From Lama guanicoe (taxonomy: Eukaryota), in the NCBI GenBank assembly GCA_013239625.1, contig MU053611.1, forward strand, positions 1 to 63,477: a DNA stretch of 63,477 nucleotides, in the 5' to 3' direction. The translations under genes were made by a program, and so were the position numbers. Positions 1-63,477 of the stretch are shown here, in pieces. The stretch's first letter is position 1; every line of letters starts with the position of its first letter. The notes beneath the pieces are model-generated. The model did not search any database. It was given only the letters and a program-made list of their open reading frames with translations, and had not been told where the DNA came from.

Positions 1-2896
1 ACTCCAAGTTTACACTAATGATCTCCTGCCTTTTCTTATTACACAGAAGACCTCAGTGAACCAATTTCCTCAACAATTAAACAACCGCCTCACTTCTTCA
101 ATTAAAAACAAAAACACAGCAAACTGACTAGTCCATCCATTAGAAATTCAGTCTGTCTTAATTTAGTTTTAATATATTTGTATGCTGTAAAACACCTTTA
201 TTCATGATGTTGTATATGTAATTTCTGATAAATGTTTATAACAATTCCTCAACACAAAATAGGTCTTATTCTTTAAACCTACTAAAAAAGTTTTCAATAA
301 CAATCAGAATTTCTACCATTATATTAATGTTAAGTTGACCAATTCTCAAGTGCTAACTATATAAACATCCACAATTAATTTATAGGGAGATAAACCGAGA
401 GGTACAAAGAAATACAGAAGAGCTTGTGAGATGTTGTCTAGGAGGCCAAGCTTTGAATTCCTGTCCGCTACTGCTCTGGATAGAAAAGAAAGCTAACTTT
501 ATACGTGAATGTTTAAATATAGCTTGTCTGAGATCTGCCATTCAGAATTTTCACAGAAGTCGTTTTAAATCGGGAGCACCACTGTTACAGCTCCTCTAGA
601 TCTAGGCCACAGCTGTTCACTCAGCCACAGTTTGGCACTCTTCCTTTGCTTTTCATGTTGTGCTTCTCTTGATTCTTGAAACATGATCTGCTTTAAGCTG
701 ACATGGTCGGTGCTCAACTGAAAGCTTCTACTTAACGCCTAAAGACTACGGAGAATGTTACACTGATTTTCTTAGCTATGCAGAAAGCATCTGAGGATGC
801 GCAGAGCTCACTCAACGGTGGTTGCCATAGCAGAGAATTAGCGGCAGTGTGTTCTGTTTACACTGGTAAGATGCTCACATTTGGTTTGCGTGGTGATGGA
901 TTGAGAGCTAAAGGTTTAGAACCAAGTAATCAGTGCTGAGTGTGTGTATTTCCAGGTCTTGAAGTTCAGTGAGGTTCAGAGTCACAACCGGGAAGTCAAC
1001 CAGCAGCAGAGCACCCACGAGAAAGCTAAGAAATTACTGGGTTGTAAATCTCCCAAAGACTAGAAAAGTTTAAAATATAAGTACTTGGAGCTGAAATCCA
1101 ATCTAATTAGTAGAATGCTTAAAACAAAACCAAATAAAACCATAATAAGAGTAATCCTGTGTCCCGATACACTACTGATGACATGGATCATAAACACGGC
1201 CAGTAGGCAGGATGAAAGGCTAATATTTAGAATGATAATTGTCCAAAGATAGGTAAATACTCTGCTGTGTTTACAGGGTAGTTGGGGGAGAGTGGACAAA
1301 TAGCAAAATGCCCTTCCTCAGTGGTAGCCAACCTGTTTGCTTCAACTTTGGAGACAGTAATGGGGATTTTATGTAATTTCTGGTAGGGTAGAATCCAGTT
1401 TAAAATGTGGTTTCCCCAGAGCCTAGAGGCAGCGGTAAGGAAGTAGCACTAACTCAGTGAATTCCGAGAGGAATAAATACGCGGAGAACTGCTAGCCGAT
1501 CATCAATTAATCCTGATAGCAGTTCCTTAGAAAGTTATTTTACTCACAGTAAAACTACATCCAATGGTTCCTGCTTTAACAGAAACACTTCCAGAGAATA
1601 TCTGATTTAAGGATGATGGGGTAAAACTGGCATTTCTTGCTTTCCTTCCTGAGAATTACCCAAAAAGCGATGAAAAACACCAAACACAAAATCAGCAAAT
1701 CAATTTTTATGAAAATGGGACAGTTAAACCCACAAAATAAAAACTAGATTAAAAGGTTGACAAAGCTTGAGAGGATGGAGTAGAAGGGCTCATGGGAAGA
1801 GGAGAAAGAACACTTCCTTTGTGAGTCTTCAGAAGAGCGGGTAGTGCAGAAGGTTCTGGAAGCTGGGGCACTCCCTGAGCTGCAAAACCAAAATCCTTAT
1901 TTACAACAGCACAAGCAAGATGCTTGCTCTTATAGTTGAAATTCCCCTGAACCAAGTTGAATTTCTAAAAGATGAAAAGGGGCTTTCTGAGAAATCATAC
2001 AAGCCATATCTGTGGGATTGTCTGTCCATTTGACAACAAAGGGGAAGAAAGTCTTGGTAGTGTGCACAGATCCATTTCAGAGGCTACATGAAGACACACA
2101 AAACCCTGGGTCAGAAAAGAAAATTTGGCTAGCTGGGAACATAGCCTTAGCTGATGCCCAAACATTTAGCTGTGGCTTATTATGTGCTTTATATTAAGAA
2201 AGAACCCAAAATAAGAGTTCACAATACTCTGTAGACTCAGTCATGATTTTGAACAAGTCCCAAATATCTACAATTATTTAAATTATAACTTCTAACCTTG
2301 TATTTTTCCAAATGCAAATACAGCATCAGGTCGAAATGTTTCATTATCTTCAAGTGAATATAAATACTGACACATTATTATTGAATCTGGATTTTAACCA
2401 TAATAAAGAAAATGGTACATACACACACGCAATCACGCACATGCATGCACACATACACTCTGTGAAAATACCTATATAGTTAAAAATTGAAGCAAATGAC
2501 TCCTTACCAAGTATCAAGTTATTATTTGTGGAATATAAATACAAATTAAATGGGATAAAGACGAAAAATGCTTCCTTTTGTAGCTCAAGTCTCAATGATC
2601 ACGTCTCCATTCATACATATGCAATGAGTGTCTATTCTTCACAGGAGGGAAAAGAAGAACATGGTATCCTTGACTTCAGGTAGCTCACAACTTGAGAAAT
2701 TAAAGTGCTTGAACACATACACACACATTATTAAAAGTACGGTATTTAAACATCAGCATAAGATCTCTCACACAGTGATGTAAGAAAAGGATCAAGATTT
2801 ACTCATACATTTAATCACCATGGTCTTCACTCCAGGCAGTTTAGTTTACTTATTGTCCTTTTAAAAATGCTATCTTAGTAAAGGGAATTAAAATGA

Positions 2897-2998
2897 CCAT
2901 GTTTCATCGAAGCTAAGATACCAATTGTTTGCTGTAAGAGGTACCACAATGTCAGAGACGGTAAAATGTGAAAAAAAAAATGTGCATCTTTGAAATAG
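2897..2998 (-). mobile_element. Tc2/mariner-type MITE, MER104-like (copies ~22505-22606 and ~43992-44093 on +)
   Basis: The opposite strand reads AAGATGCACATTTTTTTTTTCACATTTTACCGTCTCTGA...TCTTAGCTTCGATGAAACATGG, resembling my recollection of the MER104 consensus. Confidence 0.55.
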
Positions 2999-4789
2999 AG
3001 CATTAAGGCTCTTGGATACCTGACACATTCCCCAGTGTCGATGCAGTGCCCAGCCCATAGTGGGTCCTCAGAGCATTTGTTGACTGAATGAGATTATCTG
3101 CTTTCTGATCCTATTTATACTTAACTACATTGCCTTCAAACGTGTCAGGGAGTGTTGTCAACATTTTATATTAGTCACTCAGCCTGTGTGAGATGGAGGA
3201 CTGACCGAAACTTCTAGACACAGGGCTTAGACAGAAACCAGACTGTTTCTGAATAAGGAATTTCTTGTTACATAGAGTCTGTCCTTTAAACAGACACATG
3301 CGTTTGCTGAATGTCTTCTAAAAGATGAGTAACAGTGAAACGACCAAACTCTCATTTCCTAAGTAAATTTTTGATAGTGCATGCAATTTCTGTGGCTTCC
3401 CATTGTTTTAGAGTATCATATAATTTAACACTTTCTATCAAGTACGTGGTTCAGGAAAGTATAAATCATACAAATTACTAGGAACTAATGTAAAAGGAAG
3501 AAAATTTTGTAAGGCTTATTTTCAAAATGTCAAAACGAATGGGAAAAATCATATTCATTCTCAAACATTTTACAGTTGTATTTATTTAAAAACCCTAGTA
3601 GATGAATTCCCACTTATTTTACTTGAAGGTCAAATCATTCAATAGCACTACTTATTTACTTAAACTGACAGCCTGGTAATGACCTTCCTGAAACAGCTTA
3701 AAATTCTGGACAACTGATAATGCACTACAATCAAGTGGCTTTCTAACTTGTATATGCAGCTCATTATGAAAATAAATATTTTTAAAAATGAAATGAGTTT
3801 AATGTTGATACCAAAACCAGTTCTCTACGGGATTTTTACCTACATAGCTTTATTTTTCCATCTAAATCCAAAGTGGCTAATTTCTAACAAAGAAATATCT
3901 GTAACGATTTGCTTGAGTAAATCATAAAGAATCACAGGACTGTGAATTAATAACTTGACTCTCTTCCACTTCATAATGAGTGTATGGTCATTCCAACAGC
4001 AATATCAATTGTTAATAATATGCCTTTAAGTGTTAGCATATAATCTTTGTGTACTTCAAAATTCTGCAGGAGGACTGAATGGGACAAGTAAGTAAGATAA
4101 GTACATTTTGTTAAGATAAAGAAACCTTAAAAAAGTTATATTGGTTGTGATTTTATTTCAAAATAATTTTTATGTGTAACATAGCTAAGGTCAATCTCTA
4201 CTACTAGTAATTTGGGAATAATCAATTCTAGCTTTTTCTAGTTTCTACTAATTGCTCTGTCATGCTGAGGGCTAAAAATCAATAAAAAATCGGACAACTT
4301 GGTTATCCCCATGGAGGACCGAAAAATTGTAAAAGGCAAAGCACTGCTTTGGAAGATGCTTATATATGAGAAGCGATACCAATGAAAAATGACATTTTCT
4401 ACAGCATACGTGATTCGTTTTGACCTGAATACACCTGTGAAGGAATGTGGAATGGCAGAAATGAATACCCTGATTCTGTCACTGGAAAAATTGAGATTAA
4501 GAGAGGTTCTCATTTGCATAAGGTCAAGGCATTCAATGTTATTTTTTAGACTAAACTCTGAATATTTACCCTGGAATAAATTACTCAAAAAAAAAAACCA
4601 AACAAACAAACATTTTTAAGGCACGGTATGTTGTGAAACTTATGATGTCAGAGGTCAGAAATGAACAAAAGGGAATTTGGAAGTTGAAGTATACTTAATA
4701 CCTGTCTTTTGTCTCCATCTTTAGAAGCAAGTGAGAGCCACGTGCAGCAGTCAGAGAGCTGGACATCACAACACCACTTTCATAACTGC

Positions 4790-5435
4790 TGCCTTAAACT
4801 CGGCTTTACCTCCCAGACGTATGCAGACTCCAACCACTTTTCACTGCCTAATGCTACCAGTCAGTCCGAGCCATCAGCATTTCTTGCCTGCACTGTTGTA
4901 ATAGCCTCCTAACTGGTCTATCTGCTTATCTTTTTCTCCCTTGCTAAACACAACAGCCAGAGCAGGCTTTTAAAATGGTATCAGGGCTTCCCCTCTCACT
5001 TAGAGCCAAAGCACGACATCCTTCCATTGCCCCACTGCCTTTCTAACACCTCCTTTTTCAGTTTGTTCGGTCAGCTTGGCCTTAGTGTTTCTAGACCATG
5101 CCAGGTGCCCTTCTGCCTCAGGGCCTTTGGACGTGCTGTTCAGAGGTGCTTGGACTTCTTCAGTGACCTGCATGACTTGGTCCCTCACCTGTCGGGTACT
5201 TATTCAACAGTCGTCCTATCTGACATGCTTGCCCTGCTTCCCCCATTTCCACGTTTTTCTCCTTCACATTTTCTACCATTTAACATGCTGTCTACTTCAC
5301 TTGCTCGTTATAATTCTCCTGCTTAACTGAAATTCCACAAGGGCAGAAAGTTTGGCTGTTTTAAATTCAGTCCTGTGTCCTCAGAGTCTGGAACAGTGCC
5401 TGCCATGTAGATGCTACTCAACAGATATAAGCTGA
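4790..5435 (+). mobile_element. L2 LINE 3' remnant (copies ~20068-20713 and ~41555-42200 on -)
   Basis: L2 hallmarks AATAGCCTCCTAACTGGTCT, CAGCCAGAG and GAACAGTGCCTGCCATGTAG. Confidence 0.8.
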
Positions 5436-5764
5436 AAAAAACAGACCTTAATGGAGAGCCGTTAAAGCTGTGTAAATACGAGAGTGCGTGCAGAAAGAAT
5501 GAGATGAAAGCTGCAAAATAATATGGTGCTCTAGCCTGCTATAGGTGAAGAATGGCATCACTGGTCTCCCAAATTCATTCAGAAAATTCTTAATGCCATG
5601 GGATACATCTTGTAGTCAAGCAACTTCCCCAAATCCCCATCCTACTCACTAAACTTCCACCGTGTAGCTGACTTCTTTCATGCCACTGGTGATTGCCTCA
5701 GACTTGATCACTCACTGGGCAATGCATTAATCACCTGACATATATTTTCTTAATTAAACACATA

Positions 5765-5890
5765 TTGCCTCAATTTTTCCAAATGGGAAAACAGGCTTGA
5801 AAAACCCTAAGCAACTTTCCCAAATGATGTGACTGGGATTTGAACCCACATTTTCTTTCCTCAGAGCCTCAGCTTGTAACGATACTATTC
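5765..5890 (-). mobile_element. MIR SINE remnant (copies ~19612-19737 and ~41099-41224 on +)
   Basis: CTGGGATTTGAACCC B-box region plus the AAATGGGAAAACAGGCT core. Confidence 0.7.
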
Positions 5891-6199
5891 TCCCTCCTAA
5901 TAGAGGCCATTAGGCACGAACTCCCAAGTGTTTCTTAATTTTCTTTTCTGCTATATTGTCAGAAATGTTATTCCTTCTTTGGTTCTGGGTTAATAAACCA
6001 CCTATATTAAGAAGCCCACACTTCTTCTAATTATTTCTTATGTTATCATGAACCTTCAATCTCTCTCTCTACCCTCATGCCTTTGAAGTGAAATACAGAC
6101 CTAAATGTCTCCCATCTAAAATCAAAACAAGAGAATATAAAAATAAACAACAAAAAAAATTGCTTTAGACTGCATCTAAGCATCCTGCATCTCCCTGTG

Positions 6200-6990
6200 G
6201 TTACAGCCTTTATTCTCTACTCCCTTTTAAATCAAGCATGAATTATATGTCTGGGTCATATCTGAACTAGCTATCTCCCCTGGTCATTGACATTTCCTTA
6301 TCAATTCACTCTTATTTAGCCAGACTTATTCTGTGCCCAACCTTCTGCTGAAACTATTCATACTTCCTAATTATGAATGAATGTCATTCTTTTACATATT
6401 TTTTTCTGTACCGTTTGCTACTGCTTAAGGCTCTTTCTTCCTCTTTTGAGATCTTATCCTTCTTTTTGTCCTATGATCTCAGTCTCTCCTAATCCCTTTT
6501 CTGCCTTTTGTGACAGTTTTTCACTATTGCAGGACTACTCTTCCATGACTTGCCCCATTCACAGAGGGGTAACCAGGATTCAGTCCTCAGCTTGAAACTG
6601 CTCTCCTGCTGTCTAATCCTCTTTGGCATTCTCCTTGTCACCCCTACAGCTTTAAGCTCAAATTTTATGACTCCTATTTATGACTTCAAATTTTATGACT
6701 CAAAATTTATGTCTCCAATATCCCTTACTCAGACCTTTCCCCTCAGGCCCACGTCCATACTTCTCATTGCCTATTGGACGTCGTAAACTAGACAGCAACA
6801 GACATCTTGGAATCAACAAGTCTAACAACAAACACATGACCTAGCCTGTCACCCTTCCTCCAGCCAAAAAATCCACTGCTCTGGTTTTTCCTGAATCAGA
6901 GAATGTCCACTTTTCTCATTCAATTACACAACTCAGAAATAAAAGATACACCAGAGACTCCTCCTTTTCTTTCATACCCATATTAAATTG
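6200..6990 (+). mobile_element. L2 LINE internal remnant (copies ~18511-19301 and ~39998-40788 on -)
   Basis: Pyrimidine-rich, with L2-like TTGCCTATTGGACGTC...CATCTTGGAATCAACAAGTCTAA. Boundaries approximate. Confidence 0.6.
6658..6716. repeat. Short minisatellite, ~4 copies of ~14-15 bp (AAATTTTATGACTC)
   Basis: TCAAATTTTATGACTCCTATTTATGACTTCAAATTTTATGACTCAAAATTTATGTCTCC. Confidence 0.8.
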
Positions 6991-7057
6991 ATCCTAAAAT
7001 ACAATTCTGCCTCTCAAATAGTTCTTTATACTCTCATTTTCTATTTTTCCTCTGCTT

Positions 7058-7205
7058 CTTTTTTATTGTGGCAAAATACACATAATATAACTAATAAAAA
7101 ATTTACTATCTTAACCGTGGTAAGCATACAGTTCAGTGGTATTAAATACATTCACATTGTTTTGCAACTCACCACCATTCATTCCCATGACTCTTTTCAT
7201 CTCGT
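7058..7205 (-). mobile_element. Old L1 (L1MA/MB-type) 3' end fragment (copies ~18296-18443 and ~39783-39930 on +)
   Basis: TTTTATTGTGGCAAAATACACATAA...CAGTTCAGTGGTATTAAATACATTCACATTGTT is a typical antisense L1M 3' terminus. Confidence 0.75.
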
Positions 7206-7285
7206 CTTCTTTTTTCTTTAGCTTTTTTAAATTGAAGTATACCTGATTTACAGTGTTGTGTTAATTTCAGGTAGAGAGCAAAATG

Positions 7286-7782
7286 CCTCAGATAGTGATT
7301 GAGTGGTGCCTACACTGTGCTAGGTGCCAGGGAAGCAATGATAAATAAAGCGTGACTCCTTCTCTCAAGTTGCTCACAGTCTAATCAGGGAGACAGACAT
7401 GGGAAAAATTACAATGGCAAGTGCTTTGTTAAACATATTCAGAAAATGCCATTAGGGGAACAGAGGCTGGAGTAGTTTGTTTAGTCATAGTCTATTTTTA
7501 TTGTTTCATGTGCCATGTATACTTTCATTTTTCTCTTTTTTGCCCCCTAGCTCACAGCAGACACCATAATACAGAATATCTTGTCATCTGTTCAATTAAG
7601 TGTTTGAATATATTTCCATGAGAAAAATAACAATGTCTTTGTAACTTTTCTGTAAATCTAGAACTGTTCTAAAATTTAAAAACTTATATAAAAATAACAC
7701 AAAGGACTATGTTTTTGTCTAAAAAGAAGTAATACTGATAAATAAATCAAGTTCCCATTCAGTCCACATATATTTCCCCTCT
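7286..7782 (+). repeat. Direct copy of 28898-29394 (also 50385-50881) embedded in the left arm
   Basis: CCTCAGATAGTGATTGAG...TATTTCCCCTCT matches at offset 21612. Confidence 0.95.
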
Positions 7783-7899
7783 ACATTTTAGGTTATTGTA
7801 AGATGTTGAATATAGTTCCCTGTGCTATATAGTAAATCTTGTTTATCTATTTTGTATATAGTACTCAACATGTATATCTGTTAATTCCAAACTCTTAGA

Positions 7900-8099
7900 T
7901 CCCCTCTTCTTAGTAATTTTGACTATTGTTCTCAGAGCCTATTACCTCTTTCCCACATCCATTTTTTTTGTCTAAAATTCCCCTGCATTCCTCTAAATTA
8001 GTTAAAACCTGCAAGAAGATGCAAATTGATTAACGTGCAGCAGTTTAAACATGAGCACTAATTCCAATTTTGAAAAATAAATGTGGCCATTTTTAGCAT
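7900..8099 (+). repeat. Direct copy of 29387-29586 (also 50874-51073) embedded in the left arm
   Basis: TCCCCTCTTCTTAGTAATTTTG...TTTTTAGCAT matches at offset 21487. Confidence 0.95.
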
Positions 8100-8859
8100 A
8101 ATAGGTTCATTTGTATCCTTTTTTCAGATTCCACATATAAGTGATACAATTTATTTGTCTTCCTCTGTTTGACTTACTTCCCTAGTGCGAATGGATCCTC
8201 TAATTCCAGACTTCTCCTGCTATCATAAATCCTGTCAGTAGCTGATTCACCACCCTACTCTTCCTTGTCAGTAATTGGAGGAGGAGATGACTTACTATTG
8301 AGTAAGTGAAGCAAGGACATTTTGAGTGACTGTCCTCCACATCTGTAGAAACCATGACACTAATTCAAATAAATAAACAGTAGGAGACGCCAGGATCAGC
8401 AACAATAGGTGACTCATGTGTTACCTCACCACAAATTCACCAGCCTTCTATCTGTCTTTCTTGTCTAAGCTTCAGAAAGGCCAGATAGAAGTCTTTAAAT
8501 ACCCTGCGGCGGTGTTAAGATGTCAAGGGGAGAGCAAGACCTGACAGTCTGCTAAGCTTTCCAAACTAGGAATAGCTTTTTTTTTTTTTAATGCATGCGT
8601 GGTATTCTCTTGCAACAAGTATCTTACTAGTTAAGTGTGGCATTAGTCAAAGTGAATGTCAATTCTTAATTAAGAGACAGACAGTAGGAGTTGCATTTGC
8701 TTCTGGTAAATCCAAAACAGGAAAGTTTAATTTACTTGAAGGTTAGAGGTTGGAATAAGTCAAATATGATTCCTTGCCATGGGCCATGGACAGATACACC
8801 CTCTCCCTCCAGACCTACTTGAACAGGCTTCTTTCCAAAAAGTCGCAGGTTCTGTATCA

Positions 8860-9075
8860 TCAGGGCTTCCAGACAGCCTTCTCTGACTCTCTTATTTGAA
8901 TTCAAAGACATCTTTTTGTGATGTCTTTGTACATATGTATCATAACATTTAATACACTGTGTCATAAATTTTCATGAACGTTTCTCCCTACTCCACCAGA
9001 ACATGAAAAGGGGAATAGATTTTATTCAACTTGTGCCAGCAGGGTCAAGCAGTATGAAATTGTACACTGAGCATG
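8860..9075 (+). mobile_element. L2 3' remnant spanning the 8929 breakpoint
   Basis: Degenerate L2-like 3' end (CTTCCAGACAGCCTTCTCTGAC...TATCATAACATTTAATACACTG). Confidence 0.5.
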
Positions 9076-10174
9076 GTGTATAATTGTTAGTAAAATTTAA
9101 AAAAGAGAATGATGCAGGAAAGTGGGGAGGAAAAGGAGAGAGGGAGGGCAGGAAAAAAAAAAGTGACAGGGAAGGAAGAAATCCAGACTGAACTTTTTGA
9201 GGGTACAGTAACTCTCAAACTTAAGTTTCCAAGCCATTTTGACAGGCTAACTCATTCCTATTGTGATATCCTGATGTTACAATGTTGAAAATTATTCCAT
9301 GGAGCAAGGGTGAGCTATTAATTCTGCTCACCCGCTGACAATTACTTACCTTTCTGTGACAGTACAATGAAGTAGTAATTGTAATTTCAAAGAAGTATGT
9401 AAGAAGCTGTCATACCATAACTCCACCGAAGCAACTGTTATGGTCAATTAGGTGAATAATAATTGCTTTAAAAAGTCGTTAAATAGTTTTAATGATGGAC
9501 ACTAATAGCTCCTTTGGAGCTGTTAGTTGGATCAATAATTCATATTTTAAAAACACTGAAAGTACATATTTTTACATTAGATTATTAGGGTTTCCTCAGT
9601 CAATATCTTCTGAAGTAATAGATTTACATAGTTAGCAGTTTTGTAAGTAATTCAATATATTTCTATGTCAATCAAACAGATTATGATAATTAAAATTAAA
9701 CAGCTCACTCCTTCTAAACCTCTCTGATTGATTATGGAAGTAAAAAGTATGTAGAAACTGAAAAAGTAGAAAATTCTTATTACGTTTTAGAAATAATTTT
9801 TTGTATTTAAATAACTATTTCAAACAATCATAAGAAATCACAATATTGCTGGGTTTTAGTCAAATAGTTCTGGAAGTAAATCTTTTTAACCATCTTCTGG
9901 AAAAAGGTAATCACTGAGAAAATAAAATGTTATATTTTCTTTATAGGAATTTTCAAATAAGTTTTTAGTTATATATTATTCTTATATTGATGTTAAATAA
10001 TATGATTTTTATGAATAGGAGATGGAATCAAATTACGAGTCATATAATTTGGGCAATCCTTATTTTATAGGTTTGTAAAATCCCTTAGCTTCCTTTTTAC
10101 CTAGTTCCCATTGGTTTGCACATTTTATTCTGGGTTGTTTCTATTGTATTTCTAAGAATTACAGTCTTTTTGGA

Positions 10175-10410
10175 TTCAGCAAACATTTATTGATTGATTA
10201 GTATGTGGAATACATTATATACATTTTTTTCTTCAAAAATCATATACTTAACCGGTGTAATAACTCAGAATGTTCAATATTACCTTTTTTATTTTCCTAC
10301 TGAAGAAATTTTGGTTTTAAATGACTCTCTCATTATCACTTAGAAGGTGATTCCAGAACTTGGATTTAGTCTTGTGACCCCAGGTTAAGTGTTTTCTCAC
10401 TAGTACAAAG
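10175..10410 (-). mobile_element. MIR/L2-tail remnant (four copies within the palindrome arms)
   Basis: CAGCAAACATTTATTGA start, TTTTCCTACTGAAGAAATT core and CAGAACTTGGATTTAGTCTTGTGACCCC end. Confidence 0.5.
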
Positions 10411-10719
10411 CTGCTCAGAATTACCCTTTTAATACCCTAGAAACTTTGACAAACCACTGTGAATCACTGCCAGTAGATGAAGGATTTGGGACTCAGCATT
10501 ACCCCCAAGTTCCCTTTCCCTTTCTATTTGAACAATGGCATTTAATGCAAAAGGCAGGATGTTAGTGAAGACTTTTCAAATGTCTCTATTGCACATCTTA
10601 ACATGACCATTTAAGAGCTCCTGTTTATTCTCCCTTCCAAATACCTCATTACCTGTGCCAATCCTGGTTTTCGTTTCTCCTTAAATTTACCATTCTTCCA
10701 TGATGTGAGTGCTTACCTA

Positions 10720-10895
10720 TGTTCTCTCTCCCTCCTCTCTTTCTCCCTCCCCTTCCCCTTTTCCCCCCTTCTCCACCCTCTTGTTTTGTCTCTCTCTCTT
10801 TCCCTTCTGATCACGTTTGCATTCTTTCTCTCGCTCCATCGCTTTTGCTCTGTCTTCTCACTTTCCTCTTCTGCTCTCAGATATCACTCTCTCTG
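10720..10895. repeat. CT-rich polypyrimidine low-complexity tract (copies 15162-15337, 32207-32382, 36649-36824)
   Basis: Almost pure C/T run seen directly. Confidence 0.9.
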
Positions 10896-11159
10896 AGAAT
10901 CTTATAATTCCTCATTCATTCCTATATAGAGCAGTCAGTTCAGCTTTATGTTTTATTCCCAAATGTCAGCACTCAAATCTATCAAGGCCATTAAAATATC
11001 ATTTAAAAGGACACTCCATTTAAAAGGAACAGGCACCTAAGAAGGCAGTTTACTGGTACTTTTCTATTACTGAAACAATCTTAGGGTGGCTAAGAACTAA
11101 ACAAACAGCAAACAGAGAGAGAGGGGCAGATTTCCCCTAGGAAGATATTATCGAATGAG

Positions 11160-11480
11160 ATTCTTCCATTCTTATTACATAACGTTGGTGAGTGTATCAA
11201 GAAACATTAGTGGCGATGCAAACTAGGGTAATATTTCTTGAGGTGACTGTGTATGTATCTGTGTTTTAAAAATTATGTATCTTTTGACCTACTAAATTTC
11301 AATTTTAGTCCTATGTTCTAAGAAAATTATTAGATAAACTGCACATTATCTAGAAAATTAGTGGAACATTGTTTATAAGGGAAATTGGAAATATTATCAA
11401 TAGGTAATTGTTTGAGTGAATTATGGTATAATCTAACAGAACATGGTACATTATTAAAGTAAAAAAGTATATGTATATAT
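11160..11480 (+). mobile_element. Ancient L1 (L1ME-like) 3' ORF2/UTR remnant
   Basis: GTTGGTGAGTGT...TATCTTTTGACCTACTAAATTTCAATTTTAG...TGAATTATGGTATAATC pattern. Confidence 0.55.
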
Positions 11481-11574
11481 TTTTGATGTAATATACAAGA
11501 AATTTATTTCCAGAATTTTTTTTTAAATTATGCTCCAAAAGAATAGCTATGGTATGGGCCATTTCTATGTAATA

Positions 11575-12025
11575 TCAAAATAATTAAGGACTATATTATG
11601 ACAGAGCAGGAAAATGAATATAATCATGTTGCAAAGGGACTGTAAGTGTCTCCCCATGAAGTACTAAAGAAAAGCTTTTGATCCCTCATATTGATAAGGA
11701 TTTAGAAGAGTGCGCTGAGCAGACAGACAGCTGCACACCTAGTATCACGTGCCTCATTATTCTGTCCAGTGAAGACACCTCATCTGGCATGGCAGTTGTG
11801 ATTGGGGCCACCACCGGGCAAAATTTATGGCGCTCAACATCATCTAACGTTAATCATTTGGTTTTTGCAAGGCCCAACAAACGTACTGATTGAAGATATA
11901 ATGGACATCACCACCCTAAACCTTTAAAATCTTTGATGGTGCCATCAATCCCCATGCTTCCTTTTGGGATTATTATTGCTTCTGATTTATGATACTGATG
12001 AGTGAGGGAAATTTCAAGGACTTCA
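11575..12025 (-). mobile_element. ERV-L/class III endogenous retrovirus pol remnant: N-terminal RT (second copy 33062-33512; truncated inverted copies ~14307-14480 and ~35794-35967)
   Basis: Manual minus-strand translation across frameshifts gives KSLKFPSLISIINQKQ..GTIKDFKGLG..LQKPND..HKFCPVVAPITTAMPDEVSSLDRI..ARDTRCAAVCLLSALF*ILINMRDQKLF..HDYIHFPAL. This follows ERV-L RT as I recall it (KIVNQKQY..ATIKDLKDAG..VQKTDG..RKLNQVVTPIAAAVPDVVSLLEQI..WYAAIDLANAFFSIP..HQKQF..GYINSPAL). Confidence 0.85.
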
Positions 12026-12029
12026 TAAA

Positions 12030-12440
12030 AGGGGCTTCAGACCCTTCTCAGGTCAGAGTTGCTGCATTCACAGTTACCAGAGAGCAAGAGAATACCGAGA
12101 GGCACCCAAGTGGGTCATTTGTGTTCAACGTACATTCCTTCCTGCCCCCGTTATGTGGACGCAGTACTGTCTTCCTGCTGGTTAGGGTAAATTACTCCCC
12201 AAAAGAAGATGCCTTCTCCTCTTGGCTCCTAGACACAGGAGTACAAAGTAAGCTGCCATAGCTTACAGTTCAATGGGACCTTTATTGTTTCCCCTGGCAA
12301 GATGGCATCTCCTTTGGCGACCAGGATCTCTAACCCTGCCGCGCTTAGAGTTGTGGGAATGGCATATATTAGGTTCCTCAGTGGGTCATTTAGAATGATG
12401 GCCCACTCCCGCTTCTCTTTTTCTTCCTGGACCCACGTCC
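12030..12440 (-). mobile_element. ERV-L pol C-terminal/dUTPase remnant (second copy 33517-33927)
   Basis: Minus strand gives RGSR..EAGV..LNDPLRNLIYAIPTTLSAAGLEILVAKGDAILPGETIKVPLNCKLW..HNGGRKECTLNTNDPLGCLSVFSCSLVTVN. This matches ERV-L HGSRNQGVE..SDPLAKFLLPVPATLRSAGLEVLVPEGGMLPPGDTTMIPLNWKL..HNGGKEEYAWNTGDPLGRLLVLPCPVIKVN as I recall it. Confidence 0.85.
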
Positions 12441-14306
12441 AGAAAAATTACAACTTCTGCCATTATTAACTAAACTTAACTTAAAATTAACCACTGCCAG
12501 GGCTAGTTCAGTTTGCTGAGAACAAGGTCTATTAATGAAATCTAGAGAAGGTACTTGGTTAGAAAAGGAAAGCGGTAGTATGGATGAAAAGGGCACATGC
12601 TGGGGAGAAAACAGGTAATGCCCTTCCTCAACATAAGGATCATTTTGCCAGATTCATCTGTCATGGATTGTGGCCACTCTTTTTTACGCCTAATAAGTTG
12701 TTTGTGTGACTGAGGTTGGTATGGGGATTTAATGATAAAATACATATGAAATTCTTTGAAAGAATTCTAATTGCAATTAAAGTTTTTATCCTGGGAGCTT
12801 TTTTTTTAATGTAGCAATTCAAGAGAGATGGGTGAGGCCTCCAGGAACTAGTTAATACATATGCTAATCATTGAATAGCCAAGAGTGGCTTGCATTTCCA
12901 ACTTTTTCAGATAGTCATGCAATCAATCGATGTGAGAATGTCAGGGTTTTCAGAAAGTTTGAGGTGATTGGTCTTGACAATGACTTCCAGACTTTCCATG
13001 TTGTAAATGGGATCATGTAAGTGATATGACAGTTTTCACTGGGTTTGGAGAGAATCTTTCCATCATTTTGCTCTGCCTTGGGATGTCATAATTCCCATAT
13101 CATTTAGGTCACACCGCTTCACAGAAATTCAGTTAATTAACTGTGATTGCTTGGGATTTGAGCATTCACTAGAATTTGCATTTTTTGGCATTTGGAAGAC
13201 AGTGTCAGTACTGGTAAATGGGTTCTTTGGGCTTTGTAAAGAGCAGAAATATCTCAGAGGGATTCAGAATTTCAATCAGTGTTCACCTAAACCGGTTCTA
13301 CATTTTTGTCCCTTTATCAAGCAAACTTTCCATTAGATGTACTGTCAGAGATTTTTTTATAGTGTGTTTGAAAGAAAACAGTTCTTCATGAAGATGGCAG
13401 CAAGTGTTTCTTTGAGACAAACACACATGCATCAGTGGTCCCTTAAGAGAGCTGGGCAGATGTGGGGTTTTGATGCCATTTCCTCTTTGTATAAAAAACT
13501 TTCAGAAATTTGGCACAGCCACGGACAGAAAACATGGCTGGCCTGGCCCCTCTAAAGTGACCTTTGTTAGTGGCCTGGCTTTGCACTCTGCAGCATCATT
13601 GCTGATGCACTGAGCCAGTTCACAGGCCACTGGAGCTGGGTTTCCTTCTGAAGGCTGGTGTTGGGTGGAAGCTATTGCTTCATGGTGGGTCCAAGCAGTC
13701 CTTTCTCCTGCTTATTTGGTCTTTTTAGATTTTATATCATTAGTAGAGACCTGGATCCTCTGGTTATTCTATTTTTAATATAAATGAGATAGTATATTAG
13801 AATGCATTTTGCGTTTTGTGAGAGAATGCCTTATAAATATTTACAGTTTTATTTGCTGTAGACTCAAGCCCTCATTGTGTTTTTCTACTCTTTTGTACAC
13901 ATACCATGCAGAGTCTAACAACGTGAAAGACTAGTGAGCAGTCATATTAAGTGCAAATAACCATCATGCTTTACAGCGCATTTATATACATGTTTATGTT
14001 GAAATTTTTCTATAAACAAGATAGAGGACAGTACTTTGGGCCATTATAGATTCCATTATCCTTTCAAATACTGAGCATGGAAATAAGTCTCTTTTATCAC
14101 ATGGGCCAGTTGTGGACCAATGATGTCAGTAGGTTCATTTGTTTAGATGTGCTTGATGAGTAATCAGAAGGTGTTACATTGAGTTCAGTGGAAAGGTTAC
14201 TAGGAAGACTGGCTCTTTTTTGTGACTTGGAAGTTATTTGCTTTCAGTCACCTTGTTCCGGCAGAGATGTAGTAAAGCCTATATTTCTGTAGAGCTAAAT
14301 ATTGAT

Positions 14307-17300
14307 ACGTGATACTAGGTGTGCAGCTGTCTGTCTGCTCAGCGCACTCTTCTAAATCCTTATCAATATGAGGGATCAAAAGCTTTTCTTTAGTACTTCA
14401 TGGGGAGACACTTACAGTCCCTTTGCAACATGATTATATTCATTTTCCTGCTCTGTCATAATATAGTCCTTAATTATTTTGATATTACATAGAAATGGCC
14501 CATACCATAGCTATTCTTTTGGAGCATAATTTAAAAAAAAATTCTGGAAATAAATTTCTTGTATATTACATCAAAAATATATACATATACTTTTTTACTT
14601 TAATAATGTACCATGTTCTGTTAGATTATACCATAATTCACTCAAACAATTACCTATTGATAATATTTCCAATTTCCCTTATAAACAATGTTCCACTAAT
14701 TTTCTAGATAATGTGCAGTTTATCTAATAATTTTCTTAGAACATAGGACTAAAATTGAAATTTAGTAGGTCAAAAGATACATAATTTTTAAAACACAGAT
14801 ACATACACAGTCACCTCAAGAAATATTACCCTAGTTTGCATCGCCACTAATGTTTCTTGATACACTCACCAACGTTATGTAATAAGAATGGAAGAATCTC
14901 ATTCGATAATATCTTCCTAGGGGAAATCTGCCCCTCTCTCTCTGTTTGCTGTTTGTTTAGTTCTTAGCCACCCTAAGATTGTTTCAGTAATAGAAAAGTA
15001 CCAGTAAACTGCCTTCTTAGGTGCCTGTTCCTTTTAAATGGAGTGTCCTTTTAAATGATATTTTAATGGCCTTGATAGATTTGAGTGCTGACATTTGGGA
15101 ATAAAACATAAAGCTGAACTGACTGCTCTATATAGGAATGAATGAGGAATTATAAGATTCTCAGAGAGAGTGATATCTGAGAGCAGAAGAGGAAAGTGAG
15201 AAGACAGAGCAAAAGCGATGGAGCGAGAGAAAGAATGCAAACGTGATCAGAAGGGAAAGAGAGAGAGACAAAACAAGAGGGTGGAGAAGGGGGGAAAAGG
15301 GGAAGGGGAGGGAGAAAGAGAGGAGGGAGAGAGAACATAGGTAAGCACTCACATCATGGAAGAATGGTAAATTTAAGGAGAAACGAAAACCAGGATTGGC
15401 ACAGGTAATGAGGTATTTGGAAGGGAGAATAAACAGGAGCTCTTAAATGGTCATGTTAAGATGTGCAATAGAGACATTTGAAAAGTCTTCACTAACATCC
15501 TGCCTTTTGCATTAAATGCCATTGTTCAAATAGAAAGGGAAAGGGAACTTGGGGGTAATGCTGAGTCCCAAATCCTTCATCTACTGGCAGTGATTCACAG
15601 TGGTTTGTCAAAGTTTCTAGGGTATTAAAAGGGTAATTCTGAGCAGCTTTGTACTAGTGAGAAAACACTTAACCTGGGGTCACAAGACTAAATCCAAGTT
15701 CTGGAATCACCTTCTAAGTGATAATGAGAGAGTCATTTAAAACCAAAATTTCTTCAGTAGGAAAATAAAAAAGGTAATATTGAACATTCTGAGTTATTAC
15801 ACCGGTTAAGTATATGATTTTTGAAGAAAAAAATGTATATAATGTATTCCACATACTAATCAATCAATAAATGTTTGCTGAATCCAAAAAGACTGTAATT
15901 CTTAGAAATACAATAGAAACAACCCAGAATAAAATGTGCAAACCAATGGGAACTAGGTAAAAAGGAAGCTAAGGGATTTTACAAACCTATAAAATAAGGA
16001 TTGCCCAAATTATATGACTCGTAATTTGATTCCATCTCCTATTCATAAAAATCATATTATTTAACATCAATATAAGAATAATATATAACTAAAAACTTAT
16101 TTGAAAATTCCTATAAAGAAAATATAACATTTTATTTTCTCAGTGATTACCTTTTTCCAGAAGATGGTTAAAAAGATTTACTTCCAGAACTATTTGACTA
16201 AAACCCAGCAATATTGTGATTTCTTATGATTGTTTGAAATAGTTATTTAAATACAAAAAATTATTTCTAAAACGTAATAAGAATTTTCTACTTTTTCAGT
16301 TTCTACATACTTTTTACTTCCATAATCAATCAGAGAGGTTTAGAAGGAGTGAGCTGTTTAATTTTAATTATCATAATCTGTTTGATTGACATAGAAATAT
16401 ATTGAATTACTTACAAAACTGCTAACTATGTAAATCTATTACTTCAGAAGATATTGACTGAGGAAACCCTAATAATCTAATGTAAAAATATGTACTTTCA
16501 GTGTTTTTAAAATATGAATTATTGATCCAACTAACAGCTCCAAAGGAGCTATTAGTGTCCATCATTAAAACTATTTAACGACTTTTTAAAGCAATTATTA
16601 TTCACCTAATTGACCATAACAGTTGCTTCGGTGGAGTTATGGTATGACAGCTTCTTACATACTTCTTTGAAATTACAATTACTACTTCATTGTACTGTCA
16701 CAGAAAGGTAAGTAATTGTCAGCGGGTGAGCAGAATTAATAGCTCACCCTTGCTCCATGGAATAATTTTCAACATTGTAACATCAGGATATCACAATAGG
16801 AATGAGTTAGCCTGTCAAAATGGCTTGGAAACTTAAGTTTGAGAGTTACTGTACCCTCAAAAAGTTCAGTCTGGATTTCTTCCTTCCCTGTCACTTTTTT
16901 TTTTCCTGCCCTCCCTCTCTCCTTTTCCTCCCCACTTTCCTGCATCATTCTCTTTTTTAAATTTTACTAACAATTATACACCATGCTCAGTGTACAATTT
17001 CATACTGCTTGACCCTGCTGGCACAAGTTGAATAAAATCTATTCCCCTTTTCATGTTCTGGTGGAGTAGGGAGAAACGTTCATGAAAATTTATGACACAG
17101 TGTATTAAATGTTATGATACATATGTACAAAGACATCACAAAAAGATGTCTTTGAATTCAAATAAGAGAGTCAGAGAAGGCTGTCTGGAAGCCCTGATGA
17201 TACAGAACCTGCGACTTTTTGGAAAGAAGCCTGTTCAAGTAGGTCTGGAGGGAGAGGGTGTATCTGTCCATGGCCCATGGCAAGGAATCATATTTGACTT

Positions 17301-20300
17301 ATTCCAACCTCTAACCTTCAAGTAAATTAAACTTTCCTGTTTTGGATTTACCAGAAGCAAATGCAACTCCTACTGTCTGTCTCTTAATTAAGAATTGACA
17401 TTCACTTTGACTAATGCCACACTTAACTAGTAAGATACTTGTTGCAAGAGAATACCACGCATGCATTAAAAAAAAAAAAAGCTATTCCTAGTTTGGAAAG
17501 CTTAGCAGACTGTCAGGTCTTGCTCTCCCCTTGACATCTTAACACCGCCGCAGGGTATTTAAAGACTTCTATCTGGCCTTTCTGAAGCTTAGACAAGAAA
17601 GACAGATAGAAGGCTGGTGAATTTGTGGTGAGGTAACACATGAGTCACCTATTGTTGCTGATCCTGGCGTCTCCTACTGTTTATTTATTTGAATTAGTGT
17701 CATGGTTTCTACAGATGTGGAGGACAGTCACTCAAAATGTCCTTGCTTCACTTACTCAATAGTAAGTCATCTCCTCCTCCAATTACTGACAAGGAAGAGT
17801 AGGGTGGTGAATCAGCTACTGACAGGATTTATGATAGCAGGAGAAGTCTGGAATTAGAGGATCCATTCGCACTAGGGAAGTAAGTCAAACAGAGGAAGAC
17901 AAATAAATTGTATCACTTATATGTGGAATCTGAAAAAAGGATACAAATGAACCTATTTACAAAACAGAAATAGACTCAACAGACAGAGAAAGCAAACTTA
18001 GGGTTACCAAAGCGGAAATGGGAGGGGAGGGATAAACTAAGAGTTTGGAATTAACAGATATACATGTTGAGTACTATATACAAAATAGATAAACAAGATT
18101 TACTATATAGCACAGGGAACTATATTCAACATCTTACAATAACCTAAAATGAAAAAGAATCTGAAAAAGATATATATATACACGTACACACACACACGCA
18201 CACACATAGCTGAGTCATTTTGCTCTCTACCTGAAATTAACACAACACTGTAAATCAGGTATACTTCAATTTAAAAAAGCTAAAGAAAAAAGAAGACGAG
18301 ATGAAAAGAGTCATGGGAATGAATGGTGGTGAGTTGCAAAACAATGTGAATGTATTTAATACCACTGAACTGTATGCTTACCACGGTTAAGATAGTAAAT
18401 TTTTTATTAGTTATATTATGTGTATTTTGCCACAATAAAAAAGAAGCAGAGGAAAAATAGAAAATGAGAGTATAAAGAACTATTTGAGAGGCAGAATTGT
18501 ATTTTAGGATCAATTTAATATGGGTATGAAAGAAAAGGAGGAGTCTCTGGTGTATCTTTTATTTCTGAGTTGTGTAATTGAATGAGAAAAGTGGACATTC
18601 TCTGATTCAGGAAAAACCAGAGCAGTGGATTTTTTGGCTGGAGGAAGGGTGACAGGCTAGGTCATGTGTTTGTTGTTAGACTTGTTGATTCCAAGATGTC
18701 TGTTGCTGTCTAGTTTACGACGTCCAATAGGCAATGAGAAGTATGGACGTGGGCCTGAGGGGAAAGGTCTGAGTAAGGGATATTGGAGACATAAATTTTG
18801 AGTCATAAAATTTGAAGTCATAAATAGGAGTCATAAAATTTGAGCTTAAAGCTGTAGGGGTGACAAGGAGAATGCCAAAGAGGATTAGACAGCAGGAGAG
18901 CAGTTTCAAGCTGAGGACTGAATCCTGGTTACCCCTCTGTGAATGGGGCAAGTCATGGAAGAGTAGTCCTGCAATAGTGAAAAACTGTCACAAAAGGCAG
19001 AAAAGGGATTAGGAGAGACTGAGATCATAGGACAAAAAGAAGGATAAGATCTCAAAAGAGGAAGAAAGAGCCTTAAGCAGTAGCAAACGGTACAGAAAAA
19101 AAATATGTAAAAGAATGACATTCATTCATAATTAGGAAGTATGAATAGTTTCAGCAGAAGGTTGGGCACAGAATAAGTCTGGCTAAATAAGAGTGAATTG
19201 ATAAGGAAATGTCAATGACCAGGGGAGATAGCTAGTTCAGATATGACCCAGACATATAATTCATGCTTGATTTAAAAGGGAGTAGAGAATAAAGGCTGTA
19301 ACCACAGGGAGATGCAGGATGCTTAGATGCAGTCTAAAGCAATTTTTTTTGTTGTTTATTTTTATATTCTCTTGTTTTGATTTTAGATGGGAGACATTTA
19401 GGTCTGTATTTCACTTCAAAGGCATGAGGGTAGAGAGAGAGATTGAAGGTTCATGATAACATAAGAAATAATTAGAAGAAGTGTGGGCTTCTTAATATAG
19501 GTGGTTTATTAACCCAGAACCAAAGAAGGAATAACATTTCTGACAATATAGCAGAAAAGAAAATTAAGAAACACTTGGGAGTTCGTGCCTAATGGCCTCT
19601 ATTAGGAGGGAGAATAGTATCGTTACAAGCTGAGGCTCTGAGGAAAGAAAATGTGGGTTCAAATCCCAGTCACATCATTTGGGAAAGTTGCTTAGGGTTT
19701 TTCAAGCCTGTTTTCCCATTTGGAAAAATTGAGGCAATATGTGTTTAATTAAGAAAATATATGTCAGGTGATTAATGCATTGCCCAGTGAGTGATCAAGT
19801 CTGAGGCAATCACCAGTGGCATGAAAGAAGTCAGCTACACGGTGGAAGTTTAGTGAGTAGGATGGGGATTTGGGGAAGTTGCTTGACTACAAGATGTATC
19901 CCATGGCATTAAGAATTTTCTGAATGAATTTGGGAGACCAGTGATGCCATTCTTCACCTATAGCAGGCTAGAGCACCATATTATTTTGCAGCTTTCATCT
20001 CATTCTTTCTGCACGCACTCTCGTATTTACACAGCTTTAACGGCTCTCCATTAAGGTCTGTTTTTTTCAGCTTATATCTGTTGAGTAGCATCTACATGGC
20101 AGGCACTGTTCCAGACTCTGAGGACACAGGACTGAATTTAAAACAGCCAAACTTTCTGCCCTTGTGGAATTTCAGTTAAGCAGGAGAATTATAACGAGCA
20201 AGTGAAGTAGACAGCATGTTAAATGGTAGAAAATGTGAAGGAGAAAAAACGTGGAAATGGGGGAAGCAGGGCAAGCATGTCAGATAGGACGACTGTTGAA

Positions 20301-23300
20301 TAAGTACCCGACAGGTGAGGGACCAAGTCATGCAGGTCACTGAAGAAGTCCAAGCACCTCTGAACAGCACGTCCAAAGGCCCTGAGGCAGAAGGGCACCT
20401 GGCATGGTCTAGAAACACTAAGGCCAAGCTGACTGAACAAACTGAAAAAGGAGGTGTTAGAAAGGCAGTGGGGCAATGGAAGGATGTCGTGCTTTGGCTC
20501 TAAGTGAGAGGGGAAGCCCTGATACCATTTTAAAAGCCTGCTCTGGCTGTTGTGTTTAGCAAGGGAGAAAAAGATAAGCAGATAGACCAGTTAGGAGGCT
20601 ATTACAACAGTGCAGGCAAGAAATGCTGATGGCTCGGACTGACTGGTAGCATTAGGCAGTGAAAAGTGGTTGGAGTCTGCATACGTCTGGGAGGTAAAGC
20701 CGAGTTTAAGGCAGCAGTTATGAAAGTGGTGTTGTGATGTCCAGCTCTCTGACTGCTGCACGTGGCTCTCACTTGCTTCTAAAGATGGAGACAAAAGACA
20801 GGTATTAAGTATACTTCAACTTCCAAATTCCCTTTTGTTCATTTCTGACCTCTGACATCATAAGTTTCACAACATACCGTGCCTTAAAAATGTTTGTTTG
20901 TTTGGTTTTTTTTTTTTTGTAATTTATTCCAGGGTAAATATTCAGAGTTTAGTCTAAAAAATAACATTGAATGCCTTGACCTTATGCAAATGAGAACCTC
21001 TCTTAATCTCAATTTTTCCAGTGACAGAATCAGGGTATTCATTTCTGCCATTCCACATTCCTTCACAGGTGTATTCAGGTCAAAACGAATCACGTATGCT
21101 GTAGAAAATGTCATTTTTCATTGGTATCGCTTCTCATATATAAGCATCTTCCAAAGCAGTGCTTTGCCTTTTACAATTTTTCGGTCCTCCATGGGGATAA
21201 CCAAGTTGTCCGATTTTTTATTGATTTTTAGCCCTCAGCATGACAGAGCAATTAGTAGAAACTAGAAAAAGCTAGAATTGATTATTCCCAAATTACTAGT
21301 AGTAGAGATTGACCTTAGCTATGTTACACATAAAAATTATTTTGAAATAAAATCACAACCAATATAACTTTTTTAAGGTTTCTTTATCTTAACAAAATGT
21401 ACTTATCTTACTTACTTGTCCCATTCAGTCCTCCTGCAGAATTTTGAAGTACACAAAGATTATATGCTAACACTTAAAGGCATATTATTAACAATTGATA
21501 TTGCTGTTGGAATGACCATACACTCATTATGAAGTGGAAGAGAGTCAAGTTATTAATTCACAGTCCTGTGATTCTTTATGATTTACTCAAGCAAATCGTT
21601 ACAGATATTTCTTTGTTAGAAATTAGCCACTTTGGATTTAGATGGAAAAATAAAGCTATGTAGGTAAAAATCCCGTAGAGAACTGGTTTTGGTATCAACA
21701 TTAAACTCATTTCATTTTTAAAAATATTTATTTTCATAATGAGCTGCATATACAAGTTAGAAAGCCACTTGATTGTAGTACATTATCAGTTGTCCAGAAT
21801 TTTAAGCTGTTTCAGGAAGGTCATTACCAGGCTGTCAGTTTAAGTAAATAAGTAGTGCTATTGAATGATTTGACCTTCAAGTAAAATAAGTGGGAATTCA
21901 TCTACTAGGGTTTTTAAATAAATACAACTGTAAAATGTTTGAGAATGAATATGATTTTTCCCATTCGTTTTGACATTTTGAAAATAAGCCTTACAAAATT
22001 TTCTTCCTTTTACATTAGTTCCTAGTAATTTGTATGATTTATACTTTCCTGAACCACGTACTTGATAGAAAGTGTTAAATTATATGATACTCTAAAACAA
22101 TGGGAAGCCACAGAAATTGCATGCACTATCAAAAATTTACTTAGGAAATGAGAGTTTGGTCGTTTCACTGTTACTCATCTTTTAGAAGACATTCAGCAAA
22201 CGCATGTGTCTGTTTAAAGGACAGACTCTATGTAACAAGAAATTCCTTATTCAGAAACAGTCTGGTTTCTGTCTAAGCCCTGTGTCTAGAAGTTTCGGTC
22301 AGTCCTCCATCTCACACAGGCTGAGTGACTAATATAAAATGTTGACAACACTCCCTGACACGTTTGAAGGCAATGTAGTTAAGTATAAATAGGATCAGAA
22401 AGCAGATAATCTCATTCAGTCAACAAATGCTCTGAGGACCCACTATGGGCTGGGCACTGCATCGACACTGGGGAATGTGTCAGGTATCCAAGAGCCTTAA
22501 TGCTCTATTTCAAAGATGCACATTTTTTTTTTCACATTTTACCGTCTCTGACATTGTGGTACCTCTTACAGCAAACAATTGGTATCTTAGCTTCGATGAA
22601 ACATGGTCATTTTAATTCCCTTTACTAAGATAGCATTTTTAAAAGGACAATAAGTAAACTAAACTGCCTGGAGTGAAGACCATGGTGATTAAATGTATGA
22701 GTAAATCTTGATCCTTTTCTTACATCACTGTGTGAGAGATCTTATGCTGATGTTTAAATACCGTACTTTTAATAATGTGTGTGTATGTGTTCAAGCACTT
22801 TAATTTCTCAAGTTGTGAGCTACCTGAAGTCAAGGATACCATGTTCTTCTTTTCCCTCCTGTGAAGAATAGACACTCATTGCATATGTATGAATGGAGAC
22901 GTGATCATTGAGACTTGAGCTACAAAAGGAAGCATCTTTCATCTTTATCCCATTTAATTTGTATTTATATTCCACAAATAATAACTTGATACTTGGTAAG
23001 GAGTCATTTGCTTCTATTTTTAACTATATAGGTATTTTCACAGAGTGTATGTGTGCATGCATGTGCGTGATTGCGTGTGTGTATGTACCATTTTCTTTAT
23101 TATGGTTAAAATCCAGATTCAATAATAATGTGTCAGTATTTATATTCACTTGAAGATAATGAAACATTTCGACCTGATGCTGTATTTGCATTTGGAAAAA
23201 TACAAGGTTAGAAGTTATAATTTAAATAATTGTAGATATTTGGGACTTGTTCAAAATCATGACTGAGTCTACAGAGTATTGTGAACTCTTATTTTGGGTT

Positions 23301-25502
23301 CTTTCTTAATATAAAGCACATAATAAGCCACAGCTAAATGTTTGGGCATCAGCTAAGGCTATGTTCCCAGCTAGCCAAATTTTCTTTTCTGACCCAGGGT
23401 TTTGTGTGTCTTCATGTAGCCTCTGAAATGGATCTGTGCACACTACCAAGACTTTCTTCCCCTTTGTTGTCAAATGGACAGACAATCCCACAGATATGGC
23501 TTGTATGATTTCTCAGAAAGCCCCTTTTCATCTTTTAGAAATTCAACTTGGTTCAGGGGAATTTCAACTATAAGAGCAAGCATCTTGCTTGTGCTGTTGT
23601 AAATAAGGATTTTGGTTTTGCAGCTCAGGGAGTGCCCCAGCTTCCAGAACCTTCTGCACTACCCGCTCTTCTGAAGACTCACAAAGGAAGTATTCTTTCT
23701 CCTCTTCCCACACACCCTTCTACTCCATCCTCTCAAGCTTTGTCAACCTTTTAATCTAGTTTTTATTTTGTGGGTTTAACTGTCCCATTTTCATAAAAAT
23801 TGATTTGCTGATTTTGTGTTTGGTGTTTTTCATCGCTTTTTGGGTAATTCTCAGGAAGGAAAGCAAGAAATGCCAGTTTTACCCCATCATCCTTAAATCA
23901 GATATTCTCTGGAAGTGTTTCTGTTAAAGCAGGAACCATTGGATGTAGTTTTACTGTGAGTAAAATAACTTTCTAAGGAACTGCTATCAGGATTAATTGA
24001 TGATCGGCTAGCAGTTCTCCGCGTATTTATTCCTCTCGGAATTCACTGAGTTAGTGCTACTTCCTTACCGCTGCCTCTAGGCTCTGGGGAAACCACATTT
24101 TAAACTGGATTCTACCCTACCAGAAATTACATAAAATCCCCATTACTGTCTCCAAAGTTGAAGCAAACAGGTTGGCTACCACTGAGGAAGGGCATTTTGC
24201 TATTTGTCCACTCTCCCCCAACCACCCTGTAAACACAGCAGAGTATTTATCTATCTTTGGACAATTGTCATTCTAAATATTAGCCTTTCATCCTGCCTAC
24301 TGGCCGTGTTTATGATCCATGTCATCAGTAGTGTATCGGGACACAGGATTACTCTTATTATGGTTTTATTTGGTTTTGTTTTAAGCATTCTACTAATTAG
24401 ATTGGATTTCAGCTCCAAGTACTTATATTTTAAACTTTTCTAGTCTTTGGGAGATTTACAACCCAGTAATTTCTTAGCTTTCTCGTGGGTGCTCTGCTGC
24501 TGGTTGACTTCCCGGTTGTGACTCTGAACCTCACTGAACTTCAAGACCTGGAAATACACACACTCAGCACTGACTACTTGGTTCTAAACCCTGAAACTGT
24601 GGTCTGTGCCTCAGCAAACCAAATGTGAGCATCTTACCAGTGTAAACAGAACACACTGCCGCTAATTCTCTGCTATGGCAACCACCGTTGAGTGAGCTCT
24701 GCGCATCCTCAGATGCTTTCTGCATAGCTAAGAAAATCAGTGTAACATTCTCCGTAGTCTTTAGGCGTTAAGTAGAAGCTTTCAGTTGAGCACCGACCAT
24801 GTCAGCTTAAAGCAGATCATGTTTCAAGAATCAAGAGAAGCACAACATGAAAAGCAAAGGAAGAGTGCCAAACTGTGGCTGAGTGAACAGCTGTGGCCTA
24901 GATCTAGAGGAGCTGTAACAGTGGTGCTCCCGATTTAAAACGACTTCTGTGAAAATTCTGAATGGCAGATCTCAGACAAGCTATATTTAAACATTCACGT
25001 ATAAAGTTAGCTTTCTTTTCTATCCAGAGCAGTAGCGGACAGGAATTCAAAGCTTGGCCTCCTAGACAACATCTCACAAGCTCTTCTGTATTTCTTTGTA
25101 CCTCTCGGTTTATCTCCCTATAAATTAATTGTGGATGTTTATATAGTTAGCACTTGAGAATTGGTCAACTTAACATTAATATAATGGTAGAAATTCTGAT
25201 TGTTATTGAAAACTTTTTTAGTAGGTTTAAAGAATAAGACCTATTTTGTGTTGAGGAATTGTTATAAACATTTATCAGAAATTACATATACAACATCATG
25301 AATAAAGGTGTTTTACAGCATACAAATATATTAAAACTAAATTAAGACAGACTGAATTTCTAATGGATGGACTAGTCAGTTTGCTGTGTTTTTGTTTTTA
25401 ATTGAAGAAGTGAGGCGGTTGTTTAATTGTTGAGGAAATTGGTTCACTGAGGTCTTCTGTGTAATAAGAAAAGGCAGGAGATCATTAGTGTAAACTTGGA
25501 GT
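14307..25502. repeat. Right arm of large inverted repeat
   Basis: Starts ACGTGATACTAGG, the reverse complement of 11738-11750. Position 25502 pairs with position 1. Confidence 0.98.
17865..18279 (+). mobile_element. Laurasiatherian-type L1 3' end, 5'-truncated (copy 39352-39766; shattered copy at 7222-7285, 7784-7898, 8100-8190 on -)
   Basis: GAAGTAAGTCAAACAGAGGAAGACAAATA..ATGTGGAATCT..TATAGCACAGGGAACTATATTCAA..CACAACACTGTAAATCA..ATACTTCAAT plus an A tail. Confidence 0.9.
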
Positions 25503-26470
25503 GAAGAGCATCTTTTTACAAAGGTAATAAGCCCAGAATATGTAAAGACAAAATACAGACATATGTGACTATATACAAAAGAATTAAAAGGTATGATACA
25601 TACATTATAAACAGAGTCCAACGACATGTGATAGACTGAGAAAAATATTGGCAAAATATGGGTCAGATAAAAGGTCAGCAATCCAGCCACCACCAAATGG
25701 CTATAGATCAAGAAGAAAAAGACAACCAACCTAAAGAAATACCAATCAATTATATGAGTAAGAAGCTTATAGATGTAGAAATCAAAATGTTCAGTGAATC
25801 TATGATTTCCCAAGTTTATTCATAGCCTGAGAAATGCAAATAAAAGGAAGAATATGGTGCTATTTTTAAACTATCAGACTGGTCAAACTTTGAGATATAT
25901 CGTCCACTGCTAGTAAAAACATGGATAAATGTACATCCTACTTTACTGCTAGTCAGAGTGTAAATTGCTGCAAACATTTTGGAAGCTAGTCTGGGAATAT
26001 CTATTAAAACTCATATTAAGTGAACCTTTTGAAATGGCCCAGTTTGGGAAGCATTCCCATAGCAATTAAATAATTAGGATCTAAGAATACGCATACACAG
26101 ACACACACTTGGATATTATCGTAGCATTATCCATAGGAAAAATTAGTACAGAAAACAACAAAAATAGACAAGGGTAGGTAAATGATTGAATCAAAGGGTG
26201 TTGCTTTCATTCAATGTGATAGTCAACAATTATTAATAAGTATGTGTTTAATCAATAGCTATTCAAATGGAAGAGTACCCAGGATATACTGTTAAAAGGA
26301 AAAAGAAGTTGCAATATGTGTACAAAATGGTCTGGTTTTAATAAAACAAATAATTGCAAAAATAAGGGCACCATTCATATGGGTTTATAGGTTTGTGTAT
26401 ATTTTTTTAAGCATGAGGAAAAGAGTGTATGGATAACGTCACTAAAACTGGTAATTTTGCAGACAGGGAT
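25470..26470 (+). mobile_element. Ancient L1M ORF2 3' end/3' UTR remnant (copy ~46957-47957)
   Basis: GACTGAGAAAAATATTGGCAA, GAGAAATGCAAATAAAA and ACTGCTAGTCAGAGTGTAAATTG..CATTTTGGAA. Confidence 0.75.
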
Positions 26471-26584
26471 GAGAATTTGAATACAGAATCCATTTGCAAC
26501 TTGAGAAAAGAATTTAATAAATAGAACCTTAAATATAAATATTTAATAGAAGTAAACAGCATTTCTCTACTTGGCACTTATTTT

Positions 26585-27070
26585 AGTGTAAGGAATGAGA
26601 TAGGAATCAAACTTTACTTTCTCAAAGATTAGTTAGTTGTCTGAGCACCCTTTATTGAATGGCCCATCTTTTCGCCAGTCTGAAATGTTATCTTGTACGA
26701 AATCCTCATATTAATCTGTCTCATTCTGTACTGCTATTTATTTCATGGCTTTAATTTCTGTCACTTTAAAAAACAGTCTATTATAAAACTGAAAAACTCA
26801 GTCATTACTCTTATCACAGTTTAGTTAGATCCCACCACACATGAAATTTGGCATATAAAGTTATTTATCATTTTGTCAAATTCAAAAAAAATTCTACTCA
26901 ACATTTGATTAGGATTGCATTTCATTTATAATTTTGTTTAGGGAAAACTAATATCTCACTATATTCAATAGTTCTTTCCCCAAAGTATGTATTTTTATTT
27001 ATTCAAGTATTCTTCCAGGACATTAGAAAATTTTTTGTTTTCTTCCTATCTGTTATGCACATTTTTTATT
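26585..27070 (-). mobile_element. Ancient L1 ORF2 remnant, antisense (copy ~48072-48557)
   Basis: AGTTGTCTGAGCACCCTTTATTGAAT and ATTTGATTAGGATTGCATT..TTTAGGGAAAACTAATATCT. Confidence 0.7.
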
Positions 27071-27674
27071 TGTGAATGTGTTATGCAAGTATGAAATAAG
27101 CTATCTGATTCAGCCTTAGTTGAACAAAACTAAGCATACTATTTAAGTTTGAGCCCAAATAATTCAAGAAACTACCAGACATGCTTTAGTGGCTATAAAA
27201 CATGATTCAGTGGTTGGAGCTGATTCTTAATCCATAATGTATTCCATGTCCTTACAATTTCTAATTGTTGCTTTATTCTAAGTTCTTTATTTTTTAGTCT
27301 TATTCTTTATTCTCACTTGCCTCATGACAATAATTTTTCAGTATGTATGAGGGAAAAGATCATGGAACTGAAGTCAGTCACAATTTTTGTTAAGTCCTTC
27401 AGAAAATTTCTAAATAGAATATAGTACATTTCTCAATTTATAGTTTATTGAGTTACAGTCTTACATATAATAAGCATTTTTAAATGCCTTTGTCTATATT
27501 TGAGATAAATTTCAAAATGAGTATCTATAATGTAAAAATATCTTTAAAGTCTAAAAGCAAAGAATAGGAGTGTGGTATAACAGCATAGTACTACACCCCA
27601 AACCAGTAAATTAGTCTGAATTTTCTTTTTTTTTTTTTTTGCTGTATACCAAATTTACTGAACAAACACTTATC

Positions 27675-28040
27675 CAAGCATTTATTCAATAACAGTTTTG
27701 AATACTTAATATGTGCCAGGAAATGGGCTAGATTCTGAGGATATAAAGATGCGTATCGGTGGAGCATACACAAAGTGAACCAGCAAGTACAGCACACGAT
27801 GTAATACTTACTATGTTAGTCATACGTCCAGGCGCATGACAGGCTCCTTAGCTGTTTAAGCTTTTGATGACACGGAGCATGTGGTGTTTTAGGGAAAGTT
27901 TCTCAGAAGGGTTGTTTAAGTTGAGAACTAAGGAGGAGTAGGAGTTAGTGCACAGAAGAGAGTTAAAAAGAGTTCTGGGTAGGTACCTCAGTGTCAGTGT
28001 GGCAGGTTCAGACATACATAGTGCTAGATGAGACAAATGA
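27675..28040 (-). mobile_element. L2 3' remnant (copy ~49162-49527)
   Basis: CATTTATTCAATAAC..TACTTAATATGTGCCAGG..CTAGATTCTGAGGATATAAAGATG. Confidence 0.7.
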
Positions 28041-28904
28041 ATGTTTGACTTTGCTGTGTCCTTTGTTACCTTTTCAAACCGAGGAAATGGTGAAGAAAAT
28101 CCAATAATACCTACACTGTACACATAATACTTGCAGATGTTAAAAAAAAACGTTGGTCTTCAGTGATAAAATGGTAAAACACCTGTTGGCAAAACAGATA
28201 TAACTATAGTTATACATTCTCAATATATCAAAAGTTTTAACATCTATTTTACAAACTTTGAAACATCTTTGGTTTAGAATTTCCTCTATTTGGTCTTTTT
28301 CTATCCTTAAAGCATTTAATAATTCTGAACCAATATTTTACCCAAGTTTTTAATAAATCACTTAAAGACAACAAATGGATATGATCCCAATTAAATAACT
28401 AAGTAAGGTTTCAATGCAGAATAGTTTTCTTAAAATGAGACAAGCTGAAATAGAATTGATACATTTATAATGTGAGAAAGTACCAAAATATTTAAATGCA
28501 GAGGCTTGCAGAAAAGTAAAAAGCCAAGACTTCAAAAGGATCAGAAAGGGCAAACAAAATAGTCTTTTTGGCACAACAAATACTAAGTAATTCAAATAAT
28601 ATCAATAATATTAAGTACATTTGTGTTCCTTGTAGCAAACCCTTACATTCTCAACATAAACTATCTAGTCTCATTATACCTTTGTCCTCTGTGTCCTCCA
28701 TGCAAATAGTCATGTTCATGCAGCATTCTTTCCTTTATTGTTATAGCTTCAGTGGTTGAAGTGTTGACCCACTTCCTTCAAGAGCTGCCTCAAGGTCTTC
28801 TTCTTCAGGAAACTTTCTGTTAGCATTCTAACCCACATCAATCTTCCCATTCTCTGAAATACCAATATTATCAATATCATGCATTTTTGGCATCATTCCT
28901 CAGA

Positions 28905-29075
28905 TAGTGATTGAGTGGTGCCTACACTGTGCTAGGTGCCAGGGAAGCAATGATAAATAAAGCGTGACTCCTTCTCTCAAGTTGCTCACAGTCTAATCAG
29001 GGAGACAGACATGGGAAAAATTACAATGGCAAGTGCTTTGTTAAACATATTCAGAAAATGCCATTAGGGGAACAG
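28905..29075 (-). mobile_element. L2 3' remnant (copies ~50392-50562 and ~7293-7463)
   Basis: GTGCCTACACTGTGCTAGGTGCCAGGGA..CTCTCAAGTTGCTCACAGTCTAATCAGGGAGACAGAC. Confidence 0.7.
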
Positions 29076-29781
29076 AGGCTGGAGTAGTTTGTTTAGTCAT
29101 AGTCTATTTTTATTGTTTCATGTGCCATGTATACTTTCATTTTTCTCTTTTTTGCCCCCTAGCTCACAGCAGACACCATAATACAGAATATCTTGTCATC
29201 TGTTCAATTAAGTGTTTGAATATATTTCCATGAGAAAAATAACAATGTCTTTGTAACTTTTCTGTAAATCTAGAACTGTTCTAAAATTTAAAAACTTATA
29301 TAAAAATAACACAAAGGACTATGTTTTTGTCTAAAAAGAAGTAATACTGATAAATAAATCAAGTTCCCATTCAGTCCACATATATTTCCCCTCTTCTTAG
29401 TAATTTTGACTATTGTTCTCAGAGCCTATTACCTCTTTCCCACATCCATTTTTTTTGTCTAAAATTCCCCTGCATTCCTCTAAATTAGTTAAAACCTGCA
29501 AGAAGATGCAAATTGATTAACGTGCAGCAGTTTAAACATGAGCACTAATTCCAATTTTGAAAAATAAATGTGGCCATTTTTAGCATTAGAACTTGGAGAC
29601 ATCAGTTGGCTACATGTGCATATGGAACCTAAATGCCAAATGTCTGACTGTTAGGCCAGTTTCACCCTTAAAAAAAAACAAAACAAAAAGAGAGAGATTC
29701 CTCATTCTTTGTGGAGGCAACCTGAGATAACAGAATGCTCCCCACCTTATAACAGTTTTCTTGCACCTCCTAGAATGTGGT

Positions 29782-30281
29782 TGTATCAGTTTCCTCTCGC
29801 TGTGATAACAAATTACCTCAAACTTGGTGGCCTGAAACAACACAAATTTATTATGTTTTAGTTTGGGAAGCCAGAGCCCAAAATGGGTCTTAATGGGCTG
29901 AAAAGCAAGTGTCAGTAGGCCTGAGTTTCTTCTGATGGTTCTGGGGAAGATTTGCTTCCTTACCTTTTCCAGCTTCTAGAGACCACCCACGTTCCTTGGC
30001 TGGTGGTCCCACTCCTCTGTCCTCAAAGCCAGCAACATTGAACTGAGTCCTTCTCACACTGCTGACTCTGATTCTCGCTCTTCTGCCTCCCTCTTCTGTG
30101 CTTTCCTTGTGATCACACTGAGCCCACCTGGGTAATCCAGGCTAATCTCATCTCGAAGTCAGCTGATTGGCCAACAGTTCCATCGGCTACCTTAAATCCC
30201 CTCTGCTGTGGAACCTAACATTTTAAAAGGCTTTGTGGATTAGAACATGGATATCTTTGGAAGACCTTTGTTATCTCTAGC
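29782..30281 (-). mobile_element. MaLR solo LTR, MLT1-type
   Basis: TGTATCAGTTTCCT..ACAAATTACCTCAAACTTGGTGGCCTGAAACAACACAAATTTATT..TTCCAGCTTCTAGAG..CCCACCTGGGTAATCCAGGCTAATCTC. Confidence 0.9.
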
Positions 30282-30414
30282 ATTGTGCTGATAAAATATC
30301 TGCCCTCCTCTGATTAGACAAGACAGCACCAGCTTTCCAGGGTCCTGCAGAGAGTGGAAACAAGACTCAGTCCCCTCTCTGCCCTTAGAAAATACAGCAC
30401 CATGGATTACCATT

Positions 30415-33400
30415 GTACATATTATCATAACATTTAATACACTGTGTCATAAATTTTCATGAACGTTTCTCCCTACTCCACCAGAACATGAAAAGGGGAA
30501 TAGATTTTATTCAACTTGTGCCAGCAGGGTCAAGCAGTATGAAATTGTACACTGAGCATGGTGTATAATTGTTAGTAAAATTTAAAAAAGAGAATGATGC
30601 AGGAAAGTGGGGAGGAAAAGGAGAGAGGGAGGGCAGGAAAAAAAAAAAAGTGACAGGGAAGGAAGAAATCCAGACTGAACTTTTTGAGGGTACAGTAACT
30701 CTCAAACTTAAGTTTCCAAGCCATTTTGACAGGCTAACTCATTCCTATTGTGATATCCTGATGTTACAATGTTGAAAATTATTCCATGGAGCAAGGGTGA
30801 GCTATTAATTCTGCTCACCCGCTGACAATTACTTACCTTTCTGTGACAGTACAATGAAGTAGTAATTGTAATTTCAAAGAAGTATGTAAGAAGCTGTCGT
30901 ACCATAACTCCACCGAAGCAACTGTTATGGTCAATTAGGTGAATAATAATTGCTTTAAAAAGTCGTTAAATAGTTTTAATGATGGACACTAATAGCTCCT
31001 TTGGAGCTGTTAGTTGGATCAATAATTCATATTTTAAAAACACTGAAAGTACATATTTTTACATTAGATTATTAGGGTTTCCTCAGTCAATATCTTCTGA
31101 AGTAATAGATTTACATAGTTAGCAGTTTTGTAAGTAATTCAATATATTTCTATGTCAATCAAACAGATTATGATAATTAAAATTAAACAGCTCACTCCTT
31201 CTAAACCTCTCTGATTGATTATGGAAGTAAAAAGTATGTAGAAACTGAAAAAGTAGAAAATTCTTATTACGTTTTAGAAATAATTTTTTGTATTTAAATA
31301 ACTATTTCAAACAATCATAAGAAATCACAATATTGCTGGGTTTTAGTCAAATAGTTCTGGAAGTAAATCTTTTTAACCATCTTCTGGAAAAAGGTAATCA
31401 CTGAGAAAATAAAATGTTATATTTTCTTTATAGGAATTTTCAAATAAGTTTTTAGTTATATATTATTCTTATATTGATGTTAAATAATATGATTTTTATG
31501 AATAGGAGATGGAATCAAATTACGAGTCATATAATTTGGGCAATCCTTATTTTATAGGTTTGTAAAATCCCTTAGCTTCCTTTTTACCTAGTTCCCATTG
31601 GTTTGCACATTTTATTCTGGGTTGTTTCTATTGTATTTCTAAGAATTACAGTCTTTTTGGATTCAGCAAACATTTATTGATTGATTAGTATGTGGAATAC
31701 ATTATATACATTTTTTTCTTCAAAAATCATATACTTAACCGGTGTAATAACTCAGAATGTTCAATATTACCTTTTTTATTTTCCTACTGAAGAAATTTTG
31801 GTTTTAAATGACTCTCTCATTATCACTTAGAAGGTGATTCCAGAACTTGGATTTAGTCTTGTGACCCCAGGTTAAGTGTTTTCTCACTAGTACAAAGCTG
31901 CTCAGAATTACCCTTTTAATACCCTAGAAACTTTGACAAACCACTGTGAATCACTGCCAGTAGATGAAGGATTTGGGACTCAGCATTACCCCCAAGTTCC
32001 CTTTCCCTTTCTATTTGAACAATGGCATTTAATGCAAAAGGCAGGATGTTAGTGAAGACTTTTCAAATGTCTCTATTGCACATCTTAACATGACCATTTA
32101 AGAGCTCCTGTTTATTCTCCCTTCCAAATACCTCATTACCTGTGCCAATCCTGGTTTTCGTTTCTCCTTAAATTTACCATTCTTCCATGATGTGAGTGCT
32201 TACCTATGTTCTCTCTCCCTCCTCTCTTTCTCCCTCCCCTTCCCCTTTTCCCCCCTTCTCCACCCTCTTGTTTTGTCTCTCTCTCTTTCCCTTCTGATCA
32301 CGTTTGCATTCTTTCTCTCGCTCCATCGCTTTTGCTCTGTCTTCTCACTTTCCTCTTCTGCTCTCAGATATCACTCTCTCTGAGAATCTTATAATTCCTC
32401 ATTCATTCCTATATAGAGCAGTCAGTTCAGCTTTATGTTTTATTCCCAAATGTCAGCACTCAAATCTATCAAGGCCATTAAAATATCATTTAAAAGGACA
32501 CTCCATTTAAAAGGAACAGGCACCTAAGAAGGCAGTTTACTGGTACTTTTCTATTACTGAAACAATCTTAGGGTGGCTAAGAACTAAACAAACAGCAAAC
32601 AGAGAGAGAGGGGCAGATTTCCCCTAGGAAGATATTATCGAATGAGATTCTTCCATTCTTATTACATAACGTTGGTGAGTGTATCAAGAAACATTAGTGG
32701 CGATGCAAACTAGGGTAATATTTCTTGAGGTGACTGTGTATGTATCTGTGTTTTAAAAATTATGTATCTTTTGACCTACTAAATTTCAATTTTAGTCCTA
32801 TGTTCTAAGAAAATTATTAGATAAACTGCACATTATCTAGAAAATTAGTGGAACATTGTTTATAAGGGAAATTGGAAATATTATCAATAGGTAATTGTTT
32901 GAGTGAATTATGGTATAATCTAACAGAACATGGTACATTATTAAAGTAAAAAAGTATATGTATATATTTTTGATGTAATATACAAGAAATTTATTTCCAG
33001 AATTTTTTTTTAAATTATGCTCCAAAAGAATAGCTATGGTATGGGCCATTTCTATGTAATATCAAAATAATTAAGGACTATATTATGACAGAGCAGGAAA
33101 ATGAATATAATCATGTTGCAAAGGGACTGTAAGTGTCTCCCCATGAAGTACTAAAGAAAAGCTTTTGATCCCTCATATTGATAAGGATTTAGAAGAGTGC
33201 GCTGAGCAGACAGACAGCTGCACACCTAGTATCACGTGCCTCATTATTCTGTCCAGTGAAGACACCTCATCTGGCATGGCAGTTGTGATTGGGGCCACCA
33301 CCGGGCAAAATTTATGGCGCTCAACATCATCTGACGTTAATCATTTGGTTTTTGCAAGGCCCAACAAACGTACTGATTGAAGATATAATGGACATCACCA

Positions 33401-36400
33401 CCCTAAACCTTTAAAATCTTTGATGGTGCCATCAATCCCCATGCTTCCTTTTGGGATTATTATTGCTTCTGATTTATGATACTGATGAGTGAGGGAAATT
33501 TCAAGGACTTCATAAAAGGGGCTTCAGACCCTTCTCAGGTCAGAGTTGCTGCATTCACAGTTACCAGAGAGCAAGAGAATACCGAGAGGCACCCAAGTGG
33601 GTCATTTGTGTTCAACGTACATTCCTTCCTGCCCCCGTTATGTGGACGCAGTACTGTCTTCCTGCTGGTTAGGGTAAATTACTCCCCAAAAGAAGATGCC
33701 TTCTCCTCTTGGCTCCTAGACACAGGAGTACAAAGTAAGCTGCCATAGCTTACAGTTCAATGGGACCTTTATTGTTTCCCCTGGCAAGATGGCATCTCCT
33801 TTGGCGACCAGGATCTCTAACCCTGCCGCGCTTAGAGTTGTGGGAATGGCATATATTAGGTTCCTCAGTGGGTCATTTAGAATGATGGCCCACTCCCGCT
33901 TCTCTTTTTCTTCCTGGACCCACGTCCAGAAAAATTACAACTTCTGCCATTATTAACTAAACTTAACTTAAAATTAACCACTGCCAGGGCTAGTTCAGTT
34001 TGCTGAGAACAAGGTCTATTAATGAAATCTAGAGAAGGTACTTGGTTAGAAAAGGAAAGCGGTAGTATGGATGAAAAGGGCACATGCTGGGGAGAAAACA
34101 GGTAATGCCCTTCCTCAACATAAGGATCATTTTGCCAGATTCATCTGTCATGGATTGTGGCCACTCTTTTTTACGCCTAATAAGTTGTTTGTGTGACTGA
34201 GGTTGGTATGGGGATTTAATGATAAAATACATATGAAATTCTTTGAAAGAATTCTAATTGCAATTAAAGTTTTTATCCTGGGAGCTTTTTTTTTAATGTA
34301 GCAATTCAAGAGAGATGGGTGAGGCCTCCAGGAACTAGTTAATACATATGCTAATCATTGAATAGCCAAGAGTGGCTTGCATTTCCAACTTTTTCAGATA
34401 GTCATGCAATCAATCGATGTGAGAATGTCAGGGTTTTCAGAAAGTTTGAGGTGATTGGTCTTGACAATGACTTCCAGACTTTCCATGTTGTAAATGGGAT
34501 CATGTAAGTGATATGACAGTTTTCACTGGGTTTGGAGAGAATCTTTCCATCATTTTGCTCTGCCTTGGGATGTCATAATTCCCATATCATTTAGGTCACA
34601 CCGCTTCACAGAAATTCAGTTAATTAACTGTGATTGCTTGGGATTTGAGCATTCACTAGAATTTGCATTTTTTGGCATTTGGAAGACAGTGTCAGTACTG
34701 GTAAATGGGTTCTTTGGGCTTTGTAAAGAGCAGAAATATCTCAGAGGGATTCAGAATTTCAATCAGTGTTCACCTAAACCGGTTCTACATTTTTGTCCCT
34801 TTATCAAGCAAACTTTCCATTAGATGTACTGTCAGAGATTTTTTTATAGTGTGTTTGAAAGAAAACAGTTCTTCATGAAGATGGCAGCAAGTGTTTCTTT
34901 GAGACAAACACACATGCATCAGTGGTCCCTTAAGAGAGCTGGGCAGATGTGGGGTTTTGATGCCATTTCCTCTTTGTATAAAAAACTTTCAGAAATTTGG
35001 CACAGCCACGGACAGAAAACATGGCTGGCCTGGCCCCTCTAAAGTGACCTTTGTTAGTGGCCTGGCTTTGCACTCTGCAGCATCATTGCTGATGCACTGA
35101 GCCAGTTCACAGGCCACTGGAGCTGGGTTTCCTTCTGAAGGCTGGTGTTGGGTGGAAGCTATTGCTTCATGGTGGGTCCAAGCAGTCCTTTCTCCTGCTT
35201 ATTTGGTCTTTTTAGATTTTATATCATTAGTAGAGACCTGGATCCTCTGGTTATTCTATTTTTAATATAAATGAGATAGTATATTAGAATGCATTTTGCG
35301 TTTTGTGAGAGAATGCCTTATAAATATTTACAGTTTTATTTGCTGTAGACTCAAGCCCTCATTGTGTTTTTCTACTCTTTTGTACACATACCATGCAGAG
35401 TCTAACAACGTGAAAGACTAGTGAGCAGTCATATTAAGTGCAAATAACCATCATGCTTTACAGCGCATTTATATACATGTTTATGTTGAAATTTTTCTAT
35501 AAACAAGATAGAGGACAGTACTTTGGGCCATTATAGATTCCATTATCCTTTCAAATACTGAGCATGGAAATAAGTCTCTTTTATCACATGGGCCAGTTGT
35601 GGACCAATGATGTCAGTAGGTTCATTTGTTTAGATGTGCTTGATGAGTAATCAGAAGGTGTTACATTGAGTTCAGTGGAAAGGTTACTAGGAAGACTGGC
35701 TCTTTTTTGTGACTTGGAAGTTATTTGCTTTCAGTCACCTTGTTCCGGCAGAGATGTAGTAAAGCCTATATTTCTGTAGAGCTAAATATTGATACGTGAT
35801 ACTAGGTGTGCAGCTGTCTGTCTGCTCAGCGCACTCTTCTAAATCCTTATCAATATGAGGGATCAAAAGCTTTTCTTTAGTACTTCATGGGGAGACACTT
35901 ACAGTCCCTTTGCAACATGATTATATTCATTTTCCTGCTCTGTCATAATATAGTCCTTAATTATTTTGATATTACATAGAAATGGCCCATACCATAGCTA
36001 TTCTTTTGGAGCATAATTTAAAAAAAAATTCTGGAAATAAATTTCTTGTATATTACATCAAAAATATATACATATACTTTTTTACTTTAATAATGTACCA
36101 TGTTCTGTTAGATTATACCATAATTCACTCAAACAATTACCTATTGATAATATTTCCAATTTCCCTTATAAACAATGTTCCACTAATTTTCTAGATAATG
36201 TGCAGTTTATCTAATAATTTTCTTAGAACATAGGACTAAAATTGAAATTTAGTAGGTCAAAAGATACATAATTTTTAAAACACAGATACATACACAGTCA
36301 CCTCAAGAAATATTACCCTAGTTTGCATCGCCACTAATGTTTCTTGATACACTCACCAACGTTATGTAATAAGAATGGAAGAATCTCATTCGATAATATC

Positions 36401-38615
36401 TTCCTAGGGGAAATCTGCCCCTCTCTCTCTGTTTGCTGTTTGTTTAGTTCTTAGCCACCCTAAGATTGTTTCAGTAATAGAAAAGTACCAGTAAACTGCC
36501 TTCTTAGGTGCCTGTTCCTTTTAAATGGAGTGTCCTTTTAAATGATATTTTAATGGCCTTGATAGATTTGAGTGCTGACATTTGGGAATAAAACATAAAG
36601 CTGAACTGACTGCTCTATATAGGAATGAATGAGGAATTATAAGATTCTCAGAGAGAGTGATATCTGAGAGCAGAAGAGGAAAGTGAGAAGACAGAGCAAA
36701 AGCGATGGAGCGAGAGAAAGAATGCAAACGTGATCAGAAGGGAAAGAGAGAGAGACAAAACAAGAGGGTGGAGAAGGGGGGAAAAGGGGAAGGGGAGGGA
36801 GAAAGAGAGGAGGGAGAGAGAACATAGGTAAGCACTCACATCATGGAAGAATGGTAAATTTAAGGAGAAACGAAAACCAGGATTGGCACAGGTAATGAGG
36901 TATTTGGAAGGGAGAATAAACAGGAGCTCTTAAATGGTCATGTTAAGATGTGCAATAGAGACATTTGAAAAGTCTTCACTAACATCCTGCCTTTTGCATT
37001 AAATGCCATTGTTCAAATAGAAAGGGAAAGGGAACTTGGGGGTAATGCTGAGTCCCAAATCCTTCATCTACTGGCAGTGATTCACAGTGGTTTGTCAAAG
37101 TTTCTAGGGTATTAAAAGGGTAATTCTGAGCAGCTTTGTACTAGTGAGAAAACACTTAACCTGGGGTCACAAGACTAAATCCAAGTTCTGGAATCACCTT
37201 CTAAGTGATAATGAGAGAGTCATTTAAAACCAAAATTTCTTCAGTAGGAAAATAAAAAAGGTAATATTGAACATTCTGAGTTATTACACCGGTTAAGTAT
37301 ATGATTTTTGAAGAAAAAAATGTATATAATGTATTCCACATACTAATCAATCAATAAATGTTTGCTGAATCCAAAAAGACTGTAATTCTTAGAAATACAA
37401 TAGAAACAACCCAGAATAAAATGTGCAAACCAATGGGAACTAGGTAAAAAGGAAGCTAAGGGATTTTACAAACCTATAAAATAAGGATTGCCCAAATTAT
37501 ATGACTCGTAATTTGATTCCATCTCCTATTCATAAAAATCATATTATTTAACATCAATATAAGAATAATATATAACTAAAAACTTATTTGAAAATTCCTA
37601 TAAAGAAAATATAACATTTTATTTTCTCAGTGATTACCTTTTTCCAGAAGATGGTTAAAAAGATTTACTTCCAGAACTATTTGACTAAAACCCAGCAATA
37701 TTGTGATTTCTTATGATTGTTTGAAATAGTTATTTAAATACAAAAAATTATTTCTAAAACGTAATAAGAATTTTCTACTTTTTCAGTTTCTACATACTTT
37801 TTACTTCCATAATCAATCAGAGAGGTTTAGAAGGAGTGAGCTGTTTAATTTTAATTATCATAATCTGTTTGATTGACATAGAAATATATTGAATTACTTA
37901 CAAAACTGCTAACTATGTAAATCTATTACTTCAGAAGATATTGACTGAGGAAACCCTAATAATCTAATGTAAAAATATGTACTTTCAGTGTTTTTAAAAT
38001 ATGAATTATTGATCCAACTAACAGCTCCAAAGGAGCTATTAGTGTCCATCATTAAAACTATTTAACGACTTTTTAAAGCAATTATTATTCACCTAATTGA
38101 CCATAACAGTTGCTTCGGTGGAGTTATGGTATGACAGCTTCTTACATACTTCTTTGAAATTACAATTACTACTTCATTGTACTGTCACAGAAAGGTAAGT
38201 AATTGTCAGCGGGTGAGCAGAATTAATAGCTCACCCTTGCTCCATGGAATAATTTTCAACATTGTAACATCAGGATATCACAATAGGAATGAGTTAGCCT
38301 GTCAAAATGGCTTGGAAACTTAAGTTTGAGAGTTACTGTACCCTCAAAAAGTTCAGTCTGGATTTCTTCCTTCCCTGTCACTTTTTTTTTTCCTGCCCTC
38401 CCTCTCTCCTTTTCCTCCCCACTTTCCTGCATCATTCTCTTTTTTAAATTTTACTAACAATTATACACCATGCTCAGTGTACAATTTCATACTGCTTGAC
38501 CCTGCTGGCACAAGTTGAATAAAATCTATTCCCCTTTTCATGTTCTGGTGGAGTAGGGAGAAACGTTCATGAAAATTTATGACACAGTGTATTAAATGTT
38601 ATGATACATATGTAC
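30415..38615. repeat. Second palindrome: arms 30415-33237 and 35794-38615, spacer 33238-35793
   Basis: Mirrored ORFs (32837..33049 - / 35982..36194 +; 32192..32383 + / 36648..36839 -). Confidence 0.97.
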
Positions 38616-41600
38616 AAAGACATCACAAAAAGATGTCTTTGAATTCAAATAAGAGAGTCAGAGAAGGCTGTCTGGAAGCCCTGATGATACAGAACCTGCG
38701 ACTTTTTGGAAAGAAGCCTGTTCAAGTAGGTCTGGAGGGAGAGGGTGTATCTGTCCATGGCCCATGGCAAGGAATCATATTTGACTTATTCCAACCTCTA
38801 ACCTTCAAGTAAATTAAACTTTCCTGTTTTGGATTTACCAGAAGCAAATGCAACTCCTACTGTCTGTCTCTTAATTAAGAATTGACATTCACTTTGACTA
38901 ATGCCACACTTAACTAGTAAGATACTTGTTGCAAGAGAATACCACGCATGCATTAAAAAAAAAAAAAGCTATTCCTAGTTTGGAAAGCTTAGCAGACTGT
39001 CAGGTCTTGCTCTCCCCTTGACATCTTAACACCGCCGCAGGGTATTTAAAGACTTCTATCTGGCCTTTCTGAAGCTTAGACAAGAAAGACAGATAGAAGG
39101 CTGGTGAATTTGTGGTGAGGTAACACATGAGTCACCTATTGTTGCTGATCCTGGCGTCTCCTACTGTTTATTTATTTGAATTAGTGTCATGGTTTCTACA
39201 GATGTGGAGGACAGTCACTCAAAATGTCCTTGCTTCACTTACTCAATAGTAAGTCATCTCCTCCTCCAATTACTGACAAGGAAGAGTAGGGTGGTGAATC
39301 AGCTACTGACAGGATTTATGATAGCAGGAGAAGTCTGGAATTAGAGGATCCATTCGCACTAGGGAAGTAAGTCAAACAGAGGAAGACAAATAAATTGTAT
39401 CACTTATATGTGGAATCTGAAAAAAGGATACAAATGAACCTATTTACAAAACAGAAATAGACTCAACAGACAGAGAAAGCAAACTTAGGGTTACCAAAGC
39501 GGAAATGGGAGGGGAGGGATAAACTAAGAGTTTGGAATTAACAGATATACATGTTGAGTACTATATACAAAATAGATAAACAAGATTTACTATATAGCAC
39601 AGGGAACTATATTCAACATCTTACAATAACCTAAAATGAAAAAGAATCTGAAAAAGATATATATATACACGTACACACACACACGCACACACATAGCTGA
39701 GTCATTTTGCTCTCTACCTGAAATTAACACAACACTGTAAATCAGGTATACTTCAATTTAAAAAAGCTAAAGAAAAAAGAAGACGAGATGAAAAGAGTCA
39801 TGGGAATGAATGGTGGTGAGTTGCAAAACAATGTGAATGTATTTAATACCACTGAACTGTATGCTTACCACGGTTAAGATAGTAAATTTTTTATTAGTTA
39901 TATTATGTGTATTTTGCCACAATAAAAAAGAAGCAGAGGAAAAATAGAAAATGAGAGTATAAAGAACTATTTGAGAGGCAGAATTGTATTTTAGGATCAA
40001 TTTAATATGGGTATGAAAGAAAAGGAGGAGTCTCTGGTGTATCTTTTATTTCTGAGTTGTGTAATTGAATGAGAAAAGTGGACATTCTCTGATTCAGGAA
40101 AAACCAGAGCAGTGGATTTTTTGGCTGGAGGAAGGGTGACAGGCTAGGTCATGTGTTTGTTGTTAGACTTGTTGATTCCAAGATGTCTGTTGCTGTCTAG
40201 TTTACGACGTCCAATAGGCAATGAGAAGTATGGACGTGGGCCTGAGGGGAAAGGTCTGAGTAAGGGATATTGGAGACATAAATTTTGAGTCATAAAATTT
40301 GAAGTCATAAATAGGAGTCATAAAATTTGAGCTTAAAGCTGTAGGGGTGACAAGGAGAATGCCAAAGAGGATTAGACAGCAGGAGAGCAGTTTCAAGCTG
40401 AGGACTGAATCCTGGTTACCCCTCTGTGAATGGGGCAAGTCATGGAAGAGTAGTCCTGCAATAGTGAAAAACTGTCACAAAAGGCAGAAAAGGGATTAGG
40501 AGAGACTGAGATCATAGGACAAAAAGAAGGATAAGATCTCAAAAGAGGAAGAAAGAGCCTTAAGCAGTAGCAAACGGTACAGAAAAAAAATATGTAAAAG
40601 AATGACATTCATTCATAATTAGGAAGTATGAATAGTTTCAGCAGAAGGTTGGGCACAGAATAAGTCTGGCTAAATAAGAGTGAATTGATAAGGAAATGTC
40701 AATGACCAGGGGAGATAGCTAGTTCAGATATGACCCAGACATATAATTCATGCTTGATTTAAAAGGGAGTAGAGAATAAAGGCTGTAACCACAGGGAGAT
40801 GCAGGATGCTTAGATGCAGTCTAAAGCAATTTTTTTTGTTGTTTATTTTTATATTCTCTTGTTTTGATTTTAGATGGGAGACATTTAGGTCTGTATTTCA
40901 CTTCAAAGGCATGAGGGTAGAGAGAGAGATTGAAGGTTCATGATAACATAAGAAATAATTAGAAGAAGTGTGGGCTTCTTAATATAGGTGGTTTATTAAC
41001 CCAGAACCAAAGAAGGAATAACATTTCTGACAATATAGCAGAAAAGAAAATTAAGAAACACTTGGGAGTTCGTGCCTAATGGCCTCTATTAGGAGGGAGA
41101 ATAGTATCGTTACAAGCTGAGGCTCTGAGGAAAGAAAATGTGGGTTCAAATCCCAGTCACATCATTTGGGAAAGTTGCTTAGGGTTTTTCAAGCCTGTTT
41201 TCCCATTTGGAAAAATTGAGGCAATATGTGTTTAATTAAGAAAATATATGTCAGGTGATTAATGCATTGCCCAGTGAGTGATCAAGTCTGAGGCAATCAC
41301 CAGTGGCATGAAAGAAGTCAGCTACACGGTGGAAGTTTAGTGAGTAGGATGGGGATTTGGGGAAGTTGCTTGACTACAAGATGTATCCCATGGCATTAAG
41401 AATTTTCTGAATGAATTTGGGAGACCAGTGATGCCATTCTTCACCTATAGCAGGCTAGAGCACCATATTATTTTGCAGCTTTCATCTCATTCTTTCTGCA
41501 CGCACTCTCGTATTTACACAGCTTTAACGGCTCTCCATTAAGGTCTGTTTTTTTCAGCTTATATCTGTTGAGTAGCATCTACATGGCAGGCACTGTTCCA

Positions 41601-44600
41601 GACTCTGAGGACACAGGACTGAATTTAAAACAGCCAAACTTTCTGCCCTTGTGGAATTTCAGTTAAGCAGGAGAATTATAACGAGCAAGTGAAGTAGACA
41701 GCATGTTAAATGGTAGAAAATGTGAAGGAGAAAAAACGTGGAAATGGGGGAAGCAGGGCAAGCATGTCAGATAGGACGACTGTTGAATAAGTACCCGACA
41801 GGTGAGGGACCAAGTCATGCAGGTCACTGAAGAAGTCCAAGCACCTCTGAACAGCACGTCCAAAGGCCCTGAGGCAGAAGGGCACCTGGCATGGTCTAGA
41901 AACACTAAGGCCAAGCTGACTGAACAAACTGAAAAAGGAGGTGTTAGAAAGGCAGTGGGGCAATGGAAGGATGTCGTGCTTTGGCTCTAAGTGAGAGGGG
42001 AAGCCCTGATACCATTTTAAAAGCCTGCTCTGGCTGTTGTGTTTAGCAAGGGAGAAAAAGATAAGCAGATAGACCAGTTAGGAGGCTATTACAACAGTGC
42101 AGGCAAGAAATGCTGATGGCTCGGACTGACTGGTAGCATTAGGCAGTGAAAAGTGGTTGGAGTCTGCATACGTCTGGGAGGTAAAGCCGAGTTTAAGGCA
42201 GCAGTTATGAAAGTGGTGTTGTGATGTCCAGCTCTCTGACTGCTGCACGTGGCTCTCACTTGCTTCTAAAGATGGAGACAAAAGACAGGTATTAAGTATA
42301 CTTCAACTTCCAAATTCCCTTTTGTTCATTTCTGACCTCTGACATCATAAGTTTCACAACATACCGTGCCTTAAAAATGTTTGTTTGTTTGGTTTTTTTT
42401 TTTGAGTAATTTATTCCAGGGTAAATATTCAGAGTTTAGTCTAAAAAATAACATTGAATGCCTTGACCTTATGCAAATGAGAACCTCTCTTAATCTCAAT
42501 TTTTCCAGTGACAGAATCAGGGTATTCATTTCTGCCATTCCACATTCCTTCACAGGTGTATTCAGGTCAAAACGAATCACGTATGCTGTAGAAAATGTCA
42601 TTTTTCATTGGTATCGCTTCTCATATATAAGCATCTTCCAAAGCAGTGCTTTGCCTTTTACAATTTTTCGGTCCTCCATGGGGATAACCAAGTTGTCCGA
42701 TTTTTTATTGATTTTTAGCCCTCAGCATGACAGAGCAATTAGTAGAAACTAGAAAAAGCTAGAATTGATTATTCCCAAATTACTAGTAGTAGAGATTGAC
42801 CTTAGCTATGTTACACATAAAAATTATTTTGAAATAAAATCACAACCAATATAACTTTTTTAAGGTTTCTTTATCTTAACAAAATGTACTTATCTTACTT
42901 ACTTGTCCCATTCAGTCCTCCTGCAGAATTTTGAAGTACACAAAGATTATATGCTAACACTTAAAGGCATATTATTAACAATTGATATTGCTGTTGGAAT
43001 GACCATACACTCATTATGAAGTGGAAGAGAGTCAAGTTATTAATTCACAGTCCTGTGATTCTTTATGATTTACTCAAGCAAATCGTTACAGATATTTCTT
43101 TGTTAGAAATTAGCCACTTTGGATTTAGATGGAAAAATAAAGCTATGTAGGTAAAAATCCCGTAGAGAACTGGTTTTGGTATCAACATTAAACTCATTTC
43201 ATTTTTAAAAATATTTATTTTCATAATGAGCTGCATATACAAGTTAGAAAGCCACTTGATTGTAGTGCATTATCAGTTGTCCAGAATTTTAAGCTGTTTC
43301 AGGAAGGTCATTACCAGGCTGTCAGTTTAAGTAAATAAGTAGTGCTATTGAATGATTTGACCTTCAAGTAAAATAAGTGGGAATTCATCTACTAGGGTTT
43401 TTAAATAAATACAACTGTAAAATGTTTGAGAATGAATATGATTTTTCCCATTCGTTTTGACATTTTGAAAATAAGCCTTACAAAATTTTCTTCCTTTTAC
43501 ATTAGTTCCTAGTAATTTGTATGATTTATACTTTCCTGAACCACGTACTTGATAGAAAGTGTTAAATTATATGATACTCTAAAACAATGGGAAGCCACAG
43601 AAATTGCATGCACTATCAAAAATTTACTTAGGAAATGAGAGTTTGGTCGTTTCACTGTTACTCATCTTTTAGAAGACATTCAGCAAACGCATGTGTCTGT
43701 TTAAAGGACAGACTCTATGTAACAAGAAATTCCTTATTCAGAAACAGTCTGGTTTCTGTCTAAGCCCTGTGTCTAGAAGTTTCGGTCAGTCCTCCATCTC
43801 ACACAGGCTGAGTGACTAATATAAAATGTTGACAACACTCCCTGACACGTTTGAAGGCAATGTAGTTAAGTATAAATAGGATCAGAAAGCAGATAATCTC
43901 ATTCAGTCAACAAATGCTCTGAGGACCCACTATGGGCTGGGCACTGCATCGACACTGGGGAATGTGTCAGGTATCCAAGAGCCTTAATGCTCTATTTCAA
44001 AGATGCACATTTTTTTTTTCACATTTTACCGTCTCTGACATTGTGGTACCTCTTACAGCAAACAATTGGTATCTTAGCTTCGATGAAACATGGTCATTTT
44101 AATTCCCTTTACTAAGATAGCATTTTTAAAAGGACAATAAGTAAACTAAACTGCCTGGAGTGAAGACCATGGTGATTAAATGTATGAGTAAATCTTGATC
44201 CTTTTCTTACATCACTGTGTGAGAGATCTTATGCTGATGTTTAAATACCGTACTTTTAATAATGTGTGTGTATGTGTTCAAGCACTTTAATTTCTCAAGT
44301 TGTGAGCTACCTGAAGTCAAGGATACCATGTTCTTCTTTTCCCTCCTGTGAAGAATAGACACTCATTGCATATGTATGAATGGAGACGTGATCATTGAGA
44401 CTTGAGCTACAAAAGGAAGCATCTTTCATCTTTATCCCATTTAATTTGTATTTATATTCCACAAATAATAACTTGATACTTGGTAAGGAGTCATTTGCTT
44501 CTATTTTTAACTATATAGGTATTTTCACAGAGTGTATGTGTGCATGCATGTGCGTGATTGCGTGTGTGTATGTACCATTTTCTTTATTATGGTTAAAATC

Positions 44601-47600
44601 CAGATTCAATAATAATGTGTCAGTATTTATATTCACTTGAAGATAATGAAACATTTCGACCTGATGCTGTATTTGCATTTGGAAAAATACAAGGTTAGAA
44701 GTTATAATTTAAATAATTGTAGATATTTGGGACTTGTTCAAAATCATGACTGAGTCTACAGAGTATTGTGAACTCTTATTTTGGGTTCTTTCTTAATATA
44801 AAGCACATAATAAGCCACAGCTAAATGTTTGGGCATCAGCTAAGGCTATGTTCCCAGCTAGCCAAATTTTCTTTTCTGACCCAGGGTTTTGTGTGTCTTC
44901 ATGTAGCCTCTGAAATGGATCTGTGCACACTACCAAGACTTTCTTCCCCTTTGTTGTCAAATGGACAGACAATCCCACAGATATGGCTTGTATGATTTCT
45001 CAGAAAGCCCCTTTTCATCTTTTAGAAATTCAACTTGGTTCAGGGGAATTTCAACTATAAGAGCAAGCATCTTGCTTGTGCTGTTGTAAATAAGGATTTT
45101 GGTTTTGCAGCTCAGGGAGTGCCCCAGCTTCCAGAACCTTCTGCACTACCCGCTCTTCTGAAGACTCACAAAGGAAGTATTCTTTCTCCTCTTCCCACAC
45201 ACCCTTCTACTCCATCCTCTCAAGCTTTGTCAACCTTTTAATCTAGTTTTTATTTTGTGGGTTTAACTGTCCCATTTTCATAAAAATTGATTTGCTGATT
45301 TTGTGTTTGGTGTTTTTCATCGCTTTTTGGGTAATTCTCAGGAAGGAAAGCAAGAAATGCCAGTTTTACCCCATCATCCTTAAATCAGATATTCTCTGGA
45401 AGTGTTTCTGTTAAAGCAGGAACCATTGGATGTAGTTTTACTGTGAGTAAAATAACTTTCTAAGGAACTGCTATCAGGATTAATTGATGATCGGCTAGCA
45501 GTTCTCCGCGTATTTATTCCTCTCGGAATTCACTGAGTTAGTGCTACTTCCTTACCGCTGCCTCTAGGCTCTGGGGAAACCACATTTTAAACTGGATTCT
45601 ACCCTACCAGAAATTACATAAAATCCCCATTACTGTCTCCAAAGTTGAAGCAAACAGGTTGGCTACCACTGAGGAAGGGCATTTTGCTATTTGTCCACTC
45701 TCCCCCAACCACCCTGTAAACACAGCAGAGTATTTATCTATCTTTGGACAATTGTCATTCTAAATATTAGCCTTTCATCCTGCCTACTGGCCGTGTTTAT
45801 GATCCATGTCATCAGTAGTGTATCGGGACACAGGATTACTCTTATTATGGTTTTATTTGGTTTTGTTTTAAGCATTCTACTAATTAGATTGGATTTCAGC
45901 TCCAAGTACTTATATTTTAAACTTTTCTAGTCTTTGGGAGATTTACAACCCAGTAATTTCTTAGCTTTCTCGTGGGTGCTCTGCTGCTGGTTGACTTCCC
46001 GGTTGTGACTCTGAACCTCACTGAACTTCAAGACCTGGAAATACACACACTCAGCACTGACTACTTGGTTCTAAACCCTGAAACTGTGGTCTGTGCCTCA
46101 GCAAACCAAATGTGAGCATCTTACCAGTGTAAACAGAACACACTGCCGCTAATTCTCTGCTATGGCAACCACCGTTGAGTGAGCTCTGCGCATCCTCAGA
46201 TGCTTTCTGCATAGCTAAGAAAATCAGTGTAACATTCTCCGTAGTCTTTAGGCGTTAAGTAGAAGCTTTCAGTTGAGCACCGACCATGTCAGCTTAAAGC
46301 AGATCATGTTTCAAGAATCAAGAGAAGCACAACATGAAAAGCAAAGGAAGAGTGCCAAACTGTGGCTGAGTGAACAGCTGTGGCCTAGATCTAGAGGAGC
46401 TGTAACAGTGGTGCTCCCGATTTAAAACGACTTCTGTGAAAATTCTGAATGGCAGATCTCAGACAAGCTATATTTAAACATTCACGTATAAAGTTAGCTT
46501 TCTTTTCTATCCAGAGCAGTAGCGGACAGGAATTCAAAGCTTGGCCTCCTAGACAACATCTCACAAGCTCTTCTGTATTTCTTTGTACCTCTCGGTTTAT
46601 CTCCCTATAAATTAATTGTGGATGTTTATATAGTTAGCACTTGAGAATTGGTCAACTTAACATTAATATAATGGTAGAAATTCTGATTGTTATTGAAAAC
46701 TTTTTTAGTAGGTTTAAAGAATAAGACCTATTTTGTGTTGAGGAATTGTTATAAACATTTATCAGAAATTACATATACAACATCATGAATAAAGGTGTTT
46801 TACAGCATACAAATATATTAAAACTAAATTAAGACAGACTGAATTTCTAATGGATGGACTAGTCAGTTTGCTGTGTTTTTGTTTTTAATTGAAGAAGTGA
46901 GGCGGTTGTTTAATTGTTGAGGAAATTGGTTCACTGAGGTCTTCTGTGTAATAAGAAAAGGCAGGAGATCATTAGTGTAAACTTGGAGTGAAGAGCATCT
47001 TTTTACAAAGGTAATAAGCCCAGAATATGTAAAGACAAAATACAGACATATGTGACTATATACAAAAGAATTAAAAGGTATGATACATACATTATAAACA
47101 GAGTCCAACGACATGTGATAGACTGAGAAAAATATTGGCAAAATATGGGTCAGATAAAAGGTCAGCAATCCAGCCACCACCAAATGGCTATAGATCAAGA
47201 AGAAAAAGACAACCAACCTAAAGAAATACCAATCAATTATATGAGTAAGAAGCTTATAGATGTAGAAATCAAAATGTTCAGTGAATCTATGATTTCCCAA
47301 GTTTATTCATAGCCTGAGAAATGCAAATAAAAGGAAGAATATGGTGCTATTTTTAAACTATCAGACTGGTCAAACTTTGAGATATATCGTCCACTGCTAG
47401 TAAAAACATGGATAAATGTACATCCTACTTTACTGCTAGTCAGAGTGTAAATTGCTGCAAACATTTTGGAAGCTAGTCTGGGAATATCTATTAAAACTCA
47501 TATTAAGTGAACCTTTTGAAATGGCCCAGTTTGGGAAGCATTCCCATAGCAATTAAATAATTAGGATCTAAGAATACGCATACACAGACACACACTTGGA

Positions 47601-50600
47601 TATTATCGTAGCATTATCCATAGGAAAAATTAGTACAGAAAACAACAAAAATAGACAAGGGTAGGTAAATGATTGAATCAAAGGGTGTTGCTTTCATTCA
47701 ATGTGATAGTCAACAATTATTAATAAGTATGTGTTTAATCAATAGCTATTCAAATGGAAGAGTACCCAGGATATACTGTTAAAAGGAAAAAGAAGTTGCA
47801 ATATGTGTACAAAATGGTCTGGTTTTAATAAAACAAATAATTGCAAAAATAAGGGCACCATTCATATGGGTTTATAGGTTTGTGTATATTTTTTTAAGCA
47901 TGAGGAAAAGAGTGTATGGATAACGTCACTAAAACTGGTAATTTTGCAGACAGGGATGAGAATTTGAATACAGAATCCATTTGCAACTTGAGAAAAGAAT
48001 TTAATAAATAGAACCTTAAATATAAATATTTAATAGAAGTAAACAGCATTTCTCTACTTGGCACTTATTTTAGTGTAAGGAATGAGATAGGAATCAAACT
48101 TTACTTTCTCAAAGATTAGTTAGTTGTCTGAGCACCCTTTATTGAATGGCCCATCTTTTCGCCAGTCTGAAATGTTATCTTGTACGAAATCCTCATATTA
48201 ATCTGTCTCATTCTGTACTGCTATTTATTTCATGGCTTTAATTTCTGTCACTTTAAAAAACAGTCTATTATAAAACTGAAAAACTCAGTCATTACTCTTA
48301 TCACAGTTTAGTTAGATCCCACCACACATGAAATTTGGCATATAAAGTTATTTATCATTTTGTCAAATTCAAAAAAAATTCTACTCAACATTTGATTAGG
48401 ATTGCATTTCATTTATAATTTTGTTTAGGGAAAACTAATATCTCACTATATTCAATAGTTCTTTCCCCAAAGTATGTATTTTTATTTATTCAAGTATTCT
48501 TCCAGGACATTAGAAAATTTTTTGTTTTCTTCCTATCTGTTATGCACATTTTTTATTTGTGAATGTGTTATGCAAGTATGAAATAAGCTATCTGATTCAG
48601 CCTTAGTTGAACAAAACTAAGCATACTATTTAAGTTTGAGCCCAAATAATTCAAGAAACTACCAGACATGCTTTAGTGGCTATAAAACATGATTCAGTGG
48701 TTGGAGCTGATTCTTAATCCATAATGTATTCCATGTCCTTACAATTTCTAATTGTTGCTTTATTCTAAGTTCTTTATTTTTTAGTCTTATTCTTTATTCT
48801 CACTTGCCTCATGACAATAATTTTTCAGTATGTATGAGGGAAAAGATCATGGAACTGAAGTCAGTCACAATTTTTGTTAAGTCCTTCAGAAAATTTCTAA
48901 ATAGAATATAGTACATTTCTCAATTTATAGTTTATTGAGTTACAGTCTTACATATAATAAGCATTTTTAAATGCCTTTGTCTATATTTGAGATAAATTTC
49001 AAAATGAGTATCTATAATGTAAAAATATCTTTAAAGTCTAAAAGCAAAGAATAGGAGTGTGGTATAACAGCATAGTACTACACCCCAAACCAGTAAATTA
49101 GTCTGAATTTTCTTTTTTTTTTTTTTTGCTGTATACCAAATTTACTGAACAAACACTTATCCAAGCATTTATTCAATAACAGTTTTGAATACTTAATATG
49201 TGCCAGGAAATGGGCTAGATTCTGAGGATATAAAGATGCGTATCGGTGGAGCATACACAAAGTGAACCAGCAAGTACAGCACACGATGTAATACTTACTA
49301 TGTTAGTCATACGTCCAGGCGCATGACAGGCTCCTTAGCTGTTTAAGCTTTTGATGACACGGAGCATGTGGTGTTTTAGGGAAAGTTTCTCAGAAGGGTT
49401 GTTTAAGTTGAGAACTAAGGAGGAGTAGGAGTTAGTGCACAGAAGAGAGTTAAAAAGAGTTCTGGGTAGGTACCTCAGTGTCAGTGTGGCAGGTTCAGAC
49501 ATACATAGTGCTAGATGAGACAAATGAATGTTTGACTTTGCTGTGTCCTTTGTTACCTTTTCAAACCGAGGAAATGGTGAAGAAAATCCAATAATACCTA
49601 CACTGTACACATAATACTTGCAGATGTTAAAAAAAAACGTTGGTCTTCAGTGATAAAATGGTAAAACACCTGTTGGCAAAACAGATATAACTATAGTTAT
49701 ACATTCTCAATATATCAAAAGTTTTAACATCTATTTTACAAACTTTGAAACATCTTTGGTTTAGAATTTCCTCTATTTGGTCTTTTTCTATCCTTAAAGC
49801 ATTTAATAATTCTGAACCAATATTTTACCCAAGTTTTTAATAAATCACTTAAAGACAACAAATGGATATGATCCCAATTAAATAACTAAGTAAGGTTTCA
49901 ATGCAGAATAGTTTTCTTAAAATGAGACAAGCTGAAATAGAATTGATACATTTATAATGTGAGAAAGTACCAAAATATTTAAATGCAGAGGCTTGCAGAA
50001 AAGTAAAAAGCCAAGACTTCAAAAGGATCAGAAAGGGCAAACAAAATAGTCTTTTTGGCACAACAAATACTAAGTAATTCAAATAATATCAATAATATTA
50101 AGTACATTTGTGTTCCTTGTAGCAAACCCTTACATTCTCAACATAAACTATCTAGTCTCATTATACCTTTGTCCTCTGTGTCCTCCATGCAAATAGTCAT
50201 GTTCATGCAGCATTCTTTCCTTTATTGTTATAGCTTCAGTGGTTGAAGTGTTGACCCACTTCCTTCAAGAGCTGCCTCAAGGTCTTCTTCTTCAGGAAAC
50301 TTTCTGTTAGCATTCTAACCCACATCAATCTTCCCATTCTCTGAAATACCAATATTATCAATATCATGCATTTTTGGCATCATTCCTCAGATAGTGATTG
50401 AGTGGTGCCTACACTGTGCTAGGTGCCAGGGAAGCAATGATAAATAAAGCGTGACTCCTTCTCTCAAGTTGCTCACAGTCTAATCAGGGAGACAGACATG
50501 GGAAAAATTACAATGGCAAGTGCTTTGTTAAACATATTCAGAAAATGCCATTAGGGGAACAGAGGCTGGAGTAGTTTGTTTAGTCATAGTCTATTTTTAT

Positions 50601-51268
50601 TGTTTCATGTGCCATGTATACTTTCATTTTTCTCTTTTTTGCCCCCTAGCTCACAGCAGACACCATAATACAGAATATCTTGTCATCTGTTCAATTAAGT
50701 GTTTGAATATATTTCCATGAGAAAAATAACAATGTCTTTGTAACTTTTCTGTAAATCTAGAACTGTTCTAAAATTTAAAAACTTATATAAAAATAACACA
50801 AAGGACTATGTTTTTGTCTAAAAAGAAGTAATACTGATAAATAAATCAAGTTCCCATTCAGTCCACATATATTTCCCCTCTTCTTAGTAATTTTGACTAT
50901 TGTTCTCAGAGCCTATTACCTCTTTCCCACATCCATTTTTTTTGTCTAAAATTCCCCTGCATTCCTCTAAATTAGTTAAAACCTGCAAGAAGATGCAAAT
51001 TGATTAACGTGCAGCAGTTTAAACATGAGCACTAATTCCAATTTTGAAAAATAAATGTGGCCATTTTTAGCATTAGAACTTGGAGACATCAGTTGGCTAC
51101 ATGTGCATATGGAACCTAAATGCCAAATGTCTGACTGTTAGGCCAGTTTCACCCTTAAAAAAAAACAAAACAAAAAGAGAGAGATTCCTCATTCTTTGTG
51201 GAGGCAACCTGAGATAACAGAATGCTCCCCACCTTATAACAGTTTTCTTGCACCTCCTAGAATGTGGT

Positions 51269-51768
51269 TGTATCAGTTTCCTCTCGCTGTGATAACAAAT
51301 TACCTCAAACTTGGTGGCCTGAAACAACACAAATTTATTATGTTTTAGTTTGGGAAGCCAGAGCCCAAAATGGGTCTTAATGGGCTGAAAAGCAAGTGTC
51401 AGTAGGCCTGAGTTTCTTCTGATGGTTCTGGGGAAGATTTGCTTCCTTACCTTTTCCAGCTTCTAGAGACCACCCACGTTCCTTGGCTGGTGGTCCCACT
51501 CCTCTGTCCTCAAAGCCAGCAACATTGAACTGAGTCCTTCTCACACTGCTGACTCTGATTCTCGCTCTTCTGCCTCCCTCTTCTGTGCTTTCCTTGTGAT
51601 CACACTGAGCCCACCTGGGTAATCCAGGCTAATCTCATCTCGAAGTCAGCTGATTGGCCAACAGTTCCATCGGCTACCTTAAATCCCCTCTGCTGTGGAA
51701 CCTAACATTTTAAAAGGCTTTGTGGATTAGAACATGGATATCTTTGGAAGACCTTTGTTATCTCTAGC
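51269..51768 (-). mobile_element. MaLR solo LTR, MLT1-type (duplicate in tandem unit 2)
   Basis: Matches 29782-30281 at offset 21487. Confidence 0.9.
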
Positions 51769-52149
51769 ATTGTGCTGATAAAATATCTGCCCTCCTCTGA
51801 TTAGACAAGACAGCACCAGCTTTCCAGGGTCCTGCAGAGAGTGGAAACAAGACTCAGTCCCCTCTCTGCCCTTAGAAAATACAGCACCATGGATTACCAT
51901 TCGTGGTGAGTAATGAGAACTCTTACTTCCCCTTGTGAGTTAGGGATTCTACCTTTCTCAGAAGGTACATCTCTTGATTCTGTCTTCTGTGTGATAATCC
52001 TCACCGGATTAAACACAGAAGAACTTGTTTTCAATTTTCCCTTTGGAAGTCAATTTTGACAATTTTAATGATAAGAGTATCAGTCAAGATTTTACTCTGA
52101 TCATCAAATTAAAGCTGATCCTGACTAGACACTGGTATTGAGAAAATTC

Positions 52150-52422
52150 AAGCACCATGTCTCTTCAGTGGGTTTTCTGAACCTCCAGTGTACGTCAATC
52201 ATCCTCTCTGAAACAACAGCTAAATTCCAGCCTTGGGAAGGGGCCCCCTCACCAAGTTTGTTTCATTCTTGGTATTATTTCTCAGCTGCAGTGTGTTCTT
52301 TAGAGTTTTCATTTTATTCCCTTGAGTAGCAATTCCCTAAAAGTAGTTTATATTTCCTTACATTAAACTCTCCCTGTTCAGATTACTATGATTTCTGTCT
52401 CCTGATTAGACCCTGACTTATA
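52150..52422 (+). mobile_element. Probable ERV-L-class LTR 3' portion
   Basis: Ends ATTAAACTCTCCCTGTTCAGATTACT..TTTCTGTCTCCTGATTAGACCCTGACTTATA, like ancient ERVL LTR U5 ends. 5' boundary uncertain. Confidence 0.5.
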
Positions 52423-53990
52423 AAGGGTTTGAAGAGAATTCAATGGTAATTATACTAGTTCACTGAAGCTTCTCTAAGGATATGATTTGATCATTTTGTT
52501 TGAAGAATTCTTCAATGTCTTCGTGTAAAGGCACTATTTGGAAATATGATTATATTTTAAAATAGTTTCAAAAACTAGGGGAGCTAGATGTATTTACACT
52601 AGTAAATTTGGCTATTTTACCATGATTGAAATCTTATTTTCAAATCTTATTTTCACACTGTTGATTACTGTACCTTCCTGTTTTCCCCTTCTAATATTTG
52701 ATGTAAATCTTGTTTATATTTCATGATTACTTTGTATATTTAAAGTATCACTTGCATTTAAATGTAACAGATACTTCACAATAAACGAACTATTTTTTTC
52801 TCTACTAGGAAGACATATTCCCATTTCCAAAAGCATATTCTCGGTACTGTAAAAAACCAAGTTTTCTCTGTGCAACTATATTAAAAAGTTACTCCTAACT
52901 TTCAGTCAGTTGCCCACTTAATATTAAAGTTATTTTCACATAATAAGAATGTGAGTAGTTTTCTTGGTTCATTTTAGTAATACTTTTTTTTTCTTCTCCA
53001 ATGTCTAGTGATCGAGACTGACTCTTAATAATAAAAACCAGAGCGTAAAGACAGGCTAAACAGTCTGCTTAATGAAAAAAAAAATTAACTCCAAACGTAT
53101 GTGAACTATGTAGACAAGATAATTAAATGATGATTTTGTTTTTCTTTTGTTTAGTTTTTCTCCTTTCACTGCAGTATTTTATTTTCAAAGCTGTCTAAAT
53201 CAGACGAGTAAGCTATGGTTGTAATACCAGTCGGTCACGTCCAGACCCAGATTAAGCTTTGGATGTGACACTGCCCACATCATAGCATTCAGGTCCCTTT
53301 AGCTTTATTTTCCCATGTACTTTTCAAACTAATGTGCTTGATCTTATTGACTGTCCCTCACTGTCTTATTGCTTTCAGCCTGGTTTTAACTCCTCATCCC
53401 AGCCTCAGATTGAAATTTATTTTCAAATATTTGATTGTTTCTTGATCAGGAGGTATCTCAGAGACATTCTTACACACTCTGTAACCTGCAGTCTCGACCT
53501 GATGCTACCCCTGTGGCTGGCCCTTGATCTCAGAATCCCAGCTGAAAAAGAAGGGGCTGCTGGACAAGAGGCTATGTCTTACAATACTTGAAAATCATGA
53601 AAGCATGCAAAACAAACAAATGTCATGGTACTTGGATAAATTACTAAAGTATCCAATTGTGGTGTGTATCTCTTTACACATATCCAAAAGTATATTTCAA
53701 ATACTTAGAGTGTACACACACACAATTTCTTTCTTTCTCTTTTTTTTCCTCTCTCTCTCTGGCATGCACATTCACAGACATACACTCATATCCTTGCAGA
53801 TACACACACTGACACAAACTCACAGACATTTGCTGCTAATATAAGTGCCTAGAATCCTATGTTTTCTCTGTTCCTTGCCTGGGAGAGTTGAGCTTTGAAG
53901 TCAGGAAAGCGGCTATAGGTTTTAGCCTATGGGTATATTTAAGAGATGCCTCAGCAAAAGTCAAAGAACAGGGGTGAATTATCCTTCTAT

Positions 53991-54176
53991 ATCTGTGGTT
54001 CTCATCCCTACCTGCACATTAACATCACCTGGGGAGCTGTTACAAATTAACGCCTGGGCCCAAATCCAGATCAATCAAGTTAGATTCTCTGGTGGCAGAT
54101 TCTGGGTATTAGCAGTGTTTTACTTAAAAGCTCTCCGAGTACTGCTAATTTGAAGCCATGGATGAAGACCACTGCT
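53991..54176. mobile_element. hAT-Charlie MITE, MER5A-like
   Basis: CTGTGGTTCTCA..TGCACATTAACATCACCTGGGGAGCT..AAAAGCTCTCC..TGAAGACCACTG, with terminal inverted repeat remnants. Confidence 0.85.
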
Positions 54177-54304
54177 CTACTCTCCTGTAATTTTAATTCC
54201 ACTGCCTCCAATTTTAACTTCAGCCAGGGCTGCAGCAGCAGCAACCGCCTTCTTTGCTGACTATTGTACAGCTAATTTGACCATTGCGTTCTTGCTTGCT
54301 AACA

Positions 54305-54680
54305 TTTGGTCAGCAAATATTACTGAGCACCTACACGTGATACTTGTATGTTTGTGGCTTTGAGGACACAGAGGTGAATGAAACAGCAAAGACTCAGTTT
54401 TGTTCAGCAGTGGGAAAAGGCAGACAATAAACAGATAAATACGCATATAGTGTGCAGGTGGTAATAACCACTATGAAGAAAATTCAAGAGGAAGATAAGG
54501 AGGTGGAGTGATGTGAACAAAACGCTGGTGAACTATTTTACATGGGATGTCATGGAAAGTGACTTTCATAAGGTGACATTCAATAGAGATCTCAAAGAAG
54601 TGTCTGTGTGAATCTTGTTTTTTGGAAAGAGCATTGCATAGAAAGAGAAACAGAAAATTAAGAAACACTGAGGGAACAGA
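54305..54680 (-). mobile_element. L2 3' remnant
   Basis: CAGCAAATATTACTGAGCACCTAC..GAGGACACAGAGGTGAATGAAACAG..AAGGTGACATT. Confidence 0.75.
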
Positions 54681-54782
54681 CTATTTTTAAAGGGTGCTCA
54701 GTGAAAAATATTTAAGTGGTAAGTCCACTAAGAATGTAAGTTGTCTTCGTAGAAAATGTTGCCAATTGCATTACCTTTTCTT

Positions 54783-55242
54783 CATTAACTACATTGAGGT
54801 ATAATTTATATTAGTAAAATAAACACATTAAGTGCATATCATGATAAATTTCAAGTGTGTATACCCACATGATCATTACCAAAATAAAGACAGAAAGTTC
54901 TCTTGTATCCCTTTACACTCAAATTCCATGCCCCTACCTACCCTAATCTTAGTCCTATCACAATAGATTCATTTTGTTTGCCTTAGAGCTTCACTGAAAT
55001 AAAGTCATTTTTGTGTTTCTGGTTTCTTTCAGTAAGCATGCATATTTGAAATTTATCCATGCTAATACATGTATAAATATTTCTTTTCATTGCTGAGTGG
55101 GATTTCATTATACAAGTATAATCACAATTTGTTTGTCCATTCATATGCTGATGGACATTTGAGAACTTTGTGTTCTTGGCAATTATGAACAAAGCTGCTA
55201 AAAGCCTTGGTGTATAGGTGGTTTTGTGGAGATAAGTTTTCA
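54783..55242 (-). mobile_element. Old L1 (L1MB/MC-like) 3' region, antisense
   Basis: ATTGAGGTATAATTT..CATTGCTGAGT..TTTGTTTGTCCATTCA..GATGGACATTTG..ATTATGAACAAAGCTGCTA. ORF 54983..55246(-) resembles the L1 ORF2 C-terminus. Confidence 0.85.
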
Positions 55243-55923
55243 GCATCTGACCTCAGCCTCCAGAGGGAGCCTGACCAGCATACCCACCATGTAAGAGCAC
55301 AACACCCGCTGTGTTGGGAGGGGGCGCAATCTGCTTGCCAACAGGCACTGGGAGCAGCACAGACCAGAGGTGCTAACGGGGGCCTCTGGAAGCAACAAGC
55401 TGAGTTCATGAAACAAGGCAAAGACAGAAAGACCTACTCATAAAATCATTAAGAGAGCACAGTCTCTACAGGAACACATCCACATTTTTTTTTCTTTTTT
55501 TCTCATATATATTTTCTTTAACTTTTTAAATATTTACTTTTTAAACAATTGTGTATGTCTATGTTTTTAATTCCTTTAAAATGTTTCTTTTAAAATATTT
55601 CTATTTTTATTATTTTTTTAAACTCGTTTCAATTTCAGTTTTATTTCCCTTGGCTTTGTTCTCCTATTATTGATTACGCTCAGTTTTCAAACTTTTTGTT
55701 CTTTCCCCCTCTTTTAAGATTTTTACAATACGTCCCAACTCAATTTTTATTTCGCTTCAACTTGTTCTTCTGTTATTGGTTATACACAGTTTTCAAAAGT
55801 TTTATTTCTTGTTTTTTAAAATTTTCTTTTTTTTTAAGTAATGCTTTAGATAGATAAATAAATAAACTCCTTAAGGGCCACAATAGATGACTGATACTCC
55901 TTAAGCAACAGTGCCAGAGAGAT

Positions 55924-56831
55924 ATGAGCAAGATGAAGAAGCACAGGAACCATTCCCAATTAAAAGAACAAGAGAAATCCCCTGAAAGAATGATGAATGA
56001 AATAGACTTTGATGGCCTACTAGATCAAGATTTCAGAAAAGGGGTGCTAAAAAGTACTGAAGGAACTAAAAGAGATAGTGTTTAGAGACATAGGATATGT
56101 CAAAAATGAAACTAAAGCTATAAACAAGAGCCAATTAAAATTGGAAAACACATTTGCTGAGATGAGAACTGATCTAAAGGCTGTACAAAGCAGGCTAGAT
56201 AATGCAGAGGAACGAATAAGTGACCTAGAAGACAGGACAACAGAAAGCACCCAATCTGAACAGCTGAGAGAAAAACAAATAAAAAACAATGAAAACAATG
56301 TAAGGGACCTATGGGATAATATAAAGCGTGCCCATCTATGCATAATAGGGGTTCCAGAAGGGGAAGAAAGAACAAAGGGGATTGAAAAGGTATTGAAAAG
56401 GTATTGAATCATGACTGAAAACTTCCCAAACCTAAAGAAAGAATCAGATATCCAAGCACAGGAGGCTCAGAGGGTCCCAAACAGGAAGAACCCAAACAGA
56501 CCCACACCAAGACATACCATAATCAAGATGGCCAGAGTCAACGATAAAGAAATGATCCTAAAGGCAGCAAGAGAAAAACAAAGAGTGAGTTACAAGGGAA
56601 CCCCCATAAGGCTCTCAGCTGATTTCTCAACACAAACTCTACAGGCCAGAAGGGAGTGGCAAGAAGTATTCAAAGTCCTGAATGAAAAAAAGATGCAGCC
56701 TAGGATACTTTATCCAGAAAGGCTATCCTTTAGGATAGAAGGAGAGATAAAGAACTTCACAGACAAGGAAAAACTAAGAGTCTAGTAAAACTAAACCCAT
56801 GCTAACAGAAATATTGATAGAGCTACTCTAA
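55924..56831 (+). pseudogene. L1 ORF1p remnant (frameshifts and stop)
   Basis: MSKMKKHRNHSQLKEQEKSPE start; ORFs 56078..56407 (coiled coil, LWDNIKR..IIGVPEGEE) and 56411..56785 (ENFPNL..PIRLSADFS..ARREW..YPERLSF). Confidence 0.93.
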
Positions 56832-57242
56832 ATAGAAAAGAAGCAGTATGCTACAGAAATGAGAAACTCATAAATGAAAAGGTGATAACTACCATGAATT
56901 ACAAACAGAATAAACACATAATTGTAAAAGAAGACATCTAAATCATTAAGCGTGGGAGTGGGAGACAATAAAATATAGAATTTTTTTTCTTCTTTTTTTA
57001 AAAAAATTCTTTGTTCTTGGTAGGATGGGTTTGAGATTATATTACTATCTGTTGAACACAAATAGTTACAGTAACAGGTTAATATACATATAAAAGAGGG
57101 TAACCACAAGCCAAAAACTTACAAGTGAGTCACAAAAACTAAATAAAATCCTTGAAAATACAAAGGAAAACTACCAAACCACAAAAGGAAGAAGAAAGGA
57201 ACAAAGAGGAAATACCAAATCAACTGCAAAACTAAGTTCAAA

Positions 57243-60200
57243 ATGGCAATAAACACTCATCTATCATTAATTACTGTAAATGTCAATGGACTAAATGCTC
57301 CAGTCTAAAGACGTAGAGTGGCAGACTGGATAATAAAGCAAAAGCAAGAACTTACGCTGCATACAAGAGACCCACTTCAGGGAGAAGGACATATATAGAT
57401 TGAGAGTGAAAGGATGGAAAAGGATAGTCCATGCAAATGGAAAAGCCAAAAAAGCAGGTATAGAAGTACCGCTTTCAAACAAAATAGACTTTAAAACAAG
57501 GGCCATAAAAAAAATAAAAAAGGACATTTTGTAATGATTAAAGGAGTAAGACAAGATGAGGATATTACAATCATTAATATATATGCACCAAACATAGGAG
57601 CACTTAAGTACATAAAACAAATACTAACAGAGATAAAGGGGGAAATCGATGGGAATACAATCATTGTCGGAGATTTTAACACCACATTAACATCACTACA
57701 CAGAACTTCCAGACAGAAAATAAATAAGGCAACAGAGAAATTAAATGATACAATAGAAAAATTAGATTTGGTGGATATTTTCAGAACATTACACCTCCCA
57801 AAAATAGCATATACATTCTTTTTAAGTGCACATGGAACATTTCCTAGGATTGATCATGTACTTGGGCACAAAAGAAGCCTCAGCCATTTTAAGAAGATAG
57901 AAATTATCTCAAGCATCTTTACTGACTACAAAAAATGCCATGAAACTAGAAATCAATTACAGAGTAACAAAGGAGAAAAAAAATGAAAGCACGGAGATTA
58001 AACAACATGCTATTAAAAAACCAATGGGTCAAAGATGAAATCAAAGTTGAAATTAAAAACTACCTTCAGACAAGAGAAAATGAAAACACAACAACACAAA
58101 ACTTATGGGACGCAGCAAAGGCAGTGCTAAGAGGGAAGTTTATAGCGATACAGGCCTTCCTCAAAAAAGAAGAGCAATCTTAAATGGACAATCTAACCTA
58201 ACAGCTAAAAGAACAAGTAAAAGAAGAGCAAAAACACCCAAAAGTCAGCAGAAGGAAGGAAATAATAAATATCAGGGAGGAAATAAATAAAACAGAGATT
58301 TAAAAAACAATAGAAAAAAAAAAAAAGTCAAACCAAAAACTGAGTTTTTGAAAGAATAAATAAAACTGACAAACCTCTGGCCAAACTGACAAAGAAGAAA
58401 ATAGGCAAAATAAGAAAGGAAAATGGAGAAATTACAAACAATAACACAGAAATACAGAATATCATATAAGAATATTATGAACAACTATATGGAAACAAAA
58501 TGGATAACCTAGAAGAGATGGACAAGATACTGGAAACATACAGTCTACCAAGACTGAATCAAAAAGAAACCGACCACTTGAACAAACCAATCACTAGAAA
58601 TGAAATCCAATTAGCAATAAAAAAACCTCCCTAAAAATAAAAGTCAGGACTGGACGGCTTCACCGGGGAATTCTACCACACATACAGAGAAGAACTTGTA
58701 CCAGTCCTTCTCAAACTCTTCCAGAAGACTGAAAGAAGGGAATATTGCCAAACTCATTCTATGAAGCCACCATCACCCTGATACCAAAACCTGGCAAAGA
58801 CACTACCAAAAAAGAGAACTATAGGCCAATAACACTGATGAACATAGACGCAAAAATCCTGACCAAAATATTACCAAATAGAATCCAACAGCACATAAAA
58901 AAGATTATACACCACAATCAATTGGGGTTCATCCCAGGGACACAAGGATGGTTCAACATATGTTAATCAATCACTGTACTACATAACATCAACAAGAGAA
59001 AGGACAAAAACCACATGATCATCTCAATAGATGCAGAAAAAGCATTTGATAAAATTCAAAACCCATTTATGATAAAATTCAAATCCATTTATGATAAAAA
59101 AAAAACCCATCTATGATACCAAAGTGGGTATAGAGGGAACATATCTCAACATAATAAAAGCTATATATGACAAACCTACAGCCAGCATAGTTCTCAACGG
59201 TGAAAAACTCAAAAGCTTCCCACTAAAATCTGGGACAAGACAAGGATGCCCACTATCACCACTCCTATTCAACATAGTCCTGGAAGTCACCTGGAAGTCC
59301 TAGTCACAGCAATCAGACTATCACCACTCCTATTGAACATAGTCCTGGAAGTCCTAGTCACAGCAATCAGACAAGAGAGAGAAATAAAAGGGATCCAAAT
59401 TGGAAAAGAAGAGGTAGAAGTGTCACAATATGCAGATGGCATGATGCTATATTTAGAAAACCCTAAAAGGTCCACACAAAAACTACTGAAACTAATCAAA
59501 GAATTCAGCAAGGTAGCAGGTTACAAGATTAACGTTCAACAATCAGTTGCATTTCTTTACACTAATGATGAATCAACAGGAAAAGAATGTATAGAAACAA
59601 TCCCCTTTAAAATAGCATCCAAAGGTAATAAAATACCCAGGAATAAATCTAATCAAAGAGTTGAAAGACTTATGCACAGAGAACAATAAAACATTTTTGA
59701 AGGAAATTAAACAAGACTTTAAAAATTAAAAGATCTCCCATGCTCCTGGATTGGAAGAATCAATACTGTTAAAATGGTCACACTGCCCAAGGCAATCTGC
59801 AGATTTAATGCAATCCCTATAAAACCACCCAGAACATATTTCACAAACCTTGAAAAAAGTCATAATACAATTTAAATGGAATCACAAAAGACCTAGAATT
59901 GCCAAAGCATTACTGAAGAAAAAGAAAGAGACTGGAGGAATAACTCTCCCAGACACAGACAATACTACAGAGCTACAGTAATCAAAACAGCATGGGACAA
60001 AAACACATATGGACTAATGGAACAGAACAGAGAGCCCAGGAATTAACTCACAAAATTTTGGTCAACTAATCTTTGACAAACGAGGCAAGAACATACAATG
60101 GAATAAAGACAGTGTCTTCAGCAAATGGTATAGGGAAAACTGGACAGCAGCATGTAAAGCAATGAAGCTAGAAGACTCCCTTACACCATACACAAAAATA

Positions 60201-61133
60201 AACTCAAAATGGATCAAAGGCTTACACATGAGACAAGATACAATAAACCTCCTAGAAGAAAACATCGGAAAAACATTATCTGACATACACTCAAAAATGT
60301 TCCCCTAGGGCAGTCTACCCAAGCAATCGAAATAAAAACAAGAATAAACAAGTAGGACCTAAATAAACTTAAAAGCTTTTGCACAACAAAAGAAACCATA
60401 AGCAAAACAAAATGACAACCTATGGAATGGGAGAAAATTTTTTCAAAACATGAAAGTGACAAAGGCTTAATCTCTAGAATATATAAGCAGCTCATAGGAC
60501 TTAATAAGAAAAAAAGAACAACCCAATCTAAAAATGGGCAGAAGACCTAAATGAGCAATTCTCCAAGGAAGAAATACAAATGATTAATAGGGACATGAAA
60601 AAAATGCTCAATATCACTAATTATCAGAGAAATGCAAATCACAACTACAATGAGGTATCACCTCACACCAGTCAGAACGTCCATCATTCAAAAGTCCATA
60701 AATGACAAATGATGGAGAGGCTGTGGAGAAAAGGGAACCCTCCTACACTGCTGGTGGGAATACAGTCTGGTGCAGCCACTGTGGAAAACAGTATGGAGAT
60801 TTCTCAAAAGAGTAGGAATACACTTACCATATGACCCAGTAATCCTACTCCTGGGCATATATTCAGAAGGAACCTTACTTCAAAAAAAACACCTGCACCC
60901 CACTGTTCATACCAGCACTATCTACAATAGCGAAGACATGGATACACCCTAAATGCCCATCAACAGATGACTGGACAAAGAAGAGGTGGTATATTTATAC
61001 AATGGAATACTATTCAGCCATAAAATGACAACATAATGTCTTTTGGAGCAACACGGAAAATGTCACCATATGTGAAATAAGCCAGAAAGAGAAAGAAAAA
61101 TATCATATGAGATTGCTTACATGTGGAAACTAA
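57243..61133 (+). pseudogene. L1 ORF2p remnant (endonuclease, RT, C-terminal region; many disruptions)
   Basis: MAINTHLSLITVNVNGLNAP start; EN motifs NIYAPN, VGDFNT, RIDHVLGH; RT motifs [41 protein letters not shown]. Catalytic YADD reads YADG at 59429-59440. Confidence 0.95.
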
Positions 61134-61539
61134 AAAAAAAACAAAAAGACAAAACAAAACAAGAAACAAACAAACAAAAAAAAAAAGAAAAAAGAAAAGG
61201 AAAAGACAAATGAACATAAATACAAAACAGAAACAGGCTCATAGACATAGAATACAACTTGTGGTTGCCAGGGGTGGTGGGAAGGGATAGACTGGGAGTC
61301 CAAAATTTGTAGATAGTGCCATGTATATATAGAATAGATAAACGAGATTATGCCGTATAGCACAGCGAAACATATGCAAGATCTTGTGGTAGCTCTTGGT
61401 GAAAAAGTACGCAACAATGCACATATGTATGTTCATGTATAACTGAAAAATTGTGTTCTACACTGGAAATTGACACAGCATTCATTGTAAACTGCCTACA
61501 ACTCAATAAAATAAAATTTAAAAAATATACATTGTCTTG

Positions 61540-61715
61540 TGCCATTCTCAAAACAACACTTTGAAGTATGGTGTGTGATTATTTCTGTTTTCACATGATA
61601 AGACTGATGTGCCAAGAGATGGCCTGATTAAACTCATTTAGTGTACAAACAGTAGAATAGGTCAGAGTTGGAACCAAGCAGTTTAGTTCCATAGCTTATA
61701 CCTGACCACTGTTGA
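61540..61715 (-). mobile_element. MIR remnant
   Basis: TTCTCAAAACAACACTTTGAAGTA..TTTTCACATGATAAGACTGA..GAACCAAGCAGTTTAGTTCCA. Confidence 0.65.
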
Positions 61716-62075
61716 CTCTCTCAACAGCTGACACAATCATTTTACTGAGGGAAGCAACAACTACCTCTGCTTAGAAAATTCAAGTCTAGAGAGCTTGAGT
61801 GAAGGTTGAAAAGCAAAATCTGCGAAGAAAAGGTGTGAATTATCATACAAAGATTTACAAGAGTTTTGATGTTTCTATTGTTCCACCCAGGTAAATGGGA
61901 AGTGAAGAGTCAGAACAAGGGAGAGGGGATGACTGGAAGTGTGAAGTGATTAAATGAAAACCTTCCTGGGACTATGTGGTTGAAGGCTCAATGGGCCAGC
62001 GAAACTCCTCTGGATAGAAGGCTGAAAGATATGCTGAGAGCAATGATGCCTATTTTCCCATACAGAGTTATGTTG

Positions 62076-62110
62076 CACGTGTGCACACACGCGCGCACAC
62101 ACACACACAC
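62076..62110. repeat. Alternating purine-pyrimidine microsatellite (CA/CG)n
   Basis: CACGTGTGCACACACGCGCGCACACACACACACAC. Confidence 0.9.
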
Positions 62111-62189
62111 CCTCACTTACTTTGTACAATGCAACAAGTCAAGGGCTAGATAAGATTCCTAGGAACGTTTCTTTTATTAGCAGTAGCTT

Positions 62190-63175
62190 ACATAACTTTC
62201 GCTGCTAGCCCAGAGGGTGAACAGTGACCAGATTCACTCCTTCACCTGAAAACACTTAAAAAAAAAACTTGGAAAACAATATACAAAACATCTAATTTCA
62301 GATACTGGTTGTCTTCCTGAGTTGAGGAGACTGAGTTGAGGGCCCAGTAGGGCCAAGGTAGTTAGAATTCACCTAGCAGAGTACAGGATTTCATGGACAA
62401 GGAGAGAAAAGAGACAGAACGGATTTCAGAGACCCTCAGAGAGTCTCTCTAGGGTCTCCAGCTGAGCACTGATTACGTCAGGAAACGACCCCAATGCTGG
62501 GGAAAGAACCACCCGAAAGGAACGGAGGGAACGATCCCTGTTCACTCACACAGGGCCAGGAATAGCTGGGTTTCCACTGGTCAGGGTGGGGAATGTTGAA
62601 ATCAAGGTGCACTATGCAGAGTACTCAGATGGTATCACTTTAGTAGTGAAGCAAAATCATCCCTAGACCGAAGACTGCTCTGGTTCTACCAAAAAACACT
62701 TCAAAATTATCCTAGAAAGGATGATACTGTTTCTATCGAGCATATACTGCCTCCTGGAAAACAGCTTAAGAATATTTACAGAAATACAAAATTTCTATAC
62801 CCAATACATTAAAATTTGATAAACATATCACCAGGCATAAAAAGAAGTAGGAAAAATCAATCAATGGAAACAGATCCAGAAATGACATTAATTACAGCAT
62901 TAGGAGATGTGGGCATTAACACAGTTTTATACTGTTTTATGTTCAAAAAGGTAGAGGAAAGATTAATTATATTAAATAAAAAAGATAAAAGATACTTTAA
63001 AAAAAAGACCAATGTTGAACTTTTAGATATGAAAACTACAATGTCTGGAATGAAAAATATACTGGAAGAAATTAGAAGCAGATTAGACATTGCAGAAGAA
63101 AAGATGGGTACATTCAGAAAATTTAGCAATGTAAACTATCCTAAATGAAATAGGAACTGAAAAAAAAAAAGGAAA
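62190..63175 (+). mobile_element. Ancient L1M 5' UTR plus ORF1 N-terminal remnant
   Basis: ORF 62816..63148 (NQSMETDPEMT..ELLDMKTTMSGMKNILEEIRSRLDIAEEK) resembles the L1 ORF1p coiled coil. Upstream GCTGGGGAAAGAACCACCCGAAAGG is typical of old L1M 5' regions. Confidence 0.75.
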
Positions 63176-63177
63176 AT

Positions 63178-63390
63178 TCCATGTTCCAGACGTTACTTTA
63201 GGCATTTTACATATATCACCTCATTCAATCTTAACAAAATGCTGGGAAGGCACTAAAATTTTCCTCATCTTACACATGAACACACAGCAGAGAGAAATTG
63301 ATTAATTTGTCATACAAATTCACACAGCAACTAAATACCTGAGCCAGCGTCAGAACACACACAGTAGGTGGCAGAATGTGCAACCTCACT
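63178..63390 (-). mobile_element. MIR remnant
   Basis: ATGTTCCAGAC..TTTTACATATATCACCTCATTCAATCTTAACAA..CATCTTACACATGAA..CACACAGCAACTAAAT. Confidence 0.7.
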
Positions 63391-63477
63391 TCATAAAAGC
63401 AGAATCAGTCAGGAAGCAGTTAGTCTTGAAACAGAAATTGGAGTTCTGGAAGCTTCATTTAGATCCCAAAGCCACTG

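Follow-up and report, generated by a model that had tools for sequence, protein, structure and literature searches.

We analysed a window of 63,477 nucleotides (contig MU053611.1 of Lama guanicoe) and found that an 814-base patchwork within it, at positions 7286-8099, is probably not real DNA but a chimera made by an assembler or polisher, which sits at the edge of a probably real and recent rearrangement of the inverted-triplication type. As judged from the assembled sequence, it is highly probable that the patchwork is an artefact of one kind or another.

Composition of the mosaic

Four junctions split the patchwork into pieces that were mapped by self-BLAST and by inspection of junction views. 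In the following, template a is the inverted flank that bears an L1 fragment, template b is the forward flank, and the joins are numbered M1 to M4. The pieces and their templates are:

1-7285, minus strand: left arm, equal to inverted 25502 to 18216; runs off the window edge
7285/7286: junction M1, 431 off the diagonal, with a 12/20 microhomeology
7286-7782, plus strand: mosaic piece b1, equal to 28898-29394 (497 bp, exact), which lies 1,516 to 1,020 bases left of the repeat
7783: untemplated A at M2, where both templates have T
7784-7898, minus strand: mosaic piece a1, equal to inverted 18151 to 18037 (115 bp, 100%), from an old L1 3'-end fragment
7899: untemplated A at M3, where both templates have T; M3 re-enters b 8 bases before the exit point
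7900-8099, plus strand: mosaic piece b2, equal to 29387-29586 (200 bp, 100%), at the interior tandem offset of 21,487
8099/8100: junction M4, blunt and exactly on the diagonal
8100-11750, minus strand: the arm resumes, equal to inverted 17957 to 14307 (3,651 bp, 100%)
8100-8926, minus strand: flank a, 827 bp equal to inverted 17957-17131, unrelated to flank b at the same offset
17865-18279, plus strand: template a, the old L1 3'-end fragment in unbroken form
28898-30414, plus strand: template b, which flanks tandem copy 2 on the left; a second copy lies at 50385-51901

The order of the pieces, the extra As, the double use of 8 bases and the losses of L1 sequence had been described in an earlier note on this DNA, made from the letters alone, and its description proved right to the base. 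All pieces are exact copies of flank a or flank b, and self-BLAST returned no other source. The forward template 29387-29394 (TCCCCTCT) is copied twice in the mosaic, and two stretches of the L1 fragment are missing from it, namely 18152-18215 (64 bp, inside which a (TA)n(CA)n tract is located) and 17958-18036 (79 bp). The window consists of A, C, G and T only and thus contains no N gap, although a gap that was filled is still conceivable.

The unbroken fragment matches the 3' end of a long L1 that is found later in the window (two HSPs, 17877-18186, 66-69% identity). It aligns through all three lost or cut points, which indicates that the unbroken order is old and that the mosaic is the derived state. 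On the plus strand at ~55240-61530 lies an element that, from the motifs we recognised, we take to be a near-full-length decayed L1; its ORF1- and ORF2-like frames are broken and it carries short internal tandem duplications (e.g. 59047-59118).

Two other explanations of individual features were tried and rejected. The lost pieces might have been low-complexity gaps that were filled later, but their dinucleotide entropy, at the 12th and 16th percentiles, does not support this. L1 retrotransposition with an 8-bp target-site duplication does not apply either: the insert exactly reproduces an inner part of a decayed fragment located 10 kb away, and comes without poly(A).

The surrounding repeat

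The mosaic is located to the left of a large tandem repeat, of which the following features are relevant:

8927-30413, plus strand: tandem unit copy 1 (21,487 bp), made up of inverted P (8927-11750), a spacer (11751-14306, 2,556 bp) and segment A (14307-30414)
30414-51901, plus strand: second copy of the tandem unit, 99.96% identity with copy 1; followed by single-copy sequence from 51902
14306/14307: J1, putative novel fold-back junction with a 2,556-bp spacer, identified by exclusion; second copy at 35793/35794
30413-30423: J2, novel junction that joins 30414 to inverted 17128, with TT as a 2-bp microhomology and, 8 bases further downstream, the loss of 1 bp
11737-11844, minus strand: decayed frame with database homolog P0002 (47 aa, 67% identity over 36 aa), the alignment spanning 11750/11751

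Segment A opens with P, and from 14307 onwards the order is A, J2, inverted P plus spacer, J1, A and unique sequence. Together, J1 and J2 account for the remaining repeats of the window, in the pattern of an inverted triplication, and the two fold-backs have spacers of 2,556 bp and ~13.3 kb. J2 must be new, because in every other copy P is followed by the remainder of A and the sequence is single-copy again from 51902; the similarity between the two sides of J2 is 7/20. In the inverted P and spacer behind J2, private differences occur at 30642-30643 (a poly(A) longer by 2) and as SNPs at 30899 and 33333.

The decayed frame offers modest but independent support for the adjacency 11750/11751 being ancestral: the match to P0002 extends four residues beyond the end of the query frame (11749), of which two are identical and two similar. 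If this adjacency is old, then J1 (14306/14307) is new. A search for a pre-existing pair of inverted repeats at J1 found no homology on the one side open to comparison; the sequence that originally followed the spacer is located outside the window. With respect to the decayed frame itself, P0001, one of the two HMMER hits, was put aside since it yielded weak alignments only (E 0.4-0.7), and searches at 11.6-12.0 kb returned no Pfam family for two frames and no hit among PDB sequences. By eye, the decayed minus-strand frames at 11630-12400 are similar to the remnant of an ERV-L-type dUTPase and reverse transcriptase, and 29778-30282, likewise by eye, resembles an old MLT1-type solo LTR on the minus strand.

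The J1/J2 rearrangement (16-21 kb) may be a real and as yet unannotated structural variant of camelids, and possibly a recent one, with copies that are more than 99.9% identical. A published camelid report of the locus was not found in a literature search conducted mostly outside subscription journals. Within these 16-21 kb no intact gene was noticed in a non-systematic search for exons.

Similarity and register of the joins

Flanks a and b are unrelated over the stretch in which the switches occur. Their ungapped identity amounts to 26-29% on diagonals -6 to +6 and BLAST found no significant match between them (best E 0.10). Similarity at the joins was 12/20 for M1 (null fraction 0.0026), 8/20 for M2, 9/20 for M3 and 7/20 for M4, so that only one of the four joins (M1) exceeds chance, with M2 and M4 at chance level. 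The microhomeology that had been noticed earlier at the first join is thereby borne out, and comes without any exactly shared base. When a was aligned to b globally and with gaps, under 10 scoring schemes, none of the alignments passed through the observed switch columns, and the observed joins were likewise not recovered when the block M2-M4 was aligned under 7 scoring schemes. As no gapped alignment hits the switch columns, their placement looks arithmetic rather than alignment-driven.

The arithmetic becomes apparent when the joins are placed relative to the repeat. On the diagonal of the repeat interior, the coordinates of a and b add up to 47,544 in every column, and the offsets from this diagonal are -431 for M1, +2 or +3 for M2, -122 for M3, 0 for M4 and -1 for J2. 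The two switches from b to a (M4 and M2) thus take place 827 and ~1,020 bases beyond the end of homology and nevertheless 0 and 2-3 bases off the diagonal, whereas the two switches from a to b (M1 and M3) are 431 and 122 bases away from it. The chance that any two of four switches fall within 3 bases of the diagonal is ~7e-5 when positions within ±1 kb are considered and ~7e-3 within ±100 bp; the closeness of M2 and M4 to the diagonal therefore exceeds chance. The earlier note had counted three nearly equal coordinate sums, of which two can be retained as independent coincidences, as the third belongs to J2, the tandem junction that defines the diagonal. Its placement of 7900-8099 at the tandem offset of 21,487 was recovered by self-BLAST. 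The stretch of unrelated sequence that separates this piece from the repeat does exist; its length is 827 bp (8100-8926), and the 829 bp given before is obtained only by including the 2-bp junction microhomology. M4 fits the interior offset of 21,487 and not the junction-local values of 21,485 or 21,486, a weak distinction because homopolymer noise is equally large.

Divergence of the left arm

Over its 7,285 bp the left arm shows 14 difference events against tandem copy 1 and 12 against copy 2 (0.17-0.19%), whereas the tandem copies differ from each other by 2 events in 16,108 bp (0.012%), both within the part that matches the arm. That the arm diverges more from the copies than these do from each other is as expected if it represents the other homolog, which is the likely interpretation. 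Beyond the mosaic the picture changes: 8100-11750 shows no difference from the tandem copies in 3,651 bp. This haplotype step at the mosaic has a P of ~5e-4 when compared to the whole arm (computed for 15 events) but is not significant when compared to the nearest 4.7 kb of arm, which holds 3 events (P of 0 in 3,651 bp = 0.10). The arm contains single-copy 31-mers. Relative to both tandem copies it carries a substituted block of 23 bp (890-912), for which no long match was found elsewhere in the window, and one of 4 bp (1789-1792). The private differences of copy 1 are at 20917-20918 and 21780, where the arm agrees with copy 2.

Origin of the mosaic

Assemblers of the overlap-layout type, and some polishers, position reads by their offsets and accept unaligned ends of ~1 kb, as in miniasm-type graphs. 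Base pairing cannot keep register across 800-1,000 unrelated bases, which the offset arithmetic of an assembler or polisher can, and this argues for a chimera made by software. Reads across J2 would agree with the contig from 8927 towards the right and have flank b at their left end, whereas reads of the unrearranged orientation would bring flank a. The software would place both kinds by the offset of their long shared overlap, while tolerating unaligned ends of up to ~1.5 kb, and bases drawn from one kind of read and then from the other would produce homology-free switches on the diagonal (M2 and M4). M1 and M3, the joins that step back, could be stitching scars of the same step, as could the two filler As; both fillers are A where both templates have T, a weak hint of a default letter. 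The divergent arm, representing the other homolog, would have been joined in through the shared block of inverted P plus spacer. In this account we infer the software origin, the homolog identity of the arm and a true structure with a single J1; directly observed are the map of the pieces, their register, the missing homology and the divergence of the arm.

The first of the two readings in the earlier note was also a chimera, formed from the two alternative left flanks during consensus building or polishing; the homology-free switches in register, the A fillers and the allele-level divergence of the arm all favour this reading, short of proof. When overhang-tolerant read tiling was simulated from coordinates alone, most runs produced 3-7 switches, but the simulation is built such that all of them fall on the diagonal, and hence provides no evidence. 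Plain tiling predicts that all four joins are on the diagonal, and neither the tiling simulation nor the global alignments reproduced the off-diagonal joins M1 and M3. A relevant report of this type of assembly scar was not found in the literature, which was searched mostly outside subscription journals. Among the sequencing runs listed, 19 of 24 (8 studies) contain a fraction of 0.89-0.95 of the 1,024 words sampled from 4401-14400 and none contains more; the bulk of this sequence therefore exists in unrelated samples. The mosaic junctions make up 122 of the 9,970 31-mers (1.2%), which is below the resolution of these word shares.

We consider it unlikely that the mosaic is a real chain of templated insertions (MMBIR/FoSTeS) at a single junction within a complex rearrangement of a rolling-circle-like type. 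In that case an unstable 3' end would have hopped four times between the fold-back ends at J2 before it resumed, and the closeness to the diagonal would be part luck and part proximity at the base of the stem formed by P and inverted P. Such a chain is in line with the origin of all pieces from within ~1.6 kb (1,516 bases) of the J2 ends, with the microhomeology at M1, and with the resumption of b 8 bases before its exit, an 8-bp duplication on either side of an inserted piece and 1-bp insertions being known at real junctions. J2 with its 2-bp microhomology and nearby 1-bp loss resembles a typical replicative junction (cf. PMC11293582, Table 1), and a repeated junction has been documented in a quadruplication (PMC4352052). 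The chain leaves unexplained why register is kept to 0 and 2-3 nt when the nearest pairing is 827 and ~1,020 nt away, and has to accommodate three of four joins without significant similarity as well as an added inter-homolog step for the divergence of the arm.

An artefact could also have arisen in the laboratory, from a heteroduplex or amplification molecule with one strand per repeat copy and a consensus that alternates between the strands. Near-identical repeats, both direct and inverted, abound at the locus, and such a molecule would presumably also give switches in register with the shared repeat, yet a single read would have to outweigh normal coverage, which makes this origin quite improbable.

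Even less credit can be given to the possibility that the mosaic is real germline DNA that arose by homology-free switching in nucleotide register across 0.8-1 kb, whether the partners were coupled sister forks of one bubble near 23.8 kb or the two ends of a fold-back loop. The more specific form of this idea, registered switching without homology between the two forks of one replication bubble centred at ~23,771, is the least probable of the readings considered. The directions of travel fit diverging forks, with b copied rightwards and a leftwards, and both b-to-a switches are symmetric about ~23,772, but this symmetry restates the arithmetic of the tandem offset and is set by J2. On two occasions the forks would have to be matched to 0-3 nt at a distance of ~6 kb from the origin, having stepped back by 431 and 122 nt in the meantime. 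A scan of 14307-31306 found neither a CpG island nor a G4 motif, a weak argument as mammalian origins cannot be called from sequence, and the literature search found no paper that describes such switching. The fork switch of ODIRA has a different geometry, with 5-6 bp inverted repeats 40-80 bp apart at one fork (PMC10766186). The second reading of the earlier note, serial switching between sister forks equidistant from ~23,771, has thus gained no positive support: the equal sums are two and not three, and the vicinity of 23.8 kb is devoid of CpG islands and G4 motifs (weak evidence, as stated).

Implications

If the mosaic is an artefact, then exact-copy mosaics that switch on the ungapped diagonal of a neighbouring repeat are diagnostic of assembly joins, and can be mistaken for templated insertions by MMBIR; in that case neither the left arm of this contig nor its copy number is to be trusted without the reads. 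If, on the other hand, the mosaic is real, it would represent a new kind of registered template switch, and such switching, if true, would be physical evidence that two templates can keep register without base pairing. The J1/J2 rearrangement is worth genotyping as a possible camelid variant.

Comparison with known systems

The templated insertions of MMBIR/FoSTeS resemble the mosaic in that short pieces are copied from near the breakpoints and in the microhomeology at M1, and differ from it in that M2-M4 lack significant similarity (PMC6902434). In that source, microhomeology is found at about one third of the real PLP1 join-points and is a signature of real template switches, and blunt joins and insertions also occur in real cases (Table 2). 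A literature search returned no described case of MMBIR/FoSTeS switches that keep exact register with a repeat at a distance of 0.8-1 kb.

ODIRA generates an inverted triplication from template switches at forks, in which SNPs from the two homologs may be combined (Brewer, Dunham and Raghuraman 2024, PMC10766186); according to section 7, homolog SNPs in a 2:1 mix can be real. However, its switches go from leading to lagging strand of a single fork and use short inverted repeats that lie 40-80 bp apart. Instead of 5-6 bp inverted repeats at that distance, we found spacers of 2,556 bp and ~13.3 kb, which (as 2.6 kb and 13.3 kb) are within the range of ODIRA secondary junctions (1.1-34.9 kb) and outside that of the primary ones. 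Switches from fork to fork are not among the predictions of ODIRA.

The stretch 14307-63477 is similar to the DUP-TRP/INV-DUP rearrangements (Grochowski et al. 2024, PMC11293582; Beck et al. 2015, PMC4352052): it has two junctions in cis and a central inverted segment, as assembled and with the ancestral left flank lying outside the window, and J2 shows a 2-bp microhomology with a nearby 1-bp loss (PMC11293582). Insertions of 1-2 bp occur at real junctions (PMC11293582, Table 1), and a junction may be present twice in a real rolling-circle event (PMC4352052). The present case is far smaller (a 16-kb duplicated segment), contains J1 twice and has an extra inverted arm. This likeness concerns the surroundings and not the mosaic.

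Finally, the assembly of both alleles as if they were paralogs, false heterotype duplication, is a documented error (Ko et al. 2022, PMC9516828). In the cases of that source, gaps or depth gaps typically lie between the duplicates, whereas here the two flanks are interleaved in a mosaic and an N gap is absent. What the contig shares with such duplications is a near-identical extra copy, diverged at the level of alleles, on the same contig and beside the other copies.

Follow-up and report, generated by a model that had tools for sequence, protein, structure and literature searches.

The contig MU053611.1 of Lama guanicoe (assembly GCA_013239625.1) carries a compact and complex rearrangement. 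In the stretch that was analysed (63,477 nucleotides of the forward strand, hereafter called the window), two tandem units of 21.5 kb are preceded by a further inverted arm, into which pieces of nearby sequence have been inserted. At least six abnormal junction types exist in the window, in addition to a 24-bp patch, and four of these types lie in the mosaic of the left flank. Judged from the sequence, there is about an even chance that all of them arose in one recent germline replication accident, with many template switches and with the newly made strand copied once more.

Layout of the window and the tandem unit

The segments across the window are ordered as D', e, c', f, r1', b and S; b' and R; b and S; b' and R; and a unique right flank. 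Strands are given relative to R and the right flank, minus meaning inverted. In the first unit (8929-30414; 21,486 bp), b (8929-11750, minus; identical to the reverse complement of 14307-17128) is followed by the fold-back spacer S (11751-14306, minus), the forward copy b' (14307-17128, plus), and R (17129-30414, plus). The second unit (30415-51901; 21,487 bp) repeats this order with b (30415-33237, minus), S (33238-35793, minus), b' (35794-38615, plus), and R (38616-51901, plus). Segment lengths are 2,822 bp for b and for b', 2,556 bp for S, and 13,286 bp for R. The right flank (51902-63477, plus) is single-copy. When 8927-30414 is aligned with 30413-51901, the two are 99.963% identical over 21,490 columns (self-alignment within the assembly only). 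Judging by their length and identity, these matches cannot be due to chance, and the tandem is real in the assembly. The original prediction of a tandemly amplified 21,487-bp unit, reading b, S, b', R twice before unique sequence, is thus borne out inside 8929-51901.

Counts of 31-mers in the window, before any native copy outside it is added, give S two copies, b four, the first 829 bp of R three, the part of R at 18216-25502 three, most of the remaining R two, and the right flank one. The copy number of 2-3-2 that had been predicted does not agree with these counts (S 2, b 4, R 2-3).

The two units differ in eight columns, which make up six events: a 1-bp deletion at 30423, an A-run longer by two at 30642, A>G at 30899, A/G at 11846/33333, TT/GA at 20917-20918, and A/G at 21780. 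Three of them are private to the second inverted b (30423, 30642, and 30899) and two to the first R (20917-20918 and 21780), while the two copies of S differ only at 33333. So few differences agree with the earlier view that the event is recent. All five polarisable differences among the b and R copies are found inside one contiguous stretch, from the first R to the second b. Drift would not be expected to cluster them in this way, whereas a single error-prone pass, or a single different template, would.

The inverted left arm and its mosaic

Positions 1-11750, which the original prediction overlooked, form a further inverted copy with three templated pieces (497, 115, and 200 bp). The part at 8100-11750 is the exact reverse complement of 14307-17957 and extends 829 bp beyond the b first described. 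Another part, 1-7285, is an inverted copy of about 18216-25502 with 99.5% identity and runs off the left edge of the window. It consists of the outer part of D' (1-888, minus; an inverted copy of R at about 24614-25502 with zero differences), the 24-bp patch (889-912, plus; in place of about 23 bp of ancestral sequence), and the inner part of D' (913-7285, minus; an inverted copy of about 18216-24589).

Between D' and r1' the inverted track loses 261 bp, and these are replaced by e, A, c', A, and f. The first piece, e (7286-7782, plus), is an exact 497-bp copy of 28898-29394 and is joined bluntly to D'. The second, c' (7784-7898, minus), is an exact 115-bp inverted copy of 18037-18151 with an untemplated A on each side (7783 and 7899). 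The third, f (7900-8099, plus), is an exact 200-bp copy of 29387-29586, and it begins with the 8 bp (TCCCCTCT) with which e ends. Around c' the inverted track skips 64 and 79 bp. All three pieces are sourced within 12 kb. Next to f, with a blunt join, is r1' (8100-8928, minus), the inverted first 829 bp of R, which continues into b through an ancestral join.

The claim that only two novel joins are needed therefore holds inside 8929-51901 and fails for the whole window, where at least six junction types and the patch are found. Since r1' lies before the first b, the R-b junction repeats the unit instead of forming one half of the original triplication, and the founding inversion was larger, with its outer junction off the window. 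It had been proposed that a 2-3-2 DUP-TRP/INV-DUP formed through R-b and S-b' and was later expanded by unequal crossover. This history has the right ancestral order, and b S b' R b S b' R does fit inside 8929-51901. It predicts R before the first b, however, while in the window that place is taken by r1' (the ancestral neighbour of b, in inverted orientation), the mosaic, and D'. It also leaves four junctions and the patch unexplained, and positions 1-8928 contradict it unless the flank is misassembled. This makes it very improbable.

Ancestral and derived junctions

The b-S join and the S-b' join can be told apart by an old relic. A frame across b-S, with its stops read as X, was searched exhaustively against 1.84 billion proteins and gave two matches. 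One of them, P0001 (an unnamed protein known from a single contig), gives a gap-free alignment of 66 residues with 53% identity from 11847 to 11647, spanning 11750/11751. Its alignment extends in b to 11568, and at the S-b' sites only the b half aligns. A word-indexed protein search with the same frame passed none of 11 candidates. The decayed retroelement relic (11568-11847, minus) presumably belongs to an ERVL-type reverse-transcriptase region. Because a decayed retroelement relative aligns across b-S without a gap, b-S is supported as the ancestral join and S-b' as the derived one, which upholds the predicted ancestral order S' b' R unique. An exact 30-base scan for the b-S join in metagenome contigs, where host DNA is not expected, returned nothing.

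The end of the window's young LINE-1 gives a second marker. It aligns in R over 196 columns, unbroken across 17957/18036, and only in pieces in the mosaic. With an old LINE-1 3' end intact in R and cut in the mosaic, the mosaic is the derived arrangement. The junction of R with the unique flank is taken as ancestral, given that three times in the window b' continues into R; we infer that the right flank is the original continuation of R.

The derived S-b' junction is present twice in cis in the assembly (14306/14307 and 35793/35794), at the right end of each copy of S. R-b, found once (30414/30415), is also derived, as had been claimed; its two sides share 2 bp of microhomology (TT), and one base is deleted 8 bp into b. 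D'-e is blunt, with CTCAG common to both sides near the join as an imperfect likeness only. One untemplated A exists at each of e-c' and c'-f, and f-r1' is blunt. Five junctions have both of their donors inside the window, and these show 0-2 bp of microhomology; S-b' has none on its one testable side. Within about 300 bp around four joined breakpoint pairs, the longest common word is 9-10 bp and lies off the joins, so that no repeat pair above 10 bp exists near these four tested pairs; the outer junction is outside the window.

Blunt joins, 1-bp insertions, or a 2-bp microhomology with a nearby 1-bp deletion are the marks that support a single replicative event. The scant microhomology counts against it as well, since 0-2 bp suits end joining equally; blunt joins, untemplated bases, and similar marks are ascribed to NHEJ or alt-NHEJ in PMC6258378. 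Over-replicated or hairpin-derived copies might have been broken and re-ligated by end joining, with a fill-in of the polymerase-theta type making the patch. The three blunt joins and two single untemplated A's would suit such a course, and the 8-bp overlap of e and f looks like a filled-in staggered cut around c'. On the other hand, both interleaved tracks retain their original order and orientation, a net copy gain with a repeated junction requires DNA synthesis, and iterative switches are taken as a mark of FoSTeS/MMBIR in PMC5120786. End joining is quite unlikely as the explanation.

The 24-bp patch and the tract behind it

In the patch (889-912), about 23 ancestral bases are swapped for 24 bp that can be covered end to end by words of 7-9 bases, each present within 15 bp of the R-unique, e-start, or S-end breakpoint. 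The piece CGTGGTGA equals 51902-51909 and starts exactly at the R-end break, ATGGATT sits just before that break, GATTGAG sits just inside the start of e, and the S-end piece AGAGCTAAA equals 14291-14299. All four of these templates lie on the plus strand of the window. In a test designed after the matches had been seen, all 24 bases were covered by words of at least 7 bases within 20 bp of 11 breakpoints (p = 0.00055 against 20,000 real 24-mers and 0.0001 against shuffles; post hoc). The value weakens with looser settings, to 0.004 at 30 bp, 0.014 at 50 bp, and up to 0.19 for 6-mers; over all 18 settings it ranges from 0.00005 to 0.19 against real 24-mers. As a side observation, the first eight of the ancestral bases lost to the patch (24605-24612) form a word that also occurs across the b-S breakpoint (11749-11756).

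Since its four pieces share one strand and one of them starts exactly at 51902, the breaks at the R end, the S end, and the start of e would be tied to one time. This bears on a two-step history, in which an inverted triplication with spacer S and the mosaic formed first and a later simple tandem duplication of 8929-30414 copied S-b'. Such a history is rather unlikely but deserves attention. R-b resembles an ordinary head-to-tail junction with a 2-bp microhomology, and the distinct variants of the middle copy could mark another chromosome. Interrupted palindromes are described as unstable and prone to secondary rearrangement (PMC10766186), and Beck et al. give a two-step alternative for their own case (PMC4352052). 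Against it, the patch in the inverted arm has two pieces within 12 bp of the R-end break, which should not yet have existed in step one. The patch, although its test is post hoc, favours re-entry in the same event over a later tandem duplication: its pieces combine sequence beside the R-end and S-end breaks with sequence from the mosaic.

Right behind the patch, nine of the ten substitution events of D' are found in 912-2567, that is, in 1,656 of 7,282 bp (simulated p = 0.0004). Eight of the nine single changes are transitions, in both directions, and the tract has a divergence of 0.55% within an otherwise near-identical inverted copy. No clear template was found for a 4-base change at 1789-1792. 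A value of P = 0.0005, computed for the identical inner arm, was discarded since the differences of D' are clustered and not uniform. By its pattern of changes the tract looks like a second haplotype, perhaps one with another ancestry if the animal was admixed. To bring three versions of D onto one molecule would take an inter-homolog switch together with new errors, or else recombination at a later time. This haplotype-like tract counts against a single event, as does the lack of an independent carrier among the 20 sequencing runs described below.

A proposed course of events

In the single replication accident, the first switch to the backward direction would be placed left of the window. 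The strand copying backward would stall at 889, take short primers from three other broken ends, and resume in register. At 7285 it would begin to switch to and fro between the track copied backward and another, 11 kb away, copied forward, producing e, c', and f; in doing so it would skip 64 and 79 bp of one track and step back 8 bp on the other. It would then copy r1', b, and S and fold back where b' begins, so that S remained as a spacer of 2.6 kb. After R, the strand might re-enter the b already made via the 2-bp microhomology and so close a loop of 21.5 kb. Copying of this loop once more would repeat S-b', and the strand could exit by homology and continue into the right flank. With a native copy left of the window, the dosage would be three for S, five for b, and three to four for most of R. 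Any effect would fall on nearby regulatory DNA, and most likely there is none.

Search for other carriers

Words of 7240-8140 (871 in number, 122 of them spanning junctions) were sought in public sequencing runs, and a non-carrier is expected to contain a share of 0.86. Twenty runs with such words, from eight studies and among 24 listed rows, contain shares of 0.83-0.87 (15 runs at 0.87 and none higher). Six organism codes are represented among these runs, each of which has about 2.0-2.15 billion letters. Mosaic junction words are found in none of the 20 listed runs; S-b' and R-b lie outside that query. The pieces of the mosaic are thus widespread without its joins. The arrangement is therefore rare, private, or an artefact, and the earlier expectation that it is probably polymorphic finds no support among the listed runs. 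Even in a true carrier, short junction pieces may drop out of Logan contigs; the source makes two differing statements on contigs shorter than 150 bp (10.1101/2024.07.30.605881).

It is unlikely, though clearly worth weighing, that the structure is no germline allele but partly or wholly a product of assembly, or comes from a clone that arose in somatic tissue or in culture. The lack of mosaic junction words in all 20 listed runs from eight studies would agree with this, and haplotype mixing could explain why one contig has three versions of D. The unit is also about as long as one accurate long read. Yet S-b' occurs twice with distinct nearby substitutions, which a single chimeric read cannot give, and the junctions bear biological marks (the 8-bp back-step and the patch derived from breakpoints). 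The possible loss of short pieces from Logan contigs would also weaken the argument from the runs. A chimera from proximity ligation was considered and rejected: a tested restriction site exists within 8 bp at two of the eight joins, in no pattern, and the other six joins have none.

Gene content and significance

The window is CpG-poor with 36% G+C. As had been claimed, it appears non-coding: Pfam searches of the longest 150 of 177 stop-to-stop frames of at least 45 aa, from its non-redundant, non-LINE part, gave seven matches with E up to 0.05 and none at the curated cut-off. Rfam gave no match in 30000-63477. The best of the Pfam matches, HCO3_cotransp at 43066-43269 on the minus strand (E = 5.6e-5, below the cut-off; E = 0.016 to SLC4A11 in PDB), was rejected as too diverged for a real exon, and its likeness to the membrane domain of SLC4 bicarbonate transporters is likely due to chance or a very old relic. 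The same SLC4-like stretch of 38 residues is also found at 21579-21782 and, inverted, in D'. In the right flank, 33 bases between a pyrimidine-rich AG and GTAAG (53180-53212) look conserved by eye and are a candidate micro-exon. The decayed LINE-1 at about 55230-61510 is nearly full-length and has stops, frameshifts, and several short internal duplications (for example 56381-56408 and 59047-59118); we take it to be of camelid type.

A segment of b' at 16540-16900, present also in three other copies, is rich in TAAT and TGACA and has an enhancer-like look. The best 300-bp window, in b', has five TGACA sites versus about 0.85 expected, which is not significant over the region. The A>G at 30899, in the second inverted b, falls within a TGACAG and changes it. 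Since no gene can be named in the window, a gene-dosage effect of the rearrangement is conjecture. The fullest reading, a camelid germline allele that records the whole path of a single burst, with a patch from three broken ends, a haplotype switch behind it, and a five-fold b that changes enhancer dose for a visible trait, is decidedly improbable.

The locus belongs to a known class of complex rearrangement, and its scar is unusually detailed. Its biological weight is low for now, because no gene, second carrier, or linked trait has been identified. Provided that it is real, it gives a small example, resolved to the base, of a kind of mutation that is known mostly from human patients. With a patch made from other breakpoints, one-step rolling-circle copying could be distinguished from recombination at a later stage; Beck et al. 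(PMC4352052) could base the argument only on pedigree stability and parsimony. If the single-burst reading is true, the repeated junction is dated to the inversion event, and this would be direct sequence evidence for rolling-circle re-copying.

Comparison with known rearrangement classes

The junction figures of the human papers sit in supplements and may contain comparable patches. Among the titles and abstract openings listed by searches on camelid structural variants, subscription papers excluded, none describes such a locus.

In ODIRA (Brewer et al. 2024, PMC10766186), as in the window, an interrupted palindrome serves as an unstable precursor, and secondary events lengthen the spacer. 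Primary ODIRA junctions, in contrast, are found at inverted repeats of about 5 nt that are 40-80 nt apart, while the spacer in the window is 2,556 bp and S-b' has no microhomology on its testable side.

DUP-TRP/INV-DUP, found at MECP2 and other loci (Grochowski et al. 2024, PMC11293582), likewise has an inverted segment among direct copies, and here b and S lie inverted between forward R and forward b'. Its second junctions resemble those of the window, with 0-2 bp of microhomology, 1-bp or templated insertions, and blunt ends. While that class has two junctions and a 2-3-2 profile, the window has at least six junction types and up to four copies of b. Its typical junction between inverted repeats is not seen at any testable junction here, the outer junction lying off the window. 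The family resemblance seen in the original prediction is thus fair, but the copy profile and the two-junction rule fail. The locus works like a DUP-TRP/INV-DUP extended by re-copying and is not a strict member.

In human chromoanasynthesis (Gu et al. 2016, PMC5120786; Bahrambeigi et al. 2019, PMC6902434), gains are accompanied by templated insertions from nearby loci and by blunt joins. Insertions of 376 bp from three loci and of 861 bp from two flanks are described (PMC5120786, PMC6902434), and blunt joins occur beside long templated insertions (PMC5120786). The window similarly has clustered gains of at least triplication in the assembly and long templated insertions (e 497, c' 115, and f 200 bp). 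Microhomology above 4 bp, expected at some junctions of that class (PMC5120786), is not found, since it is 0-2 bp here. The human cases are clinical and megabase-scale, whereas the rearrangement in the window involves about 19 kb of ancestral non-coding camelid sequence.

The closest single case is the triplication-quadruplication at PLP1 in patient P113 (Beck et al. 2015, PMC4352052), in whom one junction exists in two copies and a new point change lies near a junction, read as rolling-circle MMBIR amplification. The window shares with P113 a junction present twice, several template switches, copy number steps above three, and a small change beside a junction, and for both a two-step alternative is considered. 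The circle in P113 is about 280 kb, compared with 21.5 kb here, one of its junctions lies between inverted low-copy repeats, and it was studied with family and copy-number data, compared with one assembly for the window. Only the window has the interleaved chain of three pieces and the patch from other breakpoints. The most fitting label for the locus is that of a small chromoanasynthesis-like gain, of the same type as P113.
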